A stretch of 64,000 nt of DNA. Origin: an uncultured Chloroflexia bacterium. Lineage in GTDB: Bacteria > Chloroflexota > Limnocylindria > Limnocylindrales > CSP1-4. Position 1 is the stretch's first letter. Each line of letters begins with the position of its first letter. Shown piece after piece: positions 1 to 64,000 of the stretch. The notes beneath the pieces were generated by a model. That model was not told the DNA's origin, made no database searches, and was given only the letters and a program-made list of their open reading frames with translations. The position numbers and the translations under genes were made by a program. The stretch is from contig CAVYIM010000004.1 of the NCBI GenBank assembly GCA_963768655.1, positions 384,001 to 448,000 on the forward strand, given 5' to 3'.

Positions 1-1073
1 ATGAGCTGCCACATGGCGATCGTCGGATCGTTCTTGTAGCGAGAGACCACTTCCTGAACCCACTCGCGGTACGGGACGGTGTTCTGGGGCAGGATCTGCG
101 TCTTGTATCCGCCGGTGTACCAGCTGTCCCACTTGTACTCGCTGGTCGGGCTCTCGCACGAACCCCATTGGTTGGCCAGCGTCACGATCACCTTGACGCC
201 GTGAGCCCTGGCAACGGCCAGGGTGTGGTCGAAGGCGCTCCAGTCGCGCTGCCCGTTGGTCGTGGCCAGGCGCTGGAAGAACCAAGCCCGGATGACCTCA
301 GTCCCCGAACCGATGTCCGTCAGGGCCGTGTCGAGCGCGCTGCCGGTGCCCATCGTGTACGAACAATTGGAGCGGCTGTTGGCCTGGTAGATGTTGAACC
401 CGGTGAACACGAAGGGCTTGCCACCCAGGGTCAACTGTGTGCCCGATCGGCCGACGAAGCCGGTGGGCAGAGGCGTCGGGGCGGGAGCGGCCGTGACGCT
501 GGGTGCCGCGGTGGTCGTCGGCGCCGGGCTGGCAGTCGGCTTGGCAGTCGGGCTGGCCGTCGGCTTGGCAGTCGGGCTGGCCGTCGGCTTGGCAGTCGGC
601 TTGGCGGTCGGGCTGGCTGCCGGCGTCGTTCCGCCTTCGGCGACCGTGAAGGTAGTCGTCAGGGTCGACGTCGTGGCCGATGTCTCGAAGCTGACGGTGA
701 TCGAGTGTGCGCCCTGGGCGACCTTGGTCGTATCCCACGGCTTCGCCTTGCCGGCGGAATCCGTGCCGGCGAAATCGATGGGCGCGGAGTTCTCGACGTG
801 CGTCGCCGTTCCACTCATGTCCGTGTCGTCTAGCCAGAAGCTGGCCTTCTTCACGCCGTCGCCCGGCGACAGGAAGATGTAGACGCTGCCGCCGATCCGG
901 GCGCCCGACAGGGCCACGGCCCCGCTTCGGTCCGACGATCCGGAAACCACAAGGGCGTAGCTGGTGCTCGTGGCTGCCTGGACGATGACCGGGATCAGCA
1001 GCGCTAGGACAAGGCCGACGAGAAGGAACAGGCGCAGCCGGCCGACATGCGGCGTTCGAGAGGTTGGAACCAT
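1..1073 (-). CDS. Secreted GH5 glycoside hydrolase (endo-beta-mannanase/cellulase-like) with N-terminal Ig-like domain and P/T/A/K linker; runs off the left edge
   Basis: Manual translation from ATG 1073 (GGAG upstream): signal peptide MVPTSRTPHVGRLRLFLLVGLVLALLIPVIVQA, linker PTAKPTAS, then GFVGRSGTQLTLGGKPFVFTGFNIY..VIRAWFFQ..FDHTLAVARAHGVKVIVTLANQW..VSRYKNDPTIAMWQL, typical of the GH5 N-terminal half. Absent from the ORF track because no stop lies in the window. Confidence 0.88.
   Translation of the reverse strand, partial: MVPTSRTPHVGRLRLFLLVGLVLALLIPVIVQAATSTSYALVVSGSSDRSGAVALSGARIGGSVYIFLSPGDGVKKASFWLDDTDMSGTATHVENSAPIDFAGTDSAGKAKPWDTTKVAQGAHSITVSFETSATTSTLTTTFTVAEGGTTPAASPTAKPTAKPTASPTAKPTASPTAKPTASPAPTTTAAPSVTAAPAPTPLPTGFVGRSGTQLTLGGKPFVFTGFNIYQANSRSNCSYTMGTGSALDTALTDIGSGTEVIRAWFFQRLATTNGQRDWSAFDHTLAVARAHGVKVIVTLANQWGSCESPTSEYKWDSWYTGGYKTQILPQNTVPYREWVQEVVSRYKNDPTIAMWQL
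525..617 (-). repeat. 12-bp tandem repeat encoding the PTAK/PTAS linker
   Basis: Unit cgg(g/c)(c/t)tggcngt repeated about 8 times. Confidence 0.85.
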
Positions 1074-1542
1074 GTCGTATCTCCGAGAGGCCCGTGGACG
1101 GTACGGGCACGCTTGATCCGTTGGGGCGGCGTGGCGTGGGGGCGGTTTCAACCGTAGACGGCTGACGGGAGCCGCCGACATGGCCTAATGGGGCTTCCGA
1201 AAGGTCGCCCGAAGGTCATCGCCTTAAGGTGGCCCGTTGGGACCACAAGGCGAGTCGATGCTATCGCCCCGCACAACCCCGCGGAAGAGAGGGGACGGGC
1301 CCGCAAAGTCCGTCTGGTGCGCGGGCCAGTCCCGCCGTCTCACGGCTCGACCCGTCGATTGACGCGGCTCATCGACACGCCGGAGTCTTGCCGGGCGGGT
1401 TCTCGCTGCTGCCCCAGGAGACCCGATCGGCTCAGTCGTCCCATTGCCGCGTGGCTCACTCTCGATCGGGGTACCCCTTGCTCAAGACCGCCCTCTGGCC
1501 TCTCTGTACCGAAACCGCATTCGCCGCCGATGGGGGTCTGTC

Positions 1543-3357
1543 GTGAGCGCGGACGCGGTCATCCACGGGGAATCGGACGGCGCTGTCGTGGCACCGTCGC
1601 GCGCCGCGGTGCCCGGCCTCCGCCACCCCGAGTCAGGTGTGGTGGCAGTGGACGGGCAGGCGGGAAGCCTGATGGCGTGGCTTCGGCGCCGCGTTCGGTC
1701 GGGCCGCGTTGCCCTGGCTCTCAGCCGCCCCAGCGAGCGGCTGGTCGTCACGGGTCTGGCCTGGGTTGCGTACATGGCCATTGCCGTGGTCGTGGTTGTC
1801 GTGGACCACAGCATCATCGGCGACGCCTGGAGCCGGGTTGCCAATGCTTACTACGTTCTTTACAGCCGCGATCCCCATCTGGCCGCCATGGGGTTCGTTT
1901 GGAACCCGCTGCCGTCGATTGCGGTTCTGCCGCTGCTCCCTTTGAAGGCCATCTGGCCCGACATGGTGGCCACCGGATTCGCCGGGAGCATCGTGTCGGC
2001 TTTGTGCATGGCCGGCGCGGTCTGGGAGATCCACGGCATCGCGCTCGACTGGAACGTCCGGCGATCGGCAAGGCTGCTGACGACTGTGCTTTTCGCCTTC
2101 AACCCGATGATCCTGTACTACGGCGCCAACGGCATGAGCGAGGCGATGTTCATCGTCACCCTCGTGCTGAGCGTGCGCTATCTCGCTCGCTGGGCGAAGG
2201 ACGGCCAGACCGTTTCGCTCGTGGTCGCGGCGCTCGCCCTGGCGGCCGGGTACATGGCCCGCTATGAAGCGGCCGTGGCCGCCATAGGCGCCTTCGAGGT
2301 GGTCGTCATCGTGTCGGCGCTGCGCAGGAGCGGCGATGCCCGCGACAGGATCGGCGAAGGCCTCGCCGACGCGGCGGTCCTGGCGGCTCCGTTCGCGACC
2401 GTCTTCATTGCGTGGGCGCTGGCCAGCTGGCTGATCGTGGGCGATCCGTTCCAGCAGTTCACGTCCGTGTACGGAGTCGTGTCGCAGCTGGCCGTCGCGC
2501 AATCGAGCGTTGCCCAGCAGACCGGCCAGGGGACGGCTTCGGCCTACACGTGGGTCTTGCGCCAGATCGTCGGGCTCGAGCCGGGCATCCTCATCCTCGG
2601 TCTGCTCGGTCTGATGGTCACGTTCCGCGGGAGGTGGGGATTGACGATGCCGGCGGTGGCGATTCTGGGCGGGGTAGTCGCCTTCGCGGTGTTCGGGTTC
2701 CTCACCGGACGAACGCTCGGCTGGCTGCGCTACTCGATCACCGTTATCCCACTGGCATCGATCCTTGCCCTGGCGATCCTGGCGCCCAATCCGGAGCGCG
2801 TGATGGAGTCTCGGCGCCGGGTCTGGCGCTATCGCGCCATCACCAGCCGGGCCATGGGGTTAGTGGCCGTCGCCGTGGTGGCCCTGGCAGTCCCGATAGG
2901 GGCCATGACGATGCTCGATCCGAGCCAGAACCCGGCCTACGGCGGGGAGGCTTTCCAGCTCCGGCCGATTCTCTTCCCGAACGGACCGCTCGCCACGATC
3001 AATCCATTCGGCCAGTACGACGTCGGTCGCCTGGCGGCCACCTACCTCGACGGCCTGCGCCTGGGCAACGGCAGCGTCCTCGTGGATGGCGCCATGGGTT
3101 TCCCCATCATCCTGGAATCCGACAACCCCACCCAGTTCATCACGACGTCGGATCGCGACTTCCAGGAGGCTCTCCTGGATCCGCCCACCTTCGGAGTGAA
3201 GTACCTGCTCGTGCCCGAAGACGTCGGCTACCAGAGCCTCGACGCGATCAACCGGGCCTACCCGGGAATCTACGAGACGGGCGCCGGAATCGCCCAGCTC
3301 GTCCAGGAGTTTTCCGCCGGCGGCAACAACTGGCGGTTGTACCAGGTAACACAGTGA
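1543..3357 (+). CDS. Polytopic membrane glycosyltransferase, GT-C fold (GT39/PMT-like)
   Basis: Many hydrophobic helices; GDAWSRVANAYYVLYSRDPHLAAMGFVWNPLP loop, NPMILYYGANGMSE, ARYEA motifs; extracytoplasmic C-terminal domain. GTG 1543 chosen as start; ATG 1672 is an alternative. Confidence 0.75.
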   Translation: MSADAVIHGESDGAVVAPSRAAVPGLRHPESGVVAVDGQAGSLMAWLRRRVRSGRVALALSRPSERLVVTGLAWVAYMAIAVVVVVVDHSIIGDAWSRVANAYYVLYSRDPHLAAMGFVWNPLPSIAVLPLLPLKAIWPDMVATGFAGSIVSALCMAGAVWEIHGIALDWNVRRSARLLTTVLFAFNPMILYYGANGMSEAMFIVTLVLSVRYLARWAKDGQTVSLVVAALALAAGYMARYEAAVAAIGAFEVVVIVSALRRSGDARDRIGEGLADAAVLAAPFATVFIAWALASWLIVGDPFQQFTSVYGVVSQLAVAQSSVAQQTGQGTASAYTWVLRQIVGLEPGILILGLLGLMVTFRGRWGLTMPAVAILGGVVAFAVFGFLTGRTLGWLRYSITVIPLASILALAILAPNPERVMESRRRVWRYRAITSRAMGLVAVAVVALAVPIGAMTMLDPSQNPAYGGEAFQLRPILFPNGPLATINPFGQYDVGRLAATYLDGLRLGNGSVLVDGAMGFPIILESDNPTQFITTSDRDFQEALLDPPTFGVKYLLVPEDVGYQSLDAINRAYPGIYETGAGIAQLVQEFSAGGNNWRLYQVTQ

Positions 3358-3442
3358 TCTGGTCGCACGCCTTTCCGGGCGGTCGAGCCAGTGAGTCGAG
3401 CTTGCCGCTGGTTGGCGGTCCCGTGCGCTGGAGGAGTATTCC

Positions 3443-6400
3443 GTGAAGCGATCCCGCGCGGCCAGGTTGGCCGCACTCGCAATCCTGGCCTTTGGCCTGG
3501 CGATGCCGGGCTCCGTGCTCCGACCCGCGCCCGTCGCGGCGACCGGCACCGCGACGGACTGGCCGATGTACCTGCACGACAGCAGCCTATCGGCGGCCAG
3601 CACGGAGACGATCCTCACATCCGCCGCGATTCCGAACCTGCGACCGCTCTGGACGTACAGGACGGGCGGAGTCATCGCCGCATCTGCGACGGTAGTGGGC
3701 GGCGTGGCCTACGTCGGGTCGTGGGACGGGTACGAATACGCGCTCAATGCCACGACCGGCGCCCTCATCTGGAAGACCTACCTCGGGATCACGACCGCGC
3801 CGGCGTGTTCGCCGCCGCAGCTGGGGATCTCGTCGGTCCCGGCCGTCGTCAACGGCGTGGTCTACGTCGGCGGCGGCGACTCGAACTGGTACGCCCTCGA
3901 CGCGTCGACCGGCGCGGTCCTCTGGAGCGTCCCGACCGGAGACAACAGCGCCACGGGCGGCCACTACAACTGGTCCAGCCCTCTCATCGTCGGCAACTAC
4001 GCCTACGTCGGCATCGCCAGCCTGGGCGACTGTCCTCTGGTTCAGGGGCAGCTGTTGAAGGTCGACCTCAACGCCCACGCCATAGTCGCCACGGCCAACT
4101 TCGTCCCGACCGGGCAGGTGGGCGGCGGAGTCTGGACGTCGCCTTCGATCGACCTCTCGACGAACACGATCTACGTCACGACCGGGACCCTGAACAACAT
4201 CGTCCAGACGACGTCCGAGGCCATGGTCTCGCTCGATGCCACGACGCTCGCCATCAAGAGCTACTGGCAGATCCCGCGCAGCGCCGCCAACGCCGATTCG
4301 GACTGGGGCGATTCGCCGATCCTCTTCACCGACGGCAACGGCCGGGCCATGGTCGCCGGGATCAACAAGAACGGGTTCCTCTACGCCTTTGACCGCTCGA
4401 ACCTCGCGCTGGGTCCGATCTGGTCTGAGCAGATCGCCGTGGGAGGAATATGCCCCACGTGCGGTGATGCGAGCGTGTCATCGATGGCCTTCGCCCAGGG
4501 CCTCCTATATGTCGGCGGCGGCAACACCACCATCAACGGTGTGGGCTACCAGGGGGCGATCAGGGCCATCGATCCCACAACCGGCGCCGTCGTCTGGGCG
4601 CGCGGCCTGGCCAGTCCCGTGATCCCCGCGCTTGCCTACGACAACGGCATGGTCTTCGCGGGCGTCGGACCGCGTCTGGAGGTTCTCGACGCCTCGAGCG
4701 GCGCCCGCCTCTTCAGCTACGCCACCGGTGGCGTGATCTACTCTCCGCCATCGATCTCCGGCGGGACCGTGTTCATCGGCTCGGGCGATGGCAACGAGTA
4801 CGCCTTCGCCCCGACGACGCCGACCGTGCCGCCCGCGGATGCCAGCTGCCCGACCGGCCTGCGCTGCCAGGACATCGGCACGCCGGCGCCGGCGGGCAGC
4901 GAAACGGTCACCTCCGGCTCCTGGGCCATCTCCGCCGGCGGCGCCGGCGTGGGTGCGGCCTCCGACCAGCTCCGGCTGATGAGCCAGTCCTGGACCGGCG
5001 ACTTCCAGGCTCAGGTCCGCGTCGCCGCCCAGGCCGTCGTCGGGACGGGGACCGAGTCGGGTCTCATGGCCCGCCAGGCCAACGATCCGAACTCGCCGTT
5101 CTATGCCGCCAGCGTGGCCGGGGGAAACTCAGTCGCCGTCCAGTACCGGACGTCATTCGGCGGGGCGACCAAGACCGTCAAGCTGGCCTCGACGACACTG
5201 CCTCTGTACCTCGAGATCCTTCGCAGCGGCGACGGCTTCAGCGCGGCCAGCTCGCCGGACGGGGTCACATATACGCTCATTCCGGGCAGCTCCGTGACCG
5301 ACGTCATGCCGGACCAGCTCATGGTCGGGCTGTTTGCGACATCCGGGACGAATGGCACAGCCGGCGCCTCCACGCTCGACTCGGTCGTGGTCGGCGCTCC
5401 GGGCACCCCGCCGTCACCTCCCGCTCCGCCCTCGCCATGCCCGTCGGGATGGTCCTGCGGCGACGTCGGCAATCCGGGGACGGTCGGTAGCCAATCGCTC
5501 AGCGCCGGCACCTGGACCATCAGCGGCGCGGGCACGGCCAGCGGCAACAACAGTTACGCCGACCAGTTCCATCTCGTCTGGCAGGCCATCAGCGGCGACG
5601 CGACGCTCTCGGCTCGAGTGGCCACGCAGGCGAACACCTCGGCGAGCGCACAGGCTGGCCTGGTCTTCCGGGCCGACGCATCCACCCCCGGCGCGCTTTC
5701 GTACGGGGCCTTCGTGACGCCGACGAACGGCATCGAGGTGGTCTATCGGAGCTCGACCGGGCTGCGCACCGTCCTGGCCGCTACTGCGTCCGGCGCCGCG
5801 CCGGCGTACCTGCAAGTGACCCGCTACCAGAACATCTTCACCGCGTTCACCTCCCCGGACGGGGTCAACTGGACCGCGGTGGTCGGATCCTCTGTGACCC
5901 TGGGAGCGGGCGGCCCGATGGTGGCCGGCCTTGCGGTCGACTCGAACCTGGCCACGCTCGCCACGGACACCTTCGACACCGTCTCCCTGGCCGGCTCGGC
6001 GTCGCCGCCTCCCAGCCTTTGCCCGTCCGGCTGGACGTGCCAGGACATCGGCTTCCCCACGCCTGCGGCGGGCTCGCAGTCCGTCGTGGGATCGAACCTG
6101 ACCGTCCAGGCCGGCGGTAGCGACATCTGGGGCAGCTACGACAGCTTCCGGCTGCTCAGCCAGCCGCTGGCCGGCGACGGGACCATCAGCGTTCGAGTCG
6201 ATTCGCAGACGAACACCTCGACCTGGGCCAAGGCCGGCGTGATGGTCCGGGCGACCAACGATCCTGCCTCGCCCTACTTCGCCACCTTCATCACGCCCGG
6301 CAACGGCGTCGCGATCCAGTGGCGTACGACGCAGGGCGGGAGCACTTCGCAGGTTCTTGTCGCCGGCACCGTGCCGGCCTGGCTCGAAGTGGCCCGTTCC

Positions 6401-8573
6401 GGCGGCACGTTCACCGCCTACACCTCCGCCGACGGCGTCACCTGGACCGCGGTGCCCGGGGCGAGCGTCGGTCTGACCATGACCGGGACCCTGCTGGCCG
6501 GCCTGGCAGTGACCTCGCACAACGGCAGCGCTATGGGCACGGTCACCTTCGACACGACAACCCTGACCAACGCGTCACCGCCGCCTCCGGGAGCGTGCCC
6601 GACGAGCTGGACGTGCGCCGACATCGGCAACGTCGGCATCGCCGGTGCCCAATCGCTGACCTCCGGGACCTGGACCGTCCAGGGTGGGGGAGGCGACATC
6701 TGGGACGTCGCCGATAACTTCCACTACGTCTGGCAATCGCTCGCCACTGACGGTGGCGTGAGCGCGCGGGTCATCTCGCAGACGAATACCGCCGCGTGGG
6801 CGAAGGCCGGAGTGATGCTCCGCGCCACGACCGATCCCGGCTCACCGTACTACGCCGCCTTCGCGACTCCGGGGAACGGCGTCGCGGTGCAGTGGCGGAC
6901 CGCGCAGGCCGGACCAAGCTCGCAGGTTCTTGCGGCCGGAACCCCTCCGGTCTATCTCAAGGTAGCCCGCGCCGGTGGCTCGTACTCCGCGTACACGTCT
7001 CCTGACGGCGCGACCTGGACCCTCGTCCCGGGATCCACGGTCAACCTCGGACTGACGGGGACGGTCCTGACCGGTCTGGCAGTCACTTCCCACAACTGGG
7101 GCGTGCTGAGCGCGGCGACCTTCGACACCGTGACGTTCGCGCAGCTCGCCGCCGCCGTGGCTCGACGGCGACATCGGCGCCCCGGCCCTGGCAGGCCTGG
7201 CAAGCTCGACCAGCGGAGTCTTCACCGTCAGCGCCGGCGGGACGGATATCTACGGAACGGCCGACCAGCTCCACTTCGTCTACCAGCCGGCCACGGGCGA
7301 CACCACTCTCGGCGCCCGCGTGGCCAGCCAGTCCGGCACGAGTTCATGGGCGCGGGCCGGAGTCATGCTCCGAGCCACAACCAGCGCCGGTTCGCCTTAC
7401 TACGCCGCGTTCGCGACGCCGGGCAACGGCGTGGCGGTGCAGTGGCGCAAGACCCAGGGCGCGTCGACGTCGCAGCTGAAGATCGCCGGAACCGTGCCGA
7501 TCTACCTGGAAGTGGCCCGGTCCGGTAGCACCTTCACCGCGTACACGTCGCCCGACGGGTCGACCTGGACCGCCATCCCGGGATCGAGCGTGACGTTTGC
7601 GACCCCGGCGGCCATCCTGGCGGGCCTGGCGGTCAATTCGCACAATGCCTCCAAGCTCGGCACGGATACCTTCGATTCGGTGTCCCTCGCCGCCTCGGCG
7701 CCGCCACCGCCCAACGACTTCTCGATCGCGGCAACGCCGGCGACCGTTACGGTCGTGGCCGGTAACGCGGGCACCAGCTCCATCGGGACGGCGGTGGTGT
7801 CGGGCGCCGCCGAGTCAATCGCCCTGACGGCGACGGGTCTGCCGGCGGGCGTGACAGCGGGATTCAGCCCGACGTCTGTCTCCACCGGCACCGCCTCAAC
7901 CCTCACTCTGACCGTCGGCGCCACGGCGACGCCCGGGACGTACCCGATCAAGGTCACGGGCACCGCCCCGTCGGCGACCCATTCGACGACCGTGACCCTT
8001 ACCGTGACAGCTCCGCCGCCGCCGGTGCCCAGCCCCTGGGTCGACACGGACGTCGGCGCTCCGCCGGTCGCCGGGTCGGCGTCCTACGCCAGTGGCGTCT
8101 TCACCGTGAACGGCTCGGGTGCCGACATCTTCGGCACGAACGACCAGTTCAACTACGTCTACCAGCCCACGACCGGCAACGGCACGATCATCGCCCGCGT
8201 GACCTCCGTGTCGAACACGAGCTCCAACGCGAAGGCAGGGATCATCTGGAAGGCGTCCACGACTGCCGGATCGCCATACATCCTGATCGCGGCCGCGCCG
8301 TCCGGACTCGTGAAGGTGCAGTACAACTTCACGGGCTCGGTCACTGCCACGACCTACACGTATCCCAACGTCTGGATGAAGCTGGTCCGCTCCGGCAGCT
8401 CGTTCAGCGCATACCTCTCGCCCGACGGCGTCACCTGGACGTCGGTCCTCGCGAACAAGTCCCTGACCACCATCCCGACCGCGGCGACTGTCGGCCTCTT
8501 CGAGTGCTCGCACAGCACGACCAAGCTCGGAACCGCGACCTTTGACAACGTCAGCTTCACTCCGGGGCCATGA
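3443..8573 (+). CDS. Giant secreted protein (~1700 aa): PQQ/BamB-like beta-propeller + 5 ConA-like (DUF1349/beta-xylosidase C-terminal-like) modules + Ig-like + terminal ConA-like module; apparent +1 frameshift near 7141
   Basis: GGAGGAG RBS, signal peptide, DWPMY..YVGSWDGYEYALNATTGALIW propeller repeats, repeated W..DIG..G.DIW...D.FH..KAGVM.R..YTSPDGVTW modules. ORFs 3443-7528 and 7320-8573 join if one base is removed at ~7141 (TFA/SSPPPWLDGDIGAP). Confidence 0.82.
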
Positions 8574-8583
8574 GCGTCGCTCG

Positions 8584-9816
8584 GTGACCCATTGGGCTCG
8601 CCGGGCCATGGTGGCGCTCGTTCTGGCCGCGGTTTCGGGTTGCGCCGGATCCGCGGCCGGGGCCACTCCGTCCGGCGGCGCGGGGGGATTGGCCGGGCCG
8701 GCCACTCCAAGCCCCACGGCTTCCACCCCAACGGTCCTGCCCAGCCTGAGCCCCACGCCGGCGCCCACCCCGATGTCCGCGGCGGCCGCGGCCGCGCCGT
8801 GCCTGGCAGGCACGTCGTCCGGGCCGTTCCTTGGCACCGACGGAAAGAACATCACCTGTGCCGGCCAGCCGCTGATTCTGACCGGGTTCACGTTCTATCC
8901 GGCCGTTCTCGGCGGCGCGAAGGCCTGGCACGATCCGAGCTTCCCCGCGTACATCGACCACATCCTCGACATGGGCGCGGCAGCGGGCCAGAACCTGATT
9001 CGGGCGACGGACCAGTGGGACAGCACCACGCCGGGCCAGACGGCAGACGACCCGACCGTCTGGGCCAACATGGACTACCTGCTGACGGCGGCCCGCAAGA
9101 GAGGCGTCTTCGTCGTCATCGATCTATCGGCCTTCCGCTGGCTGCTCGAGAGCCAGGGCACGGACCCGTCGCGCGCCGATCTGTGGACCAGCTTCATCGA
9201 CATGGTGGCGGCCCGCTACCGCGACAACCCGGATGTGGCCTTCTATTCGATCTCGGGGGAACCTGCGCCACCGGCCACCCAGGCCCAGCTGCAGGCCCTG
9301 CTCACGTTCTACCGAACGACGAGCGACGCTCTTCGCAGCGCTGATCCCAACCACCTGATCACGGTCGGCGGTTTCAACCACATGGAAGACCATCCGGAGA
9401 TTGGCTGGTGGCAGTCCATCGACGCTCTGCCGGCCAACGACATCGTCGCCGTCAAGACGTACTCCCAGCACGATCTCGACCTCATGCCGGCGATCGCCGC
9501 CTACGGCCGCTCGGTCGGCAAGCCGGTGGTCGACGAGGAGTTCGGGATGCCACAGGGCTTCGGCGATGGAAGCTTCGCCGGTGGCGCGGCGTACAACGGT
9601 CTGTCGACCGGCCGGGCGCCTTTCTTCGAATCGGTCTACCGCTCCGGCCGGTCCCTCGGGTTTGCCGCGTACATCTTCTGGAACATGGGTTGTCAGATCG
9701 GCCGGACAAGCTACGAGGTGAGCCCGGCGACGCCGGCGACGTGGTCGGTCGTCATTCAGAACGGCGCTGTCGCGGCAGCCGGATCAAACGCTTCGGCTTC
9801 TTCTCTCTGCCCCTGA
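8584..9816 (+). CDS. GH5-family glycoside hydrolase lipoprotein
   Basis: Lipobox LAAVSGC, P/T/S linker, GFTFY..NLIR..MDYLLTAARKRGVFVVIDL..RYRDNPDVAFYSISGEP (acid/base) ..DPNHLITVG..KPVVDEEFG (nucleophile). Confidence 0.8.
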   Translation: MTHWARRAMVALVLAAVSGCAGSAAGATPSGGAGGLAGPATPSPTASTPTVLPSLSPTPAPTPMSAAAAAAPCLAGTSSGPFLGTDGKNITCAGQPLILTGFTFYPAVLGGAKAWHDPSFPAYIDHILDMGAAAGQNLIRATDQWDSTTPGQTADDPTVWANMDYLLTAARKRGVFVVIDLSAFRWLLESQGTDPSRADLWTSFIDMVAARYRDNPDVAFYSISGEPAPPATQAQLQALLTFYRTTSDALRSADPNHLITVGGFNHMEDHPEIGWWQSIDALPANDIVAVKTYSQHDLDLMPAIAAYGRSVGKPVVDEEFGMPQGFGDGSFAGGAAYNGLSTGRAPFFESVYRSGRSLGFAAYIFWNMGCQIGRTSYEVSPATPATWSVVIQNGAVAAAGSNASASSLCP

Positions 9817-10298
9817 TCACTCTGGGCCGCACAACGACTCTGGTTCGGTTGGCACGATTCCCGGAGTCACCGAACCGGTGGGCAGCTCTCTACCCGAAGG
9901 AGCTGCGTGCGGGGCTGACGCTCCAGTGCCGGCGTCTCGAGGCGCCTGTCTGGTGAGACGCCCGTCTCGCCCACCGGCAAAGGGCCTCGATTCGTTGACG
10001 GCTCGCCGAGCGCTCCGGAATACTCGGGAGGCCTGAAGCGGGCTGCTACTCAAGGGCAGTTGAGAGTAGTACCGCGTAGAGCAGTAACGACAGCCATTCG
10101 ACTCGCCGCTCCAGCCTACCCGTTCAGGACCCGTTCGACCTCACCCTGGGCAACCCGTGCCCGGACACATCCACAAGCCATGTCCAGGCTTCCACCGAAG
10201 CCCGGCGGGGGCATTCGCGGCGGCCACGCACACGAGTCGCCCGCCTTCTGCCAGGCCGGTGGAATTGACGCTCCAGCAATCTCGACCAAAGGGGTTCC

Positions 10299-13200
10299 AT
10301 GCCTGCCATCTCAGCGCCCTCGGCTCCGGCAAGAAGGGCGTACGTCGCGAACCGGAAGATCTCGCGGTTCTTGCGGCGCGCCCCTGCCTCTCTCCATCGG
10401 CTGATGCTCGCGACCGCCGCCGTGGTCCTGGCCTCCGCGAGTGTCCTCGCGGGCGCGGGGTCGATCTCCCGCGCCGCGGCTACGGGCAACGCGGCCTTCC
10501 CGGATCTGCCGCCCGGCTTCGCAAAGGTCGAGCTGGCGAAGGGTCTCAAGAATCCGACCGTCTTCGCGTTCGGGCCCAACGGCGACATCTACATCGCCCA
10601 GCAACGCGGCGCGATGCTGCTCGATCGGGGTGGCGTCATCCAGCCCACGCCGGTGATGACCCTCAACACGGACAACCTCACCGAGACCGGCGTGCTCGGC
10701 ATGGCGCTCGACCCGAATTTCGCCACCAACGGCTACATGTATGTGGCCTACACGACGCCGGACGAACATGCCCAGCTGTCGCAATTCACGATCACCGGTG
10801 GCGGCACGACGGGCAGCCTGGCCAGCGAAGTCGTCTATATGCGCGGCAACGAGCTGCAGTCCGCTCATCACAGCGTCAACGACGTCCATATCGGACCCGA
10901 CGGCAAGCTCTGGGTCAGCGTCGGCGACAACGACCCGGCCATCACGAACGGGCAGACCCTGACCAACGTCTACGGCAAGATCCTGCGCTTCAACCTGGAC
11001 GGCAGCATCCCGTCGGACAACCCGTTCGTGAATGTCCCCGGCGCGGTGCCGTCGATCTACGCGTACGGCCTGCGCAACCCGTTCCGGTTCACCTTCCTGC
11101 CCAACGGCAAGGCCATGACCGAGGACACGGGATCGAACTACTGGGAGGAGTTCGACACGATCCAGCCGGGCGGCAACTACGGCTGGGACTTCTACGAGGG
11201 CAATTGCTTCAGCTGCGGATACATCAACCCGACCTACGCGTACGGCCATCTGCCGACGGACGGCGCCGCATCCGCGGTGGCGGCCTACTCGGGCAACGTC
11301 TTCCCGGCCCAGTACGCCCACACGGTCTTCTTCGGCGACTACAACCGTACTGACATCGAGGCGGTCCAGTTCGACCCGACATATACGACCGAGATTTCGG
11401 ACACGGTCTTCGACAGCAGCGTCGGGACGATCGCCGACCTCCAGGAAGGCCCCGACGGCGATCTCTACTACGTCAACATCTACGAGGGACAGTTCTGGAA
11501 GATCTACCCGACCGGTCCATTCGCGCCGACCGCCGCCGCCTCGGCCAGCCCCAACGCCGGGCTCGCGTCGCTGAGCGTCCAGTTCTCCTCGGCCGGGTCG
11601 AACGACCCGTACAACCTGCCGCTTTCCTACAGCTGGGACTTCGGCGACGGGTCGGCCGTCTCGACGAGCCCGAACCCGAGCCACGTCTATGTAACCAACG
11701 GAACGTATACGGCAACTCTTACGGTGAGCAACGGGACGTCCAGCGCGCAGGCCACGACCCAGGTGGTCGTCGGCAACGCGCCGCCGGCCGCCTCGATCGA
11801 CTCACCCCTCGTCGGCGCCACCTATAGCGCCGGGGACACGATCTCCTTCAGCGGCTCGGCCACCGACGCGCTGGACGGCACGCTGCCTGCCAGCGACTTC
11901 ACCTGGCAGGTCGACTTCATCGCCAACGGCGTCGTCAAGCCCAGCTACTTCTACGAGGTGCCCGGCCCCTTCTACGGGCCGGTCAGCGGAGTCTCGTCCG
12001 GCTCGTTCCAGATCCCGACCGACAACTCGAACGTCCCGTCCAGCTTCTACCGCATCACCATGACCGTGACCGACTCGCTCGGCCTCTCGACGGTCGTGAC
12101 GCGTGACATCCATCCGAACGTCACCTCCTGGACCGTCAAATCGAACGTTGCCGGGGCCAAGTTCTTCGTCGACGGGACGCTCCAGGCCGGCTCGTACACG
12201 ACGTCGGACGTGGTGGGCGTCCAGCACGTCTTGATGGGCCTGCCCGACCAGGTGATCGGCGGCACCGAATACCGCCTGCATGGCTGGGCCGACGGCAGTG
12301 GCCAGACCGACAGGTTCACGGCCGGCGCCTCGCCGGCGACGTACACCGTCGTCGAGGACCCGGTGACGAGCACTCTGCCCGCCGGCTGGACCAGCGTCGA
12401 CGTCGGCGCCCCGCTGATGGCCGGCACCACCGACTACTCGACGGCCGACCAGGCCTTCTACCTCGACGGCTCCGGCACCGACGTCTACGGCACCAACGAC
12501 CAGTTCCACTACACGTACATGACCCTGACCGGCGACGGCACGATCATCGCCCGAGTCCGGTATCAGACGAACTCGAGCCCGTCGGCCAAGGCCGGCGTCA
12601 TGTTCAAGGAAACGCCCACCGCCGGGGCCAACTACGTCGCCGCGCTGGTGTACCCGGACGTCAGCCCGAACACCCCGAACACGAACGGTGTCGACTGCAC
12701 GCCCGACGGCTGCGCTGCTCCGCTCCCGCCCATCGATCCCACGATCGGCAAGGGAGTGAAGATGCAGTACAGCACGACCGGCGGCATCTCCCCGACCTCG
12801 CCGCTCGCCAACTACCTGTATCCGAACAAGTGGCTGAAGCTCCAGCGCGTCGGCAACACGTTCACGGCCTACCAATCCCTCGACGGCGCGACCTGGAGTC
12901 TGATCGGGAAGAAGACCTTCACGATGGCCACCACGGCCACGGTCGGGCTCTTCGTGACCTCCCACAACACCGGCCAATACAGCACCGTTGGCTTCGACAA
13001 TGTCTCGGTCTCCGGCGCGGTGACCCTGCCGCCGAACGACTTCTCCATCTCGGCCAGCCCGACGACGGTGCCGGTCACGGCCGGGACCAGCGGCTCGACG
13101 AGCATCACCACCGCGCTCGTGTCCGGTAGCGCGGAGTCGATCGCCCTGTCCGCGACCGGACTGCCTCTCGGCGTGACCGCCGGCTTCAGCCCGACCTCGG

Positions 13201-13898
13201 TCACCGCCGGTGGCTCCTCGAACCTGACCTTCACCGTGACCGGCTCGGTCGCCCCCGGCACCTACCCGATCGGCGTCACCGGTACGGCTCCTTCGGCGAC
13301 ACACGGCACGTCCGTGTCGCTGACCGTGACCGCCCCCGGAGCCCTGCCGTCCCCCTGGGCGGACACCGACGTCGGTGCGCCCTCGCCGGCCGGCTCGGCG
13401 ACCTACAGCGGCGGCGTCTTCAGCGTCAACGGCTCGGGCGCCGACATCTTCGGGACCAACGACCAGTTCAACTACGTCTATGAGGCCAGCGCCGGCAACG
13501 GCACTCTCATCGCCCGGGTCAGCTCCCAGACGAATACCGGCAGCACCAACAGCAAGGCCGGGATCATCTGGAAGGCTTCGACCGTGTCGGGCTCGCCCTA
13601 CATCCTGATCGAGACCGGTCCGAGCGGTGTTGTGAAGGTCCAGTACAACTTCAGCGGCTCGCTCTCGGCGACTTCCACCTACAGCTTCCCCAACGTGTGG
13701 ATGAAGCTCGTCCGTTCGAGCGGCAACTTCAGCGCCTACCTCTCGCCCGACGGCGTCACCTGGACGGCCGTCGTGACCAACAAGAGCCTGCCCACGATCC
13801 CGACCGCCGCGACGATCGGCATCTTCGAGTGTTCCCACAAAGTCGGCGTCCTTGGGACCGCGACCTTCGACAACGTCAGCTTCACCCCAGGGCCCTAG
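10299..13898 (+). CDS. Secreted PQQ-dependent glucose/sorbosone dehydrogenase-family protein with PKD, Ig-like and two ConA-like modules
   Basis: GVLGMALDPNFATNGYMYVAYT, GPDGKLWVSVGD, GKILRFNLDGSIPSDNPF, YAYGLRNPFR, GGNYGW; PKD motif YSWDFGDGS..NPSHVY. Confidence 0.88.
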   Translation: MPAISAPSAPARRAYVANRKISRFLRRAPASLHRLMLATAAVVLASASVLAGAGSISRAAATGNAAFPDLPPGFAKVELAKGLKNPTVFAFGPNGDIYIAQQRGAMLLDRGGVIQPTPVMTLNTDNLTETGVLGMALDPNFATNGYMYVAYTTPDEHAQLSQFTITGGGTTGSLASEVVYMRGNELQSAHHSVNDVHIGPDGKLWVSVGDNDPAITNGQTLTNVYGKILRFNLDGSIPSDNPFVNVPGAVPSIYAYGLRNPFRFTFLPNGKAMTEDTGSNYWEEFDTIQPGGNYGWDFYEGNCFSCGYINPTYAYGHLPTDGAASAVAAYSGNVFPAQYAHTVFFGDYNRTDIEAVQFDPTYTTEISDTVFDSSVGTIADLQEGPDGDLYYVNIYEGQFWKIYPTGPFAPTAAASASPNAGLASLSVQFSSAGSNDPYNLPLSYSWDFGDGSAVSTSPNPSHVYVTNGTYTATLTVSNGTSSAQATTQVVVGNAPPAASIDSPLVGATYSAGDTISFSGSATDALDGTLPASDFTWQVDFIANGVVKPSYFYEVPGPFYGPVSGVSSGSFQIPTDNSNVPSSFYRITMTVTDSLGLSTVVTRDIHPNVTSWTVKSNVAGAKFFVDGTLQAGSYTTSDVVGVQHVLMGLPDQVIGGTEYRLHGWADGSGQTDRFTAGASPATYTVVEDPVTSTLPAGWTSVDVGAPLMAGTTDYSTADQAFYLDGSGTDVYGTNDQFHYTYMTLTGDGTIIARVRYQTNSSPSAKAGVMFKETPTAGANYVAALVYPDVSPNTPNTNGVDCTPDGCAAPLPPIDPTIGKGVKMQYSTTGGISPTSPLANYLYPNKWLKLQRVGNTFTAYQSLDGATWSLIGKKTFTMATTATVGLFVTSHNTGQYSTVGFDNVSVSGAVTLPPNDFSISASPTTVPVTAGTSGSTSITTALVSGSAESIALSATGLPLGVTAGFSPTSVTAGGSSNLTFTVTGSVAPGTYPIGVTGTAPSATHGTSVSLTVTAPGALPSPWADTDVGAPSPAGSATYSGGVFSVNGSGADIFGTNDQFNYVYEASAGNGTLIARVSSQTNTGSTNSKAGIIWKASTVSGSPYILIETGPSGVVKVQYNFSGSLSATSTYSFPNVWMKLVRSSGNFSAYLSPDGVTWTAVVTNKSLPTIPTAATIGIFECSHKVGVLGTATFDNVSFTPGP

Positions 13899-13904
13899 CG
13901 GCAA
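13009..13904 (+). repeat. Copy 1 of an 896-bp near-identical direct repeat (3' end of gene, stop codon and 6 nt of UTR)
   Basis: Matches 15415-16310 at offset 2406; only difference noticed is T13631/C16037 (synonymous Val). Confidence 0.92.
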
Positions 13905-16304
13905 ATGGAGCGTCCCCCCATGCGCAACCTGTTCCGTGCCGCCCTCGCGCTCGCCCTCGCCGCCCAGACGGTGCTCGCCGTCGGGCTCGTAGTCGCGCCC
14001 GTGAGGGCCGCCGGGACCGGCGCCGGCGGCCTGCTCGTCTCGGTCGGCTACGCCGAGGACAAGGAGACCAACAACCCCAACCCGGCGGCCTTCCCTGTTC
14101 CGTGGCAGGGATCTCCCAACACGACCTTCCTGGGCGGCCCCGTCGTCGGTCAAACGCAGTGCGGTTCCTTGCCGAGCTGCTTCGACGCCGGCGCCATCAG
14201 GCTCGACAATCCGACCGCCGCGGCGATCTCCGTTTCCAACGTCTCGGTGGACGTCCATTCGTCCATTCCGGGCGGGAAGGTCTTCAGCCTGTGGGGCTCG
14301 TTCGCGGTCCCGGCCGGCCAGAGCGTCATCCTGACGGAGAACCCGCCGGGTGACACGGCGTCCTACGACGACTTCGATACCAGCGGCTACCCGGGCAACG
14401 TTTGCACTCCGATCACTGTCGCACCGACGGTCACGATCACGGTCGGAGGCGCGGCAACGACGCTCGTCGACAGCACTCACGTTCTCGACACGGGCGGCAT
14501 CGACCAGGGCTACTGCGGCACCGGCAACGACAAGAACGAGTCGATCGCGTGGCGGCCGATCGGAGCCGCAGGCGCCGACACGGCCACCCTGAACCTTGCT
14601 CCGGGCGCGGTCACGGAACCCGTCGGCGGGTCCGTCACCGAGACGGCAACCCTGCTCGACGGCGGCGGCAACGGCCTCGCGAATGTGGCTGTCGCCTTCT
14701 CCGTCACGAACGGGCCGAATGCCGGCCAGGCCGGCAGCGCCATCACCAACTCGGTGGGTCAGGCCACCTTCACGTATTCGGACTCCGGTGCGGGTACCGA
14801 CGTCGTGGCCGCGGCCGTAACCACGGTCGGCACGTTCCAGACCCAATCGATGGTCGTCTGGGGCACCGCCACGACTCCCACATGGACCGGCGCCGACATC
14901 GGCTCTCCGCCTCTGGCAGGCAGCGACGTTTTCGCGTCCGGGGTCTGGACGATCTCCGGGTCAGGCCGCGATATCGGCGGAACCTCGGACCAGCTCCACT
15001 TCGTGTCCCAGCCGCTCCCGGGCGACGGCGAGATCAGCGCTCGCGTGATCACTCAGACCAACTCCAACAGCCGCGCGCGGGCGGGCGTGATGCTCCGCCA
15101 GAGCGACGATCCGGCCGCGCCGTTCTATGCCGCGGTCGTCACGCCCGGGGCGGGGATCTGGGTTCTGGAACGGGCCAGCTTCGGCGGTCAGGTCAGCACG
15201 CTGGTTACGACCGCCGGCACGGTTCCGGTCTACCTGCGCGTCGGTCGGGCCGGGTCGAGTACGACTGCGTCCACTTCCGCCGACGGGGTCACATGGACGC
15301 CACTGGCCGGATCGGCGGCATCGTTCCCGGTCAGCGGGACCGTCCTGGCGGGCCTGGCCGTGACTTCGCACACGCTCACGAAGTCGAGCACGGCCACGTT
15401 CGATTCCGTGACTCTCTCCGGCGCGGTGACCCTGCCGCCGAACGACTTCTCCATCTCGGCCAGCCCGACGACGGTGCCGGTCACGGCCGGGACCAGCGGC
15501 TCGACGAGCATCACCACCGCGCTCGTGTCCGGTAGCGCGGAGTCGATCGCCCTGTCCGCGACCGGACTGCCTCTCGGCGTGACCGCCGGCTTCAGCCCGA
15601 CCTCGGTCACCGCCGGTGGCTCCTCGAACCTGACCTTCACCGTGACCGGCTCGGTCGCCCCCGGCACCTACCCGATCGGCGTCACCGGTACGGCTCCTTC
15701 GGCGACACACGGCACGTCCGTGTCGCTGACCGTGACCGCCCCCGGAGCCCTGCCGTCCCCCTGGGCGGACACCGACGTCGGTGCGCCCTCGCCGGCCGGC
15801 TCGGCGACCTACAGCGGCGGCGTCTTCAGCGTCAACGGCTCGGGCGCCGACATCTTCGGGACCAACGACCAGTTCAACTACGTCTATGAGGCCAGCGCCG
15901 GCAACGGCACTCTCATCGCCCGGGTCAGCTCCCAGACGAATACCGGCAGCACCAACAGCAAGGCCGGGATCATCTGGAAGGCTTCGACCGTGTCGGGCTC
16001 GCCCTACATCCTGATCGAGACCGGTCCGAGCGGTGTCGTGAAGGTCCAGTACAACTTCAGCGGCTCGCTCTCGGCGACTTCCACCTACAGCTTCCCCAAC
16101 GTGTGGATGAAGCTCGTCCGTTCGAGCGGCAACTTCAGCGCCTACCTCTCGCCCGACGGCGTCACCTGGACGGCCGTCGTGACCAACAAGAGCCTGCCCA
16201 CGATCCCGACCGCCGCGACGATCGGCATCTTCGAGTGTTCCCACAAAGTCGGCGTCCTTGGGACCGCGACCTTCGACAACGTCAGCTTCACCCCAGGGCC
16301 CTAG
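13905..16304 (+). CDS. Secreted protein: unknown Cys-containing N-terminal domain + Big_1-like Ig + ConA-like + Ig + ConA-like
   Basis: Signal peptide (M)RNLFRAALALALAAQTVLAVGLVVAPVRA; Big_1-like GLANVAVAFSVTNGPNAG..TNSVGQATFTY; C-terminal ~295 aa identical to preceding protein. ATG 13920 is an alternative start. Confidence 0.82.
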   Translation: MERPPMRNLFRAALALALAAQTVLAVGLVVAPVRAAGTGAGGLLVSVGYAEDKETNNPNPAAFPVPWQGSPNTTFLGGPVVGQTQCGSLPSCFDAGAIRLDNPTAAAISVSNVSVDVHSSIPGGKVFSLWGSFAVPAGQSVILTENPPGDTASYDDFDTSGYPGNVCTPITVAPTVTITVGGAATTLVDSTHVLDTGGIDQGYCGTGNDKNESIAWRPIGAAGADTATLNLAPGAVTEPVGGSVTETATLLDGGGNGLANVAVAFSVTNGPNAGQAGSAITNSVGQATFTYSDSGAGTDVVAAAVTTVGTFQTQSMVVWGTATTPTWTGADIGSPPLAGSDVFASGVWTISGSGRDIGGTSDQLHFVSQPLPGDGEISARVITQTNSNSRARAGVMLRQSDDPAAPFYAAVVTPGAGIWVLERASFGGQVSTLVTTAGTVPVYLRVGRAGSSTTASTSADGVTWTPLAGSAASFPVSGTVLAGLAVTSHTLTKSSTATFDSVTLSGAVTLPPNDFSISASPTTVPVTAGTSGSTSITTALVSGSAESIALSATGLPLGVTAGFSPTSVTAGGSSNLTFTVTGSVAPGTYPIGVTGTAPSATHGTSVSLTVTAPGALPSPWADTDVGAPSPAGSATYSGGVFSVNGSGADIFGTNDQFNYVYEASAGNGTLIARVSSQTNTGSTNSKAGIIWKASTVSGSPYILIETGPSGVVKVQYNFSGSLSATSTYSFPNVWMKLVRSSGNFSAYLSPDGVTWTAVVTNKSLPTIPTAATIGIFECSHKVGVLGTATFDNVSFTPGP

Positions 16305-16310
16305 CGGCAA
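15415..16310 (+). repeat. Copy 2 of the 896-bp near-identical direct repeat
   Basis: See 13009-13904. Confidence 0.92.
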
Positions 16311-16629
16311 TGTCTCTGATGAGTGCTCCGAACGATGTCTGCCCGATCCGCGCGTTTTCGCCGGCGGTCTCACGGTGGAGCCCGGAAAGGCACCTCCGTC
16401 TCCCGCTCGCCGGAGAACGAATTGCCGGGTCGGTCGATGGGCTTCGGAGCGGCTCGGACCGGAAGGTCAGGAAAGAGAGGTGACTGGAGAACCCGTGTCC
16501 CAGCCCGGCATCGCCGGGCAGTTCCCACAGTCGATCATCCGGGTCAAGGAGGCGAGACCGCGGGGCCTCGTGACCGGGGGAGCAACGGTTCACCGCGTCT
16601 GCGGCTGGACCCCCCAATTTGGAGGAGCA

Positions 16630-17136
16630 ATGCGAAAAATCGCCTTCGCTGCACTGATCGCGCTCGCTCTGGCTACGGTGAGCGCAGTGCCGGCGCTTGC
16701 CACGTCCGGCAACGACCACGGCGCCACGATCACCGTGACCTGTGCCCTCGACAGGGGTACCCAGGTTGACATCAACGGCAACCTCATCGTGCCCGACGGG
16801 AGCCACGGTCCCGGCGTGGTCTGGCTCTACGGCAGCAAGAACGGCCATACCTGGTACTTCACCTGGCAGGCCAGGATCCTTCATGTCGTGAAGGGCCAGA
16901 CCAGTTACAGCTTCACCTTCGACGCCGACCTCGATTGGAACCACTTCATGGACTACCGGGTCATCGGCTTTGGCACGGAATCCAGGGTGATCAATCGAGA
17001 CGAGTGCGGGTTCCGCGTTCCTGAAGCCCCGGCCTCCCCGCTCCTGCTGCTTGGAGCGTTCCCGGCCGGCGGCCTCGTCGCGGTCAAGGCAACCGGAGTT
17101 CGGGTGCCGATGCCGCACTTCCGCCGCATAGCCTAG
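16630..17136 (+). CDS. Small secreted protein with PEP-CTERM-like C-terminal sorting signal (VPEAP + hydrophobic stretch + basic tail); probable exosortase substrate
   Basis: GGAGGAG RBS; signal peptide MRKIAFAALIALALATVSAVPALA; tail VPEAPASPLLLLGAFPAGGLVAVKATGVRVPMPHFRRIA; directly upstream of exosortase. Confidence 0.75.
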   Translation: MRKIAFAALIALALATVSAVPALATSGNDHGATITVTCALDRGTQVDINGNLIVPDGSHGPGVVWLYGSKNGHTWYFTWQARILHVVKGQTSYSFTFDADLDWNHFMDYRVIGFGTESRVINRDECGFRVPEAPASPLLLLGAFPAGGLVAVKATGVRVPMPHFRRIA

Positions 17137-17260
17137 CTTGCAGCTGGCAGTGGAGCCCCCACGCCAGCGGCCTTCCCAAAGCGGCTTCTCGTGGCCCCGC
17201 CCCGGGCATCCTTTCGTCCGGGGCGGGCCCCGAAACCTGTCGAACCCCAAGGGGGAGCAA

Positions 17261-18925
17261 TTGGACATCGCCACCGCACCAGCCATCAGCCGCGCCGGCT
17301 TCACATCGAGACAGCTACTCGCCAGAGTTCCCGTGAGAGGTCTGGTTCTGGTCGCGTCGGTTGCGCTCGCTTACAACTACTCCCTCGAGACACTGACTCG
17401 CGGGCTCGGCCTCGAGACGCCGCTCGCATACCTCGCTCTCGTGCCCCTCATCGCGCTGCTTCTCGGCGTAGTCAATTTCCGCGTGCAGCCCGATCTCCTG
17501 CCCATCCATGACCGTCAGCTGGACTGGATCGTGGGGCTCTTCCTCGTCGGTGTGGCGGCAGCGATCGATTTGCTGCTGCCGTCGGCCTACTCCGCCGACT
17601 TCTGGCTGCACCGGGTCGACATGCTCGGCCTGCCGTTCTTCGCCGCCGGAATGGTCTGCCTTCTGTGGGGCGTCAGGCGCCTGTGGGCCCTTCGATGGGC
17701 GGTGGCGTTTCTGTTCCTGGCCTGGCCCGACCCGTACGTAACCGTCCTGTCGGCGGCCGTAGGAATCTCGACCGATATGGCTCTGGCGGCTGTGCAGGCC
17801 ACGCTGCAACTCATGCCAGTGGCCCAGCCGGTCGGGGATGGCACTTTCCTGGTAGCGCACGGCACCGACCAGTTCAGCCTGTCCGTCGGGTCCGCTTGCA
17901 GCGGCATCAACAGCTTCGTGGGCTTCGCGATCCTGGGGGCTGCGTTCAACGTGATCTTTCGGGGCGGCATCCTCCGCCGCATCCTCTGGCTGGCCGCCGG
18001 CATGTTGCTGGTCGGCGAGCTGAACGTGATCCGAATCGACCTCATCTTCGTGGCCGGCTGGGCCTTCGGGGAGCCCTTCGCGCTGGACGTCCTCCACCCC
18101 GTCGCCGGGATCATCGTTTTCGGCATCGGAGCGCTGGTCATGATGGAGATAGCTCCCTTCTTCGGGCTGAGGATCCCAGAGCCACCCCTGCGGCATGGGG
18201 CGCCGGTCCCTCCCAGGTCCGTGCCCCATCTGCATTCGGTCAAGCGCGCCGCTCGGAGTCTCCGGATTGCGGCGCCGATGGCGGTGGGCCTCATGCTCGC
18301 CCTTCTGCTGGCGGTTCCCGATGCCAGCTTTGCCCACTACGACTCCCTCGTCGACGCTTTCGGGAGTCCCACGCTCGGTGCCATCGACCCCGGCAGCCTG
18401 AACGTCCCGGGCTGGCAGGGGTCCCCCTCCACTTCGTTCGATCAGGCCACGTCCTATTTCGGTCCCCACGCGACCTGGGAGCGCGTTGCCTTCACGTCCA
18501 CAGACGCTTCCGCGTCGGGCCCGACGGCCGTATATCTGGATGTCATTCGCACCGACGACGCCGGCAGCCTGGCTGCCTACGACGTCGAGGCCTGCTACAA
18601 CTTCCACGGATTCAGCCGGGTTTCTAGCGACTCGGCCAACGTCGGCGCGGGCGTCGAGGCCAAGGTGGCCAGCTTCCGCAGCCCGGTCCAGGCCACTGAT
18701 TGGTCGATCCTCTGGTGGGAGTGGCCCTACGACGCCGGTGGCCAGACCCGCTACGAGCGGCTCGTCCTCCTGGCGCCGCTCGATCCCACAGACCAGCCGA
18801 GTGGGATCAACACTCAGGCGATCTTCACGGCGGCCCAGTCGACAATCGAGTCGATGGCCAGCTCGATCGTGAGCGCCGGCATGAGCGATACCGCCACGGT
18901 CGTAAACCCAGGGACGCAGCCATGA
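17261..18925 (+). CDS. Exosortase/archaeosortase-family protein fused to an EpsI-like extracytoplasmic domain
   Basis: TTG start after GGGGGAG; multiple TM helices; FLFLAWP; triad motifs SACSGINS (Cys), LNVIRI (Arg), LHPVAG (His); C-terminal VYLDV..YDVEACYNFHGF resembles EpsI. Confidence 0.85.
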   Translation: MDIATAPAISRAGFTSRQLLARVPVRGLVLVASVALAYNYSLETLTRGLGLETPLAYLALVPLIALLLGVVNFRVQPDLLPIHDRQLDWIVGLFLVGVAAAIDLLLPSAYSADFWLHRVDMLGLPFFAAGMVCLLWGVRRLWALRWAVAFLFLAWPDPYVTVLSAAVGISTDMALAAVQATLQLMPVAQPVGDGTFLVAHGTDQFSLSVGSACSGINSFVGFAILGAAFNVIFRGGILRRILWLAAGMLLVGELNVIRIDLIFVAGWAFGEPFALDVLHPVAGIIVFGIGALVMMEIAPFFGLRIPEPPLRHGAPVPPRSVPHLHSVKRAARSLRIAAPMAVGLMLALLLAVPDASFAHYDSLVDAFGSPTLGAIDPGSLNVPGWQGSPSTSFDQATSYFGPHATWERVAFTSTDASASGPTAVYLDVIRTDDAGSLAAYDVEACYNFHGFSRVSSDSANVGAGVEAKVASFRSPVQATDWSILWWEWPYDAGGQTRYERLVLLAPLDPTDQPSGINTQAIFTAAQSTIESMASSIVSAGMSDTATVVNPGTQP

Positions 18926-20361
18926 CCACCGTCGCTCGCCCCACTCGCCCGCGCGCCCGCGCTCGCACCGGCATGCTCCAGGCGGATCTAACCGCACGGC
19001 GAACGGTATCGCGTGGACAGCTCATCCTGGGACTGGCGATCCTGACGCTCGTCGTTCTCGGCGTGGTCGTCGCGCCGATGTCGACCGCTGTCGGTCTGAT
19101 CGCGCTCGCCACGCTGGCCTACCTCGCGGCCCTGCTGCACCGGCTGGCGACCTTCTGGCTGTCCCTCCGCCACCCCGACACGGTGGTCATCACGGACGAA
19201 GAGGCTCGATCGTTACCCGAACACTCTCTGCCCGTGTACACGATCCTGGTGCCGGCCTACCACGAACCTTCGGTCATCGCCGCGCTGATCGCCCGCCTCT
19301 CGGAACTCGAGTACCCGGTCGACAAGCTCGATATCCGGTTGCTTCTGGAGCGGGACGACCGCGAGACGATCGACGCCGCAGCAGCCGCCCACCCGGGTCC
19401 TCAATTCACGATCGTGCGAGTTCCGCACTCGGAGCCCAGGACCAAGCCCAAGGCATGCAACTATGGTCTCGAGGGCGCTCGAGGCGACTTCGTGACCATC
19501 TACGACGCCGAGGACCGGCCGGAGCCACTCCAGCTCCGGCGGGCGGTTGCGGCTTTCAGCCGGCTCGGGCCGACCGTGGCCTGCCTGCAGGCGAAGCTGT
19601 CCTATTACAACGCGGAACAGAACCTGCTGACTCGCTGGTTCACGATCGAGTACGCGATGTGGTTCTCCTTCCTTCTGCCCGGCCTAGTCGCGCAGCGCGG
19701 GCCGCTGCCCCTCGGAGGAACCTCCAACCATTTCCGCGGAGAGATCCTCAACGCCGTCGGCGGGTGGGACCCATACAACGTCACCGAAGACGCGGATCTC
19801 GGCATCCGCCTCGCTCGCCGCGGCTATCAGACTCGTGTTCTCGAGAGCACGACGCTCGAAGAAGCCAACAGCGACGTCATCAACTGGATCAAGCAACGGT
19901 CGCGCTGGTACAAGGGCTATCTCCAGACCTGGCTGGTTCACACTCGCCATCCGCGTGAGCTCTGGCGCGAGCTGGGCTGGCGCGGCTTCGTGGGCTTCAA
20001 CCTGTTCGTGGCCGGAACGCCGTTGCTGTCTCTGATCAACCCGGTCTTCTGGCTGCTGACGGCGCTTTGGTTCCTGATCCATCCGCCGGTCATCCTGGCG
20101 CTCTTTCCGGCGTGGCTCTATTACATGAGTCTCGCGGTCATGGTCCTGGGCAACGTCTCGCTCTTCTACAGCTGGCTCGTCAGCGCGCGCATGGCCGGCT
20201 CGTGGAAGCTCGTCTTCGCGTCCTTGCTGATTCCCGTCTATTGGGTGCTGATGTCCCTGGCGGTGATCAAGGCCGCGGTGCAACTGATCAGCGCACCGTC
20301 CTTCTGGGAGAAGACTGTCCACGGCCTGGACGCGACGCCTTCACCGAAGACTGGGACGTAG
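18922..20361 (+). CDS. Processive membrane GT2 glycosyltransferase (XagB/cellulose-synthase-like)
   Basis: YTILVPAYHE, RTKPKACNYGL, IYDAED, LGGTSNHFR, VTEDADLG, QRSRW (QxxRW), N- and C-terminal TM helices; ATGA overlap with exosortase stop. Confidence 0.92.
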   Translation: MTTVARPTRPRARARTGMLQADLTARRTVSRGQLILGLAILTLVVLGVVVAPMSTAVGLIALATLAYLAALLHRLATFWLSLRHPDTVVITDEEARSLPEHSLPVYTILVPAYHEPSVIAALIARLSELEYPVDKLDIRLLLERDDRETIDAAAAAHPGPQFTIVRVPHSEPRTKPKACNYGLEGARGDFVTIYDAEDRPEPLQLRRAVAAFSRLGPTVACLQAKLSYYNAEQNLLTRWFTIEYAMWFSFLLPGLVAQRGPLPLGGTSNHFRGEILNAVGGWDPYNVTEDADLGIRLARRGYQTRVLESTTLEEANSDVINWIKQRSRWYKGYLQTWLVHTRHPRELWRELGWRGFVGFNLFVAGTPLLSLINPVFWLLTALWFLIHPPVILALFPAWLYYMSLAVMVLGNVSLFYSWLVSARMAGSWKLVFASLLIPVYWVLMSLAVIKAAVQLISAPSFWEKTVHGLDATPSPKTGT

Positions 20362-20474
20362 GCCCGCTTTCTGCCCGGAGAGCTGACACTCGCGTTGGAA
20401 GGTCTGGAGCCGTAAGCTCGGGCTTGCACCTCGGTTGGAAGCGGACGGTCCGTTCGCGAGTTCGTCGCGATGGG

Positions 20475-21110
20475 TTAGCTCGCGGAGTAGCCGCGCATGA
20501 CGTTGTCCACGACGCGCTCCGCGAACGCCCGGTCGAGCTCGCCGCCGAACATCAACCGGAAGTAGACCGGGCCTACGAGCAGCTCCGTGGCGACGTCGAC
20601 GTCCGCGTCGGGGCAGAGGTCGCCGCGCTCGATCCCTCGGGCGATCATGCGCGCGATCTCGTCGCGGCGCGCCTGGACGACGGTGGCTCGGAACCGATTT
20701 CCCAGTGAGGGGTTGGTGGCGATCTGTGAGAGCAGTGCGCGAATGACGGGGCCGAAATCGGTCTCGGTCACGGCCCGAATCGGATTCATCACCGCCGTGA
20801 GCATCTCCTCGCGCGTGTCGCCGGTCTCCTCGATGGCGATGTGAGGCGCGGCCAGATCGGCCAGGAGCGCCTGGGCCAGCTCTTCCTTGGATCGCCAGCG
20901 GCGATAGATCGTCGCCTTGCCGACGCCGGCGTGGGCCGCCACGTGCTCGAGTCGCAGACCCGAGTAGCCCTCCTTGATCAGCTGCTCCCGGGCCGCGTCG
21001 AGGATCGCCCGGTGGGCCTTGTCGCTGCGTGGCCGGCCCCTGTGCGTACTCGCGCTCAACAAGGTTGCGGTTGAGTTGCGAGACGGAGCGTCTTGATTAA
21101 TCCCGACCAT
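20475..21110 (-). CDS. TetR/AcrR-family transcriptional regulator
   Basis: RGRPRS..AILDAARE..GYSGLRLEHVAAHAGVGKATIYRRWRSKEEL. Confidence 0.93.
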   Translation of the reverse strand: MVGINQDAPSRNSTATLLSASTHRGRPRSDKAHRAILDAAREQLIKEGYSGLRLEHVAAHAGVGKATIYRRWRSKEELAQALLADLAAPHIAIEETGDTREEMLTAVMNPIRAVTETDFGPVIRALLSQIATNPSLGNRFRATVVQARRDEIARMIARGIERGDLCPDADVDVATELLVGPVYFRLMFGGELDRAFAERVVDNVMRGYSAS

Positions 21111-21119
21111 TCGAGTATG

Positions 21120-21137
21120 ATACGGAACGGCTCGTAT
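21120..21137. promoter_or_regulatory. Probable TetR operator ATACG-N8-CGTAT overlapping the tetR -10 (TATCAT, minus strand)
   Basis: Inverted repeat in the 47-bp divergent intergenic gap. Confidence 0.6.
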
Positions 21138-21157
21138 TAGAGCAAGGAGAAACTGAC

Positions 21158-21388
21158 ATGATCGACAACTGGAGTGCGCTGGACCGGATCGAACACGTCG
21201 AGCGCGAGACACCCTTCTGCATGTGCGGGCAGCCAACGTCGGCTGCGGCACGGCCCGACGGGATCTGGCTCGAGTGCGTATCGCTCCAAGCGCCGGATGC
21301 CAGCCGAATCGGGCGATTTCTGTCCGTGCTCACGGCAGGCGATCACACCCGCCAGCTGATCGTCGGCCTCGTCGAGGATGCGGCCTAG
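21158..21388 (+). CDS. Small hypothetical protein with CxC...C motif
   Basis: AAGGAG RBS; TPFCMCGQPT..IWLECVSL. Confidence 0.65.
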   Translation: MIDNWSALDRIEHVERETPFCMCGQPTSAAARPDGIWLECVSLQAPDASRIGRFLSVLTAGDHTRQLIVGLVEDAA

Positions 21389-21640
21389 TCCGCTCGACCC
21401 GGACGCAGACTCTCCGCCGCGGCCCGGCCTCTGACCAGAGCCTGAAGGTTGCCGCGGCGACTGGCCCGAGCCCCCTTTTTCAGGGTCACCGTCCACATGG
21501 CCTATCCAGTACGCGGCGGTCCTGGCCTTCGTAGGGCGAACGTCAATGCGGTCGGTCCCGACGACCCTGGCCCATCACAGCCGCTGCCTACCTGCCGCCG
21601 GACACAGCCCGGCGCCGACTCATCGAAAGGAACCACCCAC

Positions 21641-21832
21641 ATGTTGACCCCTCAGATCATCAGAGACATACACAACCAGCAAATTCGCGAACTCGAGCGG
21701 GCGCAGCCGGACGGCGACGGCCTGGCGGCAACCCCTCGATCCTCGGTTCGCCAGAGAGTCGGGCGAGGACTCGTCCGGGTCGGGTACGCTCTCGCTTCCG
21801 AAAGCACCCGGCAGCAGGCAACCCCCTGCTAG
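21641..21832 (+). CDS. Small hypothetical protein (63 aa)
   Basis: GAAAGGA RBS; MLTPQIIRDIHNQQIRELERA..RQRVGRGLVRVGYALA. Confidence 0.6.
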   Translation: MLTPQIIRDIHNQQIRELERAQPDGDGLAATPRSSVRQRVGRGLVRVGYALASESTRQQATPC

Positions 21833-21920
21833 GGGGCGAGGAACCAGCCGGTCGTGGAGCCGCCTTCCGTCGTCAGCGTCCGCCGGCCCCGGCGGAGCGG
21901 CTCCGGTACACTCGGCCGGA

Positions 21921-22631
21921 ATGAGCGCGGTCATCGCCCTCGTCGGCTCCGGCGAGTTCACTCCGGCAATGGCCGGGGTGGATCGAGGCCTGCTGGCCGC
22001 CACCGGCCGCGACCGGCCGCGCGTGGCGATCGTGCCGGCAGCCTCGTGGCCGGACGGCGAGGTTGTCTTCAACCGATGGGCTGTCCAGGGCGAGGCCCAT
22101 TTCGCGGCCCTCGGCGCAGTGCCGGTACCCATCCTCATCACGGACCGGGCGTCGGCCGACGATCCAGTCGCGGTAGCGGGGATCTCGGCCGCGGACCTCG
22201 TCTATCTCTCCGGCGGCAAACCGGGCCACCTCCTGGCGATGCTGCGGGACAGTGCGGCTGGTGACGCGCTGCGGGAGGCGCACGCTCGGGGAGCGGTGAT
22301 CGCGGGCTGCTCAGCAGGCGCGATGGTACTTGGCGGGCACCAGTTCCACGTCGGCGCCGGGCGCTTCCTAAAGGTGCCTGTGGGCTGGCAGGATGGGCTG
22401 GGCCTGGTGCCCGGCATCGTGGTGGTGCCCCACTACGATGCCATCCCGGAAACGTTCGTGGCGCCGCTTGTACTTGCCGCTCCAAAGGGCGCGCTGGTGA
22501 TCGGGATCGACGAGGAAACCGCGCTCGTCGGTCGCGACGGTACGTGGCAGGTTCAGGGACGCGGCCGCGTGACGGTCTGGCGAGGAATGAAGCGCGAGCG
22601 TCACCGCGAGGGTTCGTCGGTTACGTTCTGA
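21921..22631 (+). CDS. Peptidase S51 / cyanophycinase-like (class I glutamine amidotransferase-like fold)
   Basis: IALVGSGEF, LVYLSGGKP, IAGCSAGAM nucleophile, VVPHYD, GIDEETAL. Confidence 0.88.
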   Translation: MSAVIALVGSGEFTPAMAGVDRGLLAATGRDRPRVAIVPAASWPDGEVVFNRWAVQGEAHFAALGAVPVPILITDRASADDPVAVAGISAADLVYLSGGKPGHLLAMLRDSAAGDALREAHARGAVIAGCSAGAMVLGGHQFHVGAGRFLKVPVGWQDGLGLVPGIVVVPHYDAIPETFVAPLVLAAPKGALVIGIDEETALVGRDGTWQVQGRGRVTVWRGMKRERHREGSSVTF

Positions 22632-22757
22632 ATCCGCGCGGCGCTGGCCGGTACCAATTCGGTCCAGGGCGCCCGAGCCAGCCGATATGGCAGGCCGCGC
22701 GGCGCCACGAATGCGCCAAGCGACGGCACGTGTCGCTGCGTTTGATATCTTGCCCAC

Positions 22758-23576
22758 ATGGATCGTCGCGCGCTGGACCAGCCGCCGGGAAACGTGGCCG
22801 CAAGCGGGCCGATCACCGCCTGGTGGCTCGGCCGGACGCGGTATCGCGACGCGTGGGACCTTCAGCACCGCATCGTCGCGGCCCGCGCCGCCGGCACGGT
22901 TGGCGACCAGTTGCTGCTCCTCGAGCACGAGCCAGTCCTGACGCTGGGCCGTCATTCGGACCCCAGCCACGTCCTCGCCAGCCCGGCCGAGCTGGCCGCC
23001 CGCCAGATAGAGTTGATACGGAGCGAGCGCGGCGGTGAGGTGACCTACCACGGCCCCGGCCAGCTGACCGCCTATCCGATCGTTCGCCTGGCCGACCGCG
23101 GGCTCTACATCCGATCGTTCGTCCGGGCGCTTGAGGCCGCCCTTGCGGAAACCTGCACCGACTTCGGAGTCGAAGCCGGGCGCAAGGAGGGCTATCCCGG
23201 TTGCTGGTGCGCCGCCGGCATGCGCAAGATCGGCGCCGTGGGCGTTCGGGTTGAGCGCGGCGTGACGTACCACGGCATCGCCCTCAATGTCTCCGTCCGG
23301 CTCGCCGACTTCGAACTGATCGACGCCTGCGGCATGCCCGGTCTCGAATCGACCTCCATCGCCAGAGAGCGAGACGAGGCGGCCGAACCACCGACCGAAT
23401 CGGTCGCCGGGGCCGCCGCCGCCTTCGCACGGGCGCTGGCTCGGGCCCTCGGGACATCGGTCGAGGGTGCCCTGCCGCCTGGCGCCGAGCCGGCCCGAGC
23501 TCGCCGGGAGCTGGAGGGGTTGCTCGGGATTGCCAGCCCTGCCATCTCGGCCGCGGCCGCGGCGGGAGTCCGCTGA
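22758..23576 (+). CDS. lipB: Lipoyl(octanoyl) transferase
   Basis: LLLLEHEPVLTLGR, RGGEVTYHGPGQL, RKIGAVG, YHGIALN, ACG. Confidence 0.95.
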   Translation: MDRRALDQPPGNVAASGPITAWWLGRTRYRDAWDLQHRIVAARAAGTVGDQLLLLEHEPVLTLGRHSDPSHVLASPAELAARQIELIRSERGGEVTYHGPGQLTAYPIVRLADRGLYIRSFVRALEAALAETCTDFGVEAGRKEGYPGCWCAAGMRKIGAVGVRVERGVTYHGIALNVSVRLADFELIDACGMPGLESTSIARERDEAAEPPTESVAGAAAAFARALARALGTSVEGALPPGAEPARARRELEGLLGIASPAISAAAAAGVR

Positions 23577-24571
23577 TGGGAGCCGGACTCTTCGAGCTGC
23601 GCCGGGACGCGATTACCGGCTGGTGGGTCGCGACGGTCGTTGACCGCCAGTTCAACCGGGGCCGCTTCTCCCTGCGCGCCGAACCCGTGGACGACGGCGG
23701 CACGTGCCAGAACTGCACTCAGCCGTCCGGGGACGGCGTTCGCGTCAGGATCCTCAAGGACTACGCTTTCAACGTCGTCGGCACCAACGAGGAAGCGCGG
23801 GAGATGGAGCGCAGCCTGGCCCAGGTGGCGCTGTCGCAGGCGAGGGCTTCGGGCAGCTGGCGGACGATCGTCGCGCCTCCGGGGGAGCATCGACCGCTGC
23901 AGCTCATCGGCAGCGGCCTGCTGTGCGAGCTGCTGTCGGTCGCGCGGGGGGCGATCGCCGGCGCCACCGCACTGGGCCAGACCGAGTACGTGCAGGTCGT
24001 CCAGAACTGGGGCGCCCAGGCCGGCGCGCGTACCAACCACCTCTGCCTGGATCTGTACGATCTGCCGCAAATTCCTCATCGCGTCTCGGAGGAGATCGGC
24101 GGCGCGGCAAGGTACCTGATACGCGAGGGCGAGTGTCCGTATTGCCGGATCGCGCGCGAGGAGTCGAAGGCCGGCACGCGCTTGATCTGGCAGGACGAGG
24201 CGAGCGTGGCCTACGCTCCATTCGCGTCGCGCTCGCCGTTCGAGGTATGGATCGTGCCACGCCGCCACGCCGCGGACTTCGGCCGCGCGGAGGACGCGGA
24301 TATCGCTTCCACGGCGGAGGCTCTGCGACAGGTCCTGGGGCGCCTGACCCGCCTCGACGGCCCGCCGCACAATCTCGTCCTTCACACGGCACCCCTCCGC
24401 GAAAGGGTCGACGCGACGTACCATTGGCACTGGGAGATTCACCCGCGACTGCGGGAGATCGCCGGCCTCGAGTTGGGCACGGGTCTGCCAGTGAACCCGG
24501 TGTCTCCGGAAGAGGCCGTCGAACAGTTGCTAGGCCATCGATCCGAAGGGGAATCCGCAGGACTGCCATGA
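23576..24571 (+). CDS. GalT-like (HIT superfamily) nucleotidyltransferase with atypical active site
   Basis: ELRRDAITGWWV, QNWGAQAGA, CPYC, PFASRSPFEVWIVPRRH, YHWHWEIHPRL, AGLELGTG..NPVSPE; catalytic HxHxQ reads HLCLD. Confidence 0.82.
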   Translation: MGAGLFELRRDAITGWWVATVVDRQFNRGRFSLRAEPVDDGGTCQNCTQPSGDGVRVRILKDYAFNVVGTNEEAREMERSLAQVALSQARASGSWRTIVAPPGEHRPLQLIGSGLLCELLSVARGAIAGATALGQTEYVQVVQNWGAQAGARTNHLCLDLYDLPQIPHRVSEEIGGAARYLIREGECPYCRIAREESKAGTRLIWQDEASVAYAPFASRSPFEVWIVPRRHAADFGRAEDADIASTAEALRQVLGRLTRLDGPPHNLVLHTAPLRERVDATYHWHWEIHPRLREIAGLELGTGLPVNPVSPEEAVEQLLGHRSEGESAGLP

Positions 24572-24657
24572 GATTCGGGGGATCGTCACGGCGTCACAGC
24601 AGCGGAGGCGCCGCCGTCACAGCAACCAGGCGCGCCAGGGCGCGCCTCCCAGTGACG

Positions 24658-24684
24658 GCATCCCGGATAGCGGCGGCATCGACT
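24658..24684 (+). promoter_or_regulatory. Candidate ECF-type autoregulatory promoter GCATCC-N16-CGACT
   Basis: Motifs and spacing resemble ECF promoters; lies 39 nt upstream of the ECF gene. Confidence 0.35.
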
Positions 24685-24722
24685 TGGCGCTCCAAACCAC
24701 AGCCTGGCGATTGGGGGTCGGC

Positions 24723-25342
24723 GTGACGGCCACGGCCGAACGGTCGGCCGACCGCGCCTTCATCGAGGAGCTTTTTGCCCGCCACCACTCCGAGATCTAC
24801 GCTTACTTGATCCGCATGATGCGCGACGCCGACCTGGCGGCCGATCTGGCCCAGGACACCTTCATCCGCGCCTACCGCGCTATCGAGAGCCTGGAGGACC
24901 GGGCCAAGGCCCGGGCGTGGCTGTACCAGATCGCCCATCGCATCGCTCTCGACGAGATCCGCCACCGCCGCATCGTGCGCTTCCTGCCGCTGACCACCGA
25001 ATCCCACGGCGCCGCTCCATCCGCCGAGCATCTGGCGATGGAGATGAGACTATCCGGCCCTCTGGCGCGCGCTCTCGCTCGAATCCCAGAACGACAGCGA
25101 AACGCTCTCCTGATGGCCGAAGTCGGAGATCTCACCGGCCTGGAACTGGCGGAGGCGCTGGGCGTCAGCCACGTCGCAGCGCGTGCCCTCCTCACCCGTG
25201 CGCGCGAGAGCCTGCGCCAGACCCTCGCCGAGGAGAGGCGCCTGGAGAAGGAGCGCGAAGACGCTCTCGACGCCGCATTCGCCGAGAAGGCGCGCGCCGC
25301 TGACCCCCGCCGCCACGCCGACGACTCGAAGGGTGCCGACAG

Positions 25343-25346
<4 letters not shown>
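24723..25346 (+). CDS. ECF RNA polymerase sigma factor
   Basis: AADLAQDTFIRAY, AWLYQIAHRIALDEIR, IPERQRNALL..ELAEALGVS..LLTRARESLR. Confidence 0.92.
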
Positions 25347-29425
<4,079 letters not shown>

Positions 29426-29429
<4 letters not shown>

Positions 29430-30910
29430 CCCCGCCGTCGAAGACGACCGCCAGCGCGACCGAGCTCGGCCCGGGGGTCGGCGACGTAGTGGAGCGGTTC
29501 GAGCTCGAGAAGGCCTGGCTGGTCGACCCTGTCTCCGGGCGCGAAGGCCCGGGCGAAATCGTCGTCATCGACGGCGTCCTCGAGTCGGTCGTCTGGCTCG
29601 AAGGCGAAGAGTCCGGCGGCGTCACCGACAAGGGCGTCGTCGTCGCGCCAGGCTTCTTCGACCTGCACGCTCACTTCCGCGAGCCGGGTTTCGAAGACGC
29701 GGAGACCGTAGCCACGGGCACCACCGCGGCAGCTCACGGGGGCTACACCACGGTCGCGCTGATGCCGAACACCTCGCCCGCCCTCGACGAGCCCGGTGTG
29801 CTGGAGCGTGTCAGAGCGGCAGCTCGGGCGGGCGGATCGCCTGTCGAGGTCCTGGCGTTCGGTGCCGTCTCCGCCGGCCGGGCAGGGGAGCAGCTCTCCG
29901 CGATGGGAGAGCTGGCCGACGCCGGCGTCATCGGCTATTCGGACGACGGTGCGCCGGTTCGAACGGCCAAGCTCCTTCGGAGCGCCCTGCTCTACGCCGG
30001 AATGCTCGGCCTGGCGGTCGTCGATCACGCCGAGGACTCCGAACTGACCGGCGGTGCCGAGGCGAACGAAGGCTACGTCGCCTCGATCATGGGGCTGGCG
30101 GGCTGGCCGGCCGCGGCCGAGGTGAACGCCGTCGCTCGCGACCTCGCCGTCCTCGAGGACGCGCTAGCGGATGAGCCCCGCGCCCGGCTCCACCTGACGC
30201 ATCTCTCGACCGCCGCCTCGCTCGATCTGGTCCGTCGCGCGAAAGCCGCCGGGCTGCCGGTGACCTGCGACGTGACGCCTCACCACCTGGCCTTCGCCGA
30301 TGAGTGGATCGCCGGGGCGCGGCGCTGGTCGTGGGAAGCGCTCGGTCCCGACGGCTCGTCCCGCGACCCGTGGGCGGACGGGGCCCTCACCGCGCCGCCG
30401 TACGACACATCGTTGCGGGTCAACCCGCCACTCAGAACCCCGGCCGAAGCCGCCGCCTGCCTGGCCGCGCTGCTGGACGGAACGGCCTCGGCGGTCGTGA
30501 CCGACCACGCCCCGCACACGGTCGTCGACAAGGAAGTGGAGTTCGGCGGCGCGTCCAACGGCATCAGCGGCATCGAGACGGCGTTGGGTGTGCTGCTCGC
30601 GCTCGTCGACGCCGGCAGACTGCCGCTTGCCCGCGCCATCGCCGCGTTGACGACGGGGCCGGCCTCGATCGTTGCCCGCTGGCCGGCGCTGGCCGCGACC
30701 GCCGCCGCCCGCAAGAGAGGGCTGACCGAGGGCGCCCCCGCGGATCTGGTCGTCTTCGACCGCGCCGATCTGTGGACCGTGACCGAGGCGTCGCTGCGCT
30801 CGAAGGGCAAGAACTCGCCGCTGATCGGCCGCGCGCTGTCCGGTCGGGTGCTGCTCACGATCGCCGGCGGCCGGCTCGGCTACGAGGACCCCGGGGCCGG
30901 CGACGAGTGA
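29426..30910 (+). CDS. pyrC: Dihydroorotase
   Basis: PGFFDLHAHFREPG, MPNT, DHAED, VTPHHL, VNPPLR, TDHAPH, KGKNSP. Confidence 0.95.
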
Positions 30911-31072
30911 ACGACGGATGGGCGGGATCCGGGCCCGAGCGAGACTCGCCGGCGGCGGTGTCGGCGGTACCCTCACTCGTGCGAGAATAGGAGTCCGCGC
31001 TTCCGCGAGCCACGTCGATCCCAATAACCCAGGTTGCGGTCAGCGCCCCGAAGTGAGGAGAACGCGGAACCC

Positions 31073-31399
31073 GTGCCAGTGCTTGCGACCTTCTTCTCAG
31101 TCCGCAGAGGACGCGACCCCTTCTTCAAGTTCTTCATGAAGACGCTGCTGCCTCGCCAGATGAAGCAGTACGAGGAGAAGTTCGGGATCAAGTTCATGGG
31201 CTGGTACAACGTCGCCCATGGCTGGGATTTCGACAACGTGATCCTGCTGGACCTGCCCGACTACGCCACTCTGGACAAGCTCGAGGCCGACGAGGCGACC
31301 CGCGCCCTGGGCCACCGCGCCGGAGAGTGGATGTTCGAGCGGCACCATTCGATGTTCCTCCGGGAGCGCATCGGCCCGGACCTCGAGTTCAAGGGATAG
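31073..31399 (+). CDS. Small protein, probable dimeric alpha-beta barrel (NIPSNAP/GYD-like)
   Basis: GAGGAG RBS, strongly coding-like codons; FGIKFMGWYNVAHGWDFDNVILLDLPDYATLDKL. Confidence 0.7.
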   Translation: MPVLATFFSVRRGRDPFFKFFMKTLLPRQMKQYEEKFGIKFMGWYNVAHGWDFDNVILLDLPDYATLDKLEADEATRALGHRAGEWMFERHHSMFLRERIGPDLEFKG

Positions 31400-31412
31400 G
31401 GAGACGACCGCG

Positions 31413-32421
31413 ATGGATACGAGCCGAAACGACCTGCTCGGCGAACTCGCTGCGGACGCCGCTCTGGAGCGAACCGACTTCCTGGCATCGGCGTCGGCGC
31501 AGCTGGGCCGCTTCCTCGACGGCAACGAGGCGCGCATCCGCGAGCTCGGCGGCGTCGTCCTGATCGACGACGACGTCGACTATCTCGCCATCGACGAGGA
31601 CATGACCTTCCGCAGCCGGAACCGCTACCAGGACGAGGCCACGGGCAAGTGGGTCACCGACACGGAGGTCATCGAATTCGGCCGCGGAGCTCGTCGAGCT
31701 GTACAACCTCGCCGACGTCTTCGCCGCCTTCGCCGAGGCCACCAAGCTCGAGGCCGGCCTGGGACCCGAGCCCACCGCCGCCGGCGATCTGCTGCGCGCT
31801 GCGGACATCGCCCCGGAGGATACGGTCCCGCTCGGAGCCGAGAACCCATACGCCGCCGCAGCCGACGATTGGGCCGCCGGCCACGACTACGAAGAAGCGC
31901 CCGAGACGGAGGAAGAAGCGGCCGAGCGCCTGTACGACCTGGCTCTGGCCTTCCAGGAGCGCAGCCAGCAGACCGAGGCCCATCTCCTGGAGCAGTTCGA
32001 GTCGGCCGCCTCGGCGCTGACCTCGGTGCTGGGCGACCTGATCGTGGTCGACGACGAAGACGAGCGCCTCACGCTCCGCTCTTCGGGTTCCTTCTCCGCC
32101 GAAGTGGTGTCGGAGGAAGACGCGGAGTCGGGCCAGTGGCAGAAGCTCGACAGCCCCGACGAGATCGTCAAGTACTACGATCCCACGGACGTCTTTGGCG
32201 ACCTGGCCGACGCTCTTGCGGAAGCCTTCCCCGACCTGGCCGAAGAGGCACCCGCCGAGGAAGGCGAAGAGGCCGAAGAGGGCGACGAAACCGAGGAGGG
32301 CGAAGAGGCCGAAGAGGGCGACGAAGGCCCAGCTGCCGCGGATGCCGGCGCGAACAAGGATGGCGGCAAGAAGGCTGGCGGCAAGAAGGATGGCGGCAAG
32401 GAGGACGGCGACCGCCAGTGA
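31413..32421 (+). CDS. Very acidic hypothetical protein with internal domain duplication; apparent +1 frameshift at 31677-31678
   Basis: Removing one T gives ..TEVIESAAELVELYNLADVF.. continuous with ORF 32026-32421; TGA overlaps the pyrK GTG. Confidence 0.75.
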
Positions 32422-33281
32422 CGATGCGCCTGGTTTCGGCCGAGCTCGTCGAGAGCCGGCAGATTCTGCCGGGCCAGTGGATCCAATCGTTTCACGCGCC
32501 TGAGCTCGCCGCCGGATCGAGAGCGGGTCAGTTCGTCCACGTTCGAACCGGCGACTACTCGGGCCTGGTCCTGCGGCGGCCGTTTTCGATCAACACCGCA
32601 GATCCGGCCACCGGGATCGTCACGTTGCATTTCCGGACCGTCGGCCGCGGCACCGAATGGCTGACGCGCGCCCGCGAAGGCGATCGGCTGGACATGCTCG
32701 GGCCGCTCGGCCGCCCGTTCGAGGTCGATCCGCGCAGCCACCACCTGCTGCTCGTCGCCGGTGGCCTCGGGATGGCCGGCATCCGGATGCTCGCCGACGA
32801 GGCGGTCCAGGACGGCCGCCAGGTCGTGGTCCTGTTCGGGGCGCAGAGCGCGGCGCACGTCTACCCCTCAAGCCTGCTGCCCGACGAAGTGGAGTACGTC
32901 GTCGCCACGGATGACGGGTCGCTCGGCCACCACGGCTTCGTGACTGAGCTTGTCACCGAATATGAGGCCTGGGCCGATCAGGCCTTCGCCTGCGGCCCGC
33001 ATCCCATGCTCAAGCGGCTGGCGACGCTGGCGGCCGGCCGGCGCGACCGCCTCGGCGTCGCGAAGCTGGGTCGCAAGAGGGGCGGTGGCAGGGCGGATCC
33101 GCTCGGCTCTACGGCCGCGCGGCGCAAGACATTCCTGCAGGTGTCGATGGAGCAGACGATGGGCTGCGCCGTGGGCGCCTGCCTGGGCTGCGTGGTCCTG
33201 GGCGTGGATGGCCCGCTGCGCGTCTGTCGCGAGGGGCCGGTCTTCGCCGCCGATGAGATCGCCTGGGAGTCGATCGCGTGA
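32418..33281 (+). CDS. pyrK: Dihydroorotate dehydrogenase electron-transfer subunit
   Basis: AGQFVH, LRRPFSI, VGRGT, GPLGRPF, VAGGLG, ACGPHPML, MGCAVGACLGC..RVCREGPVF. Confidence 0.93.
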   Translation: MTMRLVSAELVESRQILPGQWIQSFHAPELAAGSRAGQFVHVRTGDYSGLVLRRPFSINTADPATGIVTLHFRTVGRGTEWLTRAREGDRLDMLGPLGRPFEVDPRSHHLLLVAGGLGMAGIRMLADEAVQDGRQVVVLFGAQSAAHVYPSSLLPDEVEYVVATDDGSLGHHGFVTELVTEYEAWADQAFACGPHPMLKRLATLAAGRRDRLGVAKLGRKRGGGRADPLGSTAARRKTFLQVSMEQTMGCAVGACLGCVVLGVDGPLRVCREGPVFAADEIAWESIA

Positions 33282-34492
33282 AGGCCCGCCGGAGAGTCGT
33301 AACCGCCGCGGACGTGCGCCTGGCCAGGCCTACCGGGCAGACGAAACCTGCCAGACCGAAGCGCACCCCGACCGTTCGGACGATCAAGAGCGCCATCGTG
33401 CCGGTGGATCGACCGGCCCGCTCGGGGAGCGGCCGGCCCAGGGTCGAGACCGGCGGCGCGGCCGTCGCGGATCTCGGCGCGCCGTACGCCGCCAGGCCGA
33501 CGCTGGCGGAGCGCGAAGCGCTGGAGCGGATCGACCTCTCGGTCGAGCTGGCGCCCAAGCGAGGGCTTCGGCTGCCCAACCCGATCATGGTCGCCTCGGG
33601 CACGTTCGGCTACGGCGTCGAATACGGCGAAGTCGTGGACGTTCAGCGCCTCGGCGCCATCTGCTGCAAGGGCACGACGCTGCGGCCGCGGGCCGGCAAT
33701 CCTCCGCCGCGGGTCACCGAGACGCCGGGCGGGATGCTGAACTCGATCGGCCTGCAGAACCCGGGCGTCGACGCCGTCATCGAGAAGTACGGTCCCGTCT
33801 GGCAGGGCTGGAAGGTGCCGGTCATCGTCAACGTCGCCGGCGAATCGATCGAGGATTACGTCGAAGTGGCGCGCCGGCTCGACGGCGTGCCCGGCGTGGC
33901 CGGCATCGAGCTAAACATAAGCTGCCCCAACGTCGGCAGGGGCGGGCTGCAGTTCGCGATCGACCGCGACGCCGCGCGGGCCGTCACCGCCGCCGTCCGG
34001 CGAGCGACCGATCTGCCGCTCCTGGTCAAGCTCTCGCCCAATGTCGCGGATGTGCGGCCCATCGCCAGGGCGATCGAGGAAGCCGGCGCGGACGCGATTA
34101 CGGCCATCAACACGCTGTCGGGGCTGGCGGTCTCGGCCGATCGAACGCGCGCCTTCCTCGGGAACACCTACGGCGGCCTCTCCGGTCCGGCCATCAAGCC
34201 GGTGGCGCTGCGCATCGTCTACGAAATCGCCCAGGTGGTGTCGATCCCGATCGTAGGCATCGGCGGGGTGACCTCTCTCGCGGACGTGCTGGACTTCATG
34301 GCGTGCGGAGCGGTGGCGGTCCAGGTCGGCACGGCCATCTTCGCCGACCCGGAACTGCCGGTCCGGCTCGGCGACGAGCTGCGGGCGGAGTGCCTGCGGC
34401 GCGGGCTCCCGTCGTGCGCTCCGCTTGTCGGCACGGCCCTGCCCAATCGAGCCGGGGCGCCGTCCGCCAGGGGCGCCGAGTACAGACCTTGA
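33278..34492 (+). CDS. pyrD: Dihydroorotate dehydrogenase (family 1B) with long N-terminal extension
   Basis: NPIMVASGTFGYG, MLNSIGLQNPG, ELNISCPNV, VKLSPN, INT, GGLSGPAIKP. Confidence 0.95.
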   Translation: MKARRRVVTAADVRLARPTGQTKPARPKRTPTVRTIKSAIVPVDRPARSGSGRPRVETGGAAVADLGAPYAARPTLAEREALERIDLSVELAPKRGLRLPNPIMVASGTFGYGVEYGEVVDVQRLGAICCKGTTLRPRAGNPPPRVTETPGGMLNSIGLQNPGVDAVIEKYGPVWQGWKVPVIVNVAGESIEDYVEVARRLDGVPGVAGIELNISCPNVGRGGLQFAIDRDAARAVTAAVRRATDLPLLVKLSPNVADVRPIARAIEEAGADAITAINTLSGLAVSADRTRAFLGNTYGGLSGPAIKPVALRIVYEIAQVVSIPIVGIGGVTSLADVLDFMACGAVAVQVGTAIFADPELPVRLGDELRAECLRRGLPSCAPLVGTALPNRAGAPSARGAEYRP

Positions 34493-34502
34493 GGAGGCTC
34501 CG

Positions 34503-35190
34503 ATGACCACGATTCGACCGGCGGCCGAGCTTGCGGCGGCGAAAGCCATCGCGGCGCGGACGGAGGAGATCTTCCGGCGGTCCGGGGCACTCAAGGAAGG
34601 CCACTTCCTGCTCAAGAGCGGCAAGCACTCCGAGCGATACCTGGAGAAGTTCCTCGTGCTCCAGGATCCCGCCGCCACGAGCGAGCTGTGCGGCTTCTGG
34701 GCGGCGCGGCATCGAAACGCGGACGGGGCGCCGGTCGTGGATCTCGTCGCCGGCCCCACGACGGGCGGAGTCGTCCTCGCCTTCGAGACGGGGCGGCAGC
34801 TCGGGGTCCGGGCGATCTTCGCCGAAGAGGTGAAGGGTGCCGACGGGGCCGACGCGGCGCGAGTTCCGGCGCGGCTTCACCATCTCCCCGGGCGAGCGGG
34901 TGCTGCTCGTGGACGACATCCTGACGACGGGCGGCTCGTTGCTGGCGATGATCCCCGCGGTCGAGGCCATGGGCGGCGAGATCGTCACGTGCGCCGTCCT
35001 GGCGGACCGCTCCGGCGGGCTGGCGGCGCTCAGCTCCCCGCTGACGGGGCGGAGCTACCCGCTCCGCGCCCTGTGGCAGCTCTCGCTTCCAACCTACGAT
35101 CCGGGCCCCGAGACCTGCCCGGCCTGCCAGGCCGGAGTGGCGCTGTACGCGCCGGGCAGCACGGGGACGGCGGGCGACGCCACGAGCTAG
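34503..35190 (+). CDS. pyrE: Orotate phosphoribosyltransferase; apparent +1 frameshift in GGGG 34845-34848
   Basis: GHFLLKSGKHSERY, GPTTGG in frame 1; RRGFTISPGERVLLVDDILTTGGS..CPAC..APGS in frame 2. Confidence 0.9.
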
Positions 35191-35561
35191 CCGAGCGGCG
35201 GCGGCGGGACGAGCGGCGGCGCGGCGCGCGGGCCGGAGGTGCGCGGCCGGCTCGAAGGTGGCTATTCTGGACGCGGCCGCTCACCCGTCCACGGAGGACG
35301 TGGGGGCGAACCAGCGGCGTAAGCGGAGGTCGATGGGATCGATGAGCAGAGTCGGTGGACCTGGTTGCCGCGATTGCCGAGCTCGCTCTGTGGGTGACCG
35401 CAGCCGCCTTGATCGCGAGCGCCGCCGGAATGCGCCTGCCGGGCGGGCTGCTGGCCTCCTCGACACCGACGCCGTCATCTCGGCCGCGCCGAGTGGTAGC
35501 CCCGGGGCCGGTGTGACGCCTGCTGCGACGCCGTCTGCGACGCCTGGCACGTAGCCCGACT

Positions 35562-36464
35562 CTAGGCCGAAGGAGAGGCGCTCCCCGAAACTCCCGCGGA
35601 CGCGGACGCGGACGGCGCCGGTGAGGCGAGCGCGGCGTCGATGGCGGCCTTGATCAGGTCGTAGGTGGGCCAGGAGTCGGCGTCCGCACCGGCCACGAAC
35701 TTGCCGTTCACGAAGATGGCCGGCGTCCCTGTCACCAGTGCCGGCGCGGCCGCATCCTCAGCGGCGATGTCGCCGTCGTGAGTGCCCTGGTCCAGGCACG
35801 GCTGGAACGTGGCCATGTCGAGGCCGGCCGCCCGGCCGATCGCGGAGAGTCGCGCCAGGGTGAACGCGGACGCGTCCTCGGTCGGCGACTGGTTGGCGTA
35901 GAGCCAGTCGTGCATGACCCAGAACTTGCCCTGGTCGGCGGCGCACCAGCCGGCGTTCGCGGCATCGCGGGATGCCGTACCGCCACTCATCTTGTCGATC
36001 GAGAGGTAGTCGTGCCAGACGAGCCTGGCCTCACCCGGGGCGACGTAGTTGTCGACGAGGCTCTGCTCGGTTCCCTCAGTGGTGAAGACGAAGCAGGCGG
36101 AGCAGCGGAAGTCGCCGTAGACGTCGATCGTGACGGGCGCGTTCGGACTGCCCAGAATTCGACCGCTCGACGGGATATTCGCCGGCGTGATCGCGGTGGG
36201 GCGTATCGGCGAGCCAGTGGGGGTTCCGCTGTTGTTCTGCGTCATAGCGAACGCGGCGCCCACCAGGAACAGGGCGACGACGCCGAAGCCCGCGCTCCAG
36301 CCCAGCAGCGAGCTGGAACTGCTCGCGTTGGATCCGCGAGCTCCGGACCGGGCCGGGGCCCGACCGACCTCCTTGTTCGTCGGGCTCTCCTGCCTGGGCG
36401 ACCGAGCTACGGGCGGCACGTTGCCGCCGGCAGAAGGGCGCCTGGGCGCGCGCTTGCGTTTCAC
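35562..36464 (-). CDS. Membrane-anchored DsbA/BdbD-like thioredoxin-fold protein
   Basis: TM helix; GSPNAPVTIDVYGDFRCSAC, CAADQGKFWVMHDWLYANQ, VTGTPAIFVNG. Confidence 0.9.
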   Translation of the reverse strand: MKRKRAPRRPSAGGNVPPVARSPRQESPTNKEVGRAPARSGARGSNASSSSSLLGWSAGFGVVALFLVGAAFAMTQNNSGTPTGSPIRPTAITPANIPSSGRILGSPNAPVTIDVYGDFRCSACFVFTTEGTEQSLVDNYVAPGEARLVWHDYLSIDKMSGGTASRDAANAGWCAADQGKFWVMHDWLYANQSPTEDASAFTLARLSAIGRAAGLDMATFQPCLDQGTHDGDIAAEDAAAPALVTGTPAIFVNGKFVAGADADSWPTYDLIKAAIDAALASPAPSASASAGVSGSASPSA

Positions 36465-37036
36465 CGCGTCTTCCCTCGTGAGCCGCCGTCGACGTCCTGC
36501 GGCACGGGCCGGCCGGATGGACCCGTCAGCGGGCAATCGAGCTCCAGCTCGTCCCGGATGGGGATTCCGTGGGCGCCGATGAGCGGGATCTCGGGCTTGA
36601 GCAGCTTGCGGGCCTGGGTCACCGCTTCGGGCCACAGACGCACCAGACGAAGGTCGCGGCGCTGGTAGAAGCGCAGCGCATCGACGTTGTCGTTGGTGGT
36701 CACGAGCCACAGGCGGCGAGTGCCCGCCTTCCTGGCCAGTTCCTTGACTGCGTCGAGGAGCGCCGTCCCCGTTCCGTGGCCCCGTTCGAACGCCTCGAGG
36801 AGGACGAGCTCGCAGGCACCCGCGGCGAAGCGGAATACGGCCGCGCCCAGCCAGCGCTCGCCGTCGACGGCCAGCAGGCATGGCAGCTCCGAGACGCGAT
36901 GAAGAGAGAGGCGGCTGGCCACGTAGGGCGAGCCCCAGTTCTTCACGACGACGCGGTCGAGCTCGCCGCGCTCCTCGATTCGGATCGGGCGGATCGTTCG
37001 GGCGATCGCCGTGGCTTCAGGTGCCGAGTCGGGCAT
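36461..37036 (-). CDS. GNAT-family N-acetyltransferase
   Basis: RGHGTGTALL, LWLVTTNDNVDALRFYQRR, GAHGIPIRDELEL. Confidence 0.9.
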   Translation of the reverse strand: MPDSAPEATAIARTIRPIRIEERGELDRVVVKNWGSPYVASRLSLHRVSELPCLLAVDGERWLGAAVFRFAAGACELVLLEAFERGHGTGTALLDAVKELARKAGTRRLWLVTTNDNVDALRFYQRRDLRLVRLWPEAVTQARKLLKPEIPLIGAHGIPIRDELELDCPLTGPSGRPVPQDVDGGSRGKTR

Positions 37037-37056
37037 GGCTGATGGAGCCGCCGCGC

Positions 37057-38736
37057 TCAGTCGAGCCTGACGTGCTCGTGCCAGTGCGGCGCACTGGCAG
37101 GCAGGCCCAGAGCCGCGATCTTGGGCTGGATAGCCTGCTGCGCGTCGGGGTCGCCGTGGACGATGAAGACCTGCCGCGGCACGCCCGGGTCGCCGGCCTT
37201 GCGACCTTCGATGAAGTGGCCGAGCCAGGTCAGGATCTGCGGCTCGTCGGCGTGGGCCGAGAACCCGGTGATGGAGCGCACGGCGCAGCGGACCTGGTAC
37301 TCCTGACCGTCGAGGCGGGCCGTCTTGACGCCGGCCTGCAGGCGCGCCCCGAGCGTGCCCTCGCCCTGGTACCCGACGAACAGGATCATCGCCTTCGTGT
37401 CGCCGATGAGGGTTCGCAGGTGGCCCAGGACGCGGCCGCCGGTGAGCATGCCGTTCGAGGCGACCAGGACATACGGCCGGCGCGAGCGATCGATCTTCTC
37501 GGAGTCGGCCGCCAGCGGCGTCTCCTGTTCGTTCGGGAAGTTGATCGGGCCTTCGCCCTTCGCCAGCAGCGCCAGCGTCTCGGCGTCGTAGTAGTCGCGG
37601 TGCTCGCGATAGATCGTCGTTGCCTTCGACGCCATCGGCGAGTCGAGGTAGAGCTTGACCTTCGGGATCCGGCCGGCGTCGAGGAGGTGCTGGAGCGCCC
37701 ACACGACCTCCTGCGTTCGACCGATCGCGAATGACGGGATCAAGAGCACGCCATTCTGAGCGACGATGTCGTTGACGGCCTGCGCCAGCTGATCGAGAGA
37801 CTCCTCCTCTGGCTCGTGGGTGCGGCCGCCGTAGGTCGACTCGACGAACACGTAGTCGGCGGCCTTGATGACGGCCGGGTCGCGCAGGATCGGGGCATCG
37901 GTGCGGCCGAGGTCGCCCGAGAAGACGAGGGTCCGGGCCGGTGTGCTTCCCTGAGCCTCGACGCGCAACTCCACGATCGAGGAGCCGAGGATGTGGCCCG
38001 CGTCGTGGAAGACGGCGGTGATCCCGGGCGCGACGGCGACCGTCGCCTCGTAGGCGACGGCCTTGAACCGCGCCAGCGAGCTCTGGGCCTGCGCCGCGTC
38101 GTAGAGCGGCTCCTCGACGACGAGGTTCGGCTGCGCCGGATTGCCGGCCATGGAGGCCGCGTAGTTGTCGTGGCCGACGGGCGGATAGCCCATGCGCGTG
38201 CCCAAGGCTTGCTCGTCGTGGAGCGCCAGTTCGTCGACCCCCGAGGCCACGACGTGGCCGTCCGGCGTCAGGTCGCCTGGCTTCCTAGTCGGGATCGCGG
38301 TGGCCTGGTCTTCCTGCTCGGCGATCTGTTCCTGCGCCGCGATGTCGGCCAGCTCCTTCTGGTCCTCCTGGGCGGCCTTGTCCGGGTGCTTCGCCGCCCA
38401 GTGGCGTTGCCGCTTGGCGTATTCCTCCTGGAGCTTGCCCGAGTCGAGCAGCACCAGAGCGGCCAGCTCGATCGTGCCCCTGGTAGCGTAGATGGGCCCG
38501 TTGAAGCCCTCGGCCACAACCCGCGGAATCAGCCCGCAATGGTCCAGGTGGGCGTGGGTCAGGACGATCGCATCGAGGCCGGCGGGGTCGTAGGCCGGCG
38601 GGACGCGGTTGCGGACGACCTCGTGCGGGCCGCCCTGGAACATGCCGCAGTCGATCAGCACATGGGCTCGATCGGTGATGAGGAGGAATTGGGATCCGGT
38701 GACGGTGTTGGCAGCGCCGAGGAAGCGGATTTCCAT
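37057..38736 (-). CDS. MBL-fold beta-CASP ribonuclease (YSH1/TTHA0252-like) with large internal insertion
   Basis: FLGAANTVTGS, DCGMFQG, THAHLDHCG, AGHILGS, FSGDLG, ESTYG, FAIGRTQE, GFSAHAD. Confidence 0.93.
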   Translation of the reverse strand: MEIRFLGAANTVTGSQFLLITDRAHVLIDCGMFQGGPHEVVRNRVPPAYDPAGLDAIVLTHAHLDHCGLIPRVVAEGFNGPIYATRGTIELAALVLLDSGKLQEEYAKRQRHWAAKHPDKAAQEDQKELADIAAQEQIAEQEDQATAIPTRKPGDLTPDGHVVASGVDELALHDEQALGTRMGYPPVGHDNYAASMAGNPAQPNLVVEEPLYDAAQAQSSLARFKAVAYEATVAVAPGITAVFHDAGHILGSSIVELRVEAQGSTPARTLVFSGDLGRTDAPILRDPAVIKAADYVFVESTYGGRTHEPEEESLDQLAQAVNDIVAQNGVLLIPSFAIGRTQEVVWALQHLLDAGRIPKVKLYLDSPMASKATTIYREHRDYYDAETLALLAKGEGPINFPNEQETPLAADSEKIDRSRRPYVLVASNGMLTGGRVLGHLRTLIGDTKAMILFVGYQGEGTLGARLQAGVKTARLDGQEYQVRCAVRSITGFSAHADEPQILTWLGHFIEGRKAGDPGVPRQVFIVHGDPDAQQAIQPKIAALGLPASAPHWHEHVRLD

Positions 38737-38831
38737 ACCGCGCATACTGCCATCCCGCGGCCTCCGGCGTGCGCGGGTCGCGCAGATGTGCCGGATCGGC
38801 CGGGCCGGCGACGCCGGTTTCGGCCACCGGA

Positions 38832-38871
38832 TCGGTCCGCGCCAGTTCGGTCCGCGCCAGTTCGGTCCGCG
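38832..38871. repeat. Intergenic 15-bp tandem repeat (tcggtccgcgccagt, ~2.7 copies)
   Basis: Seen directly. Confidence 0.75.
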
Positions 38872-39198
38872 GGCAGCCCCGATCTCGGTCGCCGTACGCC
38901 TGGTGGACGTGTTTGACGTTTGTCGGGCCTGGTTTCGGTCATCTACGTCTCGTGGGCGTGCTGGCCGCAGACCGGGCCCGTTTCGTCGGTTCCACACGTG
39001 CCCTGACCGGTCGTGAGCTCGGCACTGAGCGTGGGTATCGGCCTAAGTCTGGTCGAGTCAGCTCGGGACAGGGCGCCGGTCACGCCGGCCACGCCTGGCA
39101 GGCGCGTCTGATCGAAACAATGGCGTGGAGCGCTCGCACGTGGCCGGATGTCGCTGAGCCGGGCCAGTGTGTCACTATTCGGGCCAGGGAGGCGAACG

Positions 39199-39624
39199 TT
39201 GAGCAGGGCCAGGCTGGTAAACGCCGCCGCTGTCTTCGTGACCCCGGACATCCGCAAGACCGCCGCGTACTACCGCGACGTCTTCGGCTTCACGGTCGTC
39301 GAGCACTACGATGCCGAGGAGGCCTTTGCCACGATCTACCGCGACGACGTCGAGGTGGTCCTGGTGCAGGCCAGGCACGGCGACGTCCAGTCCAACACCG
39401 CCCGTTACGGCGCCGGCTTCGACCTCTACCTGGACCCGGATACCGTCGATGGCGTCGATTCGATGCACGAAGAGTTGAAGGCGCAGGGCGCCCGGATCGT
39501 CCGCGAGCCGGCGATGACGGCCTACGGCTCGTACGAGTTCGTCGTCGAGGACGTGGACGGCAGGCTGATCGGGATCGGCCGGGTCCGGGACCGCGAAACG
39601 TTCTTCCGTGGCGCCTTCGGGTGA
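39199..39624 (+). CDS. VOC/glyoxalase/bleomycin-resistance family protein
   Basis: GGGAGG RBS + TTG; DIRKTAAYYRDVFGF..EPAMTAYGSYEFVVEDVDGRLI. Confidence 0.88.
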   Translation: MSRARLVNAAAVFVTPDIRKTAAYYRDVFGFTVVEHYDAEEAFATIYRDDVEVVLVQARHGDVQSNTARYGAGFDLYLDPDTVDGVDSMHEELKAQGARIVREPAMTAYGSYEFVVEDVDGRLIGIGRVRDRETFFRGAFG

Positions 39625-39660
39625 ACTGATGACGCGCCGCCCGCCGGCCGAATCCTCGCC

Positions 39661-39687
39661 CGAGCGTTTGGGGCGGCTCTTGCGTCT
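39661..39687 (+). promoter_or_regulatory. Candidate ECF autoregulatory promoter CGAGCG-N16-CGTCT (leaderless)
   Basis: ECF-like -35/-10 ending 7 nt before the GTG of the sigma gene. Confidence 0.4.
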
Positions 39688-39694
39688 GTAGGGT

Positions 39695-40264
39695 GTGATG
39701 GCCGATCGATCGCTTCCGCGCGCCGCGACCGGAACGCGCGCGATCCCCGAGGCCGGCCGCCAGCGGACGGTGCATCTGCTGTTTCAGCGCCGCTCGCAGG
39801 AGATGTTCGGCTTCGTCAGGCGCCTCGGCCTCGCTGACGAGGAAGCGTCCGACGCCGTCCAGGAGACGATGCTGCGCCTGTGGCGCGAGCTCGACTCCGG
39901 GGCGGAGATCGCGGATCCGGACGCCTGGGCCTTTCGGACGCTGTACCGCGTGAGCATCGACAGCCACCGACTGCGACGGCGGGTCGCAGGCCTGGTCGAG
40001 CGTATTGGGGGCCGGCTTGCCGCCGACGACCGGGGCCGGCGCGACGGCGACCCGGCGGCCGCGATCGATGTGGACGCGATCTGGCAGGCGGTCGATAGGC
40101 TGCCGGAGCGCCAGCGGGCCGTCCTGTATCTCCGCTACCGGGCCGACCTGCCGTACGAGCGGATCGGAGCGGCCCTTGGAATAACTCCCAGCGCGGCACG
40201 GGGCCACGCGTCCACCGGGCTCGGGACTCTGCGGCGGCGCCTTCACCTCGAGGACGAACGATGA
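39695..40264 (+). CDS. ECF RNA polymerase sigma factor
   Basis: ASDAVQETMLRLW, DAWAFR, LPERQRAVLYLRYRADLPYERIGAALGI. Confidence 0.9.
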   Translation: MMADRSLPRAATGTRAIPEAGRQRTVHLLFQRRSQEMFGFVRRLGLADEEASDAVQETMLRLWRELDSGAEIADPDAWAFRTLYRVSIDSHRLRRRVAGLVERIGGRLAADDRGRRDGDPAAAIDVDAIWQAVDRLPERQRAVLYLRYRADLPYERIGAALGITPSAARGHASTGLGTLRRRLHLEDER

Positions 40265-41989
40265 CTCATGACGAGCGGATCGAGGACGCGCTGCGGCGAC
40301 AGCCGGCCGACGAACGGGAATACGTGGAGCCGCTGGCGATGCCCGCGTTCTCCGTGACGCAGCGGGTTGGCCCGGTCACGAGGTCGCGTGCCCGGACCGG
40401 CGGGTTGAGGCCCCTCGTGGCGTTGCTGGTCGTGGTCGTCGTCGCCGGCGCGTCGCTGACGTTCGGCTTGTACGGGCCACTCCATCTCGCTCGGCCCGGC
40501 CCGGCCGGCACGCCCGCGGTCCAGGGCACGGACCAGGGGCAGAATCCTCTCTCTCGAGCAGACCGCCGAGGCCAGCGTAGGGCCGTCGGGGCAAATTCGG
40601 TCCGGTGGGCTCTGGGCCATGAAGGGCTCGGCGCTGCTTGTTTCGACCGACGATGGGCAGACCTGGCGCGCCCACTCGATTCCCCGGGCAAACATGAACA
40701 CGCTCGTCGGAGACGCACTGTTCATGCTCGACGCCGATCATGCCTGGTCGATCACCGACGCTCACACGATCTATCGGACGAGCGACGGCGGAGCCAGCTG
40801 GGCCGCCGCCACTCTGCCCGACGACTGCGGTATCCAGTTCGGTCTGAGCTTCGTAGACCCGTACGTCGGGTACGTGATCTGCCTCGACGACTATGCGCGG
40901 GCCACGGTCATGCGCACCGGCGATGGCGGGGCTACCTGGACGTTGATCACGGCGAACGCGACCACCGACTCGGGTCCGATCGGCTCGGTCATGGAGGCAA
41001 CTGACGAGCAGACTCTGTGGGCCGCCTCGAACGACTTCGACAACGGCACGCAGGCTCTCCTCGCCGTGAGCCGCGACGGCGGCGCCACGTGGACCGATGC
41101 GAAGCTGCCTGGCGTGCCGGCCGCCAACGTTCGGGCTGAGGACGACGGCAAGCCCGGCTGGTCGGCGAGTCTGCCCACGTTCGTCACGCCGGAGGAGGGC
41201 CTCGTCGGAGTAGGGGATCGGTCGGTCGGATCGTCCGGGGGGCAGTTCTTCGCCACCGGCGACGGCGGGCGGACCTGGAAGGAGGATCCTGAGGCGTCCG
41301 GCCAGGATCGCTCCCCGGCAGCGGTTCTGACGATGAGTTCCTGGGTGTCATACGACGATTCCCCGCCGCGGATCCTGCACACCTCGGATGGCGGCGCGGA
41401 CTGGACCGCCGTCGCCGCTGGCGGGTTGCCGGATCCGGCGTACTTCTACGGCTTCGCATTCAGCGATGAACTGCACGGAATGGCGGAAGTCATCTCGTCT
41501 GCCGCCGACAGCGGCGGACTCGTCCTGCTGGTGACCTCCGACGGCGGCGCGACCTGGACGGCGCCGGACCTGACAGCCGCAGCCGCCGGGCTGGTGCCGG
41601 TGTCCGGCGATGAAGAAGCAGCCGTTCGGGCGACGGTCGAGTCCTACGAACAGGCGAGCCTGGCCGGGAATGTGGCGGCCGAGAACGCCGTGCTCTCGCC
41701 GCTGTCCCAGATCGTGCCCGTAGACGCGCCCGACGCCACGCCGGCGCCGGTGCCAGCGGGGTTCGAGATCGCGAGCGTGGCTCGCACCGGCCTGGACCTC
41801 GATCCCGCCGCCGGCTACGAGAACGTCGACGTCCTGGAGGAAGCCGACTACTCGCGTGCCTTCGCCGTCGCGGTTCGAGTGACGTTCTTAGGCGGCTCGA
41901 CGACCGACGAGAAGCTCCTGGTCGCGCCGCTGCTTGGAGCCGGGTGGAGGATCTGGACGCCCTCAGACCTGACCGTTTCGTCGAAGTAG
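40261..41989 (+). CDS. Membrane-anchored BNR/Asp-box (YCF48/sialidase-like) propeller protein, putative anti-sigma partner; apparent +1 frameshift in GGGG 40536-40539
   Basis: TM LVALLVVVVVAGASL; repeated STDDGQTW/TSDGGASW/TGDGGATW Asp-boxes; removing one G joins ORFs 40261 and 40619. Confidence 0.78.
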
Positions 41990-42296
41990 GCAGCGGTCCG
42001 GGCGGATTCTGCCGCGTGGCCGGCGGGGTGAGCGCGACGCCTCGCTGTTTCCGGCACCTACGCCTGCTGGGCGTGTTGGGCGCGAACAAGCGCCTGATCG
42101 GCGCCTCGGAGGTCCTTGGCGGGGCTGGCAGCTCTCGCCATTGAGCGTGGGCGTTGGGCTGAACGTGGTCGTAGCCGTCCAGGATCACGCACGAGGCGCG
42201 TCCAACACACCTGGTACGCGTATCCGGCGGAATCCGCGCGGCGAAGGACGCGCTGCGGCCGGTCGCGGCCCGCCGGGCTGCCCGGCCGCGAAGGCG

Positions 42297-43142
42297 TCAG
42301 TCGCGGAGATCGATGTAGACCGGGGCGTGGTCGGAAGGGAGCTGGCCCTTGCGCGCGTCGCGGTCGATCTCGGCTGCGGTGCAGCGAGCGGCCACGGAGC
42401 GGGTGGCGTAGAGGTGGTCGATGCGCATCCCCAGGCCCTTGTGGAAGTTGCCGGCGCGGTAGTCCCACCAGCTGAACTTTCCCGGCTCGGGGTGGTGGAG
42501 CCGGTAGGCGTCGACCAGGCCCCAGTCGCGGAGGGCGGCGACGGCCGTCCGTTCGGGCTCGGAGACGTGCGTGGCGCCGGCGAAGTCGCGCGGGTCGTAG
42601 ACGTCCATGTCTTCGGGCGCGACGTTGAAGTCGCCGCCGATGACGAGCGCGCCGGCCGGATTCTGGGTCTCGCGCAGCCAGCGGGCCAGGCGGTCGAACC
42701 AGGCCAGCTTGGCTCGATAGAACGGCGTGTCCAGGGCTCGACCGTTGGGGGCGTAGATGCTGACGACGCGCACGCGACCACAGACCGCCGAGATCATCCG
42801 CGCCTCGTCGCCGGGAGCCACGGACGCCTCGGCCTCGATGGCATCCGCGATCGCGGCGGTGGCAGACTCGGGCCCGGGTGAGCGGCGGACCGGCCCGTCG
42901 CCGAAGTTGGTGACGACGTCCTCGATCCCGACGCGGCTCGCGATGGCGACGCCGTTCCAGCGCCCCTCGCCGTGGTGGGCCAGTTCGTAGCCGGCCATCT
43001 GGAATGGCATGTCCGGGGCGGCCTCATCGGCGAGCTTGGTCTCCTGCATCAGCAGCACGTCGGGGGAGCGCTGGGCGAGCCACTCCTCGACCCGCGGCAG
43101 CCGGGCCTTCAGCGAGTTGACGTTCCAGGTCGCGATGCGCAT
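42297..43142 (-). CDS. xth: Exodeoxyribonuclease III
   Basis: IATWNVNS, QETK, WNGVAI, YAPNGR, GDFNVAP, FSWWDYR, RIDH, PSDHAPV. Confidence 0.95.
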   Translation of the reverse strand: MRIATWNVNSLKARLPRVEEWLAQRSPDVLLMQETKLADEAAPDMPFQMAGYELAHHGEGRWNGVAIASRVGIEDVVTNFGDGPVRRSPGPESATAAIADAIEAEASVAPGDEARMISAVCGRVRVVSIYAPNGRALDTPFYRAKLAWFDRLARWLRETQNPAGALVIGGDFNVAPEDMDVYDPRDFAGATHVSEPERTAVAALRDWGLVDAYRLHHPEPGKFSWWDYRAGNFHKGLGMRIDHLYATRSVAARCTAAEIDRDARKGQLPSDHAPVYIDLRD

Positions 43143-43158
43143 CCGATCCCTCCCGCGG

Positions 43159-43569
43159 CTACTTCCGAAGCGCGATCAGCGCCCGCAGGAACGGTTCGAC
43201 CGCCGCCAGGTCGTCCGAGTCGCCGACGTCGAACCCGAGCGCGAAGCCTTCTCCGAACTTCCGTGCCGATTCGAGCTGCTCATGCACGCCGTCGCCCACT
43301 GCCGGGTCGGCCAGCAACGCGTCTCGTTCGGTCTCGCGGATCGCCATGCTGACGGTGAACGAGCCCAACAACGGAGTCAGGTACCACAGCGCCTTCTGGC
43401 CGTCGTGGACCTTGAGCACCCAGCCGCTGCTGTTGCTGAAGCTCCAGTCGCGCTTGAACGAGCCGGCCATCTCCATGACCGAGCGCATCGGGGGCCAGGC
43501 GCTCGCGAGCCGGGCCTCCAGGGCTTCATCGGTGGGCGGATTGGTGCCGTCGGCGTACGTTCGAAGCAC
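43159..43569 (-). CDS. DUF3788-like protein
   Basis: WSFSNSSGWVLKV..KALWYLTP..SARKFGEG pattern. Confidence 0.65.
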   Translation of the reverse strand: MLRTYADGTNPPTDEALEARLASAWPPMRSVMEMAGSFKRDWSFSNSSGWVLKVHDGQKALWYLTPLLGSFTVSMAIRETERDALLADPAVGDGVHEQLESARKFGEGFALGFDVGDSDDLAAVEPFLRALIALRK

Positions 43570-43597
43570 CGCAGTCCTCCGCTGTATGTTGGTCCGC

Positions 43598-44284
43598 CTA
43601 GTAGCGCCGGCCCTTCTGCCGGGCGAAGTCGAACTTGGCCGTGTCGGCGATGCCCATGACCGCCATCGTGCCGGCCTGGACCGGGTCAGTGACCACCAGG
43701 TCCGCCACGTCCGTCACGGTGCCGACCATGTTCAGCGAAATGACCGGGATGCCGAGGGCCTGGATCTCCTGGACCGCTTTGGTGATGTCGCCGCCCATGA
43801 TCGAGCCGGCGAGCAGCAGCGCCCGCGCCCGGTCGAGGTCGGCTACTGCGCGGACGGCCGAGGCCAGGTTCTCCTCACCGACGAGCGGAATAGTGTCGAC
43901 GCTGATCTTCTCGCCGCGGAGGTTGTGGCGATCCGCCTCGCTGACCGCCCCGAGCACGGCCTGGGCGATCTGTGCCCCACCACCGATGACGATGAGCCGC
44001 TTGCCGAAGACCTTGTCCAGGGACTTGGTCTTGCGGCAGCCGCGCAGGTTCGGAACCTCGCCGAGGACCTCGGTGACGCGTTCGTCGGGCAGCCCTTCGA
44101 CCTCCAGCTCTATCTCGACCAGGGGTCCCGCCTCGGCGTCGGTCCAGCGGCGAACGGTGCTGAGAGTCCGGACGGTGCCGCCGGCCGCGGCCACGTGGCT
44201 GGCGATCTCCGCGATCGCGGCCGGGCGGTCGGCGTAGTCGAGGCGGACGGCGACGGTTGGGGCGGTGTGCTCCGGACGTGCCAC
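43598..44284 (-). CDS. ACT + DUF5612 domain protein (family known mainly from archaea)
   Basis: FGKRLIVIGGGAQIAQAVLGAVSEADRHNLRGEKISVDTIPLVGEE..LAGSIMGG..DPVQAGTMAVM. Confidence 0.8.
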   Translation of the reverse strand: MARPEHTAPTVAVRLDYADRPAAIAEIASHVAAAGGTVRTLSTVRRWTDAEAGPLVEIELEVEGLPDERVTEVLGEVPNLRGCRKTKSLDKVFGKRLIVIGGGAQIAQAVLGAVSEADRHNLRGEKISVDTIPLVGEENLASAVRAVADLDRARALLLAGSIMGGDITKAVQEIQALGIPVISLNMVGTVTDVADLVVTDPVQAGTMAVMGIADTAKFDFARQKGRRY

Positions 44285-44285
44285 G

Positions 44286-44567
44286 TCAGCGGCTCCCGCC
44301 CATGCCGCGATCGGTCAGGCCCGTCGCCCGCGACATGTCGTCGAGCGTCATTCCGGCCGAGTCGTCGTGCTCTTCGAAGGCGAGCTTCAACGACTCGAAT
44401 GCCTTGCGCGTCCCGGCCGCGTCGCTCGTGGTCAGCATGAGCGCGCCGTCGGTGTCCTCGGCGACCCCGACGATGGCGGTGATGTTGATGCCCTTGTCGC
44501 CGAGGGCCGCCGCCATCCGTGCCAGGGCCCCGGGCTTGTCGTCCAGCTGAACGGTGAACCAGATCAC
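44286..44567 (-). CDS. Stand-alone ACT domain protein
   Basis: GGAGG RBS; FTVQLDDKPGALARMAAALGDKGINI. Confidence 0.85.
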   Translation of the reverse strand: MIWFTVQLDDKPGALARMAAALGDKGINITAIVGVAEDTDGALMLTTSDAAGTRKAFESLKLAFEEHDDSAGMTLDDMSRATGLTDRGMGGSR

Positions 44568-44720
44568 ACCGCACCTCCTGCGTGGATGGTAGCGGCCGCG
44601 CGGCACGAAGGGGAGGGGACTGGACGAGGGTGGGGCATTAGGATGATCCGTGGTGGGCCTCGAACCGGCGATCGCCTCGCGAACCCTCGGCGTCGGAGGC
44701 GATTGAATGGAGGAATCGGC

Positions 44721-45353
44721 ATGCGGCTCCTGGAGACGCACTTTGGCATTCCATTGGGCGGTCCCAGCCGTCGGCCATTCGAGGCAGCCCCCGACGGACA
44801 AGCGACGATCGCGATCAGCTCCGAGGGACAAGTCCTCGCGACCTTCCCAGCGCCCACAGCGTCGACGCGTTGGACGGAATCGGGGCCGATGATGGTCGAG
44901 GGGCGGAGAATCATCTTTGGGGCCAGGTACATCAGCGGAATAACCTCGGCGGTCGAGTTGGAGTGGTTCCTCGACGGTTTGAGCTGGAACAAACGCCCGA
45001 TCGAGGAGTTCCGAGCGGCGGCCAAGGTGAAAGGGGCGGGGAGCCTCGCCTTCGCAGAGCTGTTCGTGTCGTGGGCGCCGTGGATGGGGCTGATCGGGGT
45101 GGCGCGAGGAATCGGCCCGGCCATCAGCGAGCGCAGTGCCCCGGCCATCGGCGTCGGTCTGGCTGTCTACTTCGTGGCCGCCCTAGTCGCGGCCAACATT
45201 GGCGGCCGGGCCCTGGCAAGAGCGAAGAAGTCACAGCAGCTCGTGGGTCTCAAGGCTGGCCTGATCGCCTTGGGAGTGTTCGTCTTCTGCGGAGCCGTGG
45301 TGCTGGGGGTCTTTCTTGGGCCGTTGCGGCCTTGGCTCCTCGTCTCCAAGTAG
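44721..45353 (+). CDS. Hypothetical membrane protein
   Basis: GGAGG RBS; three C-terminal hydrophobic helices. Confidence 0.6.
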   Translation: MRLLETHFGIPLGGPSRRPFEAAPDGQATIAISSEGQVLATFPAPTASTRWTESGPMMVEGRRIIFGARYISGITSAVELEWFLDGLSWNKRPIEEFRAAAKVKGAGSLAFAELFVSWAPWMGLIGVARGIGPAISERSAPAIGVGLAVYFVAALVAANIGGRALARAKKSQQLVGLKAGLIALGVFVFCGAVVLGVFLGPLRPWLLVSK

Positions 45354-45509
45354 CGCCTACGTCGCGGCGTGGATTCGGTTCGATCTGGTTGACCGGGCGA
45401 CGCACGTCGGGTCGCCGATCCTGCGACTATCATTCGCCGCGTCCGGCGAGGTTGGTGCGCCGATCCTCGCGCTCGCAATGCAGCGGCCCAACCCGTTACG
45501 CTTCTCGCC

Positions 45510-45884
45510 ATGCCCGCTCCAGCCGGTCCCACCGTCCAGATGTTTGGGCTCGTCAATTCGCGCCCGACCCAGGCCGCGCTGCGGTTCTTCAAGGAGCGCC
45601 GTGTCAACGTCGGGTTCGTGGACCTGCGCCGCAAGCCGATCGCGCCCGGGGAGTTGCGCCATTTCGTGGAGCGGCTCGGCGCCGCCGCGCTGCTGGACGC
45701 CGAGGGGCGCCAGTACAGGGAACTGGGTCTCGCCTACATGAGCCTGGGCGACGACGAGGTCGTGGAGCGGCTGCTCGCCAACAATGGGCTGCTGCGGCTG
45801 CCCCTCGTCCGCTTCGGCAACGCGTTCACCGTCGGCCCGGCCGACGCCACGTGGAAGGCCTGGCTGGCGGGCACGGCGAAGTAG
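45510..45884 (+). CDS. ArsC/Spx/YffB-family protein lacking cysteines
   Basis: ALRFFKERR, VDLRRKPIAPGEL, LLRLPLVR. Confidence 0.8.
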   Translation: MPAPAGPTVQMFGLVNSRPTQAALRFFKERRVNVGFVDLRRKPIAPGELRHFVERLGAAALLDAEGRQYRELGLAYMSLGDDEVVERLLANNGLLRLPLVRFGNAFTVGPADATWKAWLAGTAK

Positions 45885-45964
45885 CCCGAGGCGCGCGGCG
45901 ACCCGCCGGGTGGAACGGGTCGCGCTTTCAGGGTTCCGCTAGGAATCGGCCATAAGGTAAGGGC

Positions 45965-46444
45965 ATGGCCGAAACATCAAAGGATGCCGTAACGTTCGAC
46001 GACGTCGCGGCCCACGCTCAGGCGCTCGGCCGGCTGATGCCGAGCGGGCCGCCAGGATGGGCTTCCCACGACCTGACGTTCGGTCAGCTGCGGCTCCTCT
46101 TCGTGCTCCGCCAATCGGGTTCCGTCTCTATCGGGCAGCTGGCCGACAGGTTGGGCGTCACGGACGCCACGGCCTCCGAGTTCGTCGATCGAGTCGAGCG
46201 CCGCGGGCTGGCGACGCGGATCCACCGCGCCGACGACCGGCGCGTCGTCGACTGCCGGCTCAGCGACGACGGCGCTCGCTTGCTGGCGGAGATCCAGGGC
46301 GCCCGGCAGGACGCGATGCGACGGGTGCTTGCCCTGCTGGCCCCGGACGAGCTGGCGCAGTTCGATCACCTTCTCCAGATCATGGCCGAGCGTTTGTCGG
46401 CCTCAGCCCCAACTTCGGCTTCGACAGAAGGAGCGACCAGGTGA
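45965..46444 (+). CDS. MarR-family regulator
   Basis: LTFGQLRLL..GQLADRLGV..VDRVERRGL..DDRRVV..LSDDG. Confidence 0.92.
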   Translation: MAETSKDAVTFDDVAAHAQALGRLMPSGPPGWASHDLTFGQLRLLFVLRQSGSVSIGQLADRLGVTDATASEFVDRVERRGLATRIHRADDRRVVDCRLSDDGARLLAEIQGARQDAMRRVLALLAPDELAQFDHLLQIMAERLSASAPTSASTEGATR

Positions 46445-46496
46445 ATCTCGGAACGCCACCCACGTGTCCGGCGGGAGATGCCGGCGGAGGATGGGC

Positions 46497-47584
<1,088 letters not shown>

Positions 47585-47588
<4 letters not shown>

Positions 47589-48394
47589 GGCTCTTCTTCT
47601 CCGGACTGAGAAAGCTCGTCAGGCGACCGGCAACCTGGGTCACCGTCGGCCTGCTGATCGGCCTCCTGGCGCTGATCATCATTGCCGTCGGGGCGGGGGC
47701 AGGTGGGCGCGGGGCCCGCGCCAGCGGTGCCGACCCCAAGCTCCTGGTCACATTCCCGGGCGCGTACGACAGGATTCTGCAGTTCATCACGGGTCTCGGC
47801 GGTCTCTTCGCGGTGATCTACGGCGCCGCGATCGCGGGCTCCGAGTGGGGTTGGGGGACCTTCAAGGCCGCCGTGGCGCGGGGCGAGAGCCGGGTCCAGT
47901 ACATGCTTGCGTCGTACGCCTCCATCGCGGTCATGATCGCTTTCGGGATCCTGATTACCTTCGCCGTCGGCGTGATCGCGGCGATCATCGGGGCGAACCT
48001 GGCGAACGTTTCGACCAGCGGCCTGGGGGATTCCGCGACGCTGAGCGATCTGCCGGAGCGGCTTCTCAGGGGCTGGCTCGCGGTCGTGGAAGAAGGAGCC
48101 CTGGGCTTCACGATCGCCACTCTGGCCCGCAGCCAGCTGGCCGGCATCGGGGCCGGCATCGCCTTCTACTTCGGCGAGGGCTTCGCCAGCATCTTCCTGC
48201 CCGACATCGTCAAGTACCTGCCGTTCAGCGTCGCCAACGCGTCGTTGGTCACGGGCACGAGCACCGCGGGTGTGTTCGGCGGCGGCGCGAGCGCTCTTCC
48301 GGCCGACCAGGCGCAGGTGCTGGTGGTCGTCTGGCTGGTCGGGGCCCTGGTAGTGGCCGCGCTCTTCTCAGACCGCGCTGAGATAGCCGGCTAG
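47585..48394 (+). CDS. ABC-2 type permease
   Basis: About six TM helices; GSEWGWGTFK motif. Confidence 0.88.
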
Positions 48395-48576
48395 AGGCTC
48401 GTTCGGGTTGCCTCGCGAAGTCGTTGGCCGCCGCGGCGCGATCGCCGAAGGTGGGGCTTCTGGGCCACCCGTTCCGGCGGCTGATCCTGCGGTTCGATCA
48501 GCCGATCCCTAGGGAGTCGACCGCACGGTCGTGCCACCGGCGTGGCATCCTCTGCGAGTACGATCAGGAGTGATAG

Positions 48577-49560
48577 ATGCCTCATTCGCAGAACAAGAGG
48601 GAAAAGGGCGGCAGCCGGCCGACCGGGAAGGGACGACCCCAGCCCTCGAGACCAGCACCTTCGCAGTCCCAGGCGCCCGCGGGCCCCGCCGCCCCGCATT
48701 CCGCGCCGGAAGCCGTCCCCGTCGCGAACCACAATGGCGCTCACAACGGCAATGGCAACGGCAACCACGAGCGCCGTCGCAGTGGCCGCGTGACCTACCG
48801 GCCCAAGGCGACCGAGATGCTTACCGTTCACGCCCGAACGGAGGACGAGCGGCTTCTATCGCCACGGGAGCGGCCGGCCTTCCTTGACTCCGACCCATGG
48901 CGCTCGTTGCGGATCATGTCCGAGTTCGTGGAAGGGTTCGATGCCCTGGCGGCCGTCGGCAAGGCGATCACCATCTTCGGCTCGGCCCGGACCAAGGAGG
49001 GTGACCCCTACTACGCCAAGGCGCGCGAGCTGGCGGCCAACCTCGCCCGCGCGGGCTTCGCCGTCATCACCGGCGGCGGGCCGGGCATCATGGAGGCCGC
49101 CAACCGCGGCTGCCACGAGGCCGGCGGGCTCTCGATCGGCTGCAACATCGAACTGCCGCACGAGCAGGCGGTCAACCCGTACGTCGATCTGGGCGTCGAG
49201 TTCCGATACTTCTTCGCGCGCAAGGTGATGTTCGTCAAGTACGCCGACGGCTTCGCCATCTTCCCCGGCGGCTTCGGCACGCTCGACGAGCTGTTCGAGT
49301 CGCTGACGCTCATCCAGACGGGCAAGATCCGCCACTTCCCGGTGGTTCTGATCGGCACGGCGTACTGGGCCGGCCTGCTCGACTGGCTGCGCCGCGATCC
49401 GACCGCGCACGGAAACATCGCGCCCGAGGACCCCGATCTCCTGGTTTGCACCGACGACATGGACGAGGCCTGCCGGCTGCTGACGGCAGGTTTCACGCGT
49501 CGGGCCGCGGAGGCGGCGAAGGCAGACAAGGCGGCCGGACGGACGGTGGGCTCGAAGTAG
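48577..49560 (+). CDS. LOG-family (TIGR00730) nucleotide phosphoribohydrolase with disordered N-terminus
   Basis: IFGSAR, TGGGPGIMEAAN, YFFARKVMF, PGGFGTLDE. Confidence 0.93.
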   Translation: MPHSQNKREKGGSRPTGKGRPQPSRPAPSQSQAPAGPAAPHSAPEAVPVANHNGAHNGNGNGNHERRRSGRVTYRPKATEMLTVHARTEDERLLSPRERPAFLDSDPWRSLRIMSEFVEGFDALAAVGKAITIFGSARTKEGDPYYAKARELAANLARAGFAVITGGGPGIMEAANRGCHEAGGLSIGCNIELPHEQAVNPYVDLGVEFRYFFARKVMFVKYADGFAIFPGGFGTLDELFESLTLIQTGKIRHFPVVLIGTAYWAGLLDWLRRDPTAHGNIAPEDPDLLVCTDDMDEACRLLTAGFTRRAAEAAKADKAAGRTVGSK

Positions 49561-49664
49561 ACGCCGACCCAGCAGGCCGACGGCTTGTCGAGAGGGTCCA
49601 ACCCTGGACGACGCGGGATCGAGAGGCTAAGGTCACGCGTGTTAGCTCGCGCTGGGGGATCGAG

Positions 49665-50021
49665 ATGTTCCTGGTCTTTGTCCTTGCGTTGTTCCTGCTC
49701 CTGCCGGCGATCATCTGCGCCGGGCTGGCGCCCGACCGTGGTCGCAGCGGGGGCTTGTGGTTCGTGCTCGGGCTGATCTTCGGCTGGGTGGCGCTGCTGG
49801 TTCTGGCCGTGGTGCCGGCCGAGACGTCGTCCGCCGAGACCTACCGTCCCCAGCGCCACTATCGCCGGCCACTCACGGCCGAGCAGCTGGTCGTCTGCCC
49901 GTCGTGCCGTTCGACCGTTAGTCCGGGCGGGTCCTGCGCGGCGTGCGGAGAGCCGTTGCCGGAGCCACTACGACGGCCGAGCCGGGAACCGGTGGTCGAC
50001 CCGAGCTGGCGCGGAGACTGA
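49665..50021 (+). CDS. Small membrane protein with zinc ribbon
   Basis: Two TM helices (GRSGGLWFVLGLIFGWVALLV) and CPSC..CAACG. Confidence 0.7.
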   Translation: MFLVFVLALFLLLPAIICAGLAPDRGRSGGLWFVLGLIFGWVALLVLAVVPAETSSAETYRPQRHYRRPLTAEQLVVCPSCRSTVSPGGSCAACGEPLPEPLRRPSREPVVDPSWRGD

Positions 50022-50054
50022 CCGACTGGCTCCACCGCAGACGAAACCACCGCG

Positions 50055-51128
50055 TCACTCCGGCAGGATCGGAATCTGGGCCTCGAGGCGGCCGTCGCGG
50101 ATGCGGGCGGGGTAGTAGCGCAGACGATTGACTCGGGTGAGACGTCGAGCCTCGAGCTTCTTGGACGGCGGCTCGAGTTTGAGCTCCGCACCGGATGGCG
50201 ACCACGGGGAGTGGTAGTTGCCATCCGCGTCGAGCCCGCCGGTCGTCGGCATCCGGACCGTCTCGCCGGTGGCCAGGTCGAACCTTCCCTCGTGCAGTGG
50301 ACACGCCACGACGCAGCCATTCAGGCTCCCGATCGAAAGTGGCGCCGCCATGTGCGGGCAGCGGTCGTCGGTGACGACGATGCCGGCCGGGGTCCACGCC
50401 ACCAGCAGATCCAGGTCCGCCAGCGTGACCCGCCGCATCGAACCGGGCCTCAGCTCGGCAATCGTGGCGACCTCCACGAACGGCGCCGCCCGCGTGCCGG
50501 GGGCGCGCAACTCGCGCGGCACGGCGGCGAGGGCCACGTCCGCCGGAGTGGCGTCGGCCGCGAGCGCTTCCGCCAGATCCTCGGGCGTCATCGAGTACAT
50601 GACGGCGTCTGCCGGTTGGCCGTCTCGACCCGACGTCCAGTTGCGGGCCAGTCCCTCGAAGCGGAACCCGGCGTTCTCGGCGACTGCCTGGGAGGCCACG
50701 TTGCCGGGCAGCGTCCACAGGGCCAGACGCTCTATGTAGATGTGCTCGAAACCCCACTTCGTCACCAGCCGCAGGGCTCGGGATGCGACTCCTCGCCGCC
50801 GGGCCTCCGGGGCGACCAGGTAGCCGATCGCATGCAGGCGCGGGTTCGGTCCCAGGTGGAGCCCGATCGAGCCGATGAACCTGTCGGTGGCGGCGTCCAC
50901 GATCGCGAACTCGTAGCCCGTTCCGTCATGCCAGGCCTGGAGAGTCATCAGGATGAAGCGCCGGGCATCGGCCTCGGTGTAGGGCACCGGGATGATCGGG
51001 ATCCAGCGCTGAATCTCAGGGTCCTGGCAGGCGATCGTGACAGCCGGCGCGTCGCCGGCCCGGTACGGTCGGAGGACGACGATGCCGTCACTGAGCGGCG
51101 GGTTGGGCGGAGTGAGCTTCTCGGACAT
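50055..51128 (-). CDS. RimJ/RimL-type GNAT acetyltransferase fused to a Rieske [2Fe-2S] domain
   Basis: IGYLVAPEARRRGVA..NVASQAVAENAGFRFEG; then DDRCPHMAAPL..VACPLHEGRFDLATG. Confidence 0.85.
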   Translation of the reverse strand: MSEKLTPPNPPLSDGIVVLRPYRAGDAPAVTIACQDPEIQRWIPIIPVPYTEADARRFILMTLQAWHDGTGYEFAIVDAATDRFIGSIGLHLGPNPRLHAIGYLVAPEARRRGVASRALRLVTKWGFEHIYIERLALWTLPGNVASQAVAENAGFRFEGLARNWTSGRDGQPADAVMYSMTPEDLAEALAADATPADVALAAVPRELRAPGTRAAPFVEVATIAELRPGSMRRVTLADLDLLVAWTPAGIVVTDDRCPHMAAPLSIGSLNGCVVACPLHEGRFDLATGETVRMPTTGGLDADGNYHSPWSPSGAELKLEPPSKKLEARRLTRVNRLRYYPARIRDGRLEAQIPILPE

Positions 51129-51187
51129 GGGCAAAGTATGCCGCGTCTGGTGGTGGGGGCTGGCTCACGCCACGGCCGTGACCATGC

Positions 51188-51297
51188 CGGAATAGGAAGG
51201 CGGGCCGGTGAGGGGGAGCCGGCCCGCCTGGGGGAATGCACAGCATTCGCCTTACGCCGATGCCCGATAGGGGTCCGCCCCCATACGGACCCGGGCA
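51188..51297 (-). ncRNA. Candidate small structured RNA or attenuator
   Basis: Minus-strand TAGACT -10, stems GGGTCCG/CGGACCC and GAATGC/GCATTC, 11-bp hairpin followed by TTCCTATTCC. Confidence 0.35.
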
Positions 51298-51414
51298 GTC
51301 TAGCCCTAAGCGCGACTTTCTGCATCGCCTTTGCGGCATCGCCGAGTCGGATGCATGATCCTCCACGGGCGGCCCCGGTCGCCCAGCCGAGGTATTGCCA
51401 CGCTGGAGGATGCA

Positions 51415-52368
51415 ATGCGCATCGCGCTAATGCTCGAGCCGCAGCAGGGCCTGACCTACCTGGAGCAGCTGGAGATCGCCAGGCTGGCCGAGAGGCTCGG
51501 CTTCGAGGCGCTGTTTCGCTCGGACCACTACCGCAGCTTCCCCGGCCCGGCGAATCGACCGACGACCGACGCGTGGGCGGTTCTGGCGGGCATCGCCCGC
51601 GAGACCACGACCATTCGTCTGGGCACGCTGGTCTCACCGGTAACCTTCCGCCATCCCGGGTCGTTCGCCAAGGTGGTGACCACGGTCGACGAGATGAGCG
51701 GCGGTCGCGTCGAAGTGGGCGTGGGGGCCGGTTGGAACGACCCCGAGCACAGCGAGCTGGGCCTGCCGTTTCCCGAGGTTGCCAGGCGTGTCGACCTGAT
51801 GGAGGACGAGCTGGCGATCCTGCACGGCCTGTGGGAGGAGCCGGACGGCTGGTCGTTCGAGGGCAGGCAGGTTTCGATAGTGGGCGCCGGCTTCCATCCC
51901 AAGCCGGTTCAAAGGCCACACCCGCCGATCATCGTCGGCGGCGAAGGCCGACCCCGATCGCTCCGTCTCGCCGCTCACTACGCCGACGAGTACAACATGT
52001 CGGGCGCCGACCCGGCCGAGTGCAGCGAGAAGTTCGCCCTGCTGGACGAGGAATGCCGGAAGATCGGCCGAGATCCGGCGACCATGCGCCGGTCCGTGAT
52101 GGCCGGCTTCCTCCTCGGTGCCGACCAGGTCGAGTTCGAGCGGCGCGTCCACGACCTGCTGGCCATGGTCGGGAGCTCGGGAGCCGACGCCTCGGCCATG
52201 CTGGAAGAGCACCGGTCGCGCTGGATCGTCGGGACGCCCGACCAGGCCCGGGCCATGGTCGCTCGTTTCGCCGCCGCGGGCGCGGAACGGATCATGCTCC
52301 AGGACATGCTGCCACGCGACCACGGCATGATCGAGCTGGCCGCCCGCGAACTGATCGGCAAAGTCTGA
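51415..52368 (+). CDS. LLM-class F420-dependent oxidoreductase (TIGR03560-like)
   Basis: EPQQG, FRSDHY, TDAW..LAGIARET..LGTLVSPVTFRHPG, DEMSGGRVEVGVGAGW, PKPVQRPHPPIIVGG. Confidence 0.92.
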   Translation: MRIALMLEPQQGLTYLEQLEIARLAERLGFEALFRSDHYRSFPGPANRPTTDAWAVLAGIARETTTIRLGTLVSPVTFRHPGSFAKVVTTVDEMSGGRVEVGVGAGWNDPEHSELGLPFPEVARRVDLMEDELAILHGLWEEPDGWSFEGRQVSIVGAGFHPKPVQRPHPPIIVGGEGRPRSLRLAAHYADEYNMSGADPAECSEKFALLDEECRKIGRDPATMRRSVMAGFLLGADQVEFERRVHDLLAMVGSSGADASAMLEEHRSRWIVGTPDQARAMVARFAAAGAERIMLQDMLPRDHGMIELAARELIGKV

Positions 52369-52435
52369 GGTCACGGCGTGGGGCGGGCCGGCTGCCGCGG
52401 GGACGGCCGGCCGCGTGGTCGGCCGACAGCCAGAG

Positions 52436-52885
52436 CTACTTCCGGAGCTTGCCCTTCGAGGCGATGCTGGCGCGCGCCCTGGCACTGCTGGCCCGGCGCC
52501 GCGGGATGAGCCCGATCCGGCGCGGCGGCCAGTAGCGGAACCACGCCCGCCCCACCAGCGCCTCGAGCGGGACCGCCCCGTAGTGCCTCGAGTCGACGGA
52601 ATGGCCGCCGCCGTCGCCGAGCAGCCACGCCTCGTCGGCGAGCTTGACGTACTCGGCTCCAGCCAGCACCACGTCGCCGGGACCGGCGGCCAACCGCTTG
52701 ATGGCGAGCTGCCCCGTCCCCGGCTGGCGCACCACGACGACGCTTCCGCGCCGGGGCCATCGGCGGGGCACAGGATCCAGGAACAGCCAATCGCCCGGCT
52801 GGAGGGCCGGCGTCATGCTCTCCTCGGCCACGGCCACGCGCCACGGCCCGCGCCGGAGCCGGCGCCACGTGTCGGCGATGCTCAT
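52436..52885 (-). CDS. sodX: Nickel-SOD maturation protease (S26-like)
   Basis: SMTPALQPGD, AIKR, WLLGD..SVDSRHYGAV; directly downstream of sodN. Confidence 0.85.
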   Translation of the reverse strand: MSIADTWRRLRRGPWRVAVAEESMTPALQPGDWLFLDPVPRRWPRRGSVVVVRQPGTGQLAIKRLAAGPGDVVLAGAEYVKLADEAWLLGDGGGHSVDSRHYGAVPLEALVGRAWFRYWPPRRIGLIPRRRASSARARASIASKGKLRK

Positions 52886-52925
52886 TGGCGGCTCCCCCCG
52901 GACGGTGCGGCTGCGGCTCGATCGG

Positions 52926-53345
52926 CTACTTCTTGGTCGACCAGAAGATGTCCGCGAACTCCTTGACCGCGGCTTCGAGATCGGCGGCGGCCCCGGCGTC
53001 GATGTTCTGCTTGTTCTTGCTGGCGAGCTTGAGGATCTTCCAGGTTCGATCGTGAATGTCCGGGTATCGCTCCAGGTGCTCGGGCTTGAAATAGTCGCTC
53101 CAGATGACCTGGATCTCGTGCTTGACGATCTCGGCGTGCTGCTCCTTGATGGCGACGCAGCGGACGAACTTCTGGCGATCTGCCTCGGTCAGGTTCTCCT
53201 TGGGGAGCTGGCCGATGAGCTCGACCATGCGGGCCACGGTTCGGGCGGCCAGCTCGGCCTGGTGCGGGTCGTAGATGCCGCACGGCACGTCGCAGTGGGC
53301 GTAGACAGTGGTGGTGGGCTTCAGCCAGCGAGTGACAAGGGACAT
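52926..53345 (-). CDS. sodN: Nickel superoxide dismutase
   Basis: Ni-hook HCDVPCGIYDP after pro-peptide; KEQHAE..IWSDYFK. Confidence 0.96.
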   Translation of the reverse strand: MSLVTRWLKPTTTVYAHCDVPCGIYDPHQAELAARTVARMVELIGQLPKENLTEADRQKFVRCVAIKEQHAEIVKHEIQVIWSDYFKPEHLERYPDIHDRTWKILKLASKNKQNIDAGAAADLEAAVKEFADIFWSTKK

Positions 53346-53699
53346 CGGGTCTCCTCCCAGCATGGGACGACGGGCGAGGCGGGGACTAGCAGGCAGCTTC
53401 GCTGGGCCTCGGCCGTGTGCAAGTGTTGAGGGCTCGGCGCGCCGTGTCAATCGGGGCGCCGTTCAGACCCGGACGCCGCGCCAGGGTCGACGGATCCGGC
53501 CGATCTGGGCCGCCCGGGCAGGCCGGACCCGCGCCGCGAACCTCGGGCCCGGCTCCACGAAAAACCCACATTCGCTGCATAAGCTTTTCAGCCTGACTAC
53601 AGATTTCTAACCCAGCATCTGTGTCGATCCGGCCGGGCAGGCGTGTGGCCGGGCACGGAGATCACCGAGCTGCAGAAGCCAGGGAGCAACCTCTACTCG

Positions 53700-55181
53700 A
53701 TGAATGGTCCGACCCCAGCCAGCGACGCCAATCTGCCGGCCGCGAGCACTCGCTCAGCGGCTAGCGCCGCCGCGGTGCCCGTGGCTGCGAACCCTGGCGG
53801 CGTGACCTACTCGGCGCCCGTGCGGAAAGCTCGCCGCGTCCCGGTGCCCCGCGTCTGGCCGATCAAGGATTACGACGTCTACGCCCTCCTGGGCGGGAAC
53901 GCCTTCGTGATCCTGGCCATGTGGGTCCGCCATGGCGGTCTGAACGAGCTGGCGACGTCCGCTGGCATCGTGACGGCCATTGGTGAGCTCGCGGCCCTGT
54001 ACGGCACCTACCTGGTTCTGATCCAGCTGGTTCTCATGTCGCGCAGCCCCTGGCTCGACCAGATCTTCGGCCAGGACCGCCTCGTAGCCGCCCACCGCTG
54101 GGTCGGCTTTAGTGCGATCTGGCTGCTGGTCGCCCACTTCGTCTTCACGACCGTCGGCTATGGCATGGCCGACGGCAGCGGCCCGATCAACGAGGCGATC
54201 AACCTCCTCACGGTCTATCCCTACGTCCTGTGGTCCGGCATCGGGCTGGTCCTGTTCATCCTCGTCGGCATCACGTCCGTGCGGGCAGCTCGCCGGATGG
54301 CGTCGTACGAGACCTGGTACGCGATCCACCTCTACACGTATCTGGCCATCGCCCTCAGCTTCTTGCATCAGCTCTTCGTCGGCATCGACTTCGCCACCGA
54401 TCCGATTGCGCGCGCGTACTGGATCGCCCTGTACGTCCTGGCCTTCGGGCTGCTGTTCGTCTTCCGCTTCGGCCAGCCCATCTCGGTTTCCTGGCGTCAT
54501 CGCCTCCGCGTCGCCAACGTCGTCAAGGAAAGCCCGGATGCCGTGTCGATATACCTCACCGGCAAGGATCTCGACCAGCTCCCGGTCCGGGCCGGCCAGT
54601 GGTTCCGGCTTCGCTTCATGACGTCGAACGGCTGGTGGCGGGCTCATCCGTTCTCGATCTCGGCAGCCCCCAACGGCGAGTACCTCCGCTTCACGATCAA
54701 GAACCTGGGTGACTACACCAGACTCCTCCAGCACGTTCGCGTCGGAACCTCGGTCTTCGTCGAGGGCCCTTACGGCGTATTCACGGGCGCCACGCGAACC
54801 AAGGCCCGAGTCCTGTTCATCGCCGGCGGGATCGGCATCACGCCGCTCCGGGCGCTGCTCGAGGAGCTGCCGGCCGCACGCGGGAACCTGACGCTCGTCT
54901 ACCGCGCGAGCCACGAACACGAAGTGGTCTTCCGCAACGAGCTGGACGAGCTCGCCAGCCTGCGAGGAGCCACGGTCCACTACCTGGTCGGACGCCGCGG
55001 CTCTCGTGAGATGCCGTCCGATCCACTCGACCCCCGTGCGCTTCGCCGCCTGGTTCCGGATGTCTACGACCGAGACATCTACGTCTGCGGGCCGGCCGGG
55101 ATGATGGAGCGCGTCCTGAGCGGGCTCCACTGGCTGCGGATCGCCGAGTCGCAGATCCACTACGAACGTTTCAACTTCTGA
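53700..55181 (+). CDS. Ferric reductase-like transmembrane + FAD/NAD-binding oxidoreductase
   Basis: HRWVG..AH, YETWYAIHLYTY..HQ heme His; AGQWF, HPFSIS, EGPYG, AGGIGITP, YVCGP, HYERF. Confidence 0.92.
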   Translation: MNGPTPASDANLPAASTRSAASAAAVPVAANPGGVTYSAPVRKARRVPVPRVWPIKDYDVYALLGGNAFVILAMWVRHGGLNELATSAGIVTAIGELAALYGTYLVLIQLVLMSRSPWLDQIFGQDRLVAAHRWVGFSAIWLLVAHFVFTTVGYGMADGSGPINEAINLLTVYPYVLWSGIGLVLFILVGITSVRAARRMASYETWYAIHLYTYLAIALSFLHQLFVGIDFATDPIARAYWIALYVLAFGLLFVFRFGQPISVSWRHRLRVANVVKESPDAVSIYLTGKDLDQLPVRAGQWFRLRFMTSNGWWRAHPFSISAAPNGEYLRFTIKNLGDYTRLLQHVRVGTSVFVEGPYGVFTGATRTKARVLFIAGGIGITPLRALLEELPAARGNLTLVYRASHEHEVVFRNELDELASLRGATVHYLVGRRGSREMPSDPLDPRALRRLVPDVYDRDIYVCGPAGMMERVLSGLHWLRIAESQIHYERFNF

Positions 55182-55192
55182 GGACCGCAGAA

Positions 55193-55648
55193 ATGAACAT
55201 CCTGCCCAAGCGTGGAGTGATCGGAGGGGCTCTGACCGCCCTGGCGCTGGCCCTGATCCTGAGCTTCAAGACGCCCAGCTCCACCGGGCTCGTCACCGTC
55301 AACTCGAACGGCGGAACCACGGGCAACACTCTTGGCGGGACGCAGTCGGGCTCCGGGACGGGGACGGCCAGCAGCTACACGGGCCAGCTGACCGGGCAAG
55401 CAGTCCAGATCCCCTTCGGCACCGTCCAGGTCCAGGTGACCATGCAGAACGGCAAGATCACCGACGTTCAGGCCCTCCAGTTGCCCGGCGGCCAGTTCCG
55501 CTCGCAGCAGATCAGCCAGTACGCCGCGCCGCAGCTGCGCAGCGAGGTGCTGGCGGCCCAGAGCGCCAACGTCAACACGATCTCGGGCGCGACTTACACG
55601 AGCATGGGATATCTGCAATCCCTCCAGTCGGCCCTCGACCAGGCCTAA
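55193..55648 (+). CDS. Extracytosolic FMN-binding (flavinylated) protein
   Basis: N-terminal TM/signal; FGTVQVQVT..ITDV; NTISGATYTS flavinylation motif. Confidence 0.9.
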   Translation: MNILPKRGVIGGALTALALALILSFKTPSSTGLVTVNSNGGTTGNTLGGTQSGSGTGTASSYTGQLTGQAVQIPFGTVQVQVTMQNGKITDVQALQLPGGQFRSQQISQYAAPQLRSEVLAAQSANVNTISGATYTSMGYLQSLQSALDQA

Positions 55649-55654
55649 ACCGAT

Positions 55655-55929
55655 CGCCGTCGGGCGGCGCATCGCGGTGTTGGAGCCTGCGTTCCTCGCT
55701 CACGCACCTTCTGGTGCGCTCGCTCCGGTACTCGGCTCCGCCTGGCGCTGCGCTCGCCGGGCCGGCGTTCGGGACGAGTGGCGCCGTCGGGCGGCGCCGT
55801 CGCATCGCGGTGTTGGAGCCTGCGTTCCTCGCTTACGCACCTTCTGGTGCGCTCGCTCCGGTACTCGGCTCCGCCTGGCGCTGCGCTCGCCGGGCCGGCG
55901 TTCGGGACGAGTGGCGCCGTCGGGCGGCG
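55655..55929. repeat. Intergenic tandem duplication (period 133 bp) of a palindromic REP/MITE-like element
   Basis: 55668-55796 = 55801-55929 except C55701/T55834; inner stem CGCACC-TTCT-GGTGCG, outer GAGCC/GGCTC. Confidence 0.88.
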
Positions 55930-55998
55930 ATCTTCGCTCGTGGCTGGCCGGGCTGGCGATCTTCGCCCGTGGCCGTCGGGCGCGCGTGAGGCGAACCT

Positions 55999-56682
55999 CT
56001 ACGGAGCCCAGGAGTTCATCTCGATATCGCCCGACGGAACGGTGTTATCGCCCAGACACGACGGAACTCCACCCAGGTCCGTCGGGGACGCGGCGCCGGC
56101 GGTGACCATGCCCGTCCCGGGAATGACGAACGCCACCCGGACCGGGGCCACGATCGGCGGGGCCGCGCACAGATTCGAGGTCTGAACCGAGGCGATCATC
56201 GTGGCGTTGGGAGCGAGCATCAGCATCGGCGAGGCCCCGGGAGCCTGGCCGGTGATCAGGATCGAGTTGTCGCCGTTGAGGAGGAGGGGCTGGCTCTTGG
56301 ACGCGATGAGGCACGGCGTCGAACCGACGTTCTGGAGCTGGAAGGTGGCCATCTCGTGACCGGAGCCGCTCTGCCAGGCCACTCCGCCCTGGAGGGTGAT
56401 TGTGATCTGGAGGTCGGTTCCGTAGCACGGCCCTATCGTCGGCGACGGTTTGGGCGTCGGCGGCGGCGTGGGCGTCGGCGTGGGCGTGGGCGACGGCGTG
56501 GGCGTGGGCGACGGCGAGGCCGTCGGGGTCGGGGTTACGAAGGGAAGGACCCTCGGCGTCTTGGTGGCGCCAGAGCAACCTGCGAGCGCGGCGCCGAGCA
56601 CCAGCATGGCGATCAGCCCGAGCGACGCCGAGCGGGCTGCTCTGCGTTCGCGGGATCGGCGGGCTGGGAGATTGGCGGGCAT
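55999..56682 (-). CDS. DUF4232-like lipoprotein with P/T linker
   Basis: GAGGAGG RBS; lipobox LAGC; PCYGTDL..FQLQNVGSTPC. Confidence 0.72.
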   Translation of the reverse strand: MPANLPARRSRERRAARSASLGLIAMLVLGAALAGCSGATKTPRVLPFVTPTPTASPSPTPTPSPTPTPTPTPPPTPKPSPTIGPCYGTDLQITITLQGGVAWQSGSGHEMATFQLQNVGSTPCLIASKSQPLLLNGDNSILITGQAPGASPMLMLAPNATMIASVQTSNLCAAPPIVAPVRVAFVIPGTGMVTAGAASPTDLGGVPSCLGDNTVPSGDIEMNSWAP

Positions 56683-57198
56683 ATGTCCTCCTCGAGGTTT
56701 GTCGGCCCACAGGGTAGCGCAAAGCCGCCCCTGTCCACCGGCGACCGCGTCTGGGCGGCAACGCGGCGATCGTCGGACGAGCGCCAATCTGCCCGTCGGG
56801 CGCCCCGAGACGCCACTCCACAAGCGCCGACCGAGCGGTCGGGCGCCGCGGAGAGCCGGTCCCGCGAGCGTGTCGACGGCGCCGACAACGCCGGCGGAGC
56901 GCCGGGCAGGTGGCCGGCACGCTCGCCCCCGGGACTCCAGCCGCTGGCGTCGTGGTCTGCGGGCGGGAGTTCGGTCGGGACGGCTTTCGTTCGAGATCGA
57001 GGCGAAGCGACACGTTCGGCGATTCCCCGCCGGAGCGGCCAATTCGCGCTCGGAGACGGTGGACCGTTCGTCGAGAACGGGCGGGAAGACACGCGCCCGA
57101 CCAGACTCAAGCCCACTTAACCTCACTGAAACGCAATTCTGACGCGAGCACCAACACGGGCGAGACAGGCCGCGCCTGGCGCAGGTATGATCTATCCG

Positions 57199-58278
57199 AT
57201 GAGCGACGAGACTGTCACGTCGTTCCAGGAGGGACACGCGGCTTGTCCGTTTGTCGCCTTCGAGGACGACCGAGATCACCGAGCCGACCACCCGGACTAC
57301 GGTCATCGCTGCTTTGCCGCAGCCGAGCCGGAGCCACGGGCTCTTCCGCACCAGGAGCGGTTCTGCCTCTCCGCCGCTTTCGCGCAATGCCCGATATTCC
57401 TCGATTGGGCACGCCAGGAGGCTGCCGGGATCGCGACCAAGACATCCGCTGGCGCGACGGCGACGAGTCAGCCCGCGGCGACCACCGCCAGGGCGGCCTC
57501 AGTCGAGACGCCGGCCTTCCTTGCCAGCCGCGGCCGGACGACTCCCGCCGAGGCAGGTCCGGTGCCGCCGCACTCCTCAGATCCGGGTTCGGGACTGTGG
57601 GGTTTCGAAGGCGCACCCAAGCGGACCGTCGCTTCCGCGACCGTCCCGGCCTCGGCCTCGAGTTCGGATTCCGGAACCACGGCCTACACGATGGCCCGGC
57701 GCGGCCCGACACACCCGGATTGGGAGAAGCCGCCTCGCCTGGACAACTACCCGAGGCTGCGCTCGCACGAGGACAGGAACAACAACCAGCCGCTCCTGCT
57801 GGCGGCGCTGGGCGTCGCCGTCGTGATGGTCGCATTGATCCTGGTTCCGCTGTGGGGCGGCAAGGGCGGGAGCGTCGCGAACCCGAGCGCCAGCGGGTCG
57901 CTCGTCGCGCTCGGGAGCGGGGCTTCGCCCTCCGCGACCGACACGCCCGTCCCGACGCCGGTGCCCGACAGGACGCTGATGGCATACCAGATCACGAGCA
58001 AGGACAAGAACCTCACCGGCATCGCCGCCAAGTTCAGCATCACTCTTACGCTACTCGAGGCGGCGAACCCCCTCTCGACCTGGCCGAGCAAGAGCTACGA
58101 CGTCATCTGGCCGGGAATGATCATCTACATCCCATGGCAGACCTGGACCGCGCCCCCGCCGACCCCGTCTCCGACGCCGACTCCGCTCCTGACGCCCACA
58201 CCCAAGCCGACGCCGACGCCGCTGGCGACTCCTACCCCGCTGGCGACCCCGACTCCCGAGGTCACACTCGGCTACTAG
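57199..58278 (+). CDS. Membrane protein: N-terminal Cys/His motif, TM helix, extracellular LysM-like domain, PT tail
   Basis: CPF..HRC..FCL..QCP; TM LLLAALGVAVVMVALILV; YQITSKDKNLTGIAAKFSITLTLLEAANP..IWPGMIIYIP. Confidence 0.78.
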   Translation: MSDETVTSFQEGHAACPFVAFEDDRDHRADHPDYGHRCFAAAEPEPRALPHQERFCLSAAFAQCPIFLDWARQEAAGIATKTSAGATATSQPAATTARAASVETPAFLASRGRTTPAEAGPVPPHSSDPGSGLWGFEGAPKRTVASATVPASASSSDSGTTAYTMARRGPTHPDWEKPPRLDNYPRLRSHEDRNNNQPLLLAALGVAVVMVALILVPLWGGKGGSVANPSASGSLVALGSGASPSATDTPVPTPVPDRTLMAYQITSKDKNLTGIAAKFSITLTLLEAANPLSTWPSKSYDVIWPGMIIYIPWQTWTAPPPTPSPTPTPLLTPTPKPTPTPLATPTPLATPTPEVTLGY

Positions 58279-58406
58279 GCACGGTCGCGGCAAGCCGGTT
58301 CGAGTCTATGGAGTGGCGCGCAATCGTCCCGGTGCAGGCACCGGCCAGCTTCGCCGCACGACATTACCGGCCCGCTGTGGCGCCCGGATGAGCCCGCCCC
58401 CTGAAG

Positions 58407-58736
58407 TCAGCGGGGCGTCAGGTTGATCGCTGTGATCTTGCCGGCCTCGACCCGAAAGCTCGCGTCGAGCTGCTGGCTGGGGGCGCCGGGGCGGACTATC
58501 AATAGGTTTGCCTGGTAGGTGTTGCCCATGTCGCGCACGTCGCCGGGGATCATCCGAAAACCCGGCTCGGCGCGCAGGAACCAGCCACCGATCTCGCGCA
58601 GTCCTCGCAGCGTTCGGGCGTTGCCGCTGACGTGGACGCGCATCTCGGCCCGCTCGTCCATGAGCGCGACCGCGCCCTCGCGGTCGCCGCTGTTCAGCAG
58701 GTCGAAGAACATCTCCATCGTGTCGACGGCACCCAT
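58407..58736 (-). CDS. SnoaL/NTF2-like small protein
   Basis: FFDLLNSGDREGAVALMD..LRGLREI..FRVEAGKITAI. Confidence 0.75.
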   Translation of the reverse strand: MGAVDTMEMFFDLLNSGDREGAVALMDERAEMRVHVSGNARTLRGLREIGGWFLRAEPGFRMIPGDVRDMGNTYQANLLIVRPGAPSQQLDASFRVEAGKITAINLTPR

Positions 58737-58865
58737 GGCGGGAGTGTAGCCGACCCGACCGACCGTAGATCGGCGCTTCGGCCGGCCGTTCGGTCAGACA
58801 CGCCGCGAGACGTGCGGTCGGCCGGGAATGCGGTCGGGCGGGAATGCGGCCGGGCGGACCCGCGG

Positions 58866-60551
58866 TCAGAAGCCGCCGCCCGCCCCGCCGCCTCCGCCGC
58901 CGCCCCCGCCCCCGAAGCCGCCGCCGCCACGGGAGGCGGACGAACCTATCGAGCCGATCGCGGAGACCATCGACCCGATGTCCGGGATGGCGCCGGCGGA
59001 GTAGAGGCCGCCGCCGCCCGCCCCGACGGCGCCGCCGCCTCCGCCGAAGCCGCCGGCGTGGGGCGTCGACCACCAGACCGGATACCACCCTGTGGCGTAG
59101 CCCGCCCGCCGCGACTCGTCCATGGTGCGGTGCAGGACCGCGTCGATCTCGGAGTTCAGCCCGAGCGCGACGCCCCACGCCATCGCCGCGTCCGGCGTGT
59201 CGACCCACGGCAGCGGCTTGCGGCGAGCCACCTCGTCCATCGAGGCCGACATGCTCATCGTCGCCGCGAGCGTCCGCCCGTACGCGGCCAGCATCGCCCG
59301 CAGCATCGAGCCAAGCTGGGTGCGCGACGGCATGAGCGACGCCATGGCGATCGTGAACGCGCCGCACACTCCGATCGCGACTCCGCCCAGGAGCCCGCCG
59401 CTGGCGTCGAGATCGAACGTCCACCAGACGAGCGCGCTGGCGACCACCAGCTCGATGAACCCGACCAGGGCCCACCGGCCGACCACGCTGGAAGGCTTGG
59501 CCGTGAGCCAGCCCTTCTGGACCGCCAGTGCTTCGAGATCGCTCTTGAACCGAGTCACGGCCGGGGCCAGCTTGCGCATGGCACTGCGGTCCATGAATCC
59601 GCCGTCGCCGGAGAACGTCTCGATGGCGGAGAAGAGCCCGCCTTCGGGCGTCGAGATGGACTCGCGCCTTCCCGTCGCCCCGAGTTCCGTCTGCTGGCCG
59701 ATGAACACCGGCTGCTGGCGGAACTGGACCAACCCCCGCGCTGCCAGGTCGACCATCGCCGCCGAGAGCGTCAGATCGGACGTCCGGTCGTTCATGACGA
59801 GGGTCGCCATGGCCGGGGTCAGGCCGTCCGGCGGAGCCGGCATCAGAACCGAGTTGTCGTCGATGTAGATCGGGTCGCGCCCGTGGGTGTACCAGCGGAT
59901 CAGGACAAAGGCGATGAGCCAGATCGAAAGCGCCAGGACGCCGATCCCAACGGCGGCGTTGATGATGCGATCCTGATTGAGCTGGGCCGCGTGCTCGGGC
60001 GTGGCCGCCGCGTCGATGTCCGAGAGGGCTATCGCCAGCGCGCCGTCGAAGTCGCCGTCGACGAGTTTCGGCTTCATGTCGTTGTCGTAGATGGACTGGC
60101 GATCGGCATTGGTCAGGAAGGCGGCGCTGAAGCCACTGCCGGCATACAGCGAGACCTCACCGTGCTGGCGGTTGTCCTGCATGTCGAAGAGGATCACCAG
60201 GCCGTCGTCGAAGCCCGCCCGCCCGACGCCCCACTGATTCATCAGCGCCAGGGCGTCCGCGTTCACGAGGTCGAGGGAGTCGCTCTCGGGTTTGATCTGC
60301 GTGTAGACCGCGACCTCGGCGCCGGTCCGATTCTCGATGCCGCTGATCGTCGCTTCGGCCGAAGAGATGGCACTCGCCGAGAAGATGCCGGCGTAGTCGT
60401 AGACGCGCTGGCCGCTGACCGGCTGCGGGAAGGGCGGCCCGGCAGGTGGAGTCTGGACGGTGGCGGCGGAGACGAGCGACGCCATGGCGAACAGCGACCA
60501 CAGCGACGCCAGCGCGATCCCCGCGAAGGCCCGCCGGCCGTTGAGCCTCAT
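58866..60551 (-). CDS. TPM domain + DUF2207-like membrane protein with Gly-rich tail
   Basis: VYDYAGIFS..WGVGRAGFDDGLVILF (TPM); PPDGLTPA..AAMVDLAARG..WGVALG..GGGFGGGGGGGGGG. Confidence 0.82.
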   Translation of the reverse strand: MRLNGRRAFAGIALASLWSLFAMASLVSAATVQTPPAGPPFPQPVSGQRVYDYAGIFSASAISSAEATISGIENRTGAEVAVYTQIKPESDSLDLVNADALALMNQWGVGRAGFDDGLVILFDMQDNRQHGEVSLYAGSGFSAAFLTNADRQSIYDNDMKPKLVDGDFDGALAIALSDIDAAATPEHAAQLNQDRIINAAVGIGVLALSIWLIAFVLIRWYTHGRDPIYIDDNSVLMPAPPDGLTPAMATLVMNDRTSDLTLSAAMVDLAARGLVQFRQQPVFIGQQTELGATGRRESISTPEGGLFSAIETFSGDGGFMDRSAMRKLAPAVTRFKSDLEALAVQKGWLTAKPSSVVGRWALVGFIELVVASALVWWTFDLDASGGLLGGVAIGVCGAFTIAMASLMPSRTQLGSMLRAMLAAYGRTLAATMSMSASMDEVARRKPLPWVDTPDAAMAWGVALGLNSEIDAVLHRTMDESRRAGYATGWYPVWWSTPHAGGFGGGGGAVGAGGGGLYSAGAIPDIGSMVSAIGSIGSSASRGGGGFGGGGGGGGGGAGGGF

Positions 60552-62602
60552 CGAGTCTCCTCCTTGGCGCTGGTGGCCGATTTCGTGGCCATTCGGGCGC
60601 GCAGTCGCCGGACGAGCTCGGCCGACAGCTCGTACCGCCCGAAGCTGGGCATGATGTACGTGCCCTGGACCATTCCGTCGGTCCGGCTGAGAAGGTCCAT
60701 GGCCATCTCGAGCCCGACTTCCGTGCCGCGCGCGCCGGCCTCGCGCATGGCGGCTCGCTGCTTCTCGGGGATCGTGATGCCGGGCACTTCGTTGTGCAGG
60801 AACTCAGCGTGGCGGGAGCTGTGGAGCGGTAGCACGCCGAGCAACAAAGGAACGGGAAAGCCGGACGGGCCGAAGATGTCGCGCGCCCGGGCCAGCATTT
60901 CCTCCACCTGGGCCACCGAGTAGAGCGGCTGGGTCATGATCACGTCCGCCCCGGCGGCGAGCTTGCGCTCGAGGCGGGACCACTCCTGGTCCGGGTCGGC
61001 GGCGGTTGGGTCGAGGGCGCAGGCTATGGTGAAGCCGGCCGGCTGACCGATGGCCGACCCGGCCTGGTCCTCGCCGTTGTTCAGGCGCCGCAGGACCTCG
61101 ATCAGGCCGATCGCGTCGATATCCCAGACCGCTGTCGTGGTCAGCTGGTCCGCGGCCCGCGGTGGATCGCCTGTGAGCGCCAGGATGTTGCGAACGCCCA
61201 GGGCGTGGGCGCCCAGCAGCTCGGCTTCGAGGGCCATCAGGTTTCTGTCGCGCGTCGTCAGGTGGACCAGGCACTCGAGGTCGAGGTCGTGCTGGATGCC
61301 GAAGGCCACGGCCATCGCGCCCATTCGGACTCGCCCGGTCGCCGAGTCACTGATGTTCACCAGGTCCACGCCCGCCCGCTGCAGGAGTCGGGCGGCCTCG
61401 ATGGTGCGATCGATGCGGATCGAGCGGGGCGGGTCGATCTCGACCGAAATGACGAACGTGCCCTCGGCGAGCTTGCGGGCCAGGGTGGTTGGCGGCGGCG
61501 CCTCGCCCTCTGCGCCGATCTCGCGGCGGGGCGTGCGCGGCGCGGCCGAGGCGGCATTCTCTCGCTCGGCGTCGTCGGGACGCGGAGCGACGGTAACTCC
61601 GCGGCGGCCGCCGGCGGTCATGGCGTCGATCGCGGCCCGCATCTCGGCCGTGTGTCTGGGTGTCGTGCCGCAACAGCCGCCGACGATCATGGCGCCGGCA
61701 GCGATCATCTTCGGGACCATCTCACCGAAGTACTCGGGCTCGGCCGAATAGACGAGGCGACCTTCGATGCGCTGGGGGAGGCCGGCGTTGGGCTGGAGCG
61801 AGCGGGCCACCAGGGCATTGGGCGGTCCGGTCCGGACGAGAGCCTCAAGACAGGCCTGCGGTCCGGCCCCGCAGTTGACTCCGATAGCATCCACGCCCGC
61901 CTCGGTGAGGGCCGCCGCCGCGGCGGCGGGAGTGGTTCCGTCGGCCAGCAGCAGGTCCTCGCCGAAGGTCATCTGCGCGATAACCGGCAGGTCGCAGGCG
62001 CGCTGGATCTCCTCGATCGCGGCCAGCAGCGTGTCCAGGTCGCCGAAGGTGTCGCACACGAACAGGTCGACGCCGCCTTCGAGGAGCCCCTCCACTTGCT
62101 CGCGGAATGCCGCCCGGGCGATCCCCGGATGCGGCCGATCCTGGATTCGGAGCGCCGCGCCGAGCGGTCCGATCGTGCCGGCGACGAGCGCCTCACGTCC
62201 GGCCACGTCGCGGGCTTCGCGGGCGAGCTGCGCGCCGCGCCGGTTCATCTGCCCGGCCAGCTGCTCCAGGCCAAACTCGGCGAGACGGAAGCGGTTCGCG
62301 CCGAAAGTGTCCGTCTCGATGGCGTCGGCGCCCGCTTCGAGGTACTCGCGGTGGATCTCGAAGACGACCTCGGAGTGGGTCAGCACAACCTCGTCCAGGC
62401 AGGCTCGCTGGGGAATGCCGCGGCTGTACAGCAGCGTGCCCATCGCGCCGTCGAAGAGCAGCGGCCGGCGCCGCAGCTGCATGCGGAAGCGCTCCCGTTC
62501 GGAAAGAGCGCCGGGGGTGCCGGCTGTGTCCCGCGCGGCGTCATCGGCCGCGGCGAACGCGGCGAAGAGATCGAGCGGCGACGAGGTGTGGGTGACGGAC
62601 AT
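60548..62602 (-). CDS. Bifunctional homocysteine S-methyltransferase / methylenetetrahydrofolate reductase (YitJ-like)
   Basis: FDGAMGT, IHREYLEAGA, GVNCG, PNAGLP, GGCCGTTP; SVEIDPP, TTRDRN, ALTGDPP, MTQP, FLHNEVPG. Confidence 0.93.
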   Translation of the reverse strand: MSVTHTSSPLDLFAAFAAADDAARDTAGTPGALSERERFRMQLRRRPLLFDGAMGTLLYSRGIPQRACLDEVVLTHSEVVFEIHREYLEAGADAIETDTFGANRFRLAEFGLEQLAGQMNRRGAQLAREARDVAGREALVAGTIGPLGAALRIQDRPHPGIARAAFREQVEGLLEGGVDLFVCDTFGDLDTLLAAIEEIQRACDLPVIAQMTFGEDLLLADGTTPAAAAAALTEAGVDAIGVNCGAGPQACLEALVRTGPPNALVARSLQPNAGLPQRIEGRLVYSAEPEYFGEMVPKMIAAGAMIVGGCCGTTPRHTAEMRAAIDAMTAGGRRGVTVAPRPDDAERENAASAAPRTPRREIGAEGEAPPPTTLARKLAEGTFVISVEIDPPRSIRIDRTIEAARLLQRAGVDLVNISDSATGRVRMGAMAVAFGIQHDLDLECLVHLTTRDRNLMALEAELLGAHALGVRNILALTGDPPRAADQLTTTAVWDIDAIGLIEVLRRLNNGEDQAGSAIGQPAGFTIACALDPTAADPDQEWSRLERKLAAGADVIMTQPLYSVAQVEEMLARARDIFGPSGFPVPLLLGVLPLHSSRHAEFLHNEVPGITIPEKQRAAMREAGARGTEVGLEMAMDLLSRTDGMVQGTYIMPSFGRYELSAELVRRLRARMATKSATSAKEETR

Positions 62603-62702
62603 GTCGAAAGCCTAGCGGGTCCGTCACCCGCGGGACAAGCCTCGGGCGCGGAGGAGCAGTTGACGGCGGTCGGTGGTCGGCGGTCGGCGGTCGGCGGAGA
62701 AG

Positions 62703-63134
62703 CTAGAGGCCGATGACCTTGCGCGGGACGAGGAGGATGTTGAGCACCGTAGAAACAACGCTGATGACGATCGAGGCGACGACCGCGCAACCGATGGCTT
62801 CGTACCCGAACTGGGGTGGGTATCCACCGACTGTGAATCCGATGGACACGGTGTTCTGGGCCTGGCTGATCGCCCAGGCCGTCCCGAGCAGCATCGCCGC
62901 GTTGATGACGAAGGCCACCAGCCCCATCGTCAGAAAGCCGATCGGCAGGGCCAGAGTCTTCACGATCGGCTTGATGTAGCTGTTGACGAGGGCGAAGACG
63001 AATGCAATAACCGCGATCTTCAGCCAGTCCTCGGGCTTGTCGTTGCGGAAGGCGAGATTGAAGTCGGGCACGACGTTGGCCGCCGCGAGCAGCGCCACGG
63101 CATTCACGGCGACCTTGAAGAGCAGGTCGATCAT
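62703..63134 (-). CDS. 4-TM phage-holin superfamily IV (YvlD-like) membrane protein
   Basis: VNAVALL..ALVNSYIKPIVKTLALPIGFLTMGLVAFVINAAML. Confidence 0.85.
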   Translation of the reverse strand: MIDLLFKVAVNAVALLAAANVVPDFNLAFRNDKPEDWLKIAVIAFVFALVNSYIKPIVKTLALPIGFLTMGLVAFVINAAMLLGTAWAISQAQNTVSIGFTVGGYPPQFGYEAIGCAVVASIVISVVSTVLNILLVPRKVIGL

Positions 63135-63334
63135 CCGCGTTTCCTCCACGACTGGGCGCCGTCCGGGTGCGGCGGCGTCGCATGGTCGGATGCTAGCGCG
63201 CGGGTCGAGCGAGTGTACGGGTTTCGCGCGGCCAATCCTCACCGCCCGTGGGTGGCGGCATGCACCGAAAATGAATGTGATGGGCAATTCGTGGCCGGTC
63301 CGCCCGCTACACTCCAGCAATATCGGAGGAGAAC

Positions 63335-64000
63335 ATGGCCATATTCGCTGAGCGTGTTGACGCGTTGCTGGGCGACTTCTTCCGCCTCTATCCGGTAGCC
63401 GCGACGGCCGCCGGCAATCACGCTCACGACGGTGAGTGGCCGGATCTGACCGAGGCCGGTCAGGCTGACAGGCTGGCCTTCATCGACGACTGGAACGCCG
63501 AGCTGCAGGCGATGCCGGACGCGTCTCTGACACCCGATGAGAGGATCGACCGCGACCTCCTCATCTCGGAACTGGCGGCTCTGCGGTTCGACGAAGTCGA
63601 GCTCTGCGAGGCCGGTTGGGATCCGCTCAGCTACATCTACCTCCTCGGCGGCGGGATCTTCCCGCTGTTGGCCCGTGACTTCGCCCCACTTCCCATACGT
63701 CTGGCCAGCGTCGCTTCACGGCTGGAGCGGGTTCCGGCGGTCCTGAAGGCCGCGAAGAGTCAGCTCGGCCGAATCAACGGCCGGCCGGTTTCGAAGCTGC
63801 ACCTGGAGACGGCGCTTCGGCAGCTGCCCGGGATAGGCGCGCTCGCGGACGACGCCCTGGCCCAGGCCCTGGCGGCCGCGTCGGATCCCGCGGTCGCCGC
63901 CCTCGCGCCTCGCCTCGAGAAGTCCGCCGCGACCGCCCACAGGGCGCTCGGTGGCTTTGCGAGCTACCTGAAGAGGGACCTGCTGCCGCGATCGCACGGC
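63335..64000 (+). CDS. DUF885-family protein; runs off the right edge
   Basis: GGAGGAG RBS; manual translation MAIFAERVDALLGDFFRLYPVAATAAGNHAHDGEWPDL..DERIDRDLL..WDPLSY..PLLARDFAPL..RL. Confidence 0.8.
   Translation, partial: MAIFAERVDALLGDFFRLYPVAATAAGNHAHDGEWPDLTEAGQADRLAFIDDWNAELQAMPDASLTPDERIDRDLLISELAALRFDEVELCEAGWDPLSYIYLLGGGIFPLLARDFAPLPIRLASVASRLERVPAVLKAAKSQLGRINGRPVSKLHLETALRQLPGIGALADDALAQALAAASDPAVAALAPRLEKSAATAHRALGGFASYLKRDLLPRSHG

Follow-up and report, generated by a model that had tools for sequence, protein, structure and literature searches.

A candidate one-enzyme, one-substrate exosortase system tied to a synthase-type surface-glycan module in a Chloroflexota-type bacterium

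What exosortases attach their substrates to is a question that dates back to the first proposal of the system in 2006. The locus described here raises it in a simple form, with a single enzyme and a single small substrate, accompanied by two or three glycan enzymes, in a host that appears to have no outer membrane. The locus is an accessory island, about 21 kb long, of a Chloroflexota-type bacterium from soil or peat, and lies at the left edge of the window (the whole 64,000-nucleotide stretch of DNA that was analyzed). Pfam and NCBIfam searches, together with the translations, recovered all parts that an initial annotation had listed for this island, with the corrections given below. We lean towards reading it as a one-enzyme, one-substrate exosortase system of an unnamed subfamily, tied to a synthase-type (non-Wzx/Wzy) surface-glycan module, for which we propose a mechanism. 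The genes are, in order:

1–1181, minus strand: GH5 glycoside hydrolase; the gene extends past the left edge of the window
1672–3357, plus strand: membrane glycosyltransferase of predicted GT-C fold, 561 aa (fold model and Foldseek)
3443–8573, plus strand: large secreted protein 1 (Pfam, three-frame reading, alignment to L013)
8608–9816, plus strand: second GH5 glycoside hydrolase (PF00150)
10299–13898, plus strand: large secreted protein 2 (GSDH, PKD, DUF1349)
13905–16304, plus strand: large secreted protein 3 (Big_1, DUF1349)
16630–17136, plus strand: single cognate target, 168 aa (translation; VPEAP tail)
17333–18925, plus strand: exosortase of a subfamily without an NCBIfam name (PF09721); 530 aa when read from the GTG at 17333, in a frame open from 17138
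18922–20361, plus strand: family-2 glycosyltransferase (GT2) of synthase type, 479 aa (Pfam; motifs)

The exosortase, the only one found in a genome-wide search, scores 64 bits against PF09721 (cut-off 25.7), which also matches 16 of 16 members of its family. In NCBIfam it is above the cut-off of TIGR04178 (42.2, cut-off 23) and under that of the broader model TIGR02602 (55.5, cut-off 105.55). Its core comprises eight helices, in which C189, R234 and H255 are invariant (16-sequence alignment A1), so that both marks of the superfamily, a curated score and an invariant Cys/Arg/His set in the membrane core, are present. The initial annotation had proposed scoring the protein against subfamily models. 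When compared with those for XrtA, B, D, G, H, V, W and X, CrtC and ArtC (NCBIfam 20.0), it stayed under every named Xrt cut-off, with 47 against 313 for XrtV, 47.1 against 208 for XrtA, 39.6 against 425 for XrtW and 16.4 against 102.75 for XrtG. Judged by these scores, it belongs to a subfamily without an NCBIfam name.

The core is supplemented by a further membrane helix and by a conserved, roughly 200-residue ectodomain. This had been taken for an EpsI region, making the protein an exosortase-EpsI fusion, but the family models (PF11984 / TIGR02914) do not support that view: PF11984 matched none of the 16 family members at E≤1, the genome that contains the window, searched in six frames, gave no EpsI match, and no NCBIfam family matched the ectodomain at E≤10. 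The hints that there are, are weak. An hhalign comparison of A3 with eight Chloroflexota EpsI proteins gave a probability of 6.3% (E 0.0059), with 41 columns aligned, which cover one common Glu-x-Cys-Tyr motif, and the three top-ranking named Atlas clusters, with feature scores of 0.89–0.90, carry PF11984 in 16–17% of their members. The structure model of the ectodomain (pLDDT 80–94) points to a Mog1/PsbP-like fold, superimposing on Mog1 with a VIA-align Z-score of 9.2 (rmsd 3.8 over 144 residues).

The target is encoded directly upstream of the exosortase, with a GGAGGAG ribosome-binding site 5 nucleotides before its ATG. In its translation, the signal peptide is followed by a domain of some 110 residues and then by the motif VPEAP, a helix of hydrophobic residues and a basic tail, which is the three-part C-terminal architecture of PEP-CTERM proteins combined with an N-terminal signal peptide. 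Neither the entire protein nor its last 48 residues matched a PEP-CTERM model (TIGR02595 / PF07589) in Pfam and NCBIfam at E≤10. A whole-genome search for such tails, made with a crude regular expression only, returned 38 hits, among which this one alone has a convincing helix, in agreement with the single PEP-CTERM-like target initially described. Other loci labelled Chloroflexota or Dormibacterota also have, in the upstream gene, tails of the form [VI]PE[AV]P within the same architecture.

Downstream, the start codon of the GT2 overlaps the stop codon of the exosortase (ATGA at 18922–18925); the initial annotation had described a QRSRW enzyme translationally coupled to the exosortase. The protein matches Glyco_trans_2_3 (2.5e-25) and is above the cut-offs of the Pfam GT2 families PF13632 (89.9, cut-off 27) and PF13641 (87.9, cut-off 27). 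A pair of N-terminal helices precedes its GT-A domain, which holds the motifs TED and QRSRW (Q-x-x-R-W), and a helix bundle forms the C-terminus. These features, Pfam scores above cut-off, both motifs and flanking membrane helices, mark it as a synthase-type, putatively processive GT2. Its best sequence match in the PDB is BcsA (2.6e-12), but it is not an equivalog of BcsA or PgaC (TIGR03030 55.7 against 699.1; TIGR03937 42.1 against 422.3), nor of the XrtG-associated GT2 (TIGR03111 19.1 against 363.95). GT2s located beside exosortases in other phyla are 52–63% identical to it. It has at least 1800 relatives in the long form at E≤1e-30. Among its relatives are proteins that JGI names 'glycosyltransferase XagB' or 'cellulose synthase/PNAG synthase-like', and those named 'XagB' are 47–52% identical to it.

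The GT-C enzyme scores 25.4 bits against PMT_2 (PF13231), just below the cut-off of 26.1; eight of 19 members of its family match this model at E≤0.1. Its predicted structure (pLDDT 86.6, pTM 0.89) shows a multi-helix membrane core of the GT-C fold and a small soluble domain at the C-terminus. All 21 Foldseek matches in the PDB at E≤0.001 were to GT-C enzymes, with TM-scores of about 0.5, among them STT3/AglB, ALG12, ALG9, AftD, AftB, Emb and ArnT. Across alignment A2, D51, R55 and D67 do not vary, and the conserved Asp and Arg are in the first outside loop. In an Actinosynnema strain (P0125), the two transferases are fused into one protein, whose GT2 part is 58% identical to that of the window and whose GT-C part is an orthologue with 38% identity (E 3e-89), which further supports a functional coupling between them. 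Other Actinomycetota proteins (L072, P0126, P0127) are fusions of the GT2 to a sortase domain.

Both GH5 glycoside hydrolases are above the PF00150 cut-off of 23.5 (50.4 and 50.2 bits), so that the two GH5s initially counted are indeed there: one at 8608–9816, the other on the minus strand at the left edge. The latter is divergent from the GT-C gene and has its 393 N-terminal residues in the window out of 560 in full (L104:7500-9182:-; PF00150 3.2e-13). Besides the GH5 domain, the protein has a signal peptide, a Pro/Thr linker and an Ig-like region. Its best sequence matches in the PDB are GH5 endo-beta-1,4-mannanases (3ziz, 5.1e-19, and others). The second (PF00150 2.9e-13), which keeps its syntenic position in L013, L016 and L017, combines a Pro/Ser/Thr linker with a signal of lipoprotein-like type, in which a cysteine comes after the hydrophobic segment. 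Its PDB matches are weak (a GH5 mannanase at 1.3e-4, endoglucanases at 1.7e-4). An open reading frame at 7320–8573, also considered as a GH5, was rejected; it is the C-terminus of large protein 1, past a one-nucleotide frameshift near 7140–7150.

That protein, which in the relative G003 is a single uninterrupted frame of 1709 residues, starts with a PQQ/BamB-like β-propeller, after which come some six DUF1349 modules as well as an Ig-like region. Large protein 2 combines two DUF1349 modules with PKD and Ig domains and a propeller of the glucose/sorbosone-dehydrogenase type (GSDH 1.7e-46, PKD 7e-20, DUF1349 4e-10). Large protein 3 likewise has two DUF1349 modules, together with an Ig-like (Big_1) region (repeat families D1–D5). 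As the initial annotation had stated, the three have a terminal module in common, formed by Ig-like and DUF1349 domains; the last 290 residues of proteins 2 and 3 are identical. Some copies of the island may be decaying, since large protein 1 is frameshifted here and the exosortase gene of the relative G008 contains stop codons.

Among the scanned reading frames of the block and its flanks, Pfam and NCBIfam gave no match to Wzx, Wzy, Wzc, a flippase, a polymerase, a co-polymerase or an outer-membrane exporter. The lack of Wzx/Wzy/Wzc and outer-membrane export initially reported for the block thus held among these frames, and the block does not have the make-up of a Wzx/Wzy-dependent EPS locus. 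Searches of the window's genome (88.6% complete) returned no match to Omp85 or LpxC, with control searches positive in diderms only; a monoderm host, which had been considered probable, fits these results. The same genome has one weak match to a sortase.

To what extent these genes belong together can be judged from their distribution. In 51 genomes of the genus, the window's own included, the exosortase is present in 13, the GT2 in the same 13, and the GT-C in 12 of these and none of the other 38. The target is directly upstream of the exosortase in nine of nine same-genus loci (as a tandem pair in two), all of which hold the order target, exosortase, GT2; in all three loci with long flanks, the whole gene order is held at 60–80% protein identity. 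In a wider sample of 80 loci from genome contigs, counting GT2s at >45% identity, 43 have the GT2 near the exosortase: 17 of 19 labelled Chloroflexota, 4 of 4 labelled Dormibacterota and 19 of 52 labelled Actinomycetota. The remaining 33 Actinomycetota-labelled loci have no such GT2 within 10 kb, so the exosortase is not always beside it. Of the 23 rows from the Chloroflexota and Dormibacterota clades, 22 have the GT2 directly 3' of the exosortase. A GT-C is found in 25 of the 80 loci and a GH5 in 32, across all three phyla. The order target, exosortase, GT2, GT-C, GH5 is seen in L046 and L084, the latter with an added GH113 and a further GH5. Large DUF1349 proteins flank the cassette in the Dormibacterota-type loci L047, L058, L073 and L092 and are absent from the Actinomycetota-labelled loci.

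The core of target, exosortase, GT2 and GT-C, in part with GH5, therefore recurs in genomes labelled with all three names, and the co-occurrence and synteny check initially suggested shows the genes occurring as a unit in both samples. Exosortase, XagB-like GT2, GT-C and mannanase-like GH5 genes travel together in three monoderm phyla, with counts that overstate independence, because the relatives are kin. Two findings had been named beforehand as refuting, placement of the exosortase in a named subfamily and lack of co-occurrence; the system survived both.

The mechanism we propose assigns roles to the glycan enzymes from their families and gene neighborhood. The GT2 would polymerize and export a β-linked glycan, perhaps β-mannan-like given the associated GH5 and GH113 genes; this link to mannan, which draws on distant GH5 similarity and on the name of GT2 relatives, may hold. 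The GT-C, acting on the outer face of the cell membrane with a lipid-linked sugar, would decorate, prime or transfer the glycan, and the GH5s would cut or release it, as BcsZ and PgaB do with their synthases. The exosortase would cleave the target at its VPEAP tail and link it to an acceptor supplied by the module, either glycan or glycolipid, and the target would therefore stay on a cell that lacks an outer membrane. The initial annotation had suggested a related series of putative steps, in which the GT-C would attach the glycan to the anchored protein, the GH5s would trim it and the large DUF1349 proteins would dock on it. In the window's lineage and some Dormibacterota-type loci, the repeated DUF1349 (ConA-like) modules of the large propeller enzymes may bind the same glycan.

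Alternatively, the hydrolases and large proteins could be a catabolic set for plant hemicellulose, made up of GH5 mannanases, PQQ/GSDH-type dehydrogenases and DUF1349 as carbohydrate-binding module, which merely sits beside an independent exosortase cassette while the GH5s feed on environmental mannan. The mannanase matches of the left-hand GH5, the dehydrogenase-type propellers and the Actinomycetota-labelled loci without large DUF1349 proteins agree with this, but other observations speak against it: GH5 genes are near the exosortase in all three phyla, the DUF1349 giants flank the cassette in Dormibacterota-type loci as well, the conserved gene order spans the whole island, and within the genus the GT-C at its left end and the exosortase and GT2 at its right end come and go together. 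We consider this explanation unlikely.

It is also conceivable, if decidedly unlikely, that the GT2 makes a polyprenyl-phosphate sugar, which the GT-C moves to the target or another envelope molecule in the manner of GtrB/GtrC, CsbB/YfhO or Ppm1/Pmt, yielding protein or lipid glycosylation and no glycan coat. A donor-making and a donor-using enzyme would suit the fusion in P0125, and the structural matches of the GT-C model favor none of the oligosaccharyl-, mannosyl- and arabinosyltransferases over the others. Yet the GT2 has the hallmarks of a synthase (TED, QRSRW, C-terminal helix bundle, Glyco_trans_2_3, BcsA as best PDB match), L084 has a separate small PF00535-type GT2 right after the GT-C that would make a better donor-maker, and the GH5 neighbors are conserved, which implies a polymer.

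Finally, the exosortase could, like archaeosortase ArtA, attach its target to a lipid of the membrane, with the glycosyltransferase genes being co-located envelope genes that have no substrate in common with it; lipid anchoring is, to our knowledge, the only outcome demonstrated for the exosortase/archaeosortase superfamily, but we hold it to be very unlikely here given the GT2 directly 3' of the exosortase in nearly all Chloroflexota and Dormibacterota rows, the overlap of the two genes in the window and the fusion of the same GT2 to a sortase domain in Actinomycetota.

Returning to the synthase-linked exosortase system, a more specific and doubtful extension is that the GT2/GT-C glycan or its lipid-linked form is itself the acceptor, so that the VPEAP protein ends up covalently on a β-mannan-like polymer, and that a sortase beside or fused to the same GT2 does likewise for LAxTG proteins in Acidimicrobiia. 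If true, this would be a pathway for anchoring proteins to polysaccharide that is common to monoderm Chloroflexota, Dormibacterota and Actinomycetota. The acceptor question is directly testable, because cultured carriers with complete genomes exist, namely two actinomycetes, the Aquihabitans isolate L072 and the Actinosynnema strain P0125 with its fused GT2-GT-C, and the module may help to show the attachment partner of exosortases. It also provides a first functional context for the large XagB-like GT2 family.

With regard to known systems, GtrA/GtrB/GtrC, CsbB/GtcA/YfhO and the mycobacterial GT-Cs pair an extracytoplasmic GT-C, which uses a lipid-linked sugar, with a GT2 partner. The window resembles them in combining a predicted GT-C fold, with ArnT, AftD, AftB and Emb among its matches, with a GT2, but this GT2 is of synthase type and not of GtrB type, the block has no flippase gene, and the window's proteins have no sequence-level membership in the three-component glycosylation or mycobacterial GT-C families. 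In BcsA-BcsZ and PgaC-PgaB, a membrane QxxRW GT2 polymerizes and exports the glycan and a glycoside hydrolase is encoded in the same locus, as are the GH5s here; unlike them, the system here has no BcsB, PilZ or PgaA/D partners, and its GT2 is far from the CelA and PgaC models (55.7 against 699, 42.1 against 422).

In Xanthomonas, XagB is required for a biofilm polysaccharide, and the biofilm is dispersed by a β-1,4-mannanase, according to the relevant parts of two reports (PMC8042644, PMC3609779). The XagABCD/ManA system is similar in that a GT2 occurs with mannanase-like GH5 and GH113 genes, the XagB likeness being that of JGI names of relatives, but its host is a diderm proteobacterium and it has no exosortase or GT-C partner.

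The classical PEP-CTERM/EpsH (XrtA) system is reported only from outer-membrane bacteria in the original survey (Haft 2006, PMC1569441), where genomes carry a median of eight targets, EPS loci are under PrsK/PrsR/PrsT regulation and some EpsH proteins have an EpsI region fused at the C-terminus. The window's system has in common with it the superfamily, the Cys/Arg/His set, the P-E-x-P motif followed by helix and basic tail, and the linkage to polysaccharide genes. It differs in its monoderm host, single target, synthase-type glycan genes and an ectodomain that does not match EpsI models, and extends PEP-CTERM-type sorting to Actinomycetota and Chloroflexota-type soil lineages, in which that survey had found no such system.

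The initial annotation had put the system forward as a candidate undescribed one. Its general design is, however, already known from the XrtG/Firmicu-CTERM system of the monoderm Firmicutes, where the cassette, as outlined in the published account (PMC12854382), combines an exosortase with a single sorting-signal protein and a pair of glycosyltransferases. Both systems have a monoderm host, a compact cassette and a synthase-type GT2 partner and do without Wzx/Wzy. They differ in that the window's exosortase and GT2 are remote from the corresponding models (16.4 against 102.75 for TIGR03110, 19.1 against 363.95 for TIGR03111), of which the XrtG model, a short one of 187 positions, does not include the extra helix and ectodomain, and in that the window has a VPEAP signal, a second transferase of predicted GT-C fold, and added GH5 genes and large DUF1349 proteins. 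XrtG/Firmicu-CTERM is thus the closest known design, and the system of the window is a variant on its plan.

The window's exosortase lies in a ~21-kb gene set at the left end (G+C of the region 66-70%), whose members we identified from ORF lists, translations and family scans (Pfam, NCBIfam):

1-1181, minus strand: GH5 gene, extending ~500 nt past the left edge (560 aa in full)
1672-3357: GT-C-like membrane protein
3443-8573: large secreted protein 1, with a PQQ-type propeller and about six DUF1349 modules
8608-9816: second GH5, with a lipoprotein-like signal
10299-13898: large secreted protein 2, with a GSDH-type propeller, PKD and Ig domains and two DUF1349 modules
13905-16304: large secreted protein 3, with a Big_1 domain and two DUF1349 modules
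16630-17136: putative exosortase target, a 168-aa secreted protein with a C-terminal VPEAP, a hydrophobic helix and a basic tail
17333-18925: exosortase, in an ORF open from 17138
18922-20361: synthase-type GT2, its start codon overlapping the exosortase stop
20475-21251, strand opposite to the GT2: TetR gene, after the GT2

The exosortase-glycan gene set claimed by the initial annotation is thus real. Both of its GH5 genes are present, one of them on the minus strand and cut by the left edge, but ORF 7320-8573 is not one of the two: it encodes the C-terminal part of large protein 1. The TetR gene was considered as a regulator of the block and rejected: it is found beside the GT2 in none of the related loci and is therefore not counted in the block.

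The exosortase is the sole match to its family in the window's genome (3.37 Mb, 88.6% complete). It clearly exceeds the cut-off of Pfam PF09721 (64 bits against 25.7) and passes the TIGR04178 signature. The family's Cys, Arg and His residues are fully conserved in the 16 relatives aligned (41-85% identity). The initial annotation had considered the system a candidate for an undescribed one; scored against the exosortase subfamily models, the protein falls into none of the named NCBIfam Xrt subfamilies, XrtG included, with scores far below every cut-off, and by these scores we regard it as a member of a subfamily without a name in NCBIfam, with a distinctive pairing of GT2 and GT-C. Its profile had no PDB match by sequence search, nor did Foldseek return a match at E<=0.001 for the predicted structure, whose membrane core is of low confidence (pLDDT 40-67 in residues 1-140).

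After the core, the protein continues with one additional membrane helix and a conserved ectodomain of ~200 residues. The initial annotation read the protein as an exosortase-EpsI fusion; the ectodomain matches no EpsI model. Modelled with a pLDDT of 80-94, the ectodomain resembles the Mog1/PsbP/DcrB/LpqN fold (Z 9.2, rmsd 3.8 over 144 residues), a score only slightly better than the Z of 7-8 usual for models with no match. Compared profile to profile with eight EpsI proteins, it aligned over one common Glu-x-Cys-Tyr motif, at 6% probability, and the top clusters in the protein-language-model Atlas partly carry PF11984 (scores 0.89-0.90). Taken together, these results make 'EpsI-like' a possible, unproven description. 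According to the original description, some EpsH proteins carry fused EpsI regions (PMC1569441).

To follow the gene set through related genomes, we searched 51 genomes of the same genus, the window's own included. The exosortase occurred in 13, the GT2 in the identical 13 and the GT-C in 12 of these, the exception being a fragmented, 79%-complete genome; none of the three was found in the other 38. The co-occurrence anticipated by the initial annotation is thus borne out, with the reservation that the genomes compared, here and beyond the genus, are related and the counts are non-independent trials. The complete order from GT-C to GT2 is retained in three loci with long flanks, at protein identities of 54-85%. 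We conclude that the genes form an accessory unit that is conserved. One of the three loci, in genome G008, has stop codons within its exosortase gene; in this genome the exosortase match is split in two with in-frame TGA codons inside (L011/L012/L017, G008:C17), and splits also affect the GT-C and the PQQ protein. The G008 island may be decaying, or its assembly may be error-prone.

Outside the genus, scanning one genome of each species yielded 196 loci encoding an exosortase relative, of which the best 80 were examined. A GT2 >45% identical to that of the window was present in 43 of these 80 (by label, Chloroflexota 17/19, Dormibacterota 4/4, Actinomycetota 19/52) and a GH5 in 32 (E<1e-6, >150 aligned residues). 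The GT-C was found in 25; in the window's own genus it lies ~15 kb away, beyond the flanks counted. Pfam annotation of eight loci showed the order target-exosortase-GT2-GT-C-GH5 in a Limnocylindrales-labelled locus and again in the Dormibacteria-labelled L084, together with a small PF00535 GT2, a GH113 and another GH5. In the exosortase tree, obtained by a quick search with midpoint root and SH-aLRT support only, the sequences divide by phylum label, and in the Chloroflexota and Dormibacterota clades 22 of 23 rows have the GT2 immediately after the exosortase. Judged from these sequences, the core of target, exosortase, synthase-type GT2, GT-C and GH5 spans three monoderm phyla. In L037, L044, L058 and L098, this exosortase is on contigs whose titles name Verrucomicrobiia, Melainabacteria or Saccharimonadales; in the tree, L058 and L098 fall among Dormibacterota-type rows and L044 with an Actinomycetota row, while L037 is too short to place. 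These bins may be mislabelled or contaminated.

The description of the target as single comes from a crude genome-wide regular expression for Pro-Glu tails, which gave 38 matches, a real hydrophobic helix being present only in the gene upstream of the exosortase. A homologous target is directly upstream of the exosortase in all nine same-genus loci, two of which have two tandem targets. Other Chloroflexota- and Dormibacterota-labelled loci have a different small secreted protein at this place (164-235 aa), with a tail of [VI]PE[AV]P, helix and Arg/Lys. Neither the window's target nor any of these upstream proteins matched the PEP-CTERM models. Phosphate-transporter genes precede the exosortase homologue in L041 (3167-13289) and in the majority of Acidimicrobiaceae-labelled loci (L038-L102); the PstS-like binding proteins among them end in LAxTG- or MAGTG-type tails, helix and Arg cluster. 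A sortase gene follows, and no PE-type tail was seen upstream in these loci.

For the GT-C-like protein, searches by sequence gave no PDB match and its GT-C profile only chance-level rows. The structural model is confident (pLDDT 86.6, pTM 0.89) and at E<=0.001 Foldseek matched it to 21 structures, every one a GT-C enzyme, of various kinds. On the model, the GT-C fold of this protein can therefore be considered settled, and the acceptor not. The GT2, whose best solved relative is BcsA, carries TED and QRSRW motifs and flanking helix bundles and reaches none of the NCBIfam equivalog cut-offs.

The GT2 has at least 1800 long relatives at E<=1e-30, some of them informative fusions. In P0125, from an Actinosynnema strain, a GT2 58% identical to that of the window is joined to a GT-C with 38% identity to that of the window across 514 residues (E 3e-89). 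This fusion is the strongest single argument that GT2 and GT-C would work on one pathway. P0123 combines the GT2 with another membrane transferase, of GT87 type. In Actinomycetota the GT2 is also joined to a sortase domain, in P0126, P0127 and a gene of L072, a locus of an Aquihabitans isolate with a complete genome (L072:15423-17807, plus strand; 795 aa, GT2 at residues 112-390, sortase at 598-699); these fusions would tie the GT2/GT-C pathway to protein anchoring. In L069 and L041 the sortase is encoded separately, after the GT-C or the exosortase. Most other long relatives (P0131-P0242, 840-1390 aa) have an N-terminal PF05157 domain (T2SS-E N-terminal/MshEN-type), which the GT2 of the window (479 aa) lacks. 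Since domains of this type can bind c-di-GMP, regulation of the long forms may differ.

The left-hand GH5 is most similar to endo-beta-1,4-mannanases (5e-19), and the best matches of the inner one (8608-9816) are ambiguous. JGI names relatives of the GT2 'XagB', and in Xanthomonas a biofilm polysaccharide needs XagB and the biofilm is dispersed by a beta-1,4-mannanase (PMC3609779, PMC8042644). Because of the mannanase-like GH5, this naming and precedent, and the GH113 of L084, a beta-mannan-like product of the GT2 is at most a reasonable guess by analogy. The small GT2 of L084 (14730-15587, plus strand; 286 aa), immediately after the GT-C, is a candidate for making a lipid-linked sugar donor for it; it has no counterpart within the window's block. 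The proposed mechanism, inferred throughout, is plausible and testable in culture.

Large proteins 2 and 3 share 290 identical C-terminal residues, and their 3' ends (13009-13898 and 15415-16304) are near-identical, the final 267 nt fully so, which points to a recent duplication or gene conversion. Several relatives' contigs stop within ~1.6 kb upstream of the exosortase gene, near repeated large-protein genes. A DUF1349 module had no PDB match by sequence search. Large protein 1 is split into ORFs 3443-7528 and 7320-8573 by a 1-nt frameshift near 7140-7150, a one-base difference in a GC-rich stretch from the relative G003, where the gene is a single open frame. X1, the only sequencing run listed as containing this DNA (0.14 of the sampled words; no RNA run was among those listed), gave short, low-depth contigs, and none of those listed spans the site; the frameshift may be a real pseudogene or an assembly error.

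Searches for Omp85 and LpxC found no match in the window's genome, with controls positive only in diderm genomes, and one weak sortase match is present. Genomes of the same order measure 1.0-1.4 Mb, which agrees with the contrast reported in a Limnocylindria study between one family with genomes near 1.3 Mb and sister families with 2.4-3.2 Mb and 68% G+C (PMC13212565). The host is probably a Limnocylindria-type organism and a monoderm.

We found no published account of this exosortase subfamily in a literature collection that includes only part of the subscription papers. Searches linking Dormibacterota with exosortase found nothing, those on exosortase/PEP-CTERM in Chloroflexi or Actinobacteria nothing relevant by title or abstract start, and exosortase was absent among the matches listed for Acidimicrobiia and Limnocylindria; PMC13212565 mentions neither exosortase, PEP-CTERM, glycosyltransferase nor monoderm. 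The first description reported PEP-CTERM only in outer-membrane bacteria that have EPS genes, the median number of targets being eight (Haft 2006, PMC1569441). The nearest precedent for the cassette is the XrtG system of Firmicutes, which consists of a Firmicu-CTERM protein, XrtG and two glycosyltransferases (PMC12854382); the exosortase and GT2 of the window both score far below the cut-offs of its models.
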